Shown: piece after piece, positions 1 through 64,000 of the stretch
Layout of the letters: each line of letters opens with the position of its first letter
Position numbering within the stretch: position 1 is the first letter of the stretch
Source: an uncultured delta proteobacterium
GTDB lineage: Bacteria; Desulfobacterota; Binatia; UBA9968
Length of the DNA stretch: 64,000 bases
NCBI GenBank assembly: GCA_963737905.1
Contig: CAVTUQ010000001.1
Location: forward strand, 32,001-96,000
Reading direction: 5' to 3'
Notes under the pieces: model-generated
Database searches by the model: none
Seen by the model: only the letters and a program-made list of their open reading frames with translations
What the model was told of the DNA's origin: nothing
Position numbers and translations under genes: made by a program

Positions 1-299
1 TTCCTTCCAGACAGCGAATGTTGATGGCGGCGATTCGATTACCCTTTGGATCGGTGCCTTCTCCGTACGGGTGAATGCCGCATGTCTGGCAAAAGCGGTG
101 CTTGATGACGTGCTTGTTGAATGTGTACGTCCCGATATCCGCTTCGGGTGTGAGCACGCTGCAACTGGTCTCGCGGGGCGAACCACAGAAGAGACCCCTT
201 GCGGGAACACATCGAACAATTGCAGGCCATCGCGCCATTGAGCTCACCTTCGACCTCGAACGCGACCTTGCCGCAGTGGCAGCTACCTTTGTACTTCAC
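1..299 (-). CDS. GFA/CENP-V family protein (frameshift near 155, runs off window start)
   Basis: VKYKGSCHCG...CNCSMC motif; downstream HRFCQTCG in another frame. Confidence 0.8.
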
Positions 300-415
300 C
301 TTCGCTCTCCTTGAGTTTTTTAATCGCCGGCACGCTGAACCTAAACCGCCCTCCTGTGATGTGACGCGCAATGTTCAAGGTGAGGCGCGATTTTAAAACT
401 TATTTCGTAATATTT

Positions 416-907
416 TTATTGCCTCTCGTATGCTTGCTCTAAGCTCTTGATGTCAAGCTTTTTCATTTGAAGCAATGCCTTCATAACCCTTTCCGATTTT
501 TCAGCATTCTTGTCTTGCAACATCTCACTTAAAACAATGGGTACAATCTGCCAGGACACGCCGTATCGGTCTTTCAGCCAGCCGCATTGTTGGGCCTTCT
601 CATCCCCGCCTTGGGAAAGTTTCTCCCAATAGTAGTCCACTTCGTTTTGATTCTCGCAATGGACTTGGAATGATATAGCCTCATTGAATTTAAACGCCGG
701 ACCGCCGTTGAGCGCTGTAAACGTCTGCCCGTTGAGTTCAAATTCCACGGTTAGCACGGTTCCCTCCGGTTTTCCGTGGATTTCATAGCCCTCTTTTCCG
801 TACCGCGATATCTTCCCGATCTTCGAATTCTTAAAAATGGAGGTATAAAATTTCGCCGCCTCTTCCGCGTTACTATCGAACCACAAGCATGGGGTGATTT
901 TTTGCAT
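416..907 (-). CDS. VOC/PhnB-like (3-demethylubiquinone-9 3-methyltransferase family) protein
   Basis: QKITPCLWF, ALNGGP, CGWLKDRYGVSWQIVP motifs. Confidence 0.9.
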   Translation of the reverse strand: MQKITPCLWFDSNAEEAAKFYTSIFKNSKIGKISRYGKEGYEIHGKPEGTVLTVEFELNGQTFTALNGGPAFKFNEAISFQVHCENQNEVDYYWEKLSQGGDEKAQQCGWLKDRYGVSWQIVPIVLSEMLQDKNAEKSERVMKALLQMKKLDIKSLEQAYERQ

Positions 908-1017
908 ATAGATTTACTCCTTTGTATTAAGTCGGATCGACTTCTTTGGCGCAAAAAGCATACGTCCGGCCAGCGGATGACTCGCAGAATCCATGCTTCG
1001 TCGGCGCCGATCCAGTC

Positions 1018-1377
1018 TCACCCCGGCCTCAGCCGCCAACGGCCGTAAGCCACGAATGCCGCGAGGATTCCAACCGCCAGCGGGGCCAGCGCCATCGTGA
1101 TATCGCCGGTCATCAGCGTCAGTAGCGTCGCGCCGATCATGATGATTACCAGCCCGGCGGCGGCCAAGGGTGTCAGGCCCGGACGAATGTGCAGGAGCCA
1201 GGGCAGGATCAAACCCAGCGCGCCAAGGACTTCGCACACGCCGATGAAGCGCAGGAACCAGCCCGGCATCGGCACCTGCTTCGTCATCTCCTCGATGGAC
1301 ATGACGAACTTCATGCCACCAGCAAACAAAAAGACGGCCGCGAGCAGCGCTTGAACAATCCAAAGTGCAATATTCAT
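1018..1377 (-). CDS. DoxX-family membrane protein
   Basis: MNIALWIVQALLA..F...G..K, FIGVCEVLGALGLILP; 4 hydrophobic segments. Confidence 0.85.
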   Translation of the reverse strand: MNIALWIVQALLAAVFLFAGGMKFVMSIEEMTKQVPMPGWFLRFIGVCEVLGALGLILPWLLHIRPGLTPLAAAGLVIIMIGATLLTLMTGDITMALAPLAVGILAAFVAYGRWRLRPG

Positions 1378-1426
1378 GATGAGTCCCCTTTGAAGAAAAG
1401 TTGACCGCAGTGACACAGATAGCGCG

Positions 1427-1966
1427 CTATGGTTTCGGCGGCTCTTCCACAATGGACTTCATGCTCGCCAGACCCGTCTCGAACTGGCCGCCGATCATTT
1501 TATCCATATTCATAAAAAGGTGGATCGCTTTGGCCATGAAATTGTTTTCGCCGAACATGGCCCATGTGACCACGGTTTGATTTCCCTCGGGCTTGAAGCT
1601 GAACTCCGCGGTGTTGGTGGCTGCGAAGGGCTTGAAGAACTCGAGTTTAACTCTAATTAAGTCGCTCGGACGGCTCTCCGTGATTGTCATGCGGCCTTCG
1701 CCGGCATCTTTGTTACCAGCCCAGGTGTAAATGGCGCCGTTGCCGGCGGGCGCGCCCTCGTAGCTTTGCTTCATCGCCGGATCGATCTTCCCCCACGGGT
1801 TCCACGCCTCCCACTTGTGGAAATCATTCACCTGCGCAAATACCGCAGCCGGTGGAGCAGACATGGTGGCGCTCCGCGCCACGCGAAACTCGGATGGCTG
1901 CAGAGCCACAATGACGACAAATACGATAACGATCACTGCGAGAGAGATCAGGATAATTTTAAGCAT
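1427..1966 (-). CDS. SRPBCC/polyketide cyclase family protein
   Basis: N-terminal TM, VFAQVNDFHKWEAWNPW, GEGRMTITES. Confidence 0.85.
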   Translation of the reverse strand: MLKIILISLAVIVIVFVVIVALQPSEFRVARSATMSAPPAAVFAQVNDFHKWEAWNPWGKIDPAMKQSYEGAPAGNGAIYTWAGNKDAGEGRMTITESRPSDLIRVKLEFFKPFAATNTAEFSFKPEGNQTVVTWAMFGENNFMAKAIHLFMNMDKMIGGQFETGLASMKSIVEEPPKP

Positions 1967-1984
1967 CGTGAAATCGCTATACGC

Positions 1985-2344
1985 TCAGCCCTCGACTAGA
2001 ACCTTGAATCCGCCCCAGAACATGCGTTTGCCGTCGAAGGGCAAGGCCTTGGGGTCCATCATGTTGGCCAGGCGCGGGTCCTTCATGACCTTGGCGTTGA
2101 TCCGGTCGCGATCCGCGCGCGACTTGTACACGATGTAGGCGAACACCACCGTCTCTCCGGGCTTGAGCTTGACGCTCTGCGGAAAAGACGTATGTTTGCC
2201 CGGCTTCACGTCGTCGGCGACGCACTCCATATACTCGAGCGCGCCGTGGTCCCGCCAGACCTTGCCCGCCTTTTGCGCCATCCGCCGGTAGGCTGCCACG
2301 TTTTTCTTCGGGACGGGTACTACATATCCATCTACGTATCGCAT
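1985..2344 (-). CDS. DUF1428 (YbaA-like) protein
   Basis: YVDGYVVPVP, HGALEYMEC, PFDGKRMFWGGF. Confidence 0.9.
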   Translation of the reverse strand: MRYVDGYVVPVPKKNVAAYRRMAQKAGKVWRDHGALEYMECVADDVKPGKHTSFPQSVKLKPGETVVFAYIVYKSRADRDRINAKVMKDPRLANMMDPKALPFDGKRMFWGGFKVLVEG

Positions 2345-2404
2345 AAATCCTCTATTGATTATGGGTTCAGTTAGTTTTCAAGAACGTATCGAAACAAGAT
2401 CCTT

Positions 2405-2704
2405 TTAGCCGCCGGCGATGGCGCCCACGATCATAAACGGCTCCGCGCCCGTCGCGACCCGCTCGGGCAGCGGCGCATCCGGCGGCTCGTGAGAGAGATC
2501 TTCCCCGCAGGCGAAGAAACGCACGAACGCTCGCCGCCTCTGCGTGACGTGGTCGCGAATCGTCCCTTGCAACATCGGATAGCGAGCCTCGATCGCGTCG
2601 ATAACCGCGCGCTGCGTGACTTGTCCCTCGACGTCGAGCTTCACTTCGCCTTCGACTTGCGCGAGCTTGCGCAGATGTGCCGGGAGCGTGACTCGGATCA
2701 TCAT
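2405..2704 (-). CDS. MoaD/ThiS ubiquitin-like protein
   Basis: [10 protein letters not shown] start, C-terminal AIAGG; overlaps stop of BNR gene. Confidence 0.85.
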
Positions 2705-3888
2705 GGCAGCGTCTGGACCTCGACGGACACCACGGCCGGAAGATCTCGGACGACAGGCGCCCAACTGTCCCCGCCATTGGCCGATGCGTACACCTGCCCG
2801 CCGGTGGTGCCGAAGTACACGCCGCACTTGTCGAGCGAATCGACCGCCATCGCGTCGCGCAGCACGTTGACATAACAGTCGCTTTGCGGCAGCCCCTTGG
2901 TGAGCGCTTCCCACTCGTTGCCGCCGGTGCGGCTGCGGTACACGCGCAGCTTTCCGTCCGGCGGAAAATGCTCCGAGTCGCTTTTGATCGGCACCACGTA
3001 GACGGTATTCGGCTCATGCGCGTGGACGTCGATCGCGAAGCCGAAGTCGGTGGGCAGGTTGCCGCTGATCTCGTGCCAAGACTCGCCGGCGTCGTCGCTC
3101 CGCATGACGTCCCAGTGCTTCTGCATGAACAGCACGCCCGGACGCGACCGGTTCATCGCGATGCGGTGAACGCAGTGACCGACCTCCGCAGTCGGGTTGG
3201 GGATATAGAGTGAGTGCAGACCGCGGTTGATCGGCTGCCATGTTTTGCCCGCATCGTCGGTGCGGAATGCGCCCGCTGACGAGATCGCGATGAAGATGCG
3301 GTTCGGATTATTCGGATCCAGAAGGATCGTGTGCAGGCACATCCCACCGGCGCCCGGCTGCCAGTAGGGTCCTGAGCCGTGGCCGCGCAGACCGGGTAGC
3401 TCCCGCCACGTCTGCCCGCCGTCGGTCGATCGGAACAAGGCCGCATCTTCGACCCCGGCGTAGACTGTATCGGCATCGGTCAGCGACGGCTCGACATGCC
3501 AGACGCGTTTGAACTCCCAGGGGTGCGGCGTGCCGTCGTACCATTGGTGCGTGGTGAGAGGCTTGCCGGTTTCAGGAGACGTGTCGTAAACAAACTTGTT
3601 GCTCTCGCCCTTGGGCATGCCCTCCGGGGTGGTGGTCGGTTCGCCGGGAGGCGTTCCGGGCTGGTGCCATGTCTTGCCGCCGTCGTCTGAGCGTTGAATG
3701 ATCTGCCCAAACCAGCCGCTCGATTGCGACGCATACAGCCGATTCGGATCAACGGGAGATCCCTTGAGATGATAAATTTCCCAGCCCGCGAAGTGGGGAC
3801 CGCTGATGTCCCATTTCTCGCGCTTTGCGTCCGATGACAGAACGAACGCGCCCTTGCGTGTGCCAACCAGTACTCGTACTCCGCTCAT
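2701..3888 (-). CDS. BNR/Asp-box repeat (sialidase-like) beta-propeller protein
   Basis: repeated RSDDGGKTW / RSTDGGQTW Asp-boxes. Confidence 0.85.
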
Positions 3889-3943
3889 AACTTACTCCCT
3901 CCTAGCATTGTTGTTCTCGTACAAACCCCCTAAAAACCCGCAT

Positions 3944-4309
3944 CTAATCACCGGGCAGGCCCGCGATCTCCTTGACGGGCCTCACCTCGACGGTTCCGAT
4001 CCGCGCCCCTGGAACTCGAGCAGCGACACCGATCGCCTCGTCGAGATCCTTGGCATGGATCAGGAAGTAGCCGGCGATCTGCTCGCGCGTTTCTATAAAC
4101 GGACCGTCGGTCACGAAACTTTTGCCGTCGCGGACCCGAACGATGGCCGCTGTCGACGCCTGATGCAGCGGCGAAGCGCTCAGATATTTCCCGTTGGCGT
4201 GGAGCTGGTGCGTGAGCTGCACGGACTCTTCAAGCATCTGCTGCCGCTGGGTCTCGCTGAACTTGGCGAAGGCCTCTTCGTCGTGGTGAACCAGCAACAT
4301 GTATTTCAT
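3944..4309 (-). CDS. YciI/DGPF-domain protein
   Basis: MKYMLL start, TDGPFIETREQIAGYF. Confidence 0.9.
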   Translation of the reverse strand: MKYMLLVHHDEEAFAKFSETQRQQMLEESVQLTHQLHANGKYLSASPLHQASTAAIVRVRDGKSFVTDGPFIETREQIAGYFLIHAKDLDEAIGVAARVPGARIGTVEVRPVKEIAGLPGD

Positions 4310-4335
4310 GAGGATACCTCCATCGACATCGGATA

Positions 4336-4362
4336 GTCGTTCGAAAGAGCCCATAATCGACA
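4336..4362 (-). promoter_or_regulatory. putative ECF42-dependent promoter
   Basis: minus strand TGTCGA-N17-CGAC upstream of a DGPF gene; same motif and spacing at 6982-7008. Confidence 0.7.
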
Positions 4363-4403
4363 ACGGCCCTGCCCGGCGCAGTTACTCCAGCAGCCCGCCA
4401 TTA

Positions 4404-4760
4404 CTAGGCGGTCGGCAGGCCCGGGATATCGATCACCGGTCGGACCTCGACCGTCCCTTTGCGCGCCATGGGAATCCGCGCGGCGATACCGATCGCCTCG
4501 TCGAGATTGTTGGCCTCGATGAGGAAGTAGCCGCCCAGCTGCTCCCGCGTCTCCGCGAATGGACCATCGGTCACGAGGCGTTTGCCGTTGCGCACCCGGA
4601 CGCTGGTCGCCATTGATGTTGGGTGCAGCGGGTTGGCGGCCAGATACTGCCCGCTCGAATGAATTTGTTGCGCGAGCTCGGTTGATTCGACGTAACACTC
4701 CTGCCGCTCGGTCTCGCTCAACGACTGCTCGTCCAAGTAAATCAATAACATGTATTTCAT
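4404..4760 (-). CDS. YciI/DGPF-domain protein
   Basis: [16 protein letters not shown]. Confidence 0.9.
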   Translation of the reverse strand: MKYMLLIYLDEQSLSETERQECYVESTELAQQIHSSGQYLAANPLHPTSMATSVRVRNGKRLVTDGPFAETREQLGGYFLIEANNLDEAIGIAARIPMARKGTVEVRPVIDIPGLPTA

Positions 4761-4837
4761 GCTTACTCCGCGATTTCGTAATCCTCCGCCGGCTCACGAC
4801 CGGCAATGCGGAAACCATATCGAGGGATGGTCCGATG

Positions 4838-5317
4838 TCACCCCTTCTCGGCGGCCGCCGCCATGGCGGCGGCGCGCTTTTTCAACTCCTTCACTGGGAT
4901 GTCCTTGATGTGGGTCGCGATATGCCAGACATGGCCGAAGGGGTCTTCCAGAGAGCCGCTGCGGTCGCCGTAGAACTGGTCTGCCACCGGTCGCAATGAT
5001 TTTGCACCGGCCGCGACCGCCTTTTTCACAACCTTGTCCACATCCGTCACGTAGAGATGAATGTTCACCGGAGTGCCCCCAACCGAGCCGGGACTGCGAA
5101 AGTTCATTTCCGGAAATTCGTCGGCCAGCATGATACGGGAGTCGCCGACTTGGATTTCGGCGTGGCCGATGGTTCTCCCTGGCCCCGGCATGCGCATGAC
5201 TTCCTTGGCTCCGAAGGCCTTCTTGTAGAATGCGATGGCGCCGGCCGCTCCCTTCACGCTCAGGTAAGGCGTTACGGCGTGGTATCCCTTAGGAATCGGT
5301 TTTATTTTCGTTCTCAA
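4838..5317 (-). CDS. VOC/glyoxalase family protein
   Basis: VTPYL, AIAFYKKAFGA, DQFYGDRSG..DPFGHVW. Confidence 0.9.
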   Translation of the reverse strand: MRTKIKPIPKGYHAVTPYLSVKGAAGAIAFYKKAFGAKEVMRMPGPGRTIGHAEIQVGDSRIMLADEFPEMNFRSPGSVGGTPVNIHLYVTDVDKVVKKAVAAGAKSLRPVADQFYGDRSGSLEDPFGHVWHIATHIKDIPVKELKKRAAAMAAAAEKG

Positions 5318-5388
5318 AATCGGCCTCCCTTCGTGGAAAATACGAGGCGCGGAGGGCCTCGATCAGTTTTAGTACAACTCCGCGATTG

Positions 5389-5483
5389 TGTCATTCCAGC
5401 ATGAGTGCTGGGATCCAGGTGGACATGGATGTCTCCGGACGCATCCTGCGAACCTAGATGCCGGCAATCCGTGCCGGCATGAC
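5389..5483. repeat. REP-like palindromic intergenic element
   Basis: TGTCATTCCAGC...GCTGGGATCCAG...ATGCCGGC-N7-GCCGGCATGAC; related element at 20687-20741. Confidence 0.55.
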
Positions 5484-5519
5484 GAAGATCTCCATTTCAT
5501 GTTCTAGGCAAGCGAAAAG

Positions 5520-5933
5520 TTAAGGCGCCACGCTGACCATCCACCCGACACCGAAGCGGTCGGCGACCATGCCGAAGCGCGGCGACCAGAACGTCTTGGT
5601 GAGAGGCATCTGCACCTGGCCGCCGTCGGCCAGCGCGGCAAATTTCCGGTCGGCGTCGGCCTCACTTGCCACCGTCAGCGATAGAGAAAAGCCCTGAAAA
5701 CTCATCTGCCCCGTGCACCGACCGTCGGAGGCCATCACCGTCGTCTCGCCGATGCGAAAGCTCGTGTGCATGATCTTGTTCTCGGAACCCGGCGGAACCA
5801 TTTCAGATGCTTGGGGTTCAGGACTGTCCTTGAAGCGCATGAGCATCGTCACCTCGGCGCCGAGAACTTTCTTATAGAATTCGATTGCTTCCTCGCAGCG
5901 GCCGTCGAAAAACAAATAGACTTCGACTTGCAT
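5520..5933 (-). CDS. VOC/PhnB family protein
   Basis: YLFFDGRCEEAIEFY, TFWSPRFGMVADRFGVGW. Confidence 0.9.
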   Translation of the reverse strand: MQVEVYLFFDGRCEEAIEFYKKVLGAEVTMLMRFKDSPEPQASEMVPPGSENKIMHTSFRIGETTVMASDGRCTGQMSFQGFSLSLTVASEADADRKFAALADGGQVQMPLTKTFWSPRFGMVADRFGVGWMVSVAP

Positions 5934-5977
5934 GGCATTTCCTCCTGTGGGTTTGGGTTGATATTGCGATTGCGGTT

Positions 5978-6424
5978 TTATCGTTTACCTGCCTTTGCCA
6001 GCTGTTCGGATTGCGCGCGCAGGCGCGCCTCCTGTTCCCTCAACTCGGGGGTGAACTCGGTACCGAAATCCTCAGCCTCAAATATCTGCCGTATTTCGAC
6101 CTCAGTCTCCTCGTTATGGGGATTGGGACAGCGCTTGACCCACCCGATCGCTTCCTCCTTCGATTTGCACTGCCAAATCCAAAAACCGGCGATTAGCTCC
6201 TTCGTCTCGGCGAAGGGGCCGTCGATCACGGTCCGCTTGCCTCCAGAGAACCGGACGCGCGCGCCCTTGGAGGTCGGATGGAGCCCCTCACCCGCGAGCA
6301 TCACGCCCGCCTGCACCAGCTCTTCGTTGAACTTGCCCATCTCCGTCAGCAGCTGTTCGCTCGGCATCACTCCCGCTTCCGAGTCTTTGGTGGCCTTAAT
6401 CAAGATCATGAATCGCATCGTCAT
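5978..6424 (-). CDS. YciI/DGPF-domain protein
   Basis: [24 protein letters not shown]. Confidence 0.9.
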   Translation of the reverse strand: MTMRFMILIKATKDSEAGVMPSEQLLTEMGKFNEELVQAGVMLAGEGLHPTSKGARVRFSGGKRTVIDGPFAETKELIAGFWIWQCKSKEEAIGWVKRCPNPHNEETEVEIRQIFEAEDFGTEFTPELREQEARLRAQSEQLAKAGKR

Positions 6425-6497
6425 ATCTCCTTATGAATTATTTATTTGCTGTAATTTGCGTGTTTACTGTTTCTCGCCGTCGATTATTCGTCCGGCA

Positions 6498-6943
6498 TCA
6501 CAGCGACGGCCCACCAAGGTCACCGGCATCCCGTGATGATGACTTTTTCTTGGATGGAGGCTGTGTGTAATGCTCGCTCAACCTGTCGGGGAGCCCGATG
6601 TCTTCGATCGGACGAATCTCGAAGCATCCTCCCAGACGCACACCTGGATGCTTCGACATCAACTGGATCGCGTGGTTCAGGTCATTCGCTTCCAGAAACA
6701 AAATTCCGCCCAGCTGTTCCTTTGTTTCGGCAAACGGCCCGTCAGTAACGGAGACCTTGCCGCCCTGCCATCGCAAAGTGGCGGCGTTCCGAACGCTTTG
6801 CAAGGCTTCCCCGCCAATCATGTGACCGATCTTACGAAGAACGTCATCGAAGGCAAAAAACTCCTTTATCATGCCGTCGCGCTCGTTTTCGGACATCGCC
6901 TCCCACTTCTTCTCCTCCATGTATCCAAGGCATAATACTTCAT
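6498..6943 (-). CDS. YciI/DGPF-domain protein (1-bp frameshift just after ATG at 6943)
   Basis: ATG AAG TAT start then LCLGY in the next frame; [14 protein letters not shown]. Confidence 0.8.
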
Positions 6944-6981
6944 GATTTCGTTCCATGGTCGTTTGGGTGCTTATACCCATA

Positions 6982-7008
6982 GTCGTTCGGCGGAACCCAA
7001 AATCGACA
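6982..7008 (-). promoter_or_regulatory. putative ECF42-dependent promoter
   Basis: minus strand TGTCGA-N17-CGAC upstream of a DGPF gene. Confidence 0.7.
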
Positions 7009-7038
7009 ACGGGACTTTAAAAAACTGCGTTCGCGGTC

Positions 7039-8355
7039 TCAGTCCGGCAGTTCGGCCAGCCGCCGCTCCAGAAACCGCCGTTCCGGCTCCTGCTCCGTCA
7101 GGCTCAGGGCCCGTTCGTAGGAGGCTCGGGCGTCTGCTTTTCGCCCCAGCCGCCGGCAAAGGTCAGCCCGCGCCGCATGGGCGAGGTGATAGTGCGAAAG
7201 ATCGCCCCGTCCCAGGATGGCGTCGATCAGCGCAAGCCCCGCAGACGGACCGTCGCGCATTGCCACCGCCACCGCCCGGTTCAGCTCGACCACGGGCGAC
7301 GGCTCTGCCCGTGTCAGCAGATCGTACAGCGCGACGATCTGGGCCCAGTCCGTGACGGCGGCCTCGGCCGCGTTAGCATGCACGGCTGCGATCGCCGCTT
7401 GGACGGTGTAGGGACCGACCTGACGTGCGGCCAGCGCCCGTTCTACCAGCACCGAACCCTCTATGATGTAATCGCGGTTCCAGAGCGAGCGATCTTGATC
7501 TTCCAAGAGCACGAGGTCGCCCGACGGCGAAGTTCGAGCGGGGCGGCGCGAGTCATGGAGCAGCATCAGCGCGAGCAGTCCCAGCGCTTCCGCCTCCGGT
7601 AGCAACTCCACAAGCAGCCGGCCGAGGCTGATCGCTTCGTTTGAAAGATCGTGCCGCGTGAGTGCCGCGCCGGAAGACGCGTAGTACCCCTCGTTGAACA
7701 CGAGGTAGACGACCCGAAGCACCGCTTCGAGCCGGTCCGGCAGATCGGCCGCCGAGGGTACTTCATAGGGAATCCGCGCGTTGCGAATCTTGGCCTTGGC
7801 GCGCACGATGCGCTGCGCCACTGTGGGCGGCGATGAGAGAAAGGCCCGCGCGACCTCCTCGGTTGTGAGACCGCAGACTTCGCGCAAGGTCATCGCCACC
7901 TGGGCGTCCGGCGAGAGGGCTGGATGGCAGCAGGTGAAGATCAGACGCAGCCGGTCGTCTTTGATGCTTTCGTCGTTCCATGCCTCGGGATCGTCAGTCT
8001 CAGCCATGAGTCGCTTGTCGAAATCGTCCGGCAACGGCTCGAATCGGCTATGCCGGCGAATTGCGTCAATGGCCTTGAACCGGCCGGTCGATACGAGCCA
8101 GGCGCGCGGATTGGCGGGCACGCCATCGCGCGGCCATTGCTCCAAAGCCGCTCTGAAAGCGTCGTGCAGCGCCTCCTCGGCGATATCGAAGTCGCCGAGG
8201 AGGCGGATTAACGTAGCGAGGACGTGGCGCGAGTCGGAACGGTAGACGGCGTCTACAGTGTTGCGCGCGTGTTCAGCCGCAGTCTCCGAGCCGGCCTGTG
8301 GGTTGCGATCCATAAAATCTGTCGTCCTCTCATTTAGGGTTAGCGTAGAGGCCAC
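7039..8355 (-). CDS. ECF sigma factor with C-terminal TPR-like extension (ECF42 type)
   Basis: AEEALHDAF..ALEQWP, DDRLRLIFTCCHPAL, long C-terminal extension, DGPF neighbours. Confidence 0.9.
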   Translation of the reverse strand: MASTLTLNERTTDFMDRNPQAGSETAAEHARNTVDAVYRSDSRHVLATLIRLLGDFDIAEEALHDAFRAALEQWPRDGVPANPRAWLVSTGRFKAIDAIRRHSRFEPLPDDFDKRLMAETDDPEAWNDESIKDDRLRLIFTCCHPALSPDAQVAMTLREVCGLTTEEVARAFLSSPPTVAQRIVRAKAKIRNARIPYEVPSAADLPDRLEAVLRVVYLVFNEGYYASSGAALTRHDLSNEAISLGRLLVELLPEAEALGLLALMLLHDSRRPARTSPSGDLVLLEDQDRSLWNRDYIIEGSVLVERALAARQVGPYTVQAAIAAVHANAAEAAVTDWAQIVALYDLLTRAEPSPVVELNRAVAVAMRDGPSAGLALIDAILGRGDLSHYHLAHAARADLCRRLGRKADARASYERALSLTEQEPERRFLERRLAELPD

Positions 8356-8571
8356 GAATCAAGGAGAGGATCGATTTCGCATTTTCCACCAATCCGATCG
8401 CGCTCCAAGCATGATTAATTTTGTCGCAATCGACGCCAAAATCAATGAGGGACTGCATATCGGCGGCGAGGCGAGTGCTATGAAGCGACAGAGGTCTTAT
8501 CGAAACTGAAATGTTGTCGGTTCTTTGAATCTTGAACTTTGAACGACAACTACTGGATATAGAGTTTGGCT

Positions 8572-10659
8572 TTAGTGCGAACGCGTAATGCCGAGTTTTA
8601 TCATCCGCGACTGAAGGGTTGTCCGTTTCATGCCGAGCCTGGCGGCCGCACCCGTGGGGCCGCCGATGACCCAATTGGTTTCGCCGAGCGCGCGTACGAT
8701 GTGCTCCCGTTCCGCGTTTTCCAGAGTCGCAAAACCGTCTGGATGAGCGAGAGGCGCGAGTTTGGTTCTTTGCTTCAATTCGGCGAGCGGAATTTGCAGC
8801 TCCGCGCCGCGGGAAAGGATAACGCCGCGTTCGATGAAGTTCTCGAGCTCCCGCACGTTGCCAGGCCAGTGGTATTCCCTCAAAGCCGTCATGGCTTTAG
8901 CGTCGATCGAATCGATGGGCTTTTTCATCCGCCGCGCGTGCTTTTGCGCGAAATAGCGCGCGAGCAGCGGGATGTCTTCGTGCCGATCGCGCAGCGGAGG
9001 GATCATCACGGGGAAAACGTTGAGCCGGTAAAAGAGATCGCTGCGAAACTGATTTTCCGCCACCTTTTGGGCCAGGTCCACATTGGTGGCGGCCACCAGG
9101 CGAACATCCACACGGATCGTGCGCGCGCTGCCGAGACGCTCGAACTCTTGTTCCTGAAGAACGCGCAGCAGCTTCGGCTGGAGATCTTGAGGAATGTCGC
9201 CTACCTCGTCCAGAAAGAGCGTGCCTCGGTGCGCCAGTTCGAACCGGCCGACTCGTTGCGCAACGGCGCCGGTAAAAGCGCCCCTCTCGTGCCCGAACAG
9301 TTCGCTTTCGAGGAGCCCGGTCGGAATCGCGGCACAGTTCACTTTCACGAGCGTCCGCTCGCGACGCGCGCTGAGATGGTGGATGGCGCGCGCGATCAAT
9401 TCCTTACCGGTGCCGGTTTCACCGAGAATGAGAATCGTCGAATCCGTCGGCGCCACCGTCTGTATCTGTTCCAGAACTTTTTTCAGGGCAGCGCTTTCAC
9501 CGATGATCTCTTCGAAGTTGTATTCGGTGCGAATCTCATCTTGCAGGTAGAGTTTCTCCTCGCTGAGTTTATTCGCCCGGTCCACGACCTGCCGATAAGA
9601 AAGCGCGTTTTCCACGCCGATGGCGATTTGATTGGCAACATGCTGCAGGAGTTCCGCATCCTTCAGCGGAAAGTTTTCTTCGCGCAGGCTCCCTACCACC
9701 AGCGTGCCGAGGGGTCGACCGTGAGAAATCAAGGGGAGACAATAAGCGGACTTGAGTCCTTCGGCCAGTATGCGCCGCGCGATGTCGGAGCCGAATTGCT
9801 CGATGTCGCCCCGCGTTATGAAAACCGGTTGGCGCGTGGTGATGGCCCGGCCCGTGGGTGATCCCGCTACCGGTATCGAGAGACCTTCCTGAAGCATTCC
9901 CTTACTGACCGGAAAATCCAGAGCGTGAATCTGCAAGCTTTGGGTTTCGGCATCGTAAAGAGAGATGCTTGCGTATTCATGGGGCACCAAGCGCCGCAGC
10001 GACGCGGAGACGGCGTTTAGCAATTCGTGCAAATCAAGCACGGAAACGACCGCATTATTCACCTCGAGCAGCAGGCTCAAACGATCGCGTTCTTCCTTCA
10101 GTTGTTGCTGAACCGACTGCGCCTGTTCGAAGTTGAGCGCGTTGTCCACCGCCACCGCTACTTGCCGAGCCACCTGCTGTAAAAAAACCACATCGATATC
10201 GGAATAAGCGGCTACCACTCTGCTGCCAAAGGCCAGCGCACCCAGTTTCCTCAACGCGGTGGTGGCGGGAACAACACAGATCGATCGCACTCCGCGGTCG
10301 CCAAGCCACCGGGCCAAATCCGGGAATCGCGTGTCGCTCCCAAGATCGGAGGCCACCCAAGGTGTTTGCGTATCCCGCACCCATTCCCCCGGAGTCTCCA
10401 TCGGACATTCCCCAGGAGGGCAGGTGTAATTGGGATCGGGGGTCTCCAGGACATGGGACTTCATCGCTCGACGTACGGGCTCGTAGAGAATCAGGTTGGC
10501 GAAATCGAATTCCAGGACACGATGCAACCGGGGGGCAAGATCATGAAAAAGCTGGTCGAGATCCCGGTGCGAAGCGATCGCCTCCGAAATCTCCAGAAGC
10601 GCCTGGTATTGGCTCTGTAAGAGATCCATCCCTTGCCGCTCTGTTATCTGATCGTTCAC
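8572..10659 (-). CDS. sigma54-dependent activator, FhlA-like (2 GAF + AAA+ + Fis HTH)
   Basis: GETGTGKE, ESELFGHERGAFTGA, FLDEVG, WPGNVRELEN, C-terminal HTH. Confidence 0.92.
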   Translation of the reverse strand: MNDQITERQGMDLLQSQYQALLEISEAIASHRDLDQLFHDLAPRLHRVLEFDFANLILYEPVRRAMKSHVLETPDPNYTCPPGECPMETPGEWVRDTQTPWVASDLGSDTRFPDLARWLGDRGVRSICVVPATTALRKLGALAFGSRVVAAYSDIDVVFLQQVARQVAVAVDNALNFEQAQSVQQQLKEERDRLSLLLEVNNAVVSVLDLHELLNAVSASLRRLVPHEYASISLYDAETQSLQIHALDFPVSKGMLQEGLSIPVAGSPTGRAITTRQPVFITRGDIEQFGSDIARRILAEGLKSAYCLPLISHGRPLGTLVVGSLREENFPLKDAELLQHVANQIAIGVENALSYRQVVDRANKLSEEKLYLQDEIRTEYNFEEIIGESAALKKVLEQIQTVAPTDSTILILGETGTGKELIARAIHHLSARRERTLVKVNCAAIPTGLLESELFGHERGAFTGAVAQRVGRFELAHRGTLFLDEVGDIPQDLQPKLLRVLQEQEFERLGSARTIRVDVRLVAATNVDLAQKVAENQFRSDLFYRLNVFPVMIPPLRDRHEDIPLLARYFAQKHARRMKKPIDSIDAKAMTALREYHWPGNVRELENFIERGVILSRGAELQIPLAELKQRTKLAPLAHPDGFATLENAEREHIVRALGETNWVIGGPTGAAARLGMKRTTLQSRMIKLGITRSH

Positions 10660-10839
10660 AGTTTAAAGAATATACACCGACTCCGGAACGTTCAAGACAC
10701 GGACCGTTCCCCTTATCGCTCATCGGCCTCACGGCTAAGGGTGCCTACCCGGCGGCACTTAGTGACCTTGTGCCTCCGGTTTTTGGCCTTGCAAGGAGTG
10801 ACAGATCTTTGTACACTTTTCTGTAAGCAAGGAGGGATT

Positions 10840-11142
10840 ATGGATAGGTATCTGACGACCAGTGAGGCGAGACAGAAGTTCTTGAATTTGGTTGACGAAG
10901 TTGAGGATGGCGACCAAGTCATCATTACGAAACGCGGGGTACCCAAAGCCGTCATCGTCAACTTCGAGCAACTGCAAACGTTAAAGGCGGTGGCTCGGCT
11001 CTGGCAAGACCCGGAAGCGCTTAACGCCATGCGGACGTCTTTGGACGAAGTGAAGCAGGGAAGAACGCTCAAGCTCTCTGGAGCACCGACCGTTGACAGA
11101 ATTCTAACCGCTGCTCGTAAAAAGGGCCTCTTGCGTGGCTGA
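10840..11142 (+). CDS. Phd/YefM antitoxin
   Basis: TSEARQKFLNLVDEV...VIITKRGVPKAVIV; GGAGG RBS. Confidence 0.85.
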   Translation: MDRYLTTSEARQKFLNLVDEVEDGDQVIITKRGVPKAVIVNFEQLQTLKAVARLWQDPEALNAMRTSLDEVKQGRTLKLSGAPTVDRILTAARKKGLLRG

Positions 11143-11395
11143 CTATCTTTTCACACGCCAATTTCTCGACGAGCTTTCCGTCTTCGAAAAGTCCGTGAGC
11201 ACTCGCGATCTAGAAACTCTTGAACAAGCGTTGGCTGCCATCGCGCAAAATCCCAACTTGCCTCGACGTATGCCGAGCTTTTATGACCCCTCATCGCCAA
11301 GCTATCTCTATCGCTCAGAAAATATTCTTATCCATTACCGCGTACCGGAGTCCGGAGTCGTCGAGTTCCTGAATTTATTCTGGCCAAGGGTTTAG
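11135..11395 (+). CDS. putative RelE/ParE-like toxin
   Basis: 86 aa, overlaps antitoxin stop; FTRQF...YLYRSENILIHYRV pattern. Confidence 0.6.
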   Translation: MADYLFTRQFLDELSVFEKSVSTRDLETLEQALAAIAQNPNLPRRMPSFYDPSSPSYLYRSENILIHYRVPESGVVEFLNLFWPRV

Positions 11396-11454
11396 GTTAC
11401 CTTTGCGCGACGGCGTTTAATCGATCTCATGTTAGTTTGACCGTTGGTCTCCCA

Positions 11455-12912
11455 CTACCGCATCTTAAAGGCTGGCGGCACGACTTCGTTTATGCTCTTT
11501 CCCGTCCAATGCCATTTGGGCACGCTGTCCCACACTTGTTCGCCTTTCGCCTGAACTTTCTCCAGCAGTTCCTCTTCGTTCAGGCGCAGATACTTGCCGT
11601 CGTCGACCAACGTTTCGCCGTCGACGATGACGGTGCGCACATTGCGGCTCACGGCGGTTTCCATCAAGGATCGAATCGGATCCCGCACAGCGCCGAAGGC
11701 GATGTCCCGGAGATTTATGACGGTAATGTCGGCCTTGGCACCTTTTTCCAGTTTTCCCAAGTCGTCCCGCCCGAGCATCTTTGCGCCGCCCAGGGTCGCC
11801 GCGTTAAACACATCCCGGGGATGGCCGGCCATGAAACTTCTTTCAGCCACCCGTGAGGCCAGCGCGGCGTAGCGCATGTCGGAAATAATATCTTTGGGAA
11901 ACGTGTCCGTGCCGATGCCCATGGTGATGCCGGCTTTGAGATATTTATCGAAGGATTCCATCACGATGCCGAGCTTCAAATACTTGAGCGGGCTATAGGC
12001 CACGGGGGCGCCGGAGTCTGCGATGATTTTCAGATCGTCGCCGTAGGGATAGGCGAGCCAGCTGTGGCCGCTGATGAAAATACAGTGGGAGAGTGAAACC
12101 TCCGGATCGAGAAAGCCGATCTTGTCCAGCAGCTCGATGGGTGTGCAGCGCTCCCGCTGCATCACGGTATGGAATTCGAACAAGTTGATCGTGGCGTGAA
12201 TCTGGATGCGCACTCCTGCTTCCTTTGCGGCCTGCTTCGTATCTTTGAGAAGCTGCGGTGTGCAGGAATCCACATGTCCGGGAAACAACAGAGTGATCAT
12301 CCGGCCGTTGCAGGCGCGGTTGAACTTTTTGGCGAAGTCAACGGCGGCTTTCAGCCCCTTACTTCCCCGCTCGTCATCCCAGTCGTATTCCAGGCGGCCT
12401 TCGCGATCGTGGAAGAAGCTCACGTTCTTATAGCTCGGTCCGGCAGCGCAGCGGATACCGACTTGATCCACCATATCGACGTAGCGCTCCGGCTCTGCGC
12501 CAGGGCCGCCGATATCAAAAGTCGTTGTCGCTCCGCCCTTGAGCACGTGAATCAATGAAAATCTCTGGCCGACGTCAACGTCTTTGAGGTGAGCCGCATG
12601 GGCCCCTTCGCGCGTCGGGCCCCCGTGGGCCAAATAGTTGGAGGCAAAAAAATCGGTCTTCGTCGAATCATTGAGAATATAGTCGCTGGCATTGATACCC
12701 GAATGAAAATGGGTGTCGATGAAGCCGGGAGAGACGAGACAGCCTTTGGCGTCGATCTTCTTATCCACAGGTTGGGCATATTGTTTCCCGACGTACTCGA
12801 TCCGATTACCTTCGAATACGACCACGCCGTCTCTGATAATTTCGTGTTCCTTGCCGTCGAAGCCGACGACATAACCGCCTTGGATGAGGGTTTTCATTGC
12901 CCAGCCTTTCAA
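11455..12912 (-). CDS. metal-dependent amidohydrolase (chlorohydrolase/deaminase-like)
   Basis: SPGFIDTHFH, GIGTD, ATLGGAKMLG, GAKAD. Confidence 0.9.
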   Translation of the reverse strand: MKGWAMKTLIQGGYVVGFDGKEHEIIRDGVVVFEGNRIEYVGKQYAQPVDKKIDAKGCLVSPGFIDTHFHSGINASDYILNDSTKTDFFASNYLAHGGPTREGAHAAHLKDVDVGQRFSLIHVLKGGATTTFDIGGPGAEPERYVDMVDQVGIRCAAGPSYKNVSFFHDREGRLEYDWDDERGSKGLKAAVDFAKKFNRACNGRMITLLFPGHVDSCTPQLLKDTKQAAKEAGVRIQIHATINLFEFHTVMQRERCTPIELLDKIGFLDPEVSLSHCIFISGHSWLAYPYGDDLKIIADSGAPVAYSPLKYLKLGIVMESFDKYLKAGITMGIGTDTFPKDIISDMRYAALASRVAERSFMAGHPRDVFNAATLGGAKMLGRDDLGKLEKGAKADITVINLRDIAFGAVRDPIRSLMETAVSRNVRTVIVDGETLVDDGKYLRLNEEELLEKVQAKGEQVWDSVPKWHWTGKSINEVVPPAFKMR

Positions 12913-13075
12913 ATTTTCAACTCGAACAGGGGCAGGACTAACAAAAGAAGCTACTTAAGACAAGCGTTCACAAGCGCTAGACGGTGATTTCGGACTTAAA
13001 CGGCATGCGACATCATCAGATGAAACGGCAACCGTCACAGCGTGCTTGGATGCCCAGGTAGAGGTCAAGCAAACG

Positions 13076-14170
13076 TCAACGACCTGCCCGTGGTAATTCC
13101 ATGCCCCAAAGCTCTTTGAGAAAACCGCTTTTTTCCAAATTGTTGACGAAAGTATTATCGTAGATTTCTTCGGGGCGCTTTCCAATAGGGATTCCCGACG
13201 CGCGGACAAGCTCCATTGAATCGGCCACCGCTGCGGCGGGGACGATCATTCTACGATCCGTGATCTGTTTCGCGTAGACCTCGTATGCAACCCGCAGGGC
13301 TTCCTCATCTTTGACCCGCATCGCCTTGGAAATAGCGACCTTCGCTTTGCCGGGATTTTTCTCCATAAAAAAAATCGACTCTGCGAATGCGGCGACGACT
13401 CTTTGGACGACCTCCGGCTTATCCCGGAGGATTTTCGAATTCGCATGCAAAGAGCTATAGATAAACGGGAGGTCGAGATCCACTAGACGATAAAGCACGT
13501 TGAACCCATCATTTTTCGCTCGAACATCGAGGGGTGGCGTGACAACGACCCCCTGAACCAAATTTGTTGCCATCGCCTGATAGCGCTCCGACTGACTGCC
13601 TCCGATGGGTCGGATCGCAACCTCATCCGCCATGTTGAATTTCTTAAGCACGGCGCGGGACAACCGCGCGCTCAAATCACCCGGACGAGTCACACCCAGG
13701 GCTTTGCCTTTGAGATCTTCGGGACGTTTGATGTCCTTGCGGGTGACCAGCACATAAGGAAGTTTCACGAGGGGTGCCGCCACCAACTTGGCGTCGACTC
13801 CGGTGGCAAGCCCGGGGATCGTGGCTTCGGCAGCGCAATAGAGAAGTTGAATCTCATCGGCGGCAAGCGCGGCGAGGGAGGCGTTGCTGCCGCGGATGTA
13901 TATATGTTCCATCTTGATTCCGTATTTGTCGAAGATCCCATAGTTCAATGCCGCGTACAGGTGCGCGAATCCTCCAGAGATCGCGCAGGTGGCAATTCTG
14001 AGCGTGACCGGCTTTTCTCCTGGCTTGGGTAAATAGGGATTAGCGCGAGCTGGAGTGATCAAAACGAGGACAAAGAGGAGCGCTATCGATAGACTCATGG
14101 AGACGGGTACCACACCACCCTGCGTCAGTGCTGGACGTTGTTGCTGGCTCCGCGGCGAACGACTCGTCAT
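13076..14170 (-). CDS. NMT1/THI5-like ABC substrate-binding protein
   Basis: signal peptide, EDLKGKALGVTRPG, DNTFVNNLEKSGF tail. Confidence 0.85.
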   Translation of the reverse strand: MTSRSPRSQQQRPALTQGGVVPVSMSLSIALLFVLVLITPARANPYLPKPGEKPVTLRIATCAISGGFAHLYAALNYGIFDKYGIKMEHIYIRGSNASLAALAADEIQLLYCAAEATIPGLATGVDAKLVAAPLVKLPYVLVTRKDIKRPEDLKGKALGVTRPGDLSARLSRAVLKKFNMADEVAIRPIGGSQSERYQAMATNLVQGVVVTPPLDVRAKNDGFNVLYRLVDLDLPFIYSSLHANSKILRDKPEVVQRVVAAFAESIFFMEKNPGKAKVAISKAMRVKDEEALRVAYEVYAKQITDRRMIVPAAAVADSMELVRASGIPIGKRPEEIYDNTFVNNLEKSGFLKELWGMELPRAGR

Positions 14171-14305
14171 AAGCCTCCGTACGATCCTGCCAAGGTCGGT
14201 AGCAGCGCCGAATCCTAGTTCATTTTGCTCCGCTGCTCAACGCCGCACCGCTAGGGCGTTCGGACTCAGGTGGCCCGTAAAGTTCAGCTCTTGCGTAAGG
14301 ATGGG

Positions 14306-15334
14306 TTAGATAGCAAAGCGAAAATGAATGATGTCGCCGTCCTGGACGATGTAATCTTTGCCCTCAAGTCTGAGCTTTCCGGCCTCTTTACACTTCGCCT
14401 CGCTGCCCAAAGCGACAAAGTCCTCGTAGGCGATCACCTCGGCGCGAATAAAGCCACGCTCGATATCGCTATGAATCTTTCCCGCAGCTCTACGCGCAAT
14501 CGTTCCATGGGTGATCGTCCAAGCGCGGACCTCGTCTTCGCCGGTCGTCAGAAAACTGATCAGATCCAACAACCGATAAGACGCCCGGATAAACCTTTCC
14601 CGGGCCGGCTCTTGGATGCCGATCTCCTTCAGGAACGCCTCGCGATCACTTTCATCCAGCTGCGCGACTTCCATCTCAACCTTTCCCGCCAAAACCAAAC
14701 CCTCCAATCCGCGCCGCTTTAATTCATCCTGGTAAGCCGCCGACAGGGGCTGGCCGGCTTTATCGTCCGCCTGATTAAAGAGGACCAAAGCCGGCTTGCG
14801 GCTGAGAAAGCCGAAGCCTGAAAGAAGATTCTCTTCATCGGCGCTAAACTCAATCTTTCTCAGACTCTCCTCATTTTCCAAAGTTGTCGCGCAACGCTCC
14901 AGCAGGGCTTCTTCCTGCGGCCGTGCCTTCTCTTTTTTCAAACGCGTTCGACGATTCTCCACGACCGTCAGGTCCGCGAGGATCATCTCGGTCAGCAAGT
15001 CGTTGAGCTGTCGGAGCGGTTCAGCATCGGGCTCGAAGTCGCGCAGGACCAGAGCCATGGCATCCACCTCGCGCATCTGAGTTATCAGATTATTGTTCCC
15101 CTTGAGATCGTCGTCACTTTCGCTAGCCGGAAAATCGGTAAAGCGAATCTCGGCGTAAGTGGTCTTTTTCGGCTTGAAAACCTGCGACAGTTTGTCAACG
15201 CGCGTATCGGGCACCTTGATAACCCCAAGATGAACCTCTTCCTTGCCCCCGCCGACCTGGGCCTGGAGACCCGTCAGCATGTTGAAGACGGTCGTTTTCC
15301 CCGCGCCACGATGGCCAATCAAGCCTATTTTCAT
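14306..15334 (-). CDS. ychF: YchF-family ATPase/GTPase
   Basis: KVPDTRVDKL, TGEDEVRAWT, AGKIHSDIERGFIRAEV, EGKDYIVQDGD. Confidence 0.85.
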   Translation of the reverse strand: MKIGLIGHRGAGKTTVFNMLTGLQAQVGGGKEEVHLGVIKVPDTRVDKLSQVFKPKKTTYAEIRFTDFPASESDDDLKGNNNLITQMREVDAMALVLRDFEPDAEPLRQLNDLLTEMILADLTVVENRRTRLKKEKARPQEEALLERCATTLENEESLRKIEFSADEENLLSGFGFLSRKPALVLFNQADDKAGQPLSAAYQDELKRRGLEGLVLAGKVEMEVAQLDESDREAFLKEIGIQEPARERFIRASYRLLDLISFLTTGEDEVRAWTITHGTIARRAAGKIHSDIERGFIRAEVIAYEDFVALGSEAKCKEAGKLRLEGKDYIVQDGDIIHFRFAI

Positions 15335-15413
15335 TCAGCCGATTTCTCCCAAACGATTAATCGAAGCGCCTCAATCTAGCAGGAATTACGTGCCGAAGAA
15401 AATCGGACGTTCA

Positions 15414-15869
15414 CTAGCTCGCCAACTGCTGGCGCGCTTGCTTCCGATCCAGCTCTCTCAGCACCATCTCCTTCCACCGGATCAACCCCCGTCGCACATA
15501 GTTCGGATCGAGAGCAACACCCTCGCAGATATTGTCAAAGGAGAACAGGTAGGATTTGTCATCATCGAGAATCCACTGTTCGGCCTCGCGAAACAGCGAC
15601 TGCTTTCGTGGCGTGACGGCTGTTACATTGTCCTGGAAACAGACCACCGCGTCTTCCAGCACGGCCAGCATAAGCAACTGTTCGGGCTGTAAATAAAATC
15701 GGCGGCGGTAGGTGGAGAGATACTGTACCGTGACCAGAATATCGGGCTGAAAAACTGACAGGGCTTTTTCTTCCCAGGGAGAACTTGACTGATTGACCCC
15801 CTTGACCCAGAGCTTGGAACGACGATTATCGTAAGACATTTGTGGCTTGAAACGTTTTTGAGACTTCAT
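15414..15869 (-). CDS. hypothetical protein
   Basis: 151-aa ORF with GGAG RBS; PEQLLMLAVLEDA...FSFDNIC motif. Confidence 0.65.
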   Translation of the reverse strand: MKSQKRFKPQMSYDNRRSKLWVKGVNQSSSPWEEKALSVFQPDILVTVQYLSTYRRRFYLQPEQLLMLAVLEDAVVCFQDNVTAVTPRKQSLFREAEQWILDDDKSYLFSFDNICEGVALDPNYVRRGLIRWKEMVLRELDRKQARQQLAS

Positions 15870-16070
15870 TGGAATTTCTCCGCACGGTTTGGGAACAACA
15901 TTGGCTGCATTGTTCCGTGGGTGTAGGCGATACGCGAGAGCCAGGCCCGTAGGTTCAACAATCTACGGTTCGCGGGCAATGCAACGCAGGCTCCCCAGAT
16001 ACCGGGTAGAAGACGAGATTGAAAGCGTGTCTATTCACCCGGCCTATGGGGGACAACTGGGATGCGGAAA

Positions 16071-16418
16071 TCAAAGCAACAGAACGAGCTGGAGAATCTG
16101 CAGCGAAACTTTCGGCGTGTGGATACGAGTCGCAAGCGGCGCGTGGATTGGCTCCTCAAAATCGGTCCAACCCAAACGAACTTCTTCCAAGTCCGGTCGC
16201 GTGGAGTACGGCACCTCGCCGGTCTCAGATCTGAGACCGAATCGAAACACGTACTGGGTCAGCTGCACGACGCCGTTAGCGGGAACCCGGTGTAGTTCCA
16301 CCCTAAGGCGCTTCCAGGTGGACGGGGAATCATGGGCGGCAAAACTCAAGGCGAACGCCCCGAGAGTAAAGCAGAGCAACATCCCAAGTATCGCCAGTGC
16401 CTTAAAGAGCCGCGTCAT
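16071..16418 (-). CDS. hypothetical protein with N-terminal hydrophobic segment
   Basis: 115-aa ORF with signal-like N-terminus; no family recognised. Confidence 0.4.
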   Translation of the reverse strand: MTRLFKALAILGMLLCFTLGAFALSFAAHDSPSTWKRLRVELHRVPANGVVQLTQYVFRFGLRSETGEVPYSTRPDLEEVRLGWTDFEEPIHAPLATRIHTPKVSLQILQLVLLL

Positions 16419-16670
16419 GTTAATTCTTCCCGACCGCCTTTCAAGCTAGCAATCTTTCAGGGAAAGTCAACACAGGGAATGGGCCGAGCAAAACAAACGA
16501 ATCCCTTTTCTCTGTCAAGTTTACCGCGCAGGCTGCTGAAATACAGCGAAACGACGGATATGCGAAAAACCGCGATCATTTGCCACTTGACGATCAGGAA
16601 AGAAATCAAGTAGTCAAGTCTTATGCCGAGTTGCAGTTAGCCAAAATGCTACTCCCAGGAGGATAGTCAT

Positions 16671-17909
16671 ATGGGCGTCGAGCCGGGTGCAGAGTTATTC
16701 GATTGGCGCGCGCCGAAGGCAGGCGAGAAAGCCGGCTTCGGCAAGTGGAAAAATCCTAAGTCCCCCTACGATCTCTTCATCGAAGCTCAGGACATCCCGA
16801 TACACCGAGACATCGGCGTGCACAAGGTCCAGGACCTGCCGCTCAAGCCGTGGAAACGATTGGGTGGTCGCGGCACCGCCATTCAACTCCTGGGCACGGA
16901 AGGTCTATGGGGGATGTACGTCGTTGAAGTGCCCGGGGCCGGAACGCTCAACCCGGAGCGGCATCTCTATGAGGAAATCTACTATGTCGTGGAAGGGCGT
17001 GGCACCACCGAAGTGTGGCAAGAAAGCAATCCCAAGAAAGTGACTTTTGAATGGAGTCGTGGTTCGCTCTTTGCGATTCCGCTCAACGCCTGGCACCAGG
17101 TGGTTAACGCCACGTCTTCTCCCGCGCTGCTACTGGCGGCCACCACCGCGCCCAATATCGTCAACCTCATCCGTGACCCCCAATTCGTTTTAAATTGTCC
17201 CTACAACTTTCTCGCTCGCTTCGACGCTTCGGACACTTACTTCAAACCGGTGGAAGATATCTACGCCGATCCGGTGCGCGGTCTCGCCATGCGCCGTACC
17301 AACATCATCCCCGACATTCTCACCTGCGAGCTGCCCCCGGACAACCGCCGGGCGTTTGATTACCGGCGCATCGAGCCGCACATGGCCGGCGCCAATTTTT
17401 ACATGAAGATCGCGCAGTACAAGACCGGTCAGTACTCAAAGGCGCACAAACATTCCTCCGGCGCGATCCTCGTCTGCATCAAGGGCAAAGGCTACAGCTT
17501 CACTTGGCCCGATCGCCTCGGCATGCAGCCATGGGAGGCAAGTCTCGGCGAGCAGGTGAAAAAGCAGACTTACGAGCCGGTGGGGATGATCAGCGCCGCG
17601 CCGATGAGGGGCGATTGGTTCCACCAACACTTCGGCACTCATCCCGATGGACTCCGGCTGCTGGTTTTCGACGGCCCCTACGGACCGGGCTTTCGTCGCG
17701 GCGGGTCACCCGGCGGAGACGCTGCCGACATAGGCGCCATTGATACGCGAGAAGGCGGCAACGCCATCTCCTACGTCGACGAGGATCCGCACATCCGCAA
17801 GACGTACGAAGCAACAGTGTCGGCCGAGGGCATGAGCAGCCAGATGCCGGTTTGGGTATACTCGCAGCGGACACCGCCCCAAGGCGAGTTTGAGCCGGGA
17901 GGGGTGTGA
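16671..17909 (+). CDS. bicupin (gentisate dioxygenase-like fold) protein
   Basis: ERHLYEEIYYV..G.G.T, FAIPLNAWHQ; second cupin KAHKH...WFHQHF. Confidence 0.8.
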   Translation: MGVEPGAELFDWRAPKAGEKAGFGKWKNPKSPYDLFIEAQDIPIHRDIGVHKVQDLPLKPWKRLGGRGTAIQLLGTEGLWGMYVVEVPGAGTLNPERHLYEEIYYVVEGRGTTEVWQESNPKKVTFEWSRGSLFAIPLNAWHQVVNATSSPALLLAATTAPNIVNLIRDPQFVLNCPYNFLARFDASDTYFKPVEDIYADPVRGLAMRRTNIIPDILTCELPPDNRRAFDYRRIEPHMAGANFYMKIAQYKTGQYSKAHKHSSGAILVCIKGKGYSFTWPDRLGMQPWEASLGEQVKKQTYEPVGMISAAPMRGDWFHQHFGTHPDGLRLLVFDGPYGPGFRRGGSPGGDAADIGAIDTREGGNAISYVDEDPHIRKTYEATVSAEGMSSQMPVWVYSQRTPPQGEFEPGGV

Positions 17910-17951
17910 AACAGGCATCTTGGTTAGGTGTGGTTCGATTCAGAAGATAAG

Positions 17952-18262
17952 TCACCGCGGAGGCGCTGAGGGCGCAGAGTAAAGAGTTCTTGATCAAGAA
18001 AGACTCCGACCTCTGTGAACTCCGTACTACTATCCTTGAGAATTTTCGCGGCCTGCGCGAATGTTTCGCTGCATTGAAATACTCGAACAGAGGAATTTGA
18101 CTCGCGCCAAGGCGCAAAGTACGCCAAGTTCGGAGGGGAGAGATGAATTATCTGAAAGAAATTCTTCATCGTTATTCTCCGATCTTTGCGGCCTTGGCGT
18201 CTTTGCGGGAGATATTCCGCGTTTCGGTTGCGGCTCTGCCGCGCTGGGTCTCTGTGGTGAAC
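17952..18262. repeat. cluster of short dispersed palindromic repeats
   Basis: CACCGCGGAGGCGCTGAG/CTCTGTG pairs and CGCCAAGGCGCAAAG/CTTTGCGGCCTTGGCG pairs in an intergenic gap. Confidence 0.5.
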
Positions 18263-18347
18263 GAGGTTTTGCCGCTTTGGTTGCGACTCGGCGGCGCCGT
18301 GCTCGTGGATCGTGTTCGTAGTTCAGTAAGTGGATAAAGGACCAAAG

Positions 18348-19307
18348 ATGAAAAATACGTTTTTGTTTTTCCTCTGCTTCATTTTCAGTGGCGTTTCGCC
18401 GGCCTACGTGGTAGGGGCTGCTCCTCGACCGCTGCGGGTTGCCTATATGAGCAATTCGGCGACGATGGCGTCACTATGGATGGCGAAAGAAACCGGCGCG
18501 ATAGCGAAAGAGGGCGTTGATGTCGAAGTGCTGACCGTGAATGCGAGTCTGGCCATTCCGGCGCTCATCGCCGGCGAACTGGATGCCATTCAAATATCCG
18601 CAGCGCCGGTGCTCACCGCTTCGCTGCGCGGACACGATGTCGTTTTCGTCGCCGGTTTGCTCAACACTATGATCTGGAATTTTTATAGCAGACCGGAAAT
18701 CACTAGCGCTGAAGCGCTAAAAGGCAAAGTGATCGGCACCGACCGGCCGGCCACACCGATCGCTTACGGTACCCTGGTCTCGCTGAAAAAGATGGGGCTC
18801 TCGCCCAAAGACGTCCAGCTTTTTCCCATCGGCAGCAGCGCGCAAGTATTAGCGGCGCTTTATGCGGGCCAAGTGATGGGCGGAATCGCGAGTCCGCCGG
18901 CGAGTTTTCAACTGGAAAAGATGGGCTATCGCTCTTTAACCAGTCTCTTGGACGTGCCCTACCAAAACGTCGGGATTGTTATTCGACGGAGCCGCTTCGA
19001 CGAGTTAAGAGACCGCCTGGTGCATTTATTGCGCGCTCTTCGCGTGGGCATCGATCGCTACTACAGCGACAAGAGTTTCGCCGTCAAGGTCATCTCCAAA
19101 TACAACAAAGAAACCGATCCCGAGGCCCTCGACAAATCCTACGAGTTCTATCGCCGCGCCGGCTTCAGGCGAGAGTTGATGGTATCGGAGCCGGGGGTGC
19201 AGGGGATTTTGGACTTCTTGTCGGAGACCATCCCGGAAGCAAAAAAGGCCAAGCCGTCGCAGTTCTTCGATGATCGCTTGGTGAAGCAAGTGGATGGCGG
19301 GAGATAA
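18348..19307 (+). CDS. NMT1/THI5-like ABC substrate-binding protein
   Basis: LWMAKETG, LKGKVIG, PSQFFDDRLV. Confidence 0.85.
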   Translation: MKNTFLFFLCFIFSGVSPAYVVGAAPRPLRVAYMSNSATMASLWMAKETGAIAKEGVDVEVLTVNASLAIPALIAGELDAIQISAAPVLTASLRGHDVVFVAGLLNTMIWNFYSRPEITSAEALKGKVIGTDRPATPIAYGTLVSLKKMGLSPKDVQLFPIGSSAQVLAALYAGQVMGGIASPPASFQLEKMGYRSLTSLLDVPYQNVGIVIRRSRFDELRDRLVHLLRALRVGIDRYYSDKSFAVKVISKYNKETDPEALDKSYEFYRRAGFRRELMVSEPGVQGILDFLSETIPEAKKAKPSQFFDDRLVKQVDGGR

Positions 19308-19384
19308 AAGGGCGTGAGGAGTGAGGCGTGAAACGTGAGGGAAAAAACGACGATCCGTCCGGATCAAAAAGAGAGGTAGATTCC

Positions 19385-20608
19385 ATGGATAACTTTGACA
19401 AGGTGCTTGTCGTCGACGCCGATGGGCATGTATCCGAGGGTAATATCGATTTCGCAAGCCGCTTGCCCGAAAAGTGGCGCTCGCAGGCCCCCGTCAAAGT
19501 TAAAGACAACCTGGGCTACACGCGTAACTTGATCGAAGGCCGGGTGTGGTCGCCCTCGCAAGGGCCCGCCCCGGGCGTGACGGGTCCATTCACCGAGAAG
19601 GCGCGCAAATCGCGGCCGGGGATGACCGATCCTGTCGAACGTCTCAAGGACATGGACCTGGAAGGCATCGATGTCGCGATCCTGTTCGGCACGCCCATCG
19701 CTCTCACCGTGAACGGACTCATGAACGGCGAGTTTGCCGCGGCGTTATGTCGGGTCGTGAACGAGTGGTTGCTGGAATATTGCTCGGCGGATTCTAAACG
19801 GCTGCGCGCTGTCGGATTGATCCCCTGCCAGGTGCCTGAACTTGCGGTCAAGGAGATCGACTTTCTTGCCAAGGCCGGAGCGATCTCGGCCATGCTGCCC
19901 ACCAACGTGTACGGCCGCAACATGGGCGACCCGATGTTCTTTCCCATCTACGAAGCCGCGGAAAAAATCGGCATGACCTTGAGCGTCCATCCGCAAACCG
20001 GCCATGAAGGAATCCCCGGAGTCTCGGGTGTGATGGCGGCGGGGAGCCCGCGCTTTTTCAAATACCCCTATGTCCACATGACCGCTTTCCCCTTCGAGCT
20101 GATGATCGCCATGATGCATATGATCGGCGAGGGCGTCTTCGACCGCTTCCCGAAGCTCAGAGTCGGTTTCATGGAAGGGGCGGCCGGTTGGCTGCCGTTC
20201 TGGATGGAGCGTTTTGACGAGCATCTCGAAAAACTCGCTCCCCAGATGCCGGATCTCAAACGCCGGCCGAGCGAGATCATCAAGAGCGAGCAGCTCATCC
20301 TTACCTGTGAATCCGAAGAGACCGGACTCGATCGGGTCTTAGAGGCCGCGGGTGCGGGGACTGTGTGTTACGCTTCCGACTATTGTCACTGGGATTGCCA
20401 CTTCCCGGACTCGGTCAAAGACATCGTGGAAGCACGCGACTTGAATTTCGATCAGAAGGAAAGCGTTCTTGGCCTCAATGCGATTGACTTCTTCGAGCTC
20501 AAAAATCTTCCGGAACCCAGAGCGTTAAAAATCGCTCAGCAGACCTGGCAGGAAGCCAATGGAGAGAAGGCGACGGCCAAACGATACGAGGCGCGCGAAA
20601 ACGTTTAG
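19385..20608 (+). CDS. amidohydrolase-2 family protein
   Basis: VDADGHV, DMDLEGID, FPKLRVGFMEG, ASDYCHWD. Confidence 0.9.
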   Translation: MDNFDKVLVVDADGHVSEGNIDFASRLPEKWRSQAPVKVKDNLGYTRNLIEGRVWSPSQGPAPGVTGPFTEKARKSRPGMTDPVERLKDMDLEGIDVAILFGTPIALTVNGLMNGEFAAALCRVVNEWLLEYCSADSKRLRAVGLIPCQVPELAVKEIDFLAKAGAISAMLPTNVYGRNMGDPMFFPIYEAAEKIGMTLSVHPQTGHEGIPGVSGVMAAGSPRFFKYPYVHMTAFPFELMIAMMHMIGEGVFDRFPKLRVGFMEGAAGWLPFWMERFDEHLEKLAPQMPDLKRRPSEIIKSEQLILTCESEETGLDRVLEAAGAGTVCYASDYCHWDCHFPDSVKDIVEARDLNFDQKESVLGLNAIDFFELKNLPEPRALKIAQQTWQEANGEKATAKRYEARENV

Positions 20609-20686
20609 GATTGCGCTTAATCTTCTTTGACCTCCGTCTCAGTAAGCTATGTCACAATAAGCGAACCAGCGCGTTGATTATTCCCA

Positions 20687-20741
20687 TGTCATTTCGAGCA
20701 TAGCGAGAAATTTAGATCCCTCGCATTCGCTCGGGATGACA
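20687..20741. repeat. REP-like palindrome between convergent genes
   Basis: TGTCATTTCGAGC...GCTCGGGATGACA. Confidence 0.55.
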
Positions 20742-20757
20742 ACCTCAATCCGCGCTA

Positions 20758-21759
20758 TTAGGATACAGATCCCAGTGCGGGAAGGATGTCTTCCAAATAG
20801 ATCCGGAATTGCTCGTCGAGGTTTTGGCCGATGGGCCGAACCGTGATGTGATCGACTCCCGCGTCTATGAAATTTTGAAGAGAGCGTACACAATGCCCGA
20901 CGGGCCCGCAGGCAGTCCAGATTTCCACTCCTTCGCGTGAAAAGTCCTTGAGGTAATAGGCGTCAAGAAACACCTTGGCCTCCCGGAAGGCTTGCTCTCG
21001 ATCTCGATTTACGCTGATGCCGTAGTACAAAACGGTTTTGAACGCGTCGGGATCTCGACCTTCTTCGACCAACATTTCTCGCAAGCGCTTCAAGTAATGT
21101 TGGAGCAACTTGAGCTCAATTTGGTTCGTCATCCAACCGTCCGCGTAACGGGCAATGCGCCGTAACGAGCGCTCAACTCCACCCTCACCGATGCTACTTG
21201 CGCGCGGGGTACCCGCGATATAGATCGGGCACGGCTGTTGAGCGGGCTTGGGGAGCAGATTGACGTCGTGAAAGGCATAGTACTTCCCGTGAAAAGCGGC
21301 GTGTTCATCCGACCAAAGAACGCGCAGGGCCTGAATCATCTCTTCGAGTCTCCCCGGTCGCTCTTTGCTCGCGATGCCCATGACCTCGAGTTCCTTGGCG
21401 GCCGTTGGATGTTGGCTCGCCGGGTATCCCATGCAGGCAGCTAGCCACGTGCGTCCGCCGGATAGTACATCGAGACTGGCCCACTGCAAGGCAAGCAGCA
21501 CGGGATTGCGCTGCGCGATGGTTGCCATGCAGGCGACGCCGAGACGGAGCCGCGATGTGTGTCCAGCGATGGCGCCTAAGAGCGGTATGCACTCCAAGCG
21601 AGGCTTGCTGAGAATGCTATCGCCTACCCAGATGGCCTCGATCCTCCCTGAAGCCTCGGCTCTCACGGCCATATCGATGAGATCTTTCGGTTGCGTGCCC
21701 TGGGTAACCACAGCCCGATTGGATAATGTGAGGCCAAAAGTTGTTTTTTCCTGTGACAT
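20758..21759 (-). CDS. LLM class flavin-dependent oxidoreductase
   Basis: WVGDS, ASLDVLSGGR, PKPAQQPCPIYIAG, YADGW. Confidence 0.9.
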   Translation of the reverse strand: MSQEKTTFGLTLSNRAVVTQGTQPKDLIDMAVRAEASGRIEAIWVGDSILSKPRLECIPLLGAIAGHTSRLRLGVACMATIAQRNPVLLALQWASLDVLSGGRTWLAACMGYPASQHPTAAKELEVMGIASKERPGRLEEMIQALRVLWSDEHAAFHGKYYAFHDVNLLPKPAQQPCPIYIAGTPRASSIGEGGVERSLRRIARYADGWMTNQIELKLLQHYLKRLREMLVEEGRDPDAFKTVLYYGISVNRDREQAFREAKVFLDAYYLKDFSREGVEIWTACGPVGHCVRSLQNFIDAGVDHITVRPIGQNLDEQFRIYLEDILPALGSVS

Positions 21760-21872
21760 GCGGGGAAATATATGACGAGGCCGCTATCCAATACAAACTC
21801 GATGGACCCTCCAGACGATGAGTCTAGTCCGGACTCTCCAAGCTTCGAAGAAAAAACCCCGAACAGCTAAAA

Positions 21873-21901
21873 TTGACCTGCCGCGCGGCGGATTGTATAA
21901 G
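21873..21901 (+). promoter_or_regulatory. putative sigma70 promoter
   Basis: TTGACC-N17-TATAAG with GGAGG RBS downstream. Confidence 0.55.
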
Positions 21902-21920
21902 GAAATGGAGGTAAACATTT

Positions 21921-23042
21921 ATGAGCTATGTCGATGCCGACGGTCACGTCGAGGAAAGCCTCGCAACTTTTGACGACAAATATCTGGATCCCAATTTTCG
22001 TTCCCAACGTCCCAGGGTCGTGGGCATGGATGGCCTGGTCTACTGGGATATCGACGAACAGTTATTTCCGCGCCGCGTGGGCCGCGGCTGTAATAATTTA
22101 GGGACACCCACCAGCTACAACGGAACTCCTGCGATTCACAGCGCGGGGAAACCTGAAAGTGTCGGCTGCATGGAGCTAACCGACCTCGGCGCGCGGCTCC
22201 AGATCATGGATGAAGAAGAGATTGCAGCCCAGGTGATTTATCCGACGCTCTTTCTGGCCTATCCGCTGAGCTCCAACCCCGCCTTCGTGACCGCGCTCTG
22301 TTCCTCTTATAATCGCTGGTTGGGTGATTGGCTTTCGGGGCACGATCGGCTCAAATGGGCCGCCGTGGTTAATTTAGACGACGTCAAGTCGGCCGCTCAA
22401 GAAGTGCGCGATGTCAAGCGGCTCGGCGCATCGGCGGTTATGGTACTGGGCACGGCGGGAGATCGCCAACTAGATGACCCGCTGCTTTTCCCGTTTTATG
22501 AAGCGATCTGTGATGCGAGCCTTCCGCTCGCCGTCCACGTGGGGTGGGCCTGTCCGTCAATCAATAACCTCTATACACATATTTATCCGTCCGGCGTCGT
22601 CGCGTTTCATTTTCCCGTGCTCATGGGATTCGCCGCGCTCATCAGCGGCGGCATTTTAGATCGCTTTCCAAAGCTTAGGGCGGTTTTTCTCGAAGCGGGC
22701 TCCATGTGGGTGCCTTACATGATCGACCGCTTGAACCACCGCTTTCAAAATCAGGGCAAAAAATTGGCCAACTTCCTGCCTCAAACCAAACCGATCCAAA
22801 GGTTGCCGGTCATGGACTACATCAAGCGCGGCAATCTCTTCTTTAGCGCGGAGCTGGAGGATTCCATTTTGCCGCAGGTCATGGATCTCGTGGGAGAAAC
22901 CCAGGTGGTGATGGGAACCGATATGCCCCACGGCGATCGGGAACGTTTCGCCGCGCGTCATCTGCAGGAGCGAAAAGACTTGAGCGCCTCAGCCGTAACC
23001 CATATCCTCGATCACAACCCATCACGGCTTTACGGCCTTTAG
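21921..23042 (+). CDS. amidohydrolase-2 family protein
   Basis: VDADGHVEE, FPKLRAVFLEAG, GTDMPHGD. Confidence 0.9.
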   Translation: MSYVDADGHVEESLATFDDKYLDPNFRSQRPRVVGMDGLVYWDIDEQLFPRRVGRGCNNLGTPTSYNGTPAIHSAGKPESVGCMELTDLGARLQIMDEEEIAAQVIYPTLFLAYPLSSNPAFVTALCSSYNRWLGDWLSGHDRLKWAAVVNLDDVKSAAQEVRDVKRLGASAVMVLGTAGDRQLDDPLLFPFYEAICDASLPLAVHVGWACPSINNLYTHIYPSGVVAFHFPVLMGFAALISGGILDRFPKLRAVFLEAGSMWVPYMIDRLNHRFQNQGKKLANFLPQTKPIQRLPVMDYIKRGNLFFSAELEDSILPQVMDLVGETQVVMGTDMPHGDRERFAARHLQERKDLSASAVTHILDHNPSRLYGL

Positions 23043-23084
23043 GCCAAGGATGAAGTGGAAAGATGAAAGGTCCCGAGAGAGCAT

Positions 23085-24087
23085 TTAGCGTTTCTTGTAA
23101 AGCTTCTCGATAAAACCTTCGGCTACCAGGCGGTCGACGATTGCATTGTCGGCGATAGTTTCGATGGGGATCGGCTTCTTCCCCATAAATTCCACGATGG
23201 GCGCGATCGCTTCGGGCTCTACCCGCGGCACTCGCTCCACAAATTTGACCGCATCATCATAAAGTTCCTCGATCAACTTCGAGTCTTTGAGCCGCAGTAT
23301 ATTTCCCGATTACCTTCAGCGCCTTTTCCTTCTGAAAGTGGGTCGCCGCCACACCCTCGGTATAGGCCCGCACGATCGCTTCCACGATCTCTGGAGATCG
23401 CCGGTAAAAATCGCGCGACACCGCGATCACGACATTGGAGTACTGGATCCCCAATTCACCCAGGTCGACGAGCATCCGCTTCGGGGCATCGACCCGCAAC
23501 GCTGAGATGACTGCGCCGGCGATTTGCCGGTGTTGGAAAGCGGCCGCCATTTCCGGCGTTCCACCCATCTGTCGCACATTGACCGCTCCATCGAGTTTAT
23601 ACTTCCGCAACAGGATTCTGGTCAGATTATCCGTGACGGATCCAAAGCGCGAAACGCCCAGGGTTTTCCCCCGCAAGTCCTCGAGCCGGGTGATCTCCGG
23701 ATGCACCCACAGGCGGTAATAGGGACGGTTCACGAGGCTCATCACGGAAACCAGAGGGGCACCACCTAACACCGCGGCAATCACCGCGTTGGTCGCTGCC
23801 AACCCGGCCTGCAGGTCCCCTCCGATCAGCGCCTGGACCACCACCGGCCCCGCAGAAATATAAATAAGGTCGGCAGCGATGCCATACTTCTCGAAAGCCC
23901 CGATCTCTTTCGCCATCCACAATCCGGTTCCGGCCGGCCCCACCGTAGAATAGCCGAGGGTGAGTTTTTTCAATTCCGCCGGATAGCCAGCGCCGCCGAA
24001 ACATAAAAAAATCAGCAAACCCAACACGGCTCGCTCAAAAAGTCTCCATGCATGTTTTATACTACCCACGGTCCCCCTATAGTCCAT
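23085..24087 (-). CDS. NMT1-like ABC substrate-binding protein (frameshift near 23290)
   Basis: LWMAKEIGAF, LRGKTLGVSRFGS; C-terminal part in ORF 23085-23276. Confidence 0.8.
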
Positions 24088-24366
24088 GTAGTAGAGGCAA
24101 TCATTCGGAACCAGGCGGGAATACCCTCCATTGTCGATCCCTTAAATGTCAGCGTCCACCACACCTAGCCGTTTAGTAATTGATATTCGCCGTGCCGGAG
24201 TACGCTGTGACGGCCTCTCCTCGACGGAGATGAATAATCACCTGAGATTCGGCCACTATGCAACACGCAAGCAACCAACGCAACGCAAGCCGGCTTCAGA
24301 AAATCGCTCACCTTGACAGGAGAGTGCGCGACGCACTATACAGCTAACTAATAGGAGGGAGTCATC

Positions 24367-25179
24367 ATGGGCAAATTGAGACACATCGCCTTTATTTCCA
24401 AGGAGCCTAAAAAGCTTAGCGATTTTTACCAGAAATTTTTCGACCTCGAAGAGGTTAAGGTTTTCCCGAGCGGGTCGCGGATGGTGATCGATGGCCTCTT
24501 CAATTTAGCTTTCCTCCAGCAGCACGTAGCGAAAGCCGAAGTCATCGGCACCCACAGAGTGGACGGCAGTGAAGCCAACCAGATCCAGGGGATCGCCCAC
24601 TACGGCTTCATGGTGGATAGGCTGGATGAAGCCGTCGCAAAGTTACCGCCGACTCTCAAGCGGGGAGACAGCCCCCAGGTTTCCGGCGGCGTTTCAGGTC
24701 CGGAAGCGGCCCGGCCGGCGGAGGTCCGGTTTATCGATCCGTGGGGCAACAACGTGGACATCTCATCCCGGGGCTTTCTCGCTCGCGAAGAGAAACGGCT
24801 GCCAGGTGTCCGGCTTGCCGCGGTGCAGGTTACGGATCCCGACAAGGCCTGTGAGTTTTATAAATCGCAATTCGATCTGGAGGTGGCGGAGCGAAAGCCC
24901 GACGGCTCGATTCTGCTGAGCGACGGAACCGTGAAGCTGATGCTCACCCGAAAACAGACTCTCGACCGCGGCGGCATCCAGTACTTCGGCATCCAGGTGG
25001 ATAATCTGCCGGCCGTCCGGCAACGGCTTACCGATGGTGGCGTCCAGATCTCCTCCGTCGATGGCGCGCCCGAGCCAGATTCGCATCAGCGATCCCGAAG
25101 GCAACCAGGTCGTAATTTCAGAGTGACTCTACACCCTCACCTTAATCCCCTCCCTTTGAGGGAGGGGAGACTTCTTTAG
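24367..25179 (+). CDS. two-domain VOC/glyoxalase protein (probable frameshift near 25070)
   Basis: KLRHIAF, GIAHYGF, DPWGNNVDIS; terminal DPEGN motif in shifted frame. Confidence 0.8.
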   Translation: MGKLRHIAFISKEPKKLSDFYQKFFDLEEVKVFPSGSRMVIDGLFNLAFLQQHVAKAEVIGTHRVDGSEANQIQGIAHYGFMVDRLDEAVAKLPPTLKRGDSPQVSGGVSGPEAARPAEVRFIDPWGNNVDISSRGFLAREEKRLPGVRLAAVQVTDPDKACEFYKSQFDLEVAERKPDGSILLSDGTVKLMLTRKQTLDRGGIQYFGIQVDNLPAVRQRLTDGGVQISSVDGAPEPDSHQRSRRQPGRNFRVTLHPHLNPLPLREGRLL

Positions 25180-25218
25180 TTCCCTCTCCCCTTGCGGGAG
25201 AGGGCTGGGGTGAGGGGT
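25132..25218. repeat. CCCTC-rich palindromic repeat
   Basis: CCCTCACC...CCCTCCCTTTGAGGGAGGGG...CCCTCTCCCCTTGCGGGAGAGGG...GGTGAGGGG. Confidence 0.6.
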
Positions 25219-25261
25219 ATGTAAACTTATTTATAGCCTTGCTTAGGTCCAGCATCCGGCG

Positions 25262-26257
25262 ATGCTCATGCGACGGCAGATCTTGATCAGTTGCGCGTTT
25301 CTGGCATCGGCTCTCTTCTGGGGTCAGGGATATGCACAGGAAAGGCTCAAGATCTCGTACAGCTCCATCGACGCGCCCAACGCCAACTGGTACATCGCCG
25401 AAGACAAGAAGTTATATCAAAAGTACGGTTTAGACACGGACCTAATCTTCATCTCCAGCTCGACAACGAACGTGGCCGCTGTCGTTGCAGGGTACGTCAA
25501 AGTTGGCAATATCTCGGGCGGCGCCCTCGCGAATGCCGCGGTTGGCGGGGCCGATCTGGTCTGCGTCGGCTCCTTCATCAACACGCTTCCCTACGACCTG
25601 ATCGTCAACGAATCGATCAAATCGCCTCAAAATTTGAAGGGCAAAAGCATCGGCATTAGCCGAGTGGGGAGTTCCTCTGATGTTGCGGCCCGAGTGTTTC
25701 TCAAGGCTCTGGGGTTAGAGGCGGACAAAGATGTGGCGATTCTCCAGGTCGGCGGCTCTCCGGAAAGGGCAGCCGCTTTCCGCACCGGCAGAATCGCCGG
25801 CTTCACCTCGCCTCCCGGGACGGTCGAGCTCACCCAAGGCATGCCCCACCGCATTCTGGTCAGCATGGGAGACTTGCCGAAACGCTTTCCGTTTCCCTAC
25901 GTCTGCGTGACCACCACAAAGAGCTATCTGGCGAGCAACCGTATAACGGTCAAGAGGATCATGATGGCGCTCATCGATGGGACGCACTTTTTCAAAACCC
26001 ACAAGGAGGAAAGCAAAAGGATCTTTGCCAAATACTCGCGCCAAAACAACGAGGGCTACCTCGAAGCGGGCTATCAGGCCAACACCAAACTGTTTGAGCG
26101 GGTACCGTTTGCGACCAAGGAAGGAATGGAAATTCAGATCAAGGAGGCGCTGGCGCGCAAACCCGGCGCGACCCTCAGGGTCAATGACGTGGTCGACGAC
26201 AGTATCGTCTTGGAGCTAGAGAAGGAAGGCTTCATCGATCGCGTTTACAAGCAGTGA
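25262..26257 (+). CDS. NMT1-like ABC substrate-binding protein
   Basis: signal peptide, LKGKSIGISRVGSSSD, ELEKEGFIDRVY. Confidence 0.88.
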   Translation: MLMRRQILISCAFLASALFWGQGYAQERLKISYSSIDAPNANWYIAEDKKLYQKYGLDTDLIFISSSTTNVAAVVAGYVKVGNISGGALANAAVGGADLVCVGSFINTLPYDLIVNESIKSPQNLKGKSIGISRVGSSSDVAARVFLKALGLEADKDVAILQVGGSPERAAAFRTGRIAGFTSPPGTVELTQGMPHRILVSMGDLPKRFPFPYVCVTTTKSYLASNRITVKRIMMALIDGTHFFKTHKEESKRIFAKYSRQNNEGYLEAGYQANTKLFERVPFATKEGMEIQIKEALARKPGATLRVNDVVDDSIVLELEKEGFIDRVYKQ

Positions 26258-26354
26258 TTTCGCTTCCGGAAATTCCCCGCCATGGACATGAGTGTTTTCT
26301 TAGTGAGAAAGGGCCGTAGCTGAGATTGCCCGTAAATGTTGAGGGTTTTGGGTG

Positions 26355-26407
26355 TGGCCAGGGACAGAATCGAACCGCCGGCACGAGGATTTTCAGTCCT
26401 CGTGCCG
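26355..26407 (-). repeat. tRNA-Phe(GAA) 3'-half remnant / att-like site, copy 1
   Basis: minus strand GAGGA-CTGAAAA-TCCTC GTGCC GGCGG TTCGATT CTGTC CCTGGCCA; no D-arm; perfect 11-bp inverted repeat around the 7-nt loop. Confidence 0.85.
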
Positions 26408-26829
26408 TAGCGGGACTATGTGACGCTATCGGTCGCTATTGGTATCTATTCAAGCGTTTAACGGCGGTTTTCGGAGCGTGATTTTACCGATTCGAACGCA
26501 TAGTGACATATAGTTCTTTCAAAGCACATTCAAAGCAGCCTATTTTGAAGTCCGCTCGCTTTTTCTTCCGGCAGGCAGGACATGCACCTTCCATTGGACA
26601 AAACAAGCACAGCCGAGATCGGCCCTCGCCTTGCAGGCGGCCTTTGCCGATATTAATATCCACAAAAGCCGATCTGTATATTACTGGTTGAACTAAACCG
26701 CTTCGCGGTGGCTGTGGTTGCGTAGGGCCGGTTGTTTTCACTCACCTTTTGTTTTCCATTTACTTCCTGGCTCATTATGATCATCTGATTTAGCGTAGCT
26801 CCCAGATTTAAATCCAAGGAGGATTTTTT

Positions 26830-27642
26830 ATGGGAGCACTACGAGAGAAGATGATCGAGGAGATAAGGCTACGCAACTTCTCGCCGAGAACTGAGCACTC
26901 CTACGTTTCGGCAATGGTGGGGCTGGCCAAGTATTACCGTCAGTCACCGGATCAACTCAGTCAGGAACAGATCCGGGCTTATCTGTTGCATCTCAGAGAA
27001 CGGGGTTTATCGCCAAGCTCGCGCAACGTGGCGATCTCGGGGATGAAGTTCTTTTACCAACAGTGTCTGGGGTGGAACGAAAAGCAGTTATTCATTCCGC
27101 CGAGAAAACGGAGCTGGCAATTACCCGAGGTGTTAAGCCAGAAGGAAGTCGAGCGATTGCTGTTGGCTGCCACAACGCAACGCGACCGTTGTCTGTTGAT
27201 GACCGCCTACGCCACAGGGCTAAGGGTAAGCGAGCTGGTCAGGCTCAAAGTCAGCGCCATCGACAGCCACCGGATGATGGTGCGGGTGGAACAGGGCAAG
27301 GGGCGCAAGGACCGCTACACGACTTTATCCCAGCGGCTGCTCTGTGAACTGCGCTTCTATTGGAAGGAGCATCGCTCGCCGACTTATTTGTTTCCCAATC
27401 GAAAGGGCACACCGATCTCGATCGACTACGCCCAGAAAACCTACAATCGGGCGAAGCTTCGGGCTGGCATTGAAAAAGGGCACGGGATTCATACGCTCAG
27501 GCACTGTTTTGCTACTCATCTTTTGGAAGCCGGGGTGGATCTGAGAACCATTCAGACGCTATTGGGTATACCTCTTTGCTCAGCACAGAGCGTTATTTGC
27601 AGATTCGCCAGCATCGGATCACAGTCATGGCCAATCCTTTAG
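26830..27642 (+). CDS. tyrosine recombinase (IntI-related, IS91-associated), frameshift near C-terminus
   Basis: YATGLRVSE, GKGRKDR, HTLRHCFATHLLEAGVDLRTIQ.LLG; STERYL in the next frame. Confidence 0.9.
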   Translation: MGALREKMIEEIRLRNFSPRTEHSYVSAMVGLAKYYRQSPDQLSQEQIRAYLLHLRERGLSPSSRNVAISGMKFFYQQCLGWNEKQLFIPPRKRSWQLPEVLSQKEVERLLLAATTQRDRCLLMTAYATGLRVSELVRLKVSAIDSHRMMVRVEQGKGRKDRYTTLSQRLLCELRFYWKEHRSPTYLFPNRKGTPISIDYAQKTYNRAKLRAGIEKGHGIHTLRHCFATHLLEAGVDLRTIQTLLGIPLCSAQSVICRFASIGSQSWPIL

Positions 27643-27679
27643 ATTTACTGCGGCTACGGACTAAGAAGGCAGAGTCGCA

Positions 27680-28830
27680 GTGCTGTCGCGCGCGCATGGG
27701 CGAGCGGCAGGACAGACCAAGGGCCCCCGAGCTAGCCGATATTTTTCGCCAATACGGGCAGAGCTACGCAAGACGCATCGATTATCGGCCGCTCAGCAAA
27801 AGGTCATGCGGGCCGTTGAGACCTGTCGCACGGCGGAATTGGGAGGGCATCTCAAGCAGTGCGACAGGTGCGGCTTTGAGCACCGAGTTATAATTCCTGC
27901 CGTAACCGCCACTGTCCTAAATGCCAGTCGCTGGCCAAAGCCAAGTGGTTGGAAAAACAAACCGCTGAGCTTTTGCCGGTGGGATACTTCCATCTAGTGT
28001 TTGCCTTGCCGCATGAATTTAACCGGCTGATCCTCGCCATAAAAAGATTGGCTTGAGTCTTCTGTTTAAAGCCGTCAGTGAAACGTTACTAGAGTTTGGC
28101 CAGACACGTCTTAAGGGAACTCTCGGAATCATCGCCGTGCTTCATACCTGGGATCAAACTCTCAAAGATCATTTTCATCTGCACTGCCTGGTTCCCGCGG
28201 CGCCTGTCTTTGGATCACAGCCGTTGGATTGGAGCACGGCCAAACTCTGTTTCCCATCACCGCTCTGTCCCAGGTGTTTCGGGGAAGTTTCTGGCTTTGT
28301 TACAACAGGCCTGTGAAAAAGGAAAAATCCCGGCGGCTACCAACGAGACTAAAGCCGCACGCCAAAAGAGCTGGGTGGTCTACGCCAAAAAGCCGTTCGG
28401 CTCTCCACAAACCGTGCTTGATTACCTCGGCCGCTATACCCACCGCGTGGCGTTGTCCAACGAGCGCATCCTTTCGGTCCAAAACGGTCAGGTCACCTTG
28501 AGTTATCGAGATCGCAAAGATGGGGATAAAAAAAAGACGGTCTCTCTTGAGGCCCAGAATGATCCGTCGCTTCCTGCTTCACGTCTTGCCTGATGGCTTC
28601 ATGCGCATCCGTCACTTCGGCTTCTTAGCCAACCGAGCCAAGAAGCATGCGCTCCCTCAATGCCGAAAGCTCTTGGGGCTAGTGCTGCCCTGCCCGAGCT
28701 TCCTAAAAAATCAGCCCACGATCTTTTGCTGGAACTTTCCGGCATCGATCTTTCTCGCTGCCCTCGTTGCCTGAAGGGAACCCTGATCGTCATTGGTGAG
28801 CTGCCGAAGGTGTCGCGACGGATTCCTCAT
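27680..28830 (+). pseudogene. IS91-family (Y2) transposase, several frameshifts
   Basis: CRTAELGGH..CDRCG, CRNRHCPKCQ, LHTWDQTL..HFHLHC, YLGRYTHRVA, RFLLHVLPDGFMRIRHFG spread over frames. Confidence 0.88.
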
Positions 28831-29065
28831 GACAAAGAGTTCACCTAACTTTACGACTCTCAATCCGCCGGGGCGCGGGTGCGTCTGCCTGTGCGAAAAA
28901 ACAACTCCCAACCCGCACCGCAGCGTCCTCACCAGCGAAAATTGACGCCACCGCTCTCTACCCGTATCTCACTGGCATTCTATCTTTATCCCAACTGCCG
29001 TCCCCGGCCATCTTGCGCATAATACAATCCCCATAGTCGAAACTGCACGGCGGCTACGCGGTTTA

Positions 29066-29159
29066 GTCCAACCCGTTTTATCCCCCCGTTGAACCTTAGC
29101 CCATCTCTCCGAGGCTTGATTGCTTCCAGGCTTTAGGGATAAAACGCTATACGTTCGCC
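29066..29159 (+). other. attC-like site
   Basis: GTCCAAC...CGTTTTATCCC/GGGATAAAACG stem...GTTCGCC. Confidence 0.5.
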
Positions 29160-29299
29160 CGAAAACCTGCCACGGAAAGCAAGTATGGAGACAACCAGAT
29201 GCCGAACTAGGCGGCCGTTGAGAACCACTTTTACGGCGAGGAGTCGAGTGAGGTGGAAGCGGCCCTGAAAACCGTCACCAACAATCGGAGGACACGTTC

Positions 29300-30179
29300 A
29301 TGACTACGGAAGGGAAAAATGCCGCTGCCGAAGAGGCGATCACGAAGGAAGCGCTAACCCGCTACCAAGCTACGACGGGCCCCCGCCTGCGCGAGATCAT
29401 CTTGAGCCTGATCAAGCATCTGCATGGCTTTGCGCGCGACGTGCGGCTGACCGGCGACGAGTACCTCTTCGCGATGAACTATCTGGTCCAGCTGGGCGGT
29501 TACTGCAAGGGCGGCAGGCAGGAATTCCTCGCGCTCGCCGAGATGCTCGGGCTCGAAACCCTGGTGATCCAGATATCGCAACCGAAGCCGGAAGGCGCGA
29601 CGCTGCCGGGCGTGCTCGGACCGTTCTTCCTTCCGAACGCACCCTCTTTCGCGAACGGCGCCGACATCGCCGAAGACGTCGCGGGCGAGCCTCTCTACGT
29701 CTCGGGGCGTATTCTCGCGATCGATCGTCGGCCTGTTCCAAACGCGACCATCAACGTCTGGCAATCGGACGGGCGGGGACTGTACGACGTGCAGGGTGAC
29801 CTGGCCAAGGACGGAATGCGGACGCGGGGGCAATTGAAGAGCGAGCCGGACGGTCGCTATTCGTTCTGGACGGTCGTCCCCATCGGCTATCCAGTCCCGA
29901 ATGACGGGGGGATGGGCGACCTGGTCAAGTATACCTCGAACGGGGGCTGGCGGCCGGCGCACGTTCACTTCATGATCGAGGCCGATGGGCCACGACACCC
30001 TGGTGACGCAAATCTGCGTGCGTGGCAGTGAGTACCTCGACCGGGACGCTGCCTTTTCGGTACGGGACGGGCTGATCGCAGACTTCCCGCGGCATCAGCC
30101 CGGTAAGGCGCCTGACGGCCGCCAGATGGATCGCCCGTTCCACACCATGGACTACGACTTCGTATTGACCCGCGCATGA
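29300..30179 (+). CDS. intradiol ring-cleavage (hydroxyquinol-type) dioxygenase, frameshift near 29990
   Basis: PRLREII..L.KHLH, LGPF, VWQSDGRGLYDVQ, WRPAHVHF; TLVTQI..YDFVL in next frame. Confidence 0.88.
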
Positions 30180-30251
30180 TCAAGGGCGTCATGTTGGAGG
30201 ATGAAAAAGTCCCGGTGAGTCAACTCCAACCTATGCCACGGGGTAAGGCAG

Positions 30252-30312
30252 GCCGAACAAGCCGCTGCAGACCGATCGCTGAAAAGCGCGCCGGCTGAGC
30301 GTTACGTTAGCC
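30252..30312 (+). other. integron attC site
   Basis: GCCGAAC AAGCCGCTGCAG...GCTGAGC GTTAC GTTAGCC, 61 bp, R''/L''/L'/R' layout. Confidence 0.75.
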
Positions 30313-30332
30313 AGACTTCTTGGTTATCAATT

Positions 30333-30854
30333 ATGAATGAAGCACCAGTCCGCGTCGTACCCTACGATCCGACATGGATCAACAAGTTCGAGAGCGAAAA
30401 AGTCTTCCTTGAGAAACTTCTCACACCTTGGCGAAATGGTCCAATCGAACATGTTGGGAGCACCGCCGTAGTTGGTCTTTGCGCAAAACCTGTCATAGAT
30501 ATCATGGCCGGTGTGACGTCTCTCTCGGAATCTGAACCGGCCAAGAACATCCTATCCCAGGCGGGATATCAGTACGCTGAATACAAAACGGACGTCATGC
30601 ACTGGTTCTGCAAGCCGTCATTCATCATGCGAACCCATCATTTGCACCTCGTTCCGTTCGAGAGCCCACTGTGGTACGAGCGCTTGGCGTTTCGAGACCT
30701 TCTCCGAACGAACTCTAAAGTGGCAGAAGAATACGCCGCCCTAAAGCAAGAGTTGGCTTGCAGGTTTGAATTCGACAGGGAAGCTTATACCGACGCAAAA
30801 TATCCATTCATTATGCGTGCGCTTGGTTTTCCTAGAACTGAGGGGGCTGGCTAA
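30333..30854 (+). CDS. GrpB/UPF0157 family protein (gene cassette)
   Basis: VVPYDPTW, IEHVGSTAV.GL.AKPVIDI, FRDLLR, YTDAK; bounded by GTTAGCC and GGCTAAC. Confidence 0.9.
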   Translation: MNEAPVRVVPYDPTWINKFESEKVFLEKLLTPWRNGPIEHVGSTAVVGLCAKPVIDIMAGVTSLSESEPAKNILSQAGYQYAEYKTDVMHWFCKPSFIMRTHHLHLVPFESPLWYERLAFRDLLRTNSKVAEEYAALKQELACRFEFDREAYTDAKYPFIMRALGFPRTEGAG

Positions 30855-30966
30855 CAACAGGAACAGAAGGTAGTCCGGAATGTTCCGGTCCTGCTAATCT
30901 AATGCACGTCTAACCCGCCGCTTGAGCCGGGGCGCAAGGCACCCGCTCGGGTCGCCTGATCGCGCA

Positions 30967-31954
30967 CGCAATCGAATGACAAGAGCAGAGGACTTTGAAT
31001 TCTCTGTGCGGCGCATTCGTTCAGAACACATAGCTGGGAAAGTAATTACTGTCAGAGAGAGAGCCGCGAACACACGAAGGAAAGGTTTGCTGACCTTTCG
31101 TGTTCGTGGCGGCTGTGCTTTGTGGGTCTATCGGCGATATACTGACTAGGTATATTGGAAGCAAGATGACAACAGTTCAAAACGCCGGTTGGCTCCTCGA
31201 TCAGCTTGAAGACCCGTTTACGATGTTTCCCGTCGAGAGCGTTGCAGACACTCTCTTCGAAGCCGTTGATGAGGCCGAGAGGGGGAAGTGGGAGCGCATA
31301 GGACCCTGGGAAGGCAGCGTGGCGAGGAAGTACTGGTCGGTTGAGCAAGAACACTGCCACGAAGTGATGGGGCTTCTCGTTGGTGCAATATTCGTGCTTG
31401 GGCAGGCTGCCATCACGCAAACGGTTTCCATATTAACCGAGTTGAGAAGGCACCCGGAGGCGCGGAACGTGATTCCCAAGAAGAAAGCGAGCAAGCTGAT
31501 CGCACATGCCGCGACAGAGGACAACACAAACCTCAGCAAGATCGTCATCGTCGACGCGGTAAGCAATTATTTCAAGCATGTCTACGAATGGCCCGAACAG
31601 TGGAGCAATGTTCGGACGAAGGACTCCGGGGCAGAGACGATTAACATCGTGCTCCAACTTGGGATGGAACCAGGACAAATGACGGACAACTTGCTTCTTG
31701 CCGCCGACCGGCTGGGGTTATGTCAGAGTAATCCACGGGCACTCGCCAGAAGCATTCAAGAATGGCGAGAGGGTTGGGCGAGGGCGCTCTACGCTTCATT
31801 CGGATTGCCGGACCCGAACTTACGCGGTGTCTGATAATCACTGGTCAGACGGATTCGACTCCTCTGGACTATTACCCCCCACCTCAAAGCGACAGAGCGA
31901 GGACGGAACCACTCGCAATCGAATGACAAGAGCAGAGGACTTTCAATTCTCTGT
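30967..31954. repeat. 41-bp direct repeat pair (30967-31007, 31914-31954), 1 mismatch
   Basis: CGCAATCGAATGACAAGAGCAGAGGACTTT(G/C)AATTCTCTGT. Confidence 0.9.
31166..31834 (+). CDS. hypothetical protein between direct repeats
   Basis: long ORF, ..NYFKH..EW motif; no family recognised. Confidence 0.7.
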   Translation: MTTVQNAGWLLDQLEDPFTMFPVESVADTLFEAVDEAERGKWERIGPWEGSVARKYWSVEQEHCHEVMGLLVGAIFVLGQAAITQTVSILTELRRHPEARNVIPKKKASKLIAHAATEDNTNLSKIVIVDAVSNYFKHVYEWPEQWSNVRTKDSGAETINIVLQLGMEPGQMTDNLLLAADRLGLCQSNPRALARSIQEWREGWARALYASFGLPDPNLRGV

Positions 31955-32151
31955 TCCGCTCTAAGGACAAGAAAACACAAATGTTTTTTTTGACTTTGTA
32001 GTTGCTTTGAAAGAGAGCGGAGTAAAAAAGGTCGAATCATGCCGCGATTCAGACACGAATCCGCTATGATGCAATTACGTCACTGTCTCTGCTATCATCT
32101 GACCTAAGAACGTCGTGGGATTCCAATCCTAGGAAAAAACAGGCGCTCATT

Positions 32152-32595
32152 ATGGCGGGCATTAAAGGTAGATCGGGACCACCGGGAAATCAGAACAACT
32201 TCAAGCACGGGCTATCTGCAATTGAGAAACGACGCGAGTCAGGCTTGATCACCGCACACGAGGACGGCATTCGGACGGAAATCCTGGCTGGGCTGATTCA
32301 GGATAAAGGCGGAGAGGTACAGATAAGCACCAGCATGCGGGTGTTGGCCGAGATAATCGCCAGCGATGTTTCTCTGTTGGTCAGCTTCAACCGCGCCATC
32401 GAGGCCGTCATCCGAAACAACGCGAAGGCGAGAGAGAATCCCAAGGCGCTGGCACAGCTGGACGGGTACAAGCGCCCGTTGGTGGGCTCCCTGTCGGCGA
32501 ACCTCCAGCGGTTTGGCATGGACAGGGTGGCCAAGGTCGAGACGCTGGAAGAAATCTTCAGCGAGGACGATGAAACCGGCGAGAATCCCACATAG
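32152..32595 (+). CDS. terminase-small-subunit-like protein, copy 1 (intact)
   Basis: MAGIKGRSGPPGNQNNFKHGL motif; paralogues at 50846 and 62813. Confidence 0.6.
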   Translation: MAGIKGRSGPPGNQNNFKHGLSAIEKRRESGLITAHEDGIRTEILAGLIQDKGGEVQISTSMRVLAEIIASDVSLLVSFNRAIEAVIRNNAKARENPKALAQLDGYKRPLVGSLSANLQRFGMDRVAKVETLEEIFSEDDETGENPT

Positions 32596-33596
32596 GATTG
32601 TCCAGAAACGATGAACCAAGCCGGGCTGAAGTCCTGACTGTGCTATTGGATTGTTGTAGCTCTCTTGATCTGGGAAGCCGGACCGTCGGAACCGGAAACC
32701 ACCAATTACCCAGTGCCGACGCCCGGCCCAGAGGACAATCACCCGTTCTTTCCGAATTCCCGCCACGCCGTAGAACGGCTCTTTGTCCGAATGTCTTTAG
32801 CACCGGCAGCGGTCCCAATCCCAGGCCCATCTGTCCTCCTGAGTTTTGATGGTGGGACCACTATTCAGTCCAGATAGATATTTCAACTTCTCTCTGAGTG
32901 TCTCGCCGCATGATCTCAATCTTTCGGTAGTCAGCGGCGGATAACTTTGTTTACACCATCATATCCCCAAGTAGACGTTGGCTTCCAAAAATAAGTTAAC
33001 TTTACGAAAAGGAGCCTTAATTTTCTGCGAATTAGTCGATCCGTACCATCAATCACGTTTGGCATCGGGATTGCCTTGTGTAGTTCGCAGTACACATCTA
33101 CCACGCAAGGGAGGTCAGGTCCTACAGGCAATGGAGGTGACTTATGGTCCACAAGATGATCGTCTCCGCAATCATTGCTGGACTTCTCGGTGGATATATT
33201 GCGCTGCTATACGCGTTTTTCCAGACTGTGGCTCTTATTGATCATTCCTATTTCATGAGTTCCGCAATGTAGTGGCAATAAGACTGGACCAAAGTACATC
33301 CTTCTCGGAAGCCTTTTCGGATCGAAAGGATGCGGCTAACGGGCGTACATCCTGACACGGCGGGCGGAGCCAGTCGCGGCATTGACACGCGCAAACTTCC
33401 GCCGGACCGCTGTACGGAATTTGGAAGGGCCGGGTTCCGAGCCTGCCGCCATGACCACGGTTGGTCACCTGACGATGAGCATTTTATTCGCGGCTACATG
33501 AGTTCGACCAGGCTCAGACAACGGGCACAGTAGATGACGAAAATGGAAATCAGCCGAGAGCACAGAGCTTACAACATTCCTAAAGAGAGAGGAATG

Positions 33597-33641
33597 TGGC
33601 CGGGACAGAATCGAACTGCAACACGAGGATTTTCAGTCCTC
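33597..33641 (-). repeat. tRNA-Phe(GAA) 3'-half remnant / att-like site, copy 2
   Basis: near-identical to 26355-26401, followed by the same leader. Confidence 0.85.
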
Positions 33642-33818
33642 TTACTGTACCGAGACTATGTGTCACCATCGGTCACTATCGGTATCTATTCTAGCGTTTA
33701 GCGGCGGTGCGCTGACTTTCATTTTACCGATTCGAACACATAGTGGCATATAGTTCTGGCAAAGTTGTGGCAAAGTCAATCAAACCCGTTCGCCCCAAGT
33801 TGTCTCAACCCCAGCCGA

Positions 33819-33865
33819 GTGGGCCGCCGAGACTCGTACTCCGGACCCGCTGATTAAGAGTCAAG
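33819..33865 (-). repeat. tRNA-Lys(CTT) 3'-half remnant
   Basis: minus strand TGA-CTCTTAA-TCAGC GGGTC CGGAG TACGAGT CTCGGCGGCCCA. Confidence 0.75.
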
Positions 33866-34009
33866 TCCAGAACGGACCACCACGAAATATTGACAAGCAG
33901 GGCCAACTATTCGAAGTCCGCTTTCCTTTTTTTCCGACAATGGAAGGTCTATGTTCCGCCCAGGTTCAGGCACAAAACAAGCACAGCCGTGCGTGACGTG
34001 TGAGGAGAA

Positions 34010-35005
34010 ATGAATAAGCGGAAACTCGGTAGCTTTGCTCTATACGCCATGCTCATTGCTCTTGGCTTCCCAGCCGAGGCGCAGCAGCCGAAAAAAATCC
34101 CTCGGGTAGGCTTTCTATTATCGCCCTCCTCATCCGCTGACCCGGAGCGCACCGAAGCATTCCGCCAGGGTCTGCGCCAGCTTGGCTACGTGGAGGGTCA
34201 GAATGTCATCGTGGAATACCGCGATATGCGGGAGGCAAGGTCCACTGAGTATCCCAAGCTAGCTGCTGAGTTGGTCCGCGGTCTCAAGGCGGACCTCATC
34301 GTCGTAGGGGGCGGTACTGGTTTGGCTCGTGTGGCGAAGGAAACGACCAAGACTATTCCCGTCATTATGACAGGCGGTAGCGATCCGGTTGCCGCTGGGC
34401 TTGTTGCCAGCCTAGCGCGGCCAGGGGGAAACATCACAGGGCTAACCGGTATTACCGCAGAGTTAGCGGGCAAACGGCTGGAACTGTTAAAGGAGACCTT
34501 GCCCAGGCTCACCCGCGTCAGCGTGTTCTGGAATCCAGCGGACCAAAGTTCCGACCAGGGCTTTAAAGAGATAGAAATCGCCGCTCCGACATTGGGGTTG
34601 GCGGTTCAATCGCTTCAGGTGCGGAACCCCAGCAATTTCGAGAGTGCATTCAAAGCAGCCATTGCGGGACAAGCTCGCGCTCTCCAAGTTCTGCCGAGTG
34701 GCCTCGTCAATAGTCAGCGGACCCGCATCGTAGAGTTTGCGACAAAGAGCCGATTGCCAACGATGTTCGCGGATGCTTCGCAAGTCGAAGCAGGTGGGCT
34801 TATGTCGTACGGGCCGAACGCTCCTGACTTATATCGCCGCGCGGCTACCTATGTTGACAAGATCCTCAAGGGCGCCAAACCCGCCGATCTCCCGGTGGAA
34901 CAGCCGAAGAAGTTCGAGTTCATCATCAATCTGAAAGCCGCAAAGCAAATCGGTCTGACGATTCCGCCGAATGTGCTGGCGAGAGCCGATAAGGTGATCA
35001 GATGA
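34010..35005 (+). CDS. ABC_sub_bind-type substrate-binding protein
   Basis: AFRQGLRQLGYVEGQN, DPVAAGLVASLARPGGNITG, GAKPADLPVEQP. Confidence 0.92.
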   Translation: MNKRKLGSFALYAMLIALGFPAEAQQPKKIPRVGFLLSPSSSADPERTEAFRQGLRQLGYVEGQNVIVEYRDMREARSTEYPKLAAELVRGLKADLIVVGGGTGLARVAKETTKTIPVIMTGGSDPVAAGLVASLARPGGNITGLTGITAELAGKRLELLKETLPRLTRVSVFWNPADQSSDQGFKEIEIAAPTLGLAVQSLQVRNPSNFESAFKAAIAGQARALQVLPSGLVNSQRTRIVEFATKSRLPTMFADASQVEAGGLMSYGPNAPDLYRRAATYVDKILKGAKPADLPVEQPKKFEFIINLKAAKQIGLTIPPNVLARADKVIR

Positions 35006-35282
35006 GTCGAGAGACATGCATGAGGGCAACGGAGGCTGGCCCACGGAGGACGACCGGACATCGAATTGAGAATGCACCGCTGACTGAACAGAAGTTCCCA
35101 TTGACCCCTGCTCGCGATATACGATGGCGAGACAAACACTTTATTGCCAGTTAAGAGGTCCAACGGAAAAACAACGAGGGAAAATACTCTTGGTCCGAGG
35201 CGCGCTAGGAAAGATGTGCCTCGAATGAGACCAGAGGGTGGCATCCATTAACGTCGAGGGTGATGCTTGGGTGTTACCGAGG

Positions 35283-36140
35283 CTATTCGCTCGCCACCTC
35301 CTTAAACCGACGCAAGGTTTCGATCTGATCATCGAACCTGGGGATGCGATACATAGGATAGAGCATCACTATGTCGGCGCCGAGACGCCGCCAGCCGTCT
35401 GCTCCAGTTGCCCAGTGTTGCGGCTCAGCATCGTGCATGCGCAACCAACCCTCGATGCCAAACTTTGCTGGGTCGCGCCCGAACGACCTGAGCTGTTCAC
35501 GCAGTGCCCCGAGTTTTTCCTCAGCCTGCGCATCAGGTTCGATGATCGGCATCCAGCCGTCTCCGAGCCGGGCGGCTCGTGTCACCGCAGCGTCTGACAC
35601 CCCGCCAAACCAGATCGGGATTGGCCGCTGCACCGGTGGCGGCACAATACTAACCTCATTCAAGTTGTGGAATCGACCGCTGAAGCTCACAAGGTCTTCC
35701 GACCACAGGCGGCGTAGGACCTCGACCTGCTCGGCTTGCCGCGCCCCCCGCGTCTTCCAGTCCATACCGAGCGACTCGTATTCGACGTGGTTCCATCCCA
35801 CCCCGATGCCGAGCCTCAAGCGCCCACCGCTCAGCAGATCGGCTTCGGCCGCCTGTTTGGCAATGACGCCGGTCTGGCGCTGCGGCGCGATTAGCACGCC
35901 GCTCGACAGGCGAATCCTCGTAGTGACCGCTGCGAGGAAACCGAGCGTTACGAATGTTTCGTGGAAGGGGTCTTTCTCATTGTAGCGTGGCGTCCATCCA
36001 TCGCGTGCCGTCGCGCCGAAGACGTGGTCCGGAACTTCTATGTACGCATAGCCCAAACCTTCCGCTGCCTGCGCCCAGTCGCGGATCTTTGCGGGATCGG
36101 TACCGATATCTCGGGTCGGAAAAAACGCATTGAGTCGCAT
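35283..36140 (-). CDS. LLM class (F420-dependent type) oxidoreductase
   Basis: VPDHV, DLLSGGRLRLGIGVGWN..EY, PVQRPIPIWFGG. Confidence 0.9.
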   Translation of the reverse strand: MRLNAFFPTRDIGTDPAKIRDWAQAAEGLGYAYIEVPDHVFGATARDGWTPRYNEKDPFHETFVTLGFLAAVTTRIRLSSGVLIAPQRQTGVIAKQAAEADLLSGGRLRLGIGVGWNHVEYESLGMDWKTRGARQAEQVEVLRRLWSEDLVSFSGRFHNLNEVSIVPPPVQRPIPIWFGGVSDAAVTRAARLGDGWMPIIEPDAQAEEKLGALREQLRSFGRDPAKFGIEGWLRMHDAEPQHWATGADGWRRLGADIVMLYPMYRIPRFDDQIETLRRFKEVASE

Positions 36141-36363
36141 AGTGCCCTCCGAGTCAGAATCCACTGTTTGTCCACCCATGAATGCTGCCATGACGGCAGC
36201 CACACAGCAACACAAAGTCTCGTTCAGGTGGAGCAGCGAGAACGATGCCTGCCGCTGCGCGCCACGCGCTTAGGACGCCAACCTTCAAACGGCTAACTTT
36301 AAAAGCGGACTGGCCCGTATCCTCATCTTTGGGGCAGACAGTATCCGACAAGGTGGCGTTATG

Positions 36364-39300
36364 TCAGATTGGAAGCGATGATCTCTCAGGTAAGGTAAAA
36401 CTGAAGGTAGAGCCCTTGCCCACTTCACTCTCTACCCAGATCTTACCCCCGTGCAGTTCGACAAACTTCTTGGCCAGCGTTAATCCAAGTCCGGTCCCCT
36501 CGACCTTATGTGCATAGTCGGAGCCCACCTGGCGAAATTCCTCGAATATCTTCGGCTGATCCTCGGGGGCGATCCCGATGCCGGTGTCACTGACCGAAAT
36601 CTCTACCGAACCATCCGCCTGCCTGGCGTTAATTCCAATCCGTCCTCCCTCCGGGGTGAACTTCACCGCATTCGACAGTAAGTTAAGAAGAACCTGTTTG
36701 ATCTTCCTCTCGTCACCCACGAAGTCTCCAAGACGCTCGTCAACTGTAACGTCGAGATTGATGCCGTGCTTTGTAGCCCGCTCGCGTACAAAGGTACGCG
36801 CATTGTCGATTGCCAAGGGGAGATCAAACTCAGCCAGCTCCAGCTCCATTCGGCCAGCCTCCACCTTGGAAAGATCGAGAATCTCATTGATGAGGGATAA
36901 GAGATGGCGGCCAGAGGAAAGAATATCGTCGGTGTACTCCGCTTGTTTCTCGTTCAGCTCGCCGAACAACCTCTCTCCCAGGACTTCAGAGAAGCCGATG
37001 ATGGCATTGAGCGGGGTGCGTAGCTCGTGGGACATGTTGGCGAGGAATTCCGATTTATGCCGGTTGGCAGCCTCAATCTGTTTACTCTTATCCTCGATCT
37101 CACGAAACAGCCGCGCGTTCTGGATCGCCAACACGGACTGGGTCGCAAAGGTCTGAAGCAGATTGATCACTTCCGGTGAGAAACTTCCCGTCCTGCGGCG
37201 ATAGATGGTCAGCCCTCCCATGATCCGATCCTCGCGCAGCAGCGGCACCGCAAGAAGCGAACGATAACCCAGCCGACCAAGCATGGGGCGGAACCGTGCG
37301 GTTGCATACTGCCGCTCATCAAGGACATCGGTGACTTGGACTGGCTCGCGACTGACTGCCGATTGGCCAACCGCGCCCCCGCCCAGTTGGATCGGGCTCG
37401 CTCGAAGCGCGTCTACCAACTCCTTTTCGATCTGATGACTGCCTCTCAGTTGAAACTCCTGCGTGGCCTCATCGTATTCATAAATCGCTCCACCGTCGGC
37501 ACCGCTCAGCTGGACCGCGTGCGAGGCAATGCGGGTCAAGACAGTTTCCAAGTCCAAAGTCGAGCTAACCGCCTGGCCGACTTCTCCTAACGCTTTGAGT
37601 TCTTCTACAGACCGCACCAATTCGCGGGTTCGCGCCTGCAATTCCTGGAACAGCCGCACGTTCTCAATAGCAATCACGGCCTGGTCGGCGAAGATCTTCA
37701 GAAGGTTAATTTGCTTGTCGGCGAATGGACGGACCTCGGCACGGCGGATCAAAATCGCGCCAATTGCAGCTCCTTCCCGCATTAAAGGCGTCACCAATGC
37801 GGTTCTGGTACCCGTTTGCGCCTGAATACTGGATGGATACTCGGTTCCCGCCGCGACGGCCATATCTTCAACGTGAATCGTCCGTCTATCGAGGATCGCC
37901 CGCCCGGCGATTCTATTCCGTTCTACAGGCAATTCTTCCCCTAAAAATACACCGTCGGGGATGGATGGCCCACATACCGCAGCGCGCCGCATGATCGTGC
38001 CGTCTACGCGGTAAACGATCGCGCTCGGCGCGTCGCATAGTCGCGCGGCGCTCTCCGCGATAGCATCGAGCACTGGCTGAATATCCGTGGGTGAACTAGC
38101 GATGACGCCCAGGATTTCACTCGTTGCCGTTTGCTGCTCCAGCGATTCCTTGAGTTCTTGGAACAACCGGACGTTCTCGATCGCTATCACCGCCTGATCG
38201 GCGAAGGTTTCGAGAAGCTTGATCTGCGCCGGGGTGAAGGGGCGAACGTCAACTCGACGCGCACCGAGGGTTCCAATGAGTTCCCCCTGTTGGCGAAGGG
38301 GAATAGACAAGTGGGTCCGCCATCCTACCTCGGAACTCACCAACGGGAATTCATTCTGTGCGAGGACATCGGGAATGTGGAGCGCGCCGTGCTCGCGCAT
38401 CCAGCGAAACCGTGGTGCATCGCTACTGACCTCGACAGTGGGAACGGGGATGGGACCAATGTGAGCCCGCGAAATCATCCTGTTCCCCTCCTGGAGCCGC
38501 AGCGACACATCATCAATCCCACAAACCCGCGCCGCGCTCTCGACAATGGCATCGAGCACCGGCTGCACGTCCGTGGGCGACCGGCTGATGATACCGAGCA
38601 CCTCGGCAGTCGCCGTCTGATGCTCCAGCGCCTCGCGTAGTTCCGCATTGCGCTCGCCGAGTTCCTTGAACAAGCGCACGTTCTCGATGGCGATCACCGC
38701 TTGGTCGGCGAAGGTTTCGAGAAGCTTAATTTGTTTGTCCGAAAAGGGGCGAACTTCGGTTCGGCGAATCAGGATAGCTCCGATTGCGGCCCCCTCCCGA
38801 AGCAAAGGTACAGCCAGGACGGTACGAATACCCAGAGGTTGGGAGAAAGCCCAGCCTTCGGGAAATTCAGCCTGAGCCTCTGGAGTCAAAATATCAACAA
38901 CGTGTACAACCTCCCGGTCCATCATAGCCCTGCCTGGAGGTAGACCCCGGATGAGAGGTCTAGTTACGTCGCGTTGGGCAATAGCCATGGTTCCGTGCGA
39001 GGCCACAAGCCGATAGCCGCTGCCGTCAACACGATAAATGTTGGCATCGGCTGCATCACACAGCCGGGCGGCATTCTCCGCGACCACGTCCAGTACCGGT
39101 TGAATATCCGTCGGCGAACTGGCGATGACACCTAAGATTTCACTTGTGGCGGTCTGCTGCTCCAGCGACTCGGTGAGCTGGCGGTTGCGATCCTGTAATT
39201 CCTGTAATAGCCGGACGTTCTCGATCGCGATGACGGCTTGGTCGGCGAAGGTACTAACAAGCTCGATTTGTTTTTCAGTAAACGCCTCAACCTCGCGCCT

Positions 39301-42300
39301 GCTGAGAAAAAACACCCCGGCGAGGATATCTTCTCTTAGCATAGGCACGCCGAGCATTGTGCGGAAGCCGCCGATTCTCTGATGATCACGCAACTGATAG
39401 TCCGGGTCAGCTAGCGCGTCGAGGATATGAACTGGTCGGCGCTCGATCTCGACCCGGCCCACGAGCGAAGCTCGCCCACGCGGGATGGGGTTCTGTTGAA
39501 CGAACTCTCCGAACTCAGCGGGAACTCCGAAGTCCGCCGCCCACCTATGGACCTCGCCGTCAAATCTCAAGATAAACCCTGTGTCGGCACGACAGAGCCT
39601 GGCGGCATTTTCGACGAGCGTCGTGAGTACCGGCTGCAGGTCGAACGCGGAGCGGCTAATTACCTTCAGAACTTCGCTGGTCGCGGTCTGCTGGTCCAGA
39701 GCCTCGGTCAGGTCACGGTTTCTTACCTGCAATTCCCTAAACAGCCGCACGTTCTCGATGGCGATCACGGCCTGGTCTGCGAAGGTCTTTAGCAAGGCTA
39801 TCTGCTTATCTGAAAATGGGCGCACTTCCGTTCGACGGATGACAATAGACCCGATCGCTATACCCTCTCGCAGCAGTGGCGTGGCAAGAACAGATCTACC
39901 TCCCGAAATTTGAAAAAGGTTGCGAGCGTCCGGAAACTCAGTTTCGATCACCGCAGCCATGTCATGAACATGAACAGTCTTCTGGTCAATGACAGCCCGG
40001 CCCCCTGGAAAACCGCGACTGGTTTTTCTGGAATCTGCTGCTGCAATCGGTCCAAACTTCGCAGCGGTCCGAAGGTTATCGCCATCGACGCGAAGGATCA
40101 GAGCGTCATTCGCCTCACACAGCCGCGCGGCATTTTCTGCAACCACATCCAACACGGGCTGGATGTCGGTCGGGGAGCTAGCGATCACGCCAAGAATCTC
40201 GCTTGTGGCAGTTTGCTGCTCCAACGACTCCTTGAGTTCTTGAAACAACCGCACGTTCTCGATGGCGATCACGGCCTCGTCGGCAAAGGTCTCAAGGAGC
40301 TTGATCTGCGCCGGAGTAAAGGCGCGCGCCTCGATGCGGCGTGCGTTCATCGTTCCAATGAGTTCCCCTTGCTGACGAAAGGGAACGATTAAGAGAGTTC
40401 GCCGACCGACAACGGAACCCAACAATGGAAAATCATTCTGAGCACGGACATCCGGAATATGGAGTGTGCCATGCTCGCGCATCCAGCGGTACTGCGGCTC
40501 TTCAATACTGATCTCGCCGCGACTAACGGGTATGGGACCAAAATGAGCCCGCGAAACCAAAACGTTCCGCTCGCGCAGCCGCAGCACCACGTCATCAATC
40601 CCACAAACCTTTGCCGCGCTCTCGACGATGGCGTCAAGGACGGGCTGCACATCCGTCGGCGAACGGCTGATGATGCCCAGCACCTCGGATGTCGCTGTCT
40701 GATGCTCCAGCGCTTCACGCAATTCAGCATTGCGTTCCTGAATCTCTTTGAACAACCGCACGTTCTCGATGGCGATCACTGCTTGAGAAGCGAAGGTCTC
40801 AAGCAATTTTATTTGCCGCTCGCTGAACGGCCGGACTTCTTTGCGGCGGATATAGAGCGCGCCGATCGACACGCCTTCGCGTAGCAATGGCGCCACCAGC
40901 GCTGTGCGAACTCCCATGGCGACTCCGCGGGTCTGAGCGTCGGGAAAATTGGATTCGGCCGCTGCGAGGTCATGTACATGGATAGTTTCCCGGTCGAGAA
41001 TAGCTCGACCCACCGGCCCTCCACGCCTAAGCGAGTCGGAAGTTTGTTCGCGGACGGGCATTGAGCCATAACTCGCGACTCTTTCATGAGAATCCCCGTT
41101 GACCCGGAAGATCAGGGCATCGCTCGCGTCGCAGAGCTTCGCGGCATGCTCCGCCACCGTATCCAACACCGGTTGCACGTCGGTTGGCGAACTGGCGATC
41201 ACTCCCAAGATTTCACTCGTCGCTGTCTGCTGTTCCAATGCCTCCTTGAGTTCTTGGAATAACCGAACATTCTCAATCGCGATGACCGCTTGGGCGGCAA
41301 AACTCTCGACCAATCTGATCTGCTGTTCGGTAAAGGGCTGGACTTTGAGCCGGCGAATGTGGATGAGTCCGAGCGGTTTGCCGTCATGCACCAAAGGAAC
41401 CGCCAGCGCAGTGCGAACCCCAAGGGCTATCCCTCGCTCCTTAGCACCGGGGAAATCCACTTCGGCTTCCATGAGGTCGTGAACATGAAATGTACGACCC
41501 TCTTTTACCGCTCGTCCGGCAAATCCGCCGTGCTCAATGGGAGCCTGCGTTCCAACCTCGTTTATCAGACGAATGGAACCAAAATGTGCCACGGTCTCTA
41601 AAAAAGGCCCTTCGACGCGCCGGATCACCGCATCGTCAGCGCCGCAAAGGCGGGCGGCATATTCTGCGATTGTGTCTAGGACGGGCTGTATATCCGTTGG
41701 GGAGCTGGCGATTACGCCCAAGATTTCGCTCGTCGCCGTTTGTTGCTCCAGCGAGTCTTTGAGTTCTTGGAATAACCGAACATTTTCAAGCGCGATCACC
41801 GCCTGGTCGGCGAAAGTTTCAAGAAGCTTGATCTGCGCCGGTGTGAAGGGGCGCACCTCGGTTCGACGCGCACTCAGCGATCCAATGAATTGCTCTTGCA
41901 GACGAAGAGGAGTGACCAAGGAAGTGCGAAACCGGTACCTGACGGCACCCAGCATTGGAAAATCGTTCTGCGCGGCTCGGGCGTCAGGAACATGAAGGGT
42001 GCCATGCTCGTGCACCCAACGAAACTCTGGCGCGTCAATACTGATCTCCGCTAGGCGCATAGCCATGGGACCAAAATGAGCTCGTGCAACCATTAGAGTT
42101 CCCCTCGCGGAGTCGCAGCACCACATCATCAATTCCACAAACACGGGCCGCGCTTTCGACGATCGCGTCGAGCACCGGCTGCACGTCCGTGGGCGAGCGG
42201 CTGATGATGCCGAGCACCTCGGCGGTCGCCGTCTGGTGCTCCAGGGCCTCGCGCAGCTCTGTGGCAGTCGCCGCCTGGTGCTCCAATGCGTCGGCGAGCT

Positions 42301-42475
42301 GCTGGTCACGCTCCTGCAATTTTTTAAGAGCTGTGTTCTCCCGCTGCAAAGATTCGGTGAGTTGCTGGCGTAGCTCCGCAATCGTCTGCCCTCGTTTAGC
42401 CAGAGTCGTTTTCACCACCGCACGATGTGGTTTTGCCTTGGTATTCTTAGGGCCTTTTTTGGTCGGCGTTACCAT
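36364..42475 (-). CDS. giant histidine kinase with 10 GAF domains + HisKA/HATPase (frameshift near 42100)
   Basis: 10 [11 protein letters not shown]-type repeats, [29 protein letters not shown]; N-terminus in ORF 42035-42475. Confidence 0.92.
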
Positions 42476-42580
42476 AAATGCAAAAAGACCGAAGCCAGGT
42501 TGGTTGGTCGGGGAAATTATACTTATGACAGGAGCGGGTTACCCCGTCGCAACAGGTAGATCCCCCGGCGACTGGAGTTG

Positions 42581-42616
42581 ATTCTTACTTCAGGTGGTTG
42601 GTGGCGTCAAGGAAAG
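42581..42616 (-). promoter_or_regulatory. putative sigma70 promoter of kinase 1
   Basis: TTGACG-N17-TAAGAAT; CTTTCCTTGACGCCACC conserved upstream of kinase 2 (61581-61597). Confidence 0.55.
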
Positions 42617-42656
42617 ACGGTCTTGACGCACTCATTTGAAACGCGCTGTGGCCCGG

Positions 42657-43256
42657 TCAGCTGTAGCGCCTTGATGTGTCTGCGCTTCTGAGTACGTTCT
42701 CGATCCGTCGATCCGGTATGAGCCACAGCAGCGCACCGAATACATACAGGCCCAAGGAGATCCATTGCCGCCAGAAGGCCAAAGGAATGGCCGCGGCGTA
42801 AAGCACCAGCGACAGCTTGCCCTTCCAATCGCCGGCGATAGCCTTTTTGAGAATTGAGTCGGGACCCTGCGACGCAATGATCAGTTGTTGCAATATCAAG
42901 TATGCGACCGCGGCCATCAGAAGCACAACACCGTAGAGCGCTGATGGTGCAGCCGCGAAGTGGTTCTCACCCATCCAGCCTGTCGCGAAGGGTATGAGGG
43001 ATAGCCAGAACAAGAGATGCAGATTCGCCCATAGCATCGGCCCCGTGACTTGTTGACACGCATACAGCATGTGGTGGTGGTTATTCCAATAGATACCCAG
43101 GTAGACGAAGCTCAGAACGTAGCTCAGGAATACGGGGATCAATGGCACCAACGTCTCGATGCCCTCGCCGTGGGGCACCTTCATCTCCAACACCATGATG
43201 GTGATGATGATGGCGATCACGCCATCACTGAACGCTTCAAGCCGATTCTTTCCCAT
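42657..43256 (-). CDS. TMEM175-family potassium channel
   Basis: RLEAFSDGVIAIIITIMVLE signature, YWNNHHH. Confidence 0.92.
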   Translation of the reverse strand: MGKNRLEAFSDGVIAIIITIMVLEMKVPHGEGIETLVPLIPVFLSYVLSFVYLGIYWNNHHHMLYACQQVTGPMLWANLHLLFWLSLIPFATGWMGENHFAAAPSALYGVVLLMAAVAYLILQQLIIASQGPDSILKKAIAGDWKGKLSLVLYAAAIPLAFWRQWISLGLYVFGALLWLIPDRRIENVLRSADTSRRYS

Positions 43257-43422
43257 GCAGAATGACACTCCCGCTCAAAGGAACTTCCACTTTACAAAAA
43301 TGGCTACCGCGGATGAATGGTCATCAATGGGGTCAAGTATGGAGTTAAGTTAATTAGTTAGCCTATCACTTAGGCGCGCTTTTCTAATCCCCTAGCAATA
43401 GCAAGCCAACTATTCAACTACT

Positions 43423-43518
43423 AAAGCAGCTACGGCAAAGCCTGAAGATTTCATCGATCCGCGTTTGGTGAAGAAGCTTGAAGAGAGCGGATTTTTCAAA
43501 AAACTCGCGGGCCGATAG
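43423..43518 (+). pseudogene. C-terminal remnant of NMT1-like binding protein
   Basis: translates KAATAKPEDFIDPRLVKKLEESGFFKKLAGR*, like the tails of the intact SBPs in this window. Confidence 0.7.
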
Positions 43519-43876
43519 TAGCGAGTTGATCATCTCGCATCCGTTTTGACGCGATATCAGTCAGTGCTTTGGCGTGGCTTTTTGAAGTTGGAGAGTCGGT
43601 CATGCGGAATGGTGACAGTCCTACGAAAGGGATTCTCAGACTTTTGGCGGGGCAACAAAGATAGTCAATTCGTAGATTCGTTTGCTCACAGGTATATCTG
43701 CTTCGTTCTCGTGAACAATTTCTTGGAAACATCATGGAAACATGGTACAGAAACGCGTTGATTTTCCAAAGTGTTTTCGCAACAAAATAACTCCAAATCC
43801 GTAGGTCGTGAGATTCGTTTCTGGGCGCGAGCTAGTACAGGGATGTTTCTCCACGGCTTGATAAGACGCACAGATA

Positions 43877-44473
43877 GTGCCAACAATGCGTAATGTACAA
43901 TCAATAGCAACCCTGATCAAGGAAGCGGGTCTCGCCACGATCCCTAACCTGCTGTCCTTCGCCCGGATCGTCGGGGTAACCTTAGCGGTCATTCTCTACT
44001 TGGGAGGGCACGGTTGGGTGGCAGTGGCGATCGGCACCGTCGCCGGCCTGACCGACCACCTCGATGGCTACCTAGCGCGTCGGCTTAAGCAAGAGACGGC
44101 CCTCGGAGCCATGCTGGACCAGGTCGCTGACAGTTTCACAACGGCGATCCTGCTCGCCATGCTCGTCGTCACGGGCGGTATCCCGTTCGCCTATCTGGTG
44201 ATCTTCCTGTTAAGGGAGTTCTGGGTTGGCACCGTGAGGCGGTACGGCGCAGCGGTGGGCATCGAAATCCCGTCGATCGCGCTGGGCAAGATAGCGACCG
44301 CGGTGATTTACTGGGCCATTCTGACGGTGGCGATCATTATCCTGCCCGATATGCCCGCGCGGGTCGTGGCACCGGTGCACTGGATAGGACTTGTGGGCCT
44401 GGGCGTGGGTCTGGCCATCAGTTGCCTGACGGGCTTGCGCTATACAATAACTTTGGGGGGGAAGATGGTGTGA
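43877..44473 (+). CDS. CDP-alcohol phosphatidyltransferase (PgsA-like)
   Basis: TIPNLLS..RI, DHLDGYLAR....T..GAMLDQVAD. Confidence 0.9.
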   Translation: MPTMRNVQSIATLIKEAGLATIPNLLSFARIVGVTLAVILYLGGHGWVAVAIGTVAGLTDHLDGYLARRLKQETALGAMLDQVADSFTTAILLAMLVVTGGIPFAYLVIFLLREFWVGTVRRYGAAVGIEIPSIALGKIATAVIYWAILTVAIIILPDMPARVVAPVHWIGLVGLGVGLAISCLTGLRYTITLGGKMV

Positions 44474-45636
44474 AACCGATATCCACAAATACTACACGGC
44501 GCGGCGCCGAAATTTTGCTCTGCCCAGGTCCTGTCATGCTATCCCCTGGCGTCAAGGCAGCACTTGCCGACTGCGAGATAGGACACCGCGATACGCGCTT
44601 CTCGCAGCTGGTTACGCGGGTGCGGTGCAATAGCCGCCACGTCTTCCGCTCTGGAGATGAGCACAGCATCCTTTTCATCGGCGGACCCGCGACGGCTGCA
44701 ATTGAAGCGGTGTGTGCCTCGCTCGTGCCACCGGATGCCAGGGTGCTTGTCCCCGTCAACGGGTCATTCGGAGCCCGTATCGCGGAGATCCTGAATGTTT
44801 ACCAGATCCCCCACACAGCGATCGATTTCGGGTTCGGTAAGCCTTTCGATCTGGATCGCATCAAGGCGGTCATTGCGGAAGAGCGCCGGTGCGGGTTCAC
44901 TGCCGTGGCGATGACCCACCATGAGACGTCAGCGGGCCTGCTCAACCCGGTGGCGGCCGTCGGTGCCCTGGCGCGGCAGCACGGCCTGAAACTGATCGTC
45001 GACGCCACGTCGAGCGCAGGCGTCGAGGACCTGGATGTAACGCGCGATGGGATCGACGCGTGCATCACGACCTCCGGAAAATGCCTGCATGCGGCGCCGG
45101 GGCTCAGCCTTGTCTGCGTGCGACGCGACCTGCTTGAAATGTCCAGGCTAATACGCCCGCGCAGTTATTCGGTGGACCTGCATCGTTTCCATGACCAGAT
45201 GGAATTCAACCGCCAGACGCCCTTCACAGCCTCTGTACCCTTGTTCCTTGCGCTCGACCGCGCGCTTGAAGAACTTCTCGATCGGGGCATCGATGAACGA
45301 CGACGCGTCTACTGGCGACGCCGCGAAATACTGGCGGCGGGAATGGTACGGCTGGGGTTACCTCTGTTGCCGTTGCCAACGGGGAGTGAAGCCGCCTCGA
45401 TTCTGACGGTCGGCGTTCCGGAAACACTCGGCTTCGACGCGCTTTACGCGGCCGTCAAAAATCGTGGCTACCTCATCTATGCCTGCAAGCCGCCGCTGGC
45501 GCCGAACTACTTCCAAATCGCGGTCATGGGAGAATTGGCGGACGATGAGCTTCATGAATTTCTCGAGATTTTGCAGTCGTTGATGACCACCGTGCCGGCG
45601 CGTTACCTCCCCTATGCTAGGTTAGCCCGCGGGTGA
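44470..45636 (+). CDS. class V PLP aminotransferase, 2-aminoethylphosphonate transaminase (PhnW)-like
   Basis: LLCPGPV, HHETSAGLLNP, IVDATSS, SGKCL, QTPFT. Confidence 0.8.
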   Translation: MKPISTNTTRRGAEILLCPGPVMLSPGVKAALADCEIGHRDTRFSQLVTRVRCNSRHVFRSGDEHSILFIGGPATAAIEAVCASLVPPDARVLVPVNGSFGARIAEILNVYQIPHTAIDFGFGKPFDLDRIKAVIAEERRCGFTAVAMTHHETSAGLLNPVAAVGALARQHGLKLIVDATSSAGVEDLDVTRDGIDACITTSGKCLHAAPGLSLVCVRRDLLEMSRLIRPRSYSVDLHRFHDQMEFNRQTPFTASVPLFLALDRALEELLDRGIDERRRVYWRRREILAAGMVRLGLPLLPLPTGSEAASILTVGVPETLGFDALYAAVKNRGYLIYACKPPLAPNYFQIAVMGELADDELHEFLEILQSLMTTVPARYLPYARLARG

Positions 45637-45642
45637 TCAAAA

Positions 45643-46140
45643 TTGACAGGAAAAGAAGTGTCACCGGCCGTCAACGCGGGGGTATTCTGCAGCTGGCGCC
45701 ATTTTCTCGCGTTCGGTCTCGGTAGCGGACTGGCCAGGTTTGCGCCGGGCACGTTCGGCACCCTCGTTGCAATCGCCTTCTATCTTCCCCTGAGCCAGCA
45801 GCCGCACTGGCTCTATGCAATCTGCGTGTTTTGCGCCTTTGCCTTTGGTGTCTGGCTTTGTCAAAGCGTCACGCATGACCTCGGTGTGCACGACCATGGC
45901 GGCATCGTGTGGGACGAGTTCGTCGGTTACTGGATCACGATGTTCCTCGTGCCCGTTAGCTGGGGCACGGTCCTGGCCGGCTTTGCGCTGTTTCGCCTGC
46001 TCGACATCTGGAAACCATGGCCGATTTGCTGGATCGACAAGCACGTGCAAGGCGGCCTCGGCATCATGCTGGATGATGTGATTGCCGGCGCGGCTGCCTG
46101 TATTATCCTGCACTCCCTTCGCGCGGGCGCCGGGTTTTGA
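45643..46140 (+). CDS. pgpA: phosphatidylglycerophosphatase A
   Basis: GSGLA..APGTFGT, HDHGGIVWDEFVG, FRLLDIWKPWPI, GIMLDD. Confidence 0.92.
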   Translation: MTGKEVSPAVNAGVFCSWRHFLAFGLGSGLARFAPGTFGTLVAIAFYLPLSQQPHWLYAICVFCAFAFGVWLCQSVTHDLGVHDHGGIVWDEFVGYWITMFLVPVSWGTVLAGFALFRLLDIWKPWPICWIDKHVQGGLGIMLDDVIAGAAACIILHSLRAGAGF

Positions 46141-46627
46141 ACCATCGGCCGTTGTCGTTCTCGAAATCAAGCCACCGTGCAGCTACTGTTGAACCCGGAT
46201 TCCGCAGTTGCCGGAAGCGAGGTGGAATCCTGGAGCAGCGAAGGCGTCCGACTGTGAAGTTTCAAAGTCATTTTGCGCTTTCGCACGTCGTTGCTATGAG
46301 GCTCGACATCCCCTCGAAGCACCGCTGATAGATGTCTGCTCAGAGGCAGAAACCCATCGACTTCGCTGCGGAAGGGTTGCGCCTCGCGCTTCTTGTCGAT
46401 CGCAACTGCGGAATCCGGGTTGAACGGTGTGAGAGATACGTACGTGACAGAGCCGAGTTTCCGTGTCTCGTATAGTGAACACATTGGTATCAGAACGCTA
46501 TTCAAGTCTACTATCAGCGATGGTATCGACAAGGGGTTGTAACGATCGATGTTAGTCTGCGACTCTGGCCGTTTTTCTATTGGAAGCTGGCCAGATGCAT
46601 TAATCCATGATAGACCATCCGAACACC

Positions 46628-46712
46628 ATGCAGAAAAAATATGCGAATTTCAGGGACAAGATAAAAGCACCTGAAGACTTTATTGAACTGTGTGCGAGCC
46701 GAAGCCTGGTGT
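46628..46712 (+). pseudogene. possible DUF5329-like gene remnant
   Basis: MQKKYANFRDKIKAPEDFIELCASRS resembles the KY..I..AEDFI..AS.S motif (recalled, unverified). Confidence 0.35.
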
Positions 46713-46744
46713 ACCGTACCAGTGTTGCTGGTGAGTCTCATTAG

Positions 46745-47653
46745 ATGAGGCGTGTTTTCAACATAAGCATCTACGGCACTGGAGGGCTACTTCTGCTTAT
46801 CTTGCTGTTACCTTCTTGTGCAACGACGCAGCTTCATTCAACACCACCCGTGCACTACTATCAGAATTCAAGCATTCCGTATCATGCTGACCAGCATTCC
46901 AATGAACACGGTCTCAGGGTCATGACGCTGAACTTAGCCCACGGGCGAGGGACCAGTTTTCATCAATTGCTGCTGCATTCAGCCGAGATTGTGAAAAACC
47001 TAGATAATATAGACAAACTACTGAACCAGGCAGCACCGGATATCGCTGCTTTTCAGGAGATCGATGGGCCTTCGTTCTGGAGTGGCAATTTCAACCACGT
47101 TGAATATCTTGCAAGTCACAGCATGTTTGCCCGTTCGATTCAGGCGTCACACGTTGATGCGATAGGACTTTCCTATGGTACAGCACTGATGTCACGACAG
47201 GAGATGTCGAATCCGCAGGCGGTTACATTTAACCCCTTACTTACACTGGTACCCACGGGTTTTGTGGTATCGACCATTAGTTGGCCGGGAAGGGACAGTG
47301 TCGACATTGATGTAGTTTCTGTTCATCTGGATTTCATGAGTGGTTGGGTCAGGAAAAAACAGGCAGACGAACTGATTGCAGTTTTACGTGCCAGAAACAA
47401 TCACCTAATTATCATCATGGGCGACATGAACTCAGGATGGCAGGACTCGGCACCACAGTACCTGGTTGAGAAACTTGGGCTGAAGGCGTACCAGCCGGAA
47501 AACAGCAGCCTGATCACTTTTCCCCTGCTTGGCAAACGCCTGGACTGGGTCCTGATATCACCCGGTCTTGAGTTTTCTTCCTATGAAGTTGTCGGAACCG
47601 ATATTTCCGATCATCGTGGTATACTTGCCGAGCTTACACTTTCTAGCGGGTAA
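46745..47653 (+). CDS. endonuclease/exonuclease/phosphatase family lipoprotein
   Basis: RVMTLN, FQEID, SVHLD, MGDMN, LDWVL, SDH; LPSC lipobox-like. Confidence 0.88.
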   Translation: MRRVFNISIYGTGGLLLLILLLPSCATTQLHSTPPVHYYQNSSIPYHADQHSNEHGLRVMTLNLAHGRGTSFHQLLLHSAEIVKNLDNIDKLLNQAAPDIAAFQEIDGPSFWSGNFNHVEYLASHSMFARSIQASHVDAIGLSYGTALMSRQEMSNPQAVTFNPLLTLVPTGFVVSTISWPGRDSVDIDVVSVHLDFMSGWVRKKQADELIAVLRARNNHLIIIMGDMNSGWQDSAPQYLVEKLGLKAYQPENSSLITFPLLGKRLDWVLISPGLEFSSYEVVGTDISDHRGILAELTLSSG

Positions 47654-47897
47654 ATAATGGTGGTGGAGTCGCCAGTGTATGGCGACATTTCGCTCTAATC
47701 GCCTCACTTGTGTGCTCCTATGATGCAAAAAGCGGATTGACCGTCCTGTCGTGCAGGCAATCCAGTTCGGCCACCGCCCTGTTGGGCATGTCGCGGCACA
47801 GTTTGTCCACCTGCAGGACAAGGCACTGTGTCTAGAGCGGTTTTTTTGCCAGCCCGATACCACGCGACAGGGTCAGCTCACATAAAGAATCCAAATT

Positions 47898-48620
47898 TCA
47901 ATGTTCAGAATAAAAAACAATCTTTTTAATAAAGGCGTCGGCGCCACCTTTTGTGTCGTCGGTGTTCATTTCAAACGCAAAGCCTGTGATGGGCGGCGTC
48001 TTTTCCTGTTTGAAAACGTCTTTAAATCGATTGTTGACTTCAAATCTGGTGACAATCGTTTGCCCCATAGGCGCGCCATTGGATACACAAAAGTAGCGCC
48101 CCCCTTCCTGGTATAACGTACCGAGGTACATTCTATTTACCTGTTCTTTCTCGCCGATGAACGCACTAAGGAAGTACGGAGCGTCCTTGATGCCCAAAGG
48201 CAAGCCGCTACTCAACTTCTTGTCGCCAAAACTGAAAATGACGCCAATCGGCACCCGTTTTTTTCCTTGTGCCCAGTCTGCACCGATGGGAAAGCGGTTT
48301 ACACCCCATTCAATAGCAATATGATTTACGTCGCCAACGTAATTTGGCTTGCCAAACTTTAATCCGAACATGGCTGTCAAATCTTCGTTCGTGCTGATGC
48401 GCAGCCCCTCATTCTCAAACTTCAAATGCAATCTCTTTGCATCGAGAAACTCATCGAATCCCTGCTTCTTAAGCCATGTGGATGCATCGATATTCTCTTT
48501 CTGGCCGAAATCCATGGTGTATAGAGCCTTGGGTTCGGCACCCGCGGATAGTATCTCACCCATGATTAGGGCGATTCCAAATATCGTAGCACATAGGCAC
48601 TTCTTGGAATTTGTGTTCAC
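47898..48620 (-). CDS. hypothetical exported protein
   Basis: 240-aa ORF with signal peptide, lower GC. Confidence 0.7.
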   Translation of the reverse strand: MNTNSKKCLCATIFGIALIMGEILSAGAEPKALYTMDFGQKENIDASTWLKKQGFDEFLDAKRLHLKFENEGLRISTNEDLTAMFGLKFGKPNYVGDVNHIAIEWGVNRFPIGADWAQGKKRVPIGVIFSFGDKKLSSGLPLGIKDAPYFLSAFIGEKEQVNRMYLGTLYQEGGRYFCVSNGAPMGQTIVTRFEVNNRFKDVFKQEKTPPITGFAFEMNTDDTKGGADAFIKKIVFYSEH

Positions 48621-48698
48621 GCCATCTGTCCCTTATCGGTTATTGGTCATGACAAGCACTGAAAAGCATATATCCCTTTGAGAACAAGTCAAATGGGG

Positions 48699-49460
48699 TC
48701 ACCTTGCCGTTCTTGCCGGGGAGCGGCGGAGCCATTCGTCGAGACCGATGCGGCCTAGGCGCGCTTCCCCCAAAGGCACGAGCGAGCGCTCCTCGACCCG
48801 GCTGCCGTAGTATCGGGCCTCGGGGTCACTCACGACCTCACGCGGGTCGCCGACCGCCTTCAGATAGCGGGCGACGATTTCGTTGAACGGTGCTCGTTCC
48901 GGGCCGGCGACCTCGACGATGCCGTTGCGCGGCGCCGCGAGCGCCACCTCGGCAACGGTGGCAGCAACGTCGTCCGCTGCGATAGGCTGGAACAGGCCCG
49001 CCGAAAGCTTGACTATGTTTCCACTCGTACCTGAAGTGGCTATGCCGGCGAGGAATTCCATGAACTGCGTCGAGCGGACGATGGTATAGGGGATGCCGGA
49101 CTTCTCGATCAGTTTCTCTTGGGCGACCTTGGCGCGGAAATACCCATTGTCGGGCGACCGGTCGGTTCCGACGATGGAAAGCGCGACATGGTGCCGAACG
49201 TCGGCTGTAGCCTCCGCCGCGAGAAGGTTGCGGCCGGAGGTCTCGAAGAATTCCAACACCGCCTTGTCCTCCCACGAAGGCGCGTTCGCCAGGTCGACGA
49301 CAACCTGAGCGCCGGCAAGCGCTTTCGCCAGCCCCTCACCCGTGATGGTGTTGACGCCGGTATTGGGCGAGGCGGCGAGGGCCTCATGGCCGCCCTGGCG
49401 CAGAATGGGGATGGTCTTCGAGCCGATTAGGCCGGTGCCGCCGATGACGACGATTTTCAT
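48699..49460 (-). CDS. NmrA-like SDR oxidoreductase
   Basis: MKIVVIGGTGLIG, YFRAK.AQE. Confidence 0.9.
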   Translation of the reverse strand: MKIVVIGGTGLIGSKTIPILRQGGHEALAASPNTGVNTITGEGLAKALAGAQVVVDLANAPSWEDKAVLEFFETSGRNLLAAEATADVRHHVALSIVGTDRSPDNGYFRAKVAQEKLIEKSGIPYTIVRSTQFMEFLAGIATSGTSGNIVKLSAGLFQPIAADDVAATVAEVALAAPRNGIVEVAGPERAPFNEIVARYLKAVGDPREVVSDPEARYYGSRVEERSLVPLGEARLGRIGLDEWLRRSPARTAR

Positions 49461-49653
49461 ATGTGATCTCCTTTCTGTAGTCGCCCGCAATTCGGGCGAG
49501 TGTTCAAGTGCACTTCAGATTCGTATTACGTTTAGCGCGTATCCGTGTAAGAACGTTGCCAATGTTTATGAACCATGAACAGCTCGTTTCTCCTCTGTCT
49601 TTCCAGTGCTCCGTCGACGATAATTCGGAGCAAGCGGCAAAATGCTGCCCCAG

Positions 49654-50085
49654 TCACTTCACTGGCACGAGCGCCGGAGCGCCCTTGTCCTTGATCATGA
49701 ACACAACGAATTTTGCTGGCTGGGTTTTGCTTGCGTTCCGGTCAACGGTATGAACATCGTCGGGGCCTTCATAGAAGGTCTGTCCTGGCGTCAGCGTAAC
49801 TTCTTTTCCACCCTTCACTTGCATCACAACGGAGCCCTCCAGTACGTAAAGCATCGCATGTGCATTGTGTCGGTGGGCAGGGTTCGACCCGCCGGGCACA
49901 TGCTCCACCGCGATCATCAGAAGTTCCTTGCCAGGGAAGTCCTTCAGATCTTTCGACATGAGAGACGTTACCTTGGCCTCCTGAGCCATCAAGGTGCCGG
50001 CAATGAGAGATAGACCAACACTCAGGAAGAGGGTTAATACGAGGTACTCAACTCTCGTGAACCAACAATCGGTTGCGTGCTTCAT
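49654..50085 (-). CDS. cupin domain protein
   Basis: HRHNAH...YVLEG, GQTFYEGPDDVH. Confidence 0.88.
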   Translation of the reverse strand: MKHATDCWFTRVEYLVLTLFLSVGLSLIAGTLMAQEAKVTSLMSKDLKDFPGKELLMIAVEHVPGGSNPAHRHNAHAMLYVLEGSVVMQVKGGKEVTLTPGQTFYEGPDDVHTVDRNASKTQPAKFVVFMIKDKGAPALVPVK

Positions 50086-50388
50086 TATGGCGTCTCCTTC
50101 TCGGTATTGTTAAATATGTTGTGCCCGGTGCCACTCCTTTGACCAAACTTTCGCGCCGGTCCTCCTATGGTCTTAACACGCTAATGATTTGCGTCAAGTA
50201 AATTCATTGTTAAGAAAACTTAGAATTTTTGATGTTTCTATGCAGAATTTTTCTGACTTTATTTTTTTCTTAAATCGGTTTGGCTTTTCATGCACCTATT
50301 TCATGGCTGGTGCCATCGGCTTGACCTAGAATTGCGGAGTTGAAGGTTATTCGACTCTATTCCTCGCTAGCTTGTCTGGAACAACCTC

Positions 50389-50660
50389 ATGGACGATATT
50401 TCTCTGCAGCAGTTCACCGCGATGGACCAGGCGACCAATGTGGCGAGCTACGTTCACGCGCTTGAAGCCTTCGACGGTATCGAACAGTTGCAGGAGCTAA
50501 AAGTGATCGCCCGCCTGCGCGGTGGGATTGCACGCGGATGCAGCATTCTTGATGTCGGCTGCGGTTTCGGGCTGGAGACCCTGCGGCTTGCCAGTCTAAT
50601 GGCAACGAGCGGCAAGGTGGCCGGCATTGAAAACAGCGTCGACTTTATTGCAGAGACGCA
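50389..50660 (+). pseudogene. truncated SAM-dependent methyltransferase
   Basis: ILDVGCGFG and GKVAGIE motifs, then protein-like sequence is lost at the palindromic site at 50661. Confidence 0.75.
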
Positions 50661-50795
50661 CACGAGGATTGCAGATCCTTTGCGGGCGGTATCTGCATTA
50701 AGCGAAAGAGACGATACGAGAATTGCTAATCCTCGTGTCACGTCTAACCCGAAGAGGACACAACAGAATTTTTCTACTTTGCCACTACTTTGTCA
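50661..50795. repeat. double palindromic core site plus inverted arm-like repeat
   Basis: CACGAGGA-N7-TCCTT (50661), GATACGAGAA-N7-TCCTCGTGTC (50713), CTTTGCCACTACTTTGTCA (50777-50795); homologous to 62667-62762. Confidence 0.75.
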
Positions 50796-50845
50796 TAGGC
50801 AAACAGCTATGGGAAAATGAATCTTGCCACTTGGGAAGAAACGAA

Positions 50846-51385
50846 ATAGCAGGATTGAAAGGCAAAAGCGGACCTCCAGGCAATATGAACGCCTTCAAGC
50901 ATGGGCTGGCGGCGATTCAGAAACGGCGGGAGGAGGGCATTCCCACCGAGCACGAGGAAAGCGTCAGGCAGCAAATTTTCGATGAACTGATAGCCGACAA
51001 GGGCGGGGATGAGCAGATATCGACCGCTACCAGGAATCTTGCCGAGGTTATCGCCAGTGACGCCTCCTGACTTATGGTCTTTAACGGTCCCATCGACCAG
51101 ATCATCCAGAGCAACCAAAAGGTCCGGCAAAACCCGCGTGGTCTTCATCAATTGGACGGCTACAAGCGCGGCCTGGTTAACAGCCTTACCGGCAACCTCC
51201 AGAAATTTGGCCTGGATAGAATTCCTCAGGTCAAGACTCTAGAGGACCTGCTTCAGGACGATGAAACCATCGAGAATCCCACCCAGGATTGTCCAGAAGC
51301 AATGAACGCAACGCAAGATAAAATCCCGACGGCTCCCCACCTGATGCGACAGACTGGATCGACGCCGAGCACCGCGTTCTCATAG
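50846..51385 (+). pseudogene. terminase-small-subunit-like ORF, copy 2 (ATG mutated to ATA, internal TGA at 51068)
   Basis: AGLKGKSGPPGNMNAFKHGL...QLDGYKR...ENPT colinear with 32152-32595. Confidence 0.75.
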
Positions 51386-51433
51386 TATCTCACGTTTGAC
51401 AGTGACTTAACATTTTGTTAAGTTCAACGACAC

Positions 51434-51735
51434 GTGGCCGACAGAGCCAAACCACTCAGTGATGGGGATATTTCCAAGGTCATCAGCCATGCCCTTGACC
51501 GGGGTGCGGTGCTGCCGAGCAATCATTTCCGTCGACGGATGCGCGAACGCAATTTCGACATGCAGGACACTGTAGCAGCGCTCGAGGAACGGAGGCGAAT
51601 CAAGGCTGTTGGAACGATATCGCTCATACATGGAACTATGACGTAAGAGGCCACGATCTCGATGGAAACGAGCTAACCATAAGGATAGTGCCCACCGACG
51701 ATGACACCGGAATCGTCTTGGTGACAGGCTTTTAG
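51434..51735 (+). CDS. DUF4258-like toxin (frameshift near 51620)
   Basis: SNHFRRRMRER, then WNYDVRGHDLDG...VLVTGF*; directly upstream of antitoxin. Confidence 0.7.
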
Positions 51736-51757
51736 GTGCTGGATAAGAGGAGCGATC

Positions 51758-52267
51758 ATGAAGTGCCCTAACTGCGGAAAGGAGATGAAGTTTAAGGTCC
51801 GCGACTATGAGTACGTGGAGTCCGGGCTCAAGAACGTGGTGCTGAAGGATATCACTGTTCACGAATGTAAACACTGCGGCGAGGTCTTGCCGGAAATACG
51901 AAATATCAAGCAGATTCACCAGTGGATAGCGGAATACCTGCTCAAGAAGAAAGGTGCCCTAACGGGCCCAGAGTTTCGGTTTCTGAGAAAAGCCATGGGG
52001 AAGAGCGCCAAAGAAACAGCCGAGTGTCTGGCAGTGAACCCTGTCACTATTTCGCGATGGGAAAACAACAAGGAAAAGATTGGCCCGCAGTCGGACCGGC
52101 TTCTTAGAATGGCATTTATTCTCGACCCGGCTGAGGCGCGGTCGTTCGCCGCGACAAAGTTGCTGGAGTTTGCGCGCGCGACTCTGGGCTGCACAATAGC
52201 GACTCGTAAAAGAGCGAAGCCTGAGAAGATCGTCATCACTCCGAGCGATGTTCGACAAGGAGAATAG
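51758..52267 (+). CDS. MqsA-like antitoxin (YgiT zinc finger + XRE HTH)
   Basis: CPNCG...CKHCGE, EFRFLRK, TISRWEN. Confidence 0.88.
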   Translation: MKCPNCGKEMKFKVRDYEYVESGLKNVVLKDITVHECKHCGEVLPEIRNIKQIHQWIAEYLLKKKGALTGPEFRFLRKAMGKSAKETAECLAVNPVTISRWENNKEKIGPQSDRLLRMAFILDPAEARSFAATKLLEFARATLGCTIATRKRAKPEKIVITPSDVRQGE

Positions 52268-52449
52268 GTCGAATGTAACGCTTTGCCGGCGACAACGCCT
52301 ATCTCAAAGCGCTGCCAACTAGGAAGACCGCACTCTAATAGCAGCGGCTTGCTTTATGAGACGTTTGTAAAAACAATCGAGAAGCGTTGGGACGGGATCC
52401 CACTTACCGCAGCGCCTGCAACCTGGTGGAATTCTAAGAGAGGGGAATG

Positions 52450-52496
52450 TGGCCGGGGACAGAATCGAACTGCCGACACGAGGATTTTCAGTCCTC
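52450..52496 (-). repeat. tRNA-Phe(GAA) 3'-half remnant / att-like site, copy 3
   Basis: minus strand GAGGACTGAAAATCCTCGTGTCGGCAGTTCGATTCTGTCCCCGGCCA. Confidence 0.88.
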
Positions 52497-52688
52497 ATAC
52501 CGTACCGGGACTATGTGTCACTATCGGTCGCTATTGGTATCTATTCAAGCGTTTAACGGCGGTCTCAGCCGGTCGATTTTACCGATTCGAACACATAGAT
52601 GGCATATAGTTCTGGCAAAGTTGTGGCAAAGTCAGTGAACCTCGTTCGGCCCAAAGTCGTCTCAATCCAGCCATTAAATAAGTCTTGA

Positions 52689-52733
52689 TGGCCGCCGAGA
52701 CTCGAATTCCGGACCCGCCGATTAAGAGTCAAG
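52689..52733 (-). repeat. tRNA-Lys(CTT) 3'-half remnant
   Basis: minus strand TGACTCTTAATCGGCGGGTCCGGAATTCGAGTCTCGGCGGCCA. Confidence 0.75.
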
Positions 52734-53095
52734 TCCAGCGCGGACCAGAACAGAACATTAATAAGAATGCCCAACCATTTCGAGGCCCGCTTGGCTTTTT
52801 CTTCGGCAATGGAAGGTGTATGTTCTGCCCAGATTCAGGCACAAAACAAGCACAGCCATGAGGTGAAAGCCATGAGGCGCGAGGGAGAAATGAATAAGCG
52901 GAAGCTCGGTAGCTTTGCTCTAAGCGTGATGCTCCTTGCGCTTAGCGTATCCGCTCAGGCGCAGCAGCCAGCGAACGTTCACAAGATAGGCGTGCTGCGA
53001 GCCGATTCGCCGCCGAATCTCTCGGCAGAGACATTTCAGCAGGCAATGCGCGATCTTGGTTACGTAGAAGGCAAGAATATCGTCATCGAGTACCG

Positions 53096-54560
53096 CTACG
53101 CCGAAGGAAAAGTTGACCGGTTACCCAACCTTGCGGAAGAGTTAGTGCGTCTCAATGTAGACGTGATCTGGGCACTAGGCCCAGCAGTTTCGCATGCCAA
53201 GCGGAAAATTTCAAGATAGATGTCGCATTGATTGTTCAATTGAGATTCTCTGACGTTGGACAATGACTGTTCACTGTGAAACGAAGCCCGGAGTCCAAGA
53301 GCGATGGTTAGCGTATCATCGCTCGGCTGATTTTTGACCCTAGGTACACCCTCACCTACATCGCCAGCGTTCGTTGTAGGGCATTTATGGAAGCCGTTTT
53401 TGGGGCCGACCCAGTCGATATCGGAAAATTGCTTGAGGGCCTCACTCATGACCGAGATTGTTGGCGAGGCAGGATCGAGGGATAGTTCCTCGTCGGTTTC
53501 GCTGTTGTGCTTTTTAGGATTGAGACACACTTCGGTGATCGGCACCCAGTTGCGCGTCTGCCCCGACCAGCGCAGCGGGTTTAACTGCTTGGCCTTTTCA
53601 TACACCGCCACACGCTTGGCTAGAATCGCTTTGTCCAATCCCAGGTGTCGAGAGCTGGGCGTGACAAAACGAATCGCGCTATGAAGATGCTCAGTGTTGT
53701 ACCACTGCACAAAACCACCCACCCACTGTCGGGCTTGATCGATCCCGCTAAAGGCGCTGTCGGGATAGGAGGGACGGTACTTCAGGGTTTTGAACAGCGA
53801 TTCAGAATATGGGTTGTCATCGCTCACCGCGGGACGACTAAAAGACGCCGCCACTCCCAGCCGCTCCAGAGTCGCCAACAAGGTGGCCCCTTTCATCGGG
53901 GCGCCATTGTCCGAATGTAACGTCAGCTGCCCTCTGGCAATCCCTTGCTCTTGGCAGAGCCGATCGATCAACCGTGCTCCATGCTCGGCGCTCTCCATTT
54001 CTTCAACGGTCCACCCAACGATCATCCGGCTGAAAATGTCTTCGACCAAGTACAAATAATAATAGGCCCCGCGCACCGGGCTGTTCAGATACGTGATGTC
54101 CCAGCTCCACACCTCGTTGGGATGGCGCGCTAGCAAATCCTTGGGCCGGCGCCAAACGCGCGGCTTACTGTTTTGACGGTGCGACAGCAACTGGTTTTGT
54201 TTTAACACCCGGTAAAAACTGCTCTCCGATCCCAGATACTGCCCAGCGTCGGCTAACCGCGCCACCATCTGCCACGGCGACAGATCGCGATACGCTCGGC
54301 TATTGGACACTTCCACAATGGCTTGTTTCTCTTTCTCGCTGAACCCATGCCCACACACGCTCTTCGGCCCCCGTCGCTGATCGCCCCGGTCGGGATCTTT
54401 CTCCCACCGCTCCACCGTCCGTAGACTCACCTCCAGCACTTCGCAACTAGCCACCCGCCCCGCGCCACTGGCCCTGGCTTGCTGGACCAGCTCTATACAG
54501 CGACCGCGATCTCCCACGCTCACTGCTCCTCTCCGCTGCCCCAGATCAAGTCTGCTTTTT
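53096..54560 (-). CDS. IS3 OrfB DDE transposase (ORF reads through past the element end)
   Basis: WSWDITYL, LHSDNG, DNPYSESLFKTLK. Confidence 0.88.
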
Positions 54561-55087
54561 TTTTCAACACCAACAACGCCGTCGTCTCCGCCAACGCCTT
54601 CTCCTTGCGAGAAAGATCTCTCTCCAACTCCTTGATCTTTTTCTTGTCCGCCGCCCATTCGCTGCCATTGGCCGCCGTTAATCCACCGCCCCCCGATTCC
54701 AGCCCCACCTCCATACTCTTCTTCCATCCCGCGATATGTTCGCTATGGAGCCCTTCCCGCCGCAAGTACTCACCCTGCTCTTCTACCTCCAGTCCTTCGA
54801 ACTCGATCACTGCTCTCAGTTTCTCTTGCACGCTTCGATCTCCCGGTCTGCGATGGGCTTTCATCACCTCCGTCTTACCATAGCGCTTGCTCCATTGATA
54901 AAGCGACCAGCTCGATACTCCCAGCACTCGCCCCACCTCTTCCACCGACCGCGATCCTCGATTCTGAAACTTTTCCACTGCCGCTCTTCTAAACTCCTCG
55001 CTCCTTTGTTGACTCACTTGCTTCTTCTTCTCTCTCGCCCCACTTTTCCGCTCTTGCTCCACGCGACATCTATCCTGACATTAGGGG
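53202..55087 (-). mobile_element. IS3-family insertion sequence
   Basis: imperfect IRs containing GATAGATGTCGC / GCGACATCTATC; CCAAG duplicated at 53197-53201 and 55088-55092. Confidence 0.9.
54520..55062 (-). CDS. IS3 OrfA
   Basis: HTH-like N-terminus, LRREGL, LLVLKKKA with an A9 slippery run at the OrfA/OrfB overlap. Confidence 0.85.
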   Translation of the reverse strand: MEQERKSGAREKKKQVSQQRSEEFRRAAVEKFQNRGSRSVEEVGRVLGVSSWSLYQWSKRYGKTEVMKAHRRPGDRSVQEKLRAVIEFEGLEVEEQGEYLRREGLHSEHIAGWKKSMEVGLESGGGGLTAANGSEWAADKKKIKELERDLSRKEKALAETTALLVLKKKADLIWGSGEEQ

Positions 55088-55938
55088 CCAAGAATGCTAC
55101 CAAAACAATCCCTATTGTCATAACACATGTTAGCGACCCTGTAGGATCAGGGCTAGTCGCCAGCCTGGCGCGACCCGGAGGCAACATAACGGGATTGTCC
55201 GGTGTTTCCGCTGGAGCTACTAAGCGGCAAGCGACTGGAGCTTCTGAAGGAGACCGTTCCCAAGTTCTCCCGTGTGGCTTTCTTCGGACCTACCCTCGGG
55301 CAACCACAAACAGTTAAAAGAGATGGAACGCGACGCCGGGGAGTTAGGGGTAAAGCTTCAATACTTAGAGGTACAGAGTCCCAAGGAAATTGAACCCGCA
55401 CTTCTAGCCGCGAGCAAAGGGCGTGCTCAAGCAGTCCTCATAAATAGGAACCCCTTTACTGCTATTCATTACGCACGGATCGCAGAGCTTGCGATAAAGA
55501 ACCGCCTTCCAACCATGTACGCCGATAGGGAGTTCGTCGAAGCCGGTGGGCTAATGTCCTATGGACCAGACTATATCTTTATGTATCGACGCGTTGCCGT
55601 TTACGTGGACAAGATTCTGAAAGGCACCAAGCCCGCCGATCTGCCCGTAGAGCGGCCCATGAAGTACGAGCTGGTGATAAATCTCAAGACCGCGAAGCAG
55701 ATCGGTCTGACGATTCCACCGAATCTGCTGGCACGGGCAGATAAGGTGATTAAGTAAGACGCTGAACACCAGAAGCGGAGGCTGGGTCACACCCGGCGAG
55801 CGGACATCGAATCGTAAATGTCTGCTGAGTGAATATCAGATGTCCCCAATAATGGCCCTGCGTCGCGATATACGCTTGCGAGACGACAGTCGCTACGCTC
55901 AAATTTATGGTTCTTGTCGTTATCCCCCACGATTAAAA

Positions 55939-58900
55939 TCAGCTTGGCGATGATCTCTCAGGTAAGCTAAAGCTGAAGGTAGACCCTTTGCCTATCTCAC
56001 TTTCTACCCAGATCTTTCCCCCATGCAGTTCGACAAACTTCTTGGCTAAGGTTAACCCAAGTCCGGTCCCCTCGACCTTATGTGCATAGTCCGCTCCCAC
56101 TTGGCGGAATTCCTCGAATATCTTTGGCTGATCCTCCGGGGCGATCCCGATGCCGGTGTCACTGACCGATATCTCTACCGAACCATCAGCCTGCCTGGCG
56201 TTAATTCCAATCCGTCCTCCCTCCGGTGTGAACTTCACGGCATTGGAGAGCAGATTAAGCAGGATCTGTTTGATCTTGCGCTCATCACCTATGAAATCGC
56301 CAAGATGCTCGTCAACAGTAACGTCGAGGTTGATCCCGTGCTTGGTGGCCCGCTCGCGCACAAAGGTACGCGCGTTGTCGATTGCCAAGGGCAGATCAAA
56401 CGTAGCAACCTCTAGCTCCATGCGGCCAGCCTCCACCTTGGAGAGATCGAGAATCTCATTGATGAGGGACAAAAGATGGCGGCCGGAAGAGAGGATGTCG
56501 TCGGTGTACTCGGCTTGTTTCTCGTTCAGCTCGCCGAACAGTCTTTCCTCCAAGACTTCCGAGAAACCGATGATGGCATTGAGCGGCGTGCGTAGCTCAT
56601 GGGACATGTTGGCGAGAAACTCCGACTTGTGCCGATTGGCGGCCTCGATCTGACGGCTCTTGTCTTCGATCTCGCGGAACAGTCGGGCGTTTTGGATCGC
56701 CAATACGGACTGGGTGGCGAAGGTTTTCAAAAGCTCGATGACTTCGGGGCGAAACTCGCCGGTGGATTTTCGCCTGACCACCAAGCCGCCAATGATGCGG
56801 TCTTCGCGTAACAACGGGACAGCCAGACTGGCGCGAAAGCCGAAGCGCTCCAGCAACTGACGCATTCGCAGCGCATACGTGTGCTCTTCGAGGATATTGG
56901 GGATTTGTATGGGTTCACGCGTTGACGCTGCCCGACCCACCAACCCGTCTCCCAAGTGCGGCGGATTGGCGCGAAGCGCGTTGATGAGTTCTTCCTCCAT
57001 GTGATCAGTAGCCCTGAGCAAGAACTCTTCGGATTCTTCGTCATATTCGTAAATCGCTCCGCCGTCCGTGCCGCTTAACTGGACCGCATGGGAGACGATT
57101 CTCGTCAGTACGGCTTCGAGGTCGAGAGTGGAGCTGACTACCTGGCTGACTTCGCCGAGGGCTTTGAGTTCGCCTACCGAGCGTGTCAGTTCGTTGGTTC
57201 GCTCATCTAATTCTTTGAACAGCCGAACGTTCTCGATGGCGATGACGGCCTGGTCAGCGAAGGTTTCGAGGAGCTTGATCTGCGCCGGGGTGAAGGGGCG
57301 CACCTCAATGCGACGTGCTGTCAGGTATCCAATGAGTTCCCCCTGTTGTCGAAGGGGAACGTACAAGCCGGTGCGCCAGATACCAGAATGGCCCACCAAT
57401 GGGAAATCGGTCTGCGCTCGCACGTCCGGAATGTGGAGCGTGCCGTGCTCACGCATCCACCGAAAAAATGGTTCATCAATATTGATCTCGACGCGGTTAA
57501 TTGGTATCGGGCCAAAGTGAGCCCGGGGAACTATAACGTTCCCCTCGGGGAGTCGCAGTATCACATCATCAATCCCACAGACCCGCGCCGCGCTCTCGAC
57601 GATGGCGTCCAGAACGGGCTGCACGTCCGTCGGCGAGCGGCTGATGATGCTGAGCACCTCGGCCGTTGCCGTCTGATGCTCTAGCGCCTCGCGCAATTCT
57701 GCATTGCGCTCGCCCAATTCCCGGAAGAGGCGGACGTTTTCGATGGCAATGACCGCCTGCGACGCAAAGGTTTCAAGCAGCTTAACCTGCTTATCAGTAA
57801 AGGGACGAACTTCGGTTCGTCGGACGTTGATCACTCCTATGGAAACACCCTCGCGAAGCAAAGGCGTCGCAAGAATTGTCCGAGTCCCGAAACGTTGTTG
57901 TAAGATTTTGCTTTCCGGAAAGTCCTTATCGCTCTCTGTAGCGAGATCGTGAATATGAACCGTCTGCCGATCAACGATAGCCCGAGTACCGACTAAGCCA
58001 CGAGTAATGGGACGTTTCTCTTCCTGACCGGGTGCTGGCTGTGTACCGTAGGATGCCCATTGGCGAACAAAATCGCCCTCGACACGACTGATTTGCGCGT
58101 CAGTGGCGTCACATAGTCGCGCGGCACTTTCTGCAACGGCATCGAGCACCGGCTGGATGTCCGTAGGTGAACTAGCAATGACACCCAAGATTTCACTTGT
58201 CGCAGTCTGCTGATCCAACGACTCCTTGAGTTCGTTGAAAAGCCGGACGTTTTCGATGGCGATCACCGCTTGGTCGGCGAAAGTCTCTAGGAGCTTGATC
58301 TGCGCTGGGGTGAAGGGGCGCACCTCGATGCGACGTGCGATGAGCCTGCCGATGACTTCCCGCTGCTGACGAAGCGGAACCGCCAAGAAGGTACGAAAGT
58401 TGCCGAGCGGAGTTATTTGAAAATCCATTTGGGCTTGGTTCAGTACATCGGGAATGTGGACCGTACCAAGATGGAGAGTCCAAGGCCTTCCTCCCTCATC
58501 AATACTGATCTCTCGGCGGGCAACTGGTATGGGACCAAAATGAGCCCGCGCAACCATATTGTTTCCCTCATGAAATCGCAATATAAGATCATCTATCCCA
58601 CAAACCCGCGCGGCACTCTCGACGATAGCGTCGAGAACCGGCTCCACATCGGTGGGCGAGCGGCTGATGATGCTGAGCACCTCGGCGGTTGCGGTCTGAT
58701 GCTCCAGCGCCTCCCGTAATTCTGCGTTCCGATCCTGCAATTCCTTAAACAGCCGCACATTCTCAATAGCGATCACTGCTTGGTCGGCAAAAGTTTTTAG
58801 GAGGTTTACCTGTGTGTCGGTGAAGGGACGGGTCTCTTGGCGGCGAATCGTAATAACCCCGATAGGTAGGCCTTCCCGCAGCAATGGCGTGGCAAGAATA

Positions 58901-61470
58901 GTCCGTGTACCCGTAAGCTGTTGGAAAGCTAGAGACTGAGACTCTGGGAACTCGGTTCTCTCTGCCGCCAAGTCATGAACGTGAATAGTTTGCCGGTCGA
59001 CTACGGCTCGGCCGGTGGGCAAACCGCGACTAATAGGTAGAACTTCTGCCGGCGCAGGTACAGGACCATGCTTTGCCACCAGTTTGAGGCTCTCGCCATC
59101 GACGCGATAGATTAGAGCGTTTAATGCCTCGCAAAGGCGGGCCGCATTCTCCGCAACCACATCCAGCACCGGCTGAATGTCCGTCGGCGAACTAGCGATA
59201 ACACCCAAGATTTCGCTCGTCGCAGTCTGCTGCTCCAACGATTCTTTGAGTTCTTGGAACAGCCGGACGTTTTCCAGGGCGATGACGGCCTGGTCTGCAA
59301 AGGTTTCGAGCAGCTTGATTTGCGCCGGCGTGAACGGGTGCACCTGTATGCGACGTGCGACCAGTTCGCCAATGAGTTCCCCGTGGTGAAGAAGTGGAGC
59401 GGTTAAGTAACTGCGCCAGCCGCCAGCGGAAGCCAACATCGGGAAATCGTTCTGCTCGCGAACGTCAGGAATATGGAGCGTACCGTGCTCACGTATCCAA
59501 CGATACCGCGGTTCATCAATATTGATTTCGCGTACATTAATCGGAATGGGACCAAAGTGAGCTCGTGGAACCGTAATGTCGCCCTCGCACAGTCGCAACA
59601 GCATATCATCGATCCCACAAACCCGGGCAGCGCTCTCGACGATTGCATTGAGCACCGGTTGCACGTCCGTGGGCGAGCGGCTGATGATGCCGAGCACCTC
59701 GGAGGTTGCCGTCTGATGCTCCAGGGCCTCTCGTAATTCTACATTCCGCTCCTGGATCTCCTTAAACAATCGCACGTTCTCGATAGCGATGACAGCTTGA
59801 TCGGCGAAGGTTTTGAGCAGTGCGATTTGCTTGTCGGTGAATGGCTTCACCTCCAAACGGCGAATCCCAATGACACCAATGGGAACGCCTTCGCGGATTA
59901 ACGGAGTTGCGAGCATTGTGCGAGTGGGATTAATCTGGCTTAAAGTCTTGGAATCTGGAAACTCGCTTTCAAGCTGTGCTGCGACATCATGAACGTGGAT
60001 CGTCTGCCGATCGACCATGGCCCGACCACTCACCCAGCCACGGCTAATAGGCATTGATTCTTCAATCCCAGGTAGCGGCCCATAATGGGCGACCCGCCGA
60101 AGGTTATTACCTTCAACTCGAAGGATAATGGCATCGTTAGCACCGCAAACCCGCGTTGCGTTTTCGGCGACGACGTCGAGCACCGGCTGAATATCCGTCG
60201 GCGAGCTGGCGATGACGCCCAGGATCTCGCTCGTCGCCGTCTGCTGCTCCAACGATTCTTTGAGTTCCTGGAACAGCCGCACGTTCTCGATGGCGATGAC
60301 GGCCTGGTCGGCAAAGGTCGTGACCAGCTCGATCTGTCGTTCGGTAAATGGCGCGACCGTTTCGCGCCAGATCGAAATCGTCCCAATTGGAATCCCCTCG
60401 CGGAGCATGGGTACAGCAAGGAAAGTGCGTAATCGGACCGGCGGCAGTTCGAAGGTCGGATCTTGTTCAACATCCGGGATATGGATCGGTTTGCGCTCCA
60501 GGAACGCACGACCCGGTCCTGTCTCTCGACCTGGTCGCACTGGTGTCTCCTGGAAGGCTGCCGCCCCTTCAGCGCTGACGTTGTAGTAAGCAACCAGTTG
60601 GAGAAACTCGCCGTCATATTGGCGAATGTGACCGTGCTCGGCCCCGATGAGCCTGACGGCATTTGCAATCACCGTGTCCAGCACAGGCTGGAGTACAGTG
60701 GGCGAGGATGCGATAACCCGAAGAACTTCGCCGGTTGCGGTCTGCTGTTCCAATGCCTCGGTTAGGTCGCGGTTGCGTTCCTGCAACTCTCTGAAAAGCC
60801 GCACGTTCTCGATGGCAATCACGGCCTGATCGGCGAAGGTTTTGAGGAGAGCTATCTGTTTGTCCGTAAAAGGTTGAACTTCCGTGCGTCGAATGAGAAT
60901 CGCTCCAATCGGAAGACCCTCCCGGAGCAGTGGCGCGCCGAGCACAGACCGGGTTCCGTCGCGGACAGCTCGCGACTTGGCGAGTGGAAACTCCACCTCT
61001 GATTCTGCTTGCATGTCGTGGACATGGACGAGCTGTCCGTCGACCACGGCTCGCCCAGCGACGGAGGCACGATTCAACGGGGTTGCATCCGCAGTTCTGG
61101 GAATCGCGCCGAAATGAGCCGCATCGCGAAGAACGTCGCCATCGAGCCGATGAATGATAGCATCCTGTGCATCGATCAAACGCGCGGCATTTTCAGCGAC
61201 AGCGTCAAGCACTGATTGCAGGTCTGTGGCGGAGTTAGCGATAATCCCCAGAATCTCGCTGGTGGAGGTCTGCTGTTCCAATGCTTCCGCGAGCTGACGA
61301 TCACGTTCCTGCAACTTTTTGTCCTTTGCTTCCTCCCGCTGCAAAGATTCGGCGAGTTGCTGGCGTAACTCCGCAATCGTCTGCGCTTGTTCAGCCACAA
61401 GCGTGTTCACCATGGGACGGCGCGGTTTTGCCTTTTTGTTATCAGAGCCTTTTTTGGTCGTGGTTGCCAT
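55939..61470 (-). CDS. giant histidine kinase with 9 GAF domains + HisKA/HATPase
   Basis: 9 [11 protein letters not shown]-type repeats; kinase core nearly identical to that at 36364. Confidence 0.93.
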
Positions 61471-62004
61471 AAAAAACCAACTGGAGACCGTCGCAGGCGA
61501 AACTAAAGACGTGGCCTGATCGGTTTACTTGTGGTAACAGCTCGCCCGGCGGCTGAACTGTCTTTTACGCCAAGGCACTCGGTGGCGTCAAGGAAAGGCT
61601 GCCTTGCCGTGCCAAGTGAAAGGTAGCGCGAGACTTCTGCCAAAACGGGGAGGCGAGGAGCGGTTGCGGATGCAACGTTCCGAGCTGAGCCGCTGAGGAC
61701 AAAATCCGAGATAAAAAAGCCGAGATCCCGTGCAGGCGTAGTAATAGCCGTAAATGCAGGGACTCTAAAGCATGCTTTCTGAATTTTTGGACACCGCGCA
61801 CCCAAGAATAGCCGTGCTGCTGAAACCCAAAAAGCTTGCTTTCCGATTTTGAGTCCCGCGCGCACGTAAACCGCGCCGCTTGGCCCGTCGGTGACGTGGG
61901 TCGGGTGCCCCTGGACTCAGGTTGGTGAAACGGGGGGCTCAATTCTAGCAGTTCTCATCCGCGACGTTTTCCCGCTATGGACGATAGCCACTAGCGAGCG
62001 CAAT

Positions 62005-62505
62005 ATGGTACAATTTCAAGCTAACGAGATGAACGCAAAACACGACGGCGGATTAATCAAGTTCATGCATTTCTCAAACCGGCTTTGTTTTTATGGGATT
62101 GGCCTGATTGGTGTTTTGTTTTTAGTTGCTTATCACGCTTCAGCAACGCTCTTTCCATTCGACTCCGACCTTCTACCGGTATCCGGTACCTTCTTTGCTC
62201 TTATTGCGATTCTATTTTTCTCAATCGATAGAACAATGGAGTCGCAGGCCAGAGAAATAGAGATCGCACATCGCTTTGCTCAGGTATTTTTCGCGTTGGC
62301 TGAAGAAGGCCAAGCTGTCGGTTCCGCAGAGAAAAGGGGCCATACGCGAGCGGCGGCGGAGAAAATCGAGGAACTGAAGAAGAACTTAAAGACCAAAATA
62401 ATAAAGGCTGAGAAGCATCTTCGAAGCGAATGGCGCTTCGTTGTAGTGAGCAGTGTGACTGTACTTCTTGGGTTCCAGGCTGTCCTTTCGAGCCTTAAAC
62501 ATTGA
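62005..62505 (+). CDS. hypothetical membrane protein
   Basis: three hydrophobic segments plus coiled coil; start uncertain. Confidence 0.55.
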   Translation: MVQFQANEMNAKHDGGLIKFMHFSNRLCFYGIGLIGVLFLVAYHASATLFPFDSDLLPVSGTFFALIAILFFSIDRTMESQAREIEIAHRFAQVFFALAEEGQAVGSAEKRGHTRAAAEKIEELKKNLKTKIIKAEKHLRSEWRFVVVSSVTVLLGFQAVLSSLKH

Positions 62506-62666
62506 CGGGATACCCCCACGGAGCCAGTCAGTATAGGTTTGTGAGTGAGCGGCGAAATCACAACGAGGATCGCCTTCTTCCCCCTACGCAATATTCTACA
62601 ACCCCCCTTAACATGATCTAAAACTGGAGCCTATAAACAGCAGAGCACATCGAATACGGCTAGCAA

Positions 62667-62762
62667 ATCGAACCCCACCGACACGAGGACTACTAATCCT
62701 CGTAGCGCGTCTAACCGCAAGAAAACACAATCGAATGTTTTCACTTTGCCACTACTTTGCCA
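62667..62762. repeat. palindromic core site plus inverted arm-like repeat
   Basis: ATCGAAC..CCGACACGAGGA-CTACTAA-TCCTCGT, GTCTAACC, CTTTGCCACTACTTTGCCA. Confidence 0.75.
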
Positions 62763-62812
62763 TAAGTAAACAGCTATGGGAAAATGAATCCTGCTACGTG
62801 GGAAGAAACGAA

Positions 62813-63058
62813 ATGGCTGGATTGAAAGGAAAGAGCGGACCTCCAGGCAACATGAACGCCTTCAAGCACGGGCTGGCGGCTATTCAGAAGCGGCGCGAGG
62901 AAGGAATTCCCACCGAGCACGAGAAGAATGTCAGGCAGCAGATTCTAGACGGCTTGATAGCCGATAAGGGCGGTGACGAGCAGATATCGACGGCCACGAG
63001 GATTCTGGCTAAGGTTATCCGCCTTAGATGCCGCATAGCGCGGACTGGTGAGAACTGA
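62813..63058 (+). pseudogene. terminase-small-subunit-like ORF, copy 3 (truncated)
   Basis: MAGLKGKSGPPGNMNAFKHGL; similarity to other copies stops near 63020. Confidence 0.75.
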
Positions 63059-63157
63059 GAACCACCGCCCTATAGGATTACAAACGGACAGTCAAATGAT
63101 TGGTTCAGTGAAGGCGAAAAGTCTTGGTGATCTTTAGAGAGAAATTTACGGTAAAGC

Positions 63158-63784
63158 CTAGCGCGTCCGGAGCGTGATCAGATCAGATCGTGTCATGGTC
63201 ACGTTATGTCGGTAGCCAAAGCTCGTAAATAGAGAAAAGGTCTGAAGGACCTCCTTTTCATCTTTCTGCGCCGTGCAATCCATCGGCACGTAGACGTGGT
63301 AATCGCGTACGCTTAAAGCCATCACGACGCTCTGGACGCAGTTGCGAGTCGAGATGCCGGTGACAATGATGCGACCTTCACCTGGACGGATCCCGAAGCG
63401 CACCAGAAGAGCATCCATTTCGGTCTGATAGAAGCAATCATGGGTCCGCTTCACGATCAGAGGCTCGTCATCGGCGGGTTTCAGTTCGTCGATCAGCTCC
63501 GCTCCCCAACTCCCTTCCAGCTTACGAACCGTGTTTTTGAAAACCGTGAACTCGAGCGCATCCGGCGATCGCACAGATTGCGTGTGGATGACCCGCCCGC
63601 CAGCATGCCGCACTCTTTCCCGAAGCTCCCGAATCTTTGGGATGATCCGCCGCACCGGTTCCCCAATGTAAAGCGCTCCGTTCGGATGCGCGTTCTCATT
63701 CTCCATGTCGATGATCACCAGCAGTGTCTTCTCTGCTTCTAACTCGATCGGAACCGGTTCGGGGTAATCAAGGTCAATTAGCAT
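63158..63784 (-). CDS. isochorismatase/cysteine hydrolase
   Basis: LLVIIDMEN, KRTHDCF, VTGISTRNCV. Confidence 0.88.
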   Translation of the reverse strand: MLIDLDYPEPVPIELEAEKTLLVIIDMENENAHPNGALYIGEPVRRIIPKIRELRERVRHAGGRVIHTQSVRSPDALEFTVFKNTVRKLEGSWGAELIDELKPADDEPLIVKRTHDCFYQTEMDALLVRFGIRPGEGRIIVTGISTRNCVQSVVMALSVRDYHVYVPMDCTAQKDEKEVLQTFSLFTSFGYRHNVTMTRSDLITLRTR

Positions 63785-64000
63785 GGCATTACTGTTAGAG
63801 CCTTTAGCTTGGATTATTCACACAGGGGTGACCGAGGAGCGAGCCTCTCCGGTCGCGGGCAATGGGCCTGTACCTTGGGAGGGCCGCAAACTGGGTGGCG
63901 GATCGCAGGGCCGAGGAACAAACGCAAGCTCATAGCCAAGCCTCCTAATAGTCATTGCAGCTTTACCCTCGTGTGCCCGCTCGCTTCGAGGCTCGCTCCT

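Follow-up and report, generated by a model that had tools for sequence, protein, structure and literature searches.

In an uncultured soil bacterium, leftover tRNA-Phe halves separate three gene blocks from one another; these halves are probably the scars of successive insertions of mobile DNA. Our best reading, to which we give a probability of about 0.6, is that the blocks form a decayed, accreted array of integrase-less islands, similar to CIMEs or tycheposons and assembled from prophage-derived and cargo modules. Tandem insertion of blocks is a known route of genome growth. The window (the whole 64-kb stretch of DNA that was analysed) belongs to a metagenome-assembled genome that is 87% complete and 6.7% contaminated. 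Between 26.35 and 63.0 kb it carries the same scaffold three times in a single orientation: a tRNA-Phe 3' half, a leader, cargo, a CTTTG-N6-CTTTG site and a GPPGN gene.

Unit A contains the following:
26354-26403, minus strand: tRNA-Phe 3' half, copy 1, spanning the anticodon stem through the acceptor end, without the shared P' arm on its left
26404-26614: leader A, with part 1 (P arm), a TTCAAAG-type double site (26520-26535) and a tail of about 70 nt ending ACAAAACAAGCACAGCC (26598-26614)
26618-26689: 72-nt module; soil contigs L081, L117, L102 and L089 have it 3' of the leader end too
26687-29155, plus: IS91-type insertion, with copies at C25:342541-345059 and C22:19809-22259
26830-27642, plus: tyrosine recombinase within the IS91-type element
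27680-27997 and 28096-28593, plus: broken Y2/Zn-finger transposase of the same element
29300-30031, plus: catechol-dioxygenase-like gene
30333-30854, plus: GrpB
30957-31013 and 31905-31961, minus: two degenerate tRNA-Phe arms, bracketing the next feature
31100-31834, plus: ORF of 244 aa, unknown
31994-32009: CTTTG-N6-CTTTG site, of the same subtype as the unit's left site
32152-32595, plus: intact GPPGN protein, 147 aa, all-helical, a candidate small terminase
32596-32893: non-coding module of about 300 nt, 3' of the GPPGN gene, 82-85% identical in 8 soil contigs

Unit B contains:
33567-33645, minus: P' arm (33567-33596) and tRNA-Phe 3' half, copy 2 (33597-33645), an element-element junction
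33646-33988: leader B, with part 1, a GGCAAAG-type double site (33760-33775) and part 2b, ending at 33988
33819-33863, minus: tRNA-Lys(CTT) 3' half within leader B
34010-50820: cargo block
34010-35005: ABC_sub_bind gene
35283-36215, minus: luciferase-like monooxygenase
36364-42381, minus: histidine kinase with 10 GAF domains
Further cargo genes: TMEM175-like, CDP-alcohol phosphatidyltransferase, class-V aminotransferase, PgpA, EEP-family, NmrA-like, cupin and a methyltransferase fragment
50691-50744, minus sense: degenerate tRNA-Phe arm
50777-50792: CTTTG-N6-CTTTG site
50846-51385, plus: GPPGN pseudogene, with ATA for the ATG start and one in-frame TGA
51434-52267, plus: small ORF (51434-51646) and MqsA-family antitoxin (51758-52267), beside the junction

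Unit C contains:
52420-52498, minus: P' arm (52420-52449) and tRNA-Phe 3' half, copy 3 (52450-52498), an element-element junction
52499-52857: leader C, with part 1, a double site (52616-52631) and part 2b, ending at 52857
52697-52731, minus: tRNA-Lys(CTT) 3' half within leader C
52890-61470: cargo block, colinear with cargo B
53201-55089: rve-family IS splitting the ABC_sub_bind gene, 98.2% identical to C2:480908-482792
55939-61470, minus: histidine kinase with 9 GAF domains
62657-62712: degenerate tRNA-Phe arm
62744-62759: CTTTG-N6-CTTTG site
62813-63019: truncated GPPGN gene, whose similarity to unit B stops at 63019

The window has tRNA 3' fragments, seven of Phe and two of Lys origin and every one on the minus strand, but no complete tRNA according to ARAGORN. 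The three tRNA-Phe halves that had been predicted at 26355, 33597 and 52450 are present (48-50 nt), each ahead of a conserved leader, and their start-to-start spacing of 7240 and 18855 bp agrees with the proposed periods of about 7.2 and 18.9 kb. Compared with the genome's sole tRNA-Phe(GAA), at c[25438,25511] of contig C3, copy 1 (26354-26401) is 95.8% identical (E 4e-16), copy 2 (33602-33642) 95.2% (E 4e-10) and copy 3 (52449-52496) 97.9% (E 2e-18). The fragments cover tRNA positions 26/27 to 67/74; in every good copy identity breaks off at one and the same point, the anticodon stem's 5' strand. Because the sole intact gene of the assembly lies on a different contig, its site empty and nothing inserted, we infer the anchoring of the array at tRNA-Phe.

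At the other end of each unit a palindromic site had been described. The CTTTG-N6-CTTTG motif is there three times, but the supposed palindrome is a degenerate tRNA-Phe anticodon arm with a T-loop remnant (nhmmer E 7e-11 to 1.4e-9). The extra arm in unit A has a 41-nt core (30967-31007) that is 97.6% identical to that of its neighbour (31914-31954). The double pentamer occurs exactly six times in the 64 kb, three times as CAAAG-N6-CAAAG (starting at 26520, 33760 and 52616) and three times inverted, against a mean of 0.08 and a maximum of 2 in mononucleotide shuffles (n=200). The paired sites always adjoin a Phe scar, and their subtypes agree within each unit (A/A, B/B and B/B). The leaders measure about 260, 392 and 408 bp, in keeping with the predicted 260-410 bp, and each ends ACAAAACAAGCACAGCC; this sequence, at 26598, 33972 and 52841, has a single further occurrence in the genome (C25:10816). 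Part 1, the stretch of about 130 nt after each tRNA half (family D12), is in the two later copies 72% and 89% identical to copy 1.

The left flanks of copies 2 and 3 are alike over 30 nt (p=0.002) and that of copy 1 is different, as the original prediction had it. This P' arm also resembles the 30 nt after the intact tRNA-Phe of a relative, G023 (0 of 3000 shuffles reach the score), where the order is gshB, intact tRNA-Phe, truncated GPPGN gene, paired site, degenerate Phe scar and ispA; the likeness extends to two more fragment copies, in L049 and L021. Since the arm recurs beside an intact tRNA-Phe, we regard copies 2 and 3 as element-element junctions, which was also the earlier view. The P' arm is missing at copy 1, at the C28 copy and at the native C3 tRNA flank. 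Copy 1 had been taken for the chromosomal junction, which the missing arm fits, but the likeness of its flank to that of the native tRNA-Phe falls short of significance (p=0.22); the missing arm is our one reason for reading copy 1 as the putative outer junction of the array.

We propose that integrative elements would have inserted site-specifically and repeatedly, in a presumed order of arrival, into the tRNA-Phe gene, recombining at its anticodon arm, and that the resulting tandem accretion later decayed. Each unit would start with the tRNA-Phe 3' half and the P arm (part 1 and the paired CAAAG site), continue with variable cargo and end with a prophage-derived module, in which a degenerate tRNA-Phe scar of earlier date precedes the inverted paired site and a small-terminase-like gene. 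This end module would close with non-coding sequence that is conserved, or with a toxin-antitoxin pair, followed in either case by the P' arm. The non-coding stretch of unit A has two long conserved hairpins and lacks codon periodicity, while in unit B the small ORF and the MqsA-family gene (TIGR03830, 79.5 bits; cut-off 61.8) are likely a toxin-antitoxin pair. Leader A has no tRNA-Lys fragment. Because a tRNA-Lys(CTT) scar is nested in the leaders of B and C, these units would be composites of Phe-type and Lys-type elements, and B and C are probably diverged copies of a single composite.

The gene content of the three units bears out the claim that the cargo is of signalling and metabolic kinds. 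It had also been stated that no cognate integrase is in view. None is present, but a tyrosine recombinase gene is visible at 26830-27642; we rejected it as the cognate integrase, as it is part of the IS91-type element. PF00589 has 12 matches genome-wide, the sole one beside a scar being this IS91-linked gene, and PF00239 and PF07508 have none genome-wide. The assembly contains no serine recombinase and no TerL, nor is there an integrase beside any copy. Since no unit encodes a recombinase outside the IS91-type element, movement would require an integrase in trans, as for cis-mobilizable elements.

The modules had been expected to keep together. They share units here, but part 1 and the TerS-like gene also occur apart: part 1 stands without the gene at C28, at C1:115360 and three times on C16, and the gene without a Phe fragment on C25. 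The scaffold is therefore not obligatory. Ordinary islands bounded by tRNA fragments lie elsewhere in the genome at tRNA-Ala, Val, Arg and Ser, and the 11.5-kb tRNA-Ala island on C25 holds a fourth, frameshifted GPPGN gene. Among soil contigs, a Phe fragment or part 1 follows the GPPGN gene in 3 of 59 loci and a tRNA-Lys fragment or its leader in 16 of 59, and a degenerate Phe scar lies upstream in 30 of the 57 loci with at least 200 nt of upstream sequence. As this scar is conserved with the module and is also found inside islands at other tRNAs (C25, tRNA-Ala), it may be a functional part of the module rather than an independent scar. Most soil loci have a Phe-like fragment before the GPPGN gene and a tRNA-Lys fragment after it, an arrangement that simple integration does not predict and that counts against our best reading. 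An intact tRNA lies downstream on the opposite strand in four soil loci, and in three of them a recombinase fragment abuts it (L058, PF00589, 9.9e-15; L124, 5.3e-6, 26.8 bits, slightly below the 27.1 cut-off; L120, a serine-recombinase zinc ribbon). The same architecture with different cargo occurs in other genomes (L049, L081, L014, L017 and G001 (L020)); in L049 a sulfatase is flanked by two part-1 copies that are 94% identical.

GPPGN ORFs follow the CTTTG sites at 32152, about 50846 and 62813, as predicted, but only the first is intact. They had been called TerS-like, for which the support is indirect. In 7 of 71 non-redundant soil loci the GPPGN gene is followed, 0.5-2.9 kb further on, by a TerL gene (PF03354, 2.2e-7; tblastn against annotated phage terL, 3e-22); where 3 kb or more of downstream sequence is available the count is 4 of 11, and the short soil contigs leave room for a TerL nearby. 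Language-model neighbours of the protein include a cluster with 28% of its members PF05119 Terminase_4 (score 0.94). Co-folding scored 0.57 against 0.00 for the best control, a weak result. Of the solved complexes, 58 of 80 reach the mark, as do 2 of 110 mismatched pairs, but at 0.60 or less it is reached by just 7 of the 80 and by both mismatches; runs had at least 57% of contacts in common, with partner pLDDT at least 69. On the other side, no match in Pfam, PHROG, NCBIfam, PDB or Foldseek backs a terminase fold. We therefore treat the protein as a candidate small terminase. The family comprises 1206 proteins at E<=1e-3, and its gene has a median dN/dS of 0.14 (913 pairs), indicating purifying selection; 67 of the 80 best loci, a selection biased to intact genes, have it at full length. 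Purifying selection and the mostly full-length genes at these loci argue that the family is alive elsewhere, which counts against our best reading.

These data bear on the original proposal of a non-autonomous, satellite-like family, here taken as active: a helper tRNA-Phe integrase would excise and integrate each unit and units would stack in tandem. The unit's own small terminase would recognise the paired CTTTGCCA sites and a helper large terminase would package the DNA, so that cargo and packaging gene travel together. The conserved ends and variable middles repeated in several genomes are as this predicts, as are the P'-O-P junctions, which would be reconstituted attP-like sites, and the TerL synteny and weak co-folding result. 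The size of the family fits too, with purifying selection even in the 16 loci that have a tRNA-Lys fragment or leader downstream and no TerL seen (median dN/dS 0.13), and the near-identical scars around the single ORF of unit A hint at a recent event. However, the leader copies are just 72-89% alike, so the copies are old; a search of 2.9 million viral contigs did not turn up the GPPGN protein, and the phage records searched at E<=1 gave one chance-level match and nothing else. The separate occurrence of modules and the lack of TerL, serine recombinase or adjoining integrase in the assembly also weigh against the proposal, which we consider unlikely. The array is most likely fixed in this genome: two of the three terminase-like genes are broken, there are two IS, the last unit is truncated and lacks a terminal tRNA, and no intact tRNA adjoins, the one on C3 having an empty site. 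Present-day mobility and a satellite way of life are not supported by these data.

Units B and C might instead be a segmental duplication of one chromosomal segment by unequal crossing-over, rather than separate insertions. They are colinear, with identities of 81% in the leader, 72% in ABC_sub_bind, 91% and 79% at the 3' and 5' ends of the kinase and 84% in the end module, figures that by themselves fit duplication and accretion of related elements equally. Duplication leaves unexplained unit A, with its other cargo and other site subtype, as well as the G023 P' arm beside an intact tRNA and the C28 and C16 copies, and we think it quite unlikely.

It is also conceivable, though we hold it improbable, that the mobile unit is a small block of about 1.1-1.9 kb (degenerate Phe arm, paired site, GPPGN gene, non-coding module, tRNA fragment and leader), and that the "cargo" is host DNA between insertions in the same orientation. 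In an alignment of nine units, conservation sets in some 20 nt to the left of the degenerate arm and ends exactly at ...GCACAGCC, with unrelated genes on either side; the block is contiguous over unit junctions, and it is there or close by that many soil contigs break off. Against this, the paired-site subtypes at the A/B junction, the sole discriminating case, match from one side of the cargo to the other but differ between the two sides of the block. Cargo A (query 1-2700) has none of the 150 matches listed, of 222, in 16 relatives (E<=1e-20), and on that account does not resemble a conserved backbone; nor were a transposase, terminal inverted repeats or a target duplication seen. Finally, the contamination of the bin might suggest a misassembly of strain variants, but this is almost certainly not the case, given that the copies differ by 11-28% and carry different cargo, where collapsed variants would be near-identical, and that stretches of unit A are found on contigs of further samples, where they show 1-3 differences per several hundred bases.

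Read as a decayed, accreted array, the units are closest to the CIMEs that, in the part of PMC5704250 drawn on here (its references include Pavlovic 2004 and Bellanger 2011), accrete in tandem at the 3' end of a target gene with ICESt1/ICESt3-related elements of Streptococcus thermophilus; the partners named there include decayed elements as well as satellite prophages. As in CIMEs, integration and transfer genes are lost, att sites are kept and later arrivals stack at one target gene. Unlike them, our array has neither an intact target gene nor a functional partner (ICE, IME or prophage) next to it, two tRNA species scar one unit, and a terminase-like gene stands at each unit end; any mobility is putative. 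Prochlorococcus tycheposons (bioRxiv 10.1101/2020.12.28.424599, in part) are likewise tRNA-anchored islands in which later arrivals displace earlier ones inwards, with partial tRNAs and degenerate remnants throughout, niche-type cargo and a PICI-like subset with terS. Their hallmark tyrosine or large serine recombinase and replication module are missing here, and whereas the portion of that text used here says extra cargo was never seen in PICI-like tycheposons, our soil Binatia-type genome has cargo and a terS-like gene in the same unit. In Dehalococcoides, according to the part of PMC3146451 cited here, many tandem ssrA islands are marked off by direct repeats that derive from a single small-RNA gene's 3' end, some islands being without integration genes and suggested to be cis-mobilizable or fixed; the target there is tmRNA with a 20-bp repeat, in place of a tRNA half of about 50 nt, and a conserved serine-recombinase module edges many of the islands (sixteen are cited), whereas no recombinase does so here. 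PICIs and other phage satellites, described in part in bioRxiv 10.1101/2020.12.28.424599, have in common with our units a small-terminase-type gene near one end and the absence of structural genes; our units differ in having no integrase, regulator or replication module, their terminase is putative, and they carry many kilobases of metabolic and signalling cargo.

The cargo blocks that begin at the three tRNA-Phe 3' halves, here units A, B and C, are bounded by sites derived from that tRNA, three of them good and four degenerate, which all lie on the minus strand and thus form direct repeats in a single orientation. The good sites are 95-98% identical to the tRNA over its 3' part, anticodon stem through acceptor end. 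A profile of the arm sites, searched with nhmmer, detected seven in the window (at 26354, 33598, 52448, 30957, 31905, 50691 and 62657) and no other above noise. Each degenerate site consists of an anticodon stem-loop with an altered loop and a TTCGAT remnant, oriented as in the good fragments; what had been described as a degenerate palindromic site is thus a second kind of tRNA-Phe relic. We take the recombination class of these scars to be the "anticodon-loop" sublocation of Williams 2002.

Features of the array, by window position
26353-26503: repeat family D12, copy 1
26354-26401, minus strand: tRNA-Phe 3' part, copy 1, at the start of unit A
26520: CAAAG-N6-CAAAG, leader A
26598: ACAAAACAAGCACAGCC, end of leader A
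26687-29155: insertion sequence of IS91 type
26830-27642: tyrosine recombinase (PF00589, 4e-36)
30967-31007: first 41-nt core
31100-31834: unknown ORF
31914-31954: second 41-nt core
31994: CTTTG-N6-CTTTG, about 150 nt upstream of GPPGN ORF A
32596-32893: non-coding module of ~300 nt after GPPGN gene A
33593-33743: repeat family D12, copy 2 (72%)
33602-33642, minus strand: tRNA-Phe 3' part, copy 2, at the start of unit B
33760: CAAAG-N6-CAAAG, leader B
33819-33863: tRNA-Lys(CTT) 3' half, leader B
33972: ACAAAACAAGCACAGCC, end of leader B
34010-35005: ABC_sub_bind gene (PF04392)
50777: CTTTG-N6-CTTTG, about 70 nt upstream of GPPGN ORF B
52448-52598: repeat family D12, copy 3 (89%)
52449-52496, minus strand: tRNA-Phe 3' part, copy 3, at the start of unit C
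52616: CAAAG-N6-CAAAG, leader C
52697-52731: tRNA-Lys(CTT) 3' half, leader C
52841: ACAAAACAAGCACAGCC, end of leader C
53201-55089: rve-family insertion sequence (543-aa transposase, minus strand)
62744: CTTTG-N6-CTTTG, about 70 nt upstream of GPPGN ORF C

The two 41-nt cores are 97.6% identical and flank the unknown ORF. When 26-64 kb was searched against Rfam at E≤1, the sole match was a sub-threshold tRNA at 52450-52511 (26.5 bits against 29), the leaders and the 300-nt module being uncovered. The genome bin itself comprises 6.7 Mb in 46 contigs, at 87% completeness and 6.7% contamination. ARAGORN found no intact tRNA in the window and 44 in the bin, with a single tRNA-Phe(GAA) at C3 c[25438,25511]. 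No intact target tRNA stands at the proximal end of the array; that sole tRNA-Phe, on contig C3, has no element downstream, and unit C is truncated at 63019. Elsewhere in the bin, 3' fragments of tRNA-Val, tRNA-Arg and tRNA-Ser (C12:179871, C15:31677 and C22:106482) lie 2-10 kb from the intact genes and are ordinary island scars. Contig C25 carries an 11.5-kb island (C25:1045-12651) whose ends are an exact 46-nt repeat of the 3' end of tRNA-Ala(CGC) (C25:1045-1090 and c[12576,12651]); it has no integrase, and its contents include a GPPGN gene, the fourth in this genome and frameshifted, together with a tRNA-Lys fragment, the stretch we term part 2b and a BON-domain ORF.

A repeat search of the window groups the stretches that follow the Phe fragments into family D12. 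Each leader contains one CAAAG-N6-CAAAG site and ends with ACAAAACAAGCACAGCC, which has one further occurrence in the genome (C25:10816). With the CTTTG-N6-CTTTG sites before the GPPGN ORFs, the paired site, in the forms CTTTGCCA and TTCAAAG, occurs six times in 64 kb, against 0.08 expected from shuffles. Leaders B and C also hold a tRNA-Lys(CTT) 3' half ~40 nt beyond the paired site, so that the leader order is Phe fragment, part 1 (the P arm), Lys fragment and part 2b; the native tRNA-Lys(CTT) gene is at C8:78751-78826. The positions and periods given in the original prediction all proved right. Among 41 genomes, two of them flagged as unpublished and used for none of our claims, part 1 is present beyond the tRNA in this bin and in two relatives (G001 and G004). 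Extra copies of part 1 with an A-type end site, lacking the GPPGN gene, were seen at C16:34668-39498 and, beyond the window, at C1:115360-116786; they are adjoined by paralogous ORFs of ~100 aa that start MQI(I/V)NESD..WWCY (C16:38306-39033 and C1:116481-116786).

When the good copies are aligned on the fragment, identity to the tRNA reaches the 5' strand of the anticodon stem and then gives way to a common sequence of their own, the P arm. On the other side, in copies 2 and 3, the 30 nt to the left of the fragment form a P' arm with the pattern TCC.AAAGAGAGGGG.ATG, and the bases that had been reported as common to the left side of copies 2 and 3 are indeed there. The 30 nt left of 52450 are alike to those left of 33597 (p=0.002) and to the fragment flanks of soil locus L049 (0 of 3000 shuffles reach the score) and of relative G004 (L021; 1 of 3000). 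The same 30 nt are alike to those after the intact tRNA-Phe of relative G023 (L003; 0 of 3000), so that element-specific arms around the core are shared with a copy adjoining an intact tRNA. No such likeness links these 30 nt to what flanks copy 1 (p=0.40), the copy on C28 (0.21) or the native tRNA on C3 (0.05). The order in G023 is gshB, tRNA-Phe, P' arm, truncated antisense GPPGN gene, paired site, degenerate Phe arm and ispA; in our bin the pair of gshB and tRNA-Phe is on C3, where no element follows it, and ispA is found on C25. Our conclusion from the P'-arm comparisons and the G023 order is that copies 2 and 3 are element-element junctions of P'-core-P type and copy 1 the outer junction, in agreement with the original prediction. 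The resemblance of the copy 1 flank to the native tRNA-Phe flank did not rise above shuffles (p=0.22), and we therefore give it no weight. Left-flank and cargo searches of the relatives found no orthologous empty site, only paralogues of NMT1 and ABC_sub_bind. A ~100-nt intergenic repeat (25132-25238) lies between glyoxalase-like and NMT1-like genes; it has many copies at 78-91% identity in several relatives (at least 8 listed in G010) and short pieces on other contigs of the bin, and may be a REP- or MITE-like element.

Searching Pfam with 30 window ORFs, and the whole genome for PF00589, PF00239 and PF07508, we found no integrase or transfer genes in the units except an IS91-linked recombinase; such an absence is what defines a CIME. 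The 12 matches to PF00589 in the bin are two ORFs of ~310 aa (C7 and C2), presumably of Xer type, three genes linked to IS91, two further full-length ones (C19 and C7) and fragments; apart from the IS91-linked gene of unit A, no match adjoins a locus with scars. In the bin PF00239 and PF07508 went unmatched, and control genomes responded as expected. As the bin is incomplete, this absence of recombinases holds as "not found in the assembly". The tyrosine recombinase of unit A is followed by fragments of an IS91-type transposase (PF14319 and PF04986), the zinc finger and Y2 HUH transposase of that family here standing after a tyrosine recombinase. Copies of this 2.5-kb stretch on C25 and C22 identify it as an insertion sequence, and an intact pair of recombinase and IS91-type transposase is found in soil locus L058. 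In unit C an ABC_sub_bind gene is split by the rve-family insertion sequence, which is 98.2% identical to C2:480908-482792 and was thus recently active. The ABC_sub_bind family itself is very greatly expanded, with well over 100 BLAST matches in the bin and arrays on C2, C7, C27 and C29, and relatives show the same.

The simplest way to account for the scars and arms, the matching of site subtypes within units and the recombinase remnants found elsewhere is that integrative elements accreted in tandem at tRNA-Phe and that their mobility genes were then lost. The terminase-like module at the end of each unit resembles a prophage-type element's distal end, with an older Phe scar of its own retained, and the Lys fragment and part 2b resemble a P arm from a nested, Lys-specific relative. 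An integron-like cassette array was rejected, nhmmer having found no further arm-like site among the cargo genes. The fragments as tRNA primer-binding sites for reverse transcription can be dismissed, there being no reverse transcriptase and a misfit between the bases just outside the fragments and the CCA end.

The gene at the unit ends encodes the GPPGN protein, which the original prediction had called TerS-like. Among units A to C only gene A is intact: gene B has lost its ATG and contains one in-frame TGA, and gene C is cut at 63019. The protein has no Pfam, PHROG or NCBIfam match, a PDB profile search with its alignment returned nothing, the phage records searched hold no relative, and 150 pattern matches among IMG/VR viral contigs included none. 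Its relatives are numerous, 1206 of 1258 candidates at E≤1e-3 (90% clusters; 718 at 50%), and those with names are all "hypothetical"; contigs of 1-4 kb carry most of the 1206, and the protein was found in three of 40 relatives of this genome. In the best 80 tblastn matches to soil contigs (71 non-redundant), a selection that favours intact genes, the frame is open at full length in 67, and pairwise dN/dS has a median of 0.14 over 913 pairs from 59 distinct genes. Judged from these sequences, the family is abundant in soil and under purifying selection.

An AlphaFold2 model built on a 24-row alignment is all-helical (pLDDT 79, pTM 0.67). Foldseek against PDB and BFVD gave no match at E≤1e-3, the best TerS entry being a "terminase small subunit" at a non-significant E of 0.39. 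A role as recombinase was rejected, the protein being a 147-aa helical bundle with no recombinase fold match. Its ESM-Atlas neighbours at 0.94-0.95 are unnamed clusters; in the cluster at 0.94, 28% of members carry PF05119 (Terminase_4), and a named TerS cluster lies at 0.89.

In seven of the 71 non-redundant soil loci (L048, L050, L055, L070, L081, L115 and L124), the GPPGN gene is followed in the same orientation by a gene that encodes a TerL ATPase domain, which is present in four of the 11 loci with at least 3 kb downstream; this gene matches PF03354 at 2.2e-7 and 7.4e-7, and tblastn to annotated phage terL reaches 3e-22. No TerL was found in our bin. Co-folding of GPPGN and TerL from L081, with alignments, lent weak support to their binding: it scored 0.57 (runs 0.59, 0.53 and 0.57) against 0.00 for the best control, with at least 57% of contacts in common between runs and a partner pLDDT of at least 69. 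Among solved complexes, 58 of 80 reach the mark applied, as do 2 of the 110 mismatched pairs, and scores at or below 0.60 account for only seven of the former and for both mismatches. We consider GPPGN, a candidate that stands outside the families and folds matched, to be rather probably the small terminase of a phage-derived module. Of 24 loci with at least 1.2 kb downstream, 13 have a small antisense zinc-ribbon ORF that separates the GPPGN gene from TerL; conserved at ~135-150 aa (L081:11484-11939, L115:3821-4192 and some 20 more loci), this ORF matches no family, a weak CxxC match aside. A ParB-like ORF and a Mom-family gene are located after TerL. One 702-aa metagenome gene call (P0331) joins PF00589 to the TerL C-terminal domain PF27249; as a fusion or two merged neighbouring genes, it hints that an integrase adjoins this TerL in some elements.

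The non-coding parts recur with the gene. Of the 57 soil loci with enough upstream sequence, 30 have a degenerate Phe arm or paired site in the 400 nt before the GPPGN gene; downstream, 16 of 59 have a tRNA-Lys fragment or part 2b and three of 59 a tRNA-Phe fragment or part 1. When nine units are aligned, conservation starts ~20 nt left of the degenerate arm and ends exactly at ...GCACAGCC, beyond which the genes differ (ABC_sub_bind, a SnoaL-type gene and others). The module of ~300 nt found after GPPGN gene A recurs at C25:10290-10660 and in eight soil loci (L079, L090, L093, L100, L107, L110, L114 and L125). It contains two long hairpins that never vary, its indels are not multiples of three, and it shows no Rfam match and no codon periodicity (42, 46 and 50 variable sites per phase). 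That it is an RNA is not supported: none of the 47 pairs proposed by RNAalifold has a compensatory change.

Complete units with other cargo, comprising Phe fragment, part 1, cargo, degenerate arm and gene, are present in L049 and L081. The cargo of L049 is a sulfatase flanked by two part-1 copies of 94% identity; the ends of that contig overlap at 94%, short of the 100% of a circle, and the arrangement is therefore tandem. No locus has an exact terminal overlap. Part 1 directly adjoins the 3' end of an operon of response regulator and multi-GAF kinase in L014 and in relative G001 (L020), and such a kinase is also near part 1 in units B and C and on C28. Where an intact tRNA follows the GPPGN gene it is invariably on the other strand: Lys(CTT) in L113, Ala(CGC) in L124, Val(CAC) in L120 and Arg(ACG) in L056-L059. 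Recombinase remnants adjoin three of the four. Beside the tRNA-Val(CAC), 4.5 kb downstream of the GPPGN gene, an ORF (L120:11176-12090) retains only the zinc ribbon of a large serine recombinase (PF13408, 7e-12).

Two observations do not fit accretion and loss neatly. The degenerate Phe arm stays conserved within the module even where the island is anchored at another tRNA, and in most soil loci an upstream Phe-like arm is combined with a downstream Lys fragment. Arm, paired sites and hairpin module may thus be working parts, such as a packaging or recombination site. A bolder reading, which we think improbable, is that soil Binatia-type bacteria harbour a large family of integrase-less islands uniting a packaging gene with kilobases of metabolic and signalling cargo. 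Such islands would move with a borrowed integrase, tRNA-specific and acting in trans, a small terminase of their own would read paired CTTTGCCA sites beside a mimic of the tRNA anticodon arm, and helper particles would carry the cargo between cells, the Phe-like arm and the 300-nt hairpin module being machinery rather than scars.

We found no evidence of present mobility in leader divergence (11-28% between copies), public runs or contigs of other samples. The best of 20 public runs holds 0.13 of the words of the test stretch and none holds half, so that none is the source sample; the contigs of four other samples matched it in pieces that were either paralogous or near-identical. As excision products we rejected joints like 26463>33723 and 33987>26620, since they carry extra letters and come from paralogous copies in other organisms.

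Tandem integrase-less tRNA islands are a known route of genome growth, and the core of our finding is therefore ordinary. Decay of mobility genes after tandem accretion is the process described for CIMEs (PMC5704250); Dehalococcoides ssrA islands (PMC3146451) and tycheposon islands (bioRxiv 10.1101/2020.12.28.424599) show it as well. None of the papers listed by a literature search for Binatia mobile elements concerned Binatia. On a limited literature search, we regard as new the nested scars of two tRNAs in one unit, the joint presence of cargo and a packaging-type gene, the conserved non-coding parts, and the positional tie between a terminase gene and a large, uncharacterised family of soil proteins, which gives that family a testable role. 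The paired 5-mer site, the tRNA-arm mimic and the 300-nt hairpin module are short DNA parts suited to binding tests, and multi-GAF sensor kinases and solute-binding proteins are here island cargo in an uncultured lineage.

Compared with PICI-like phage satellites, units A to C lack an integrase, a master repressor or regulator and a primase-replicase module, and for a small terminase or capsid gene of their own they offer the GPPGN gene as a candidate only. With tycheposons the array shares tRNA integration, partial tRNAs, tandem arrays and remnants; it differs in lacking the hallmark tyrosine or large serine recombinase and the replication module. A packaging gene and cargo in one unit are reportedly never seen in tycheposons (bioRxiv 10.1101/2020.12.28.424599). 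Mobility of the units, if confirmed, would make them the equivalent, in soil and with another set of genes, of the marine tycheposon system.
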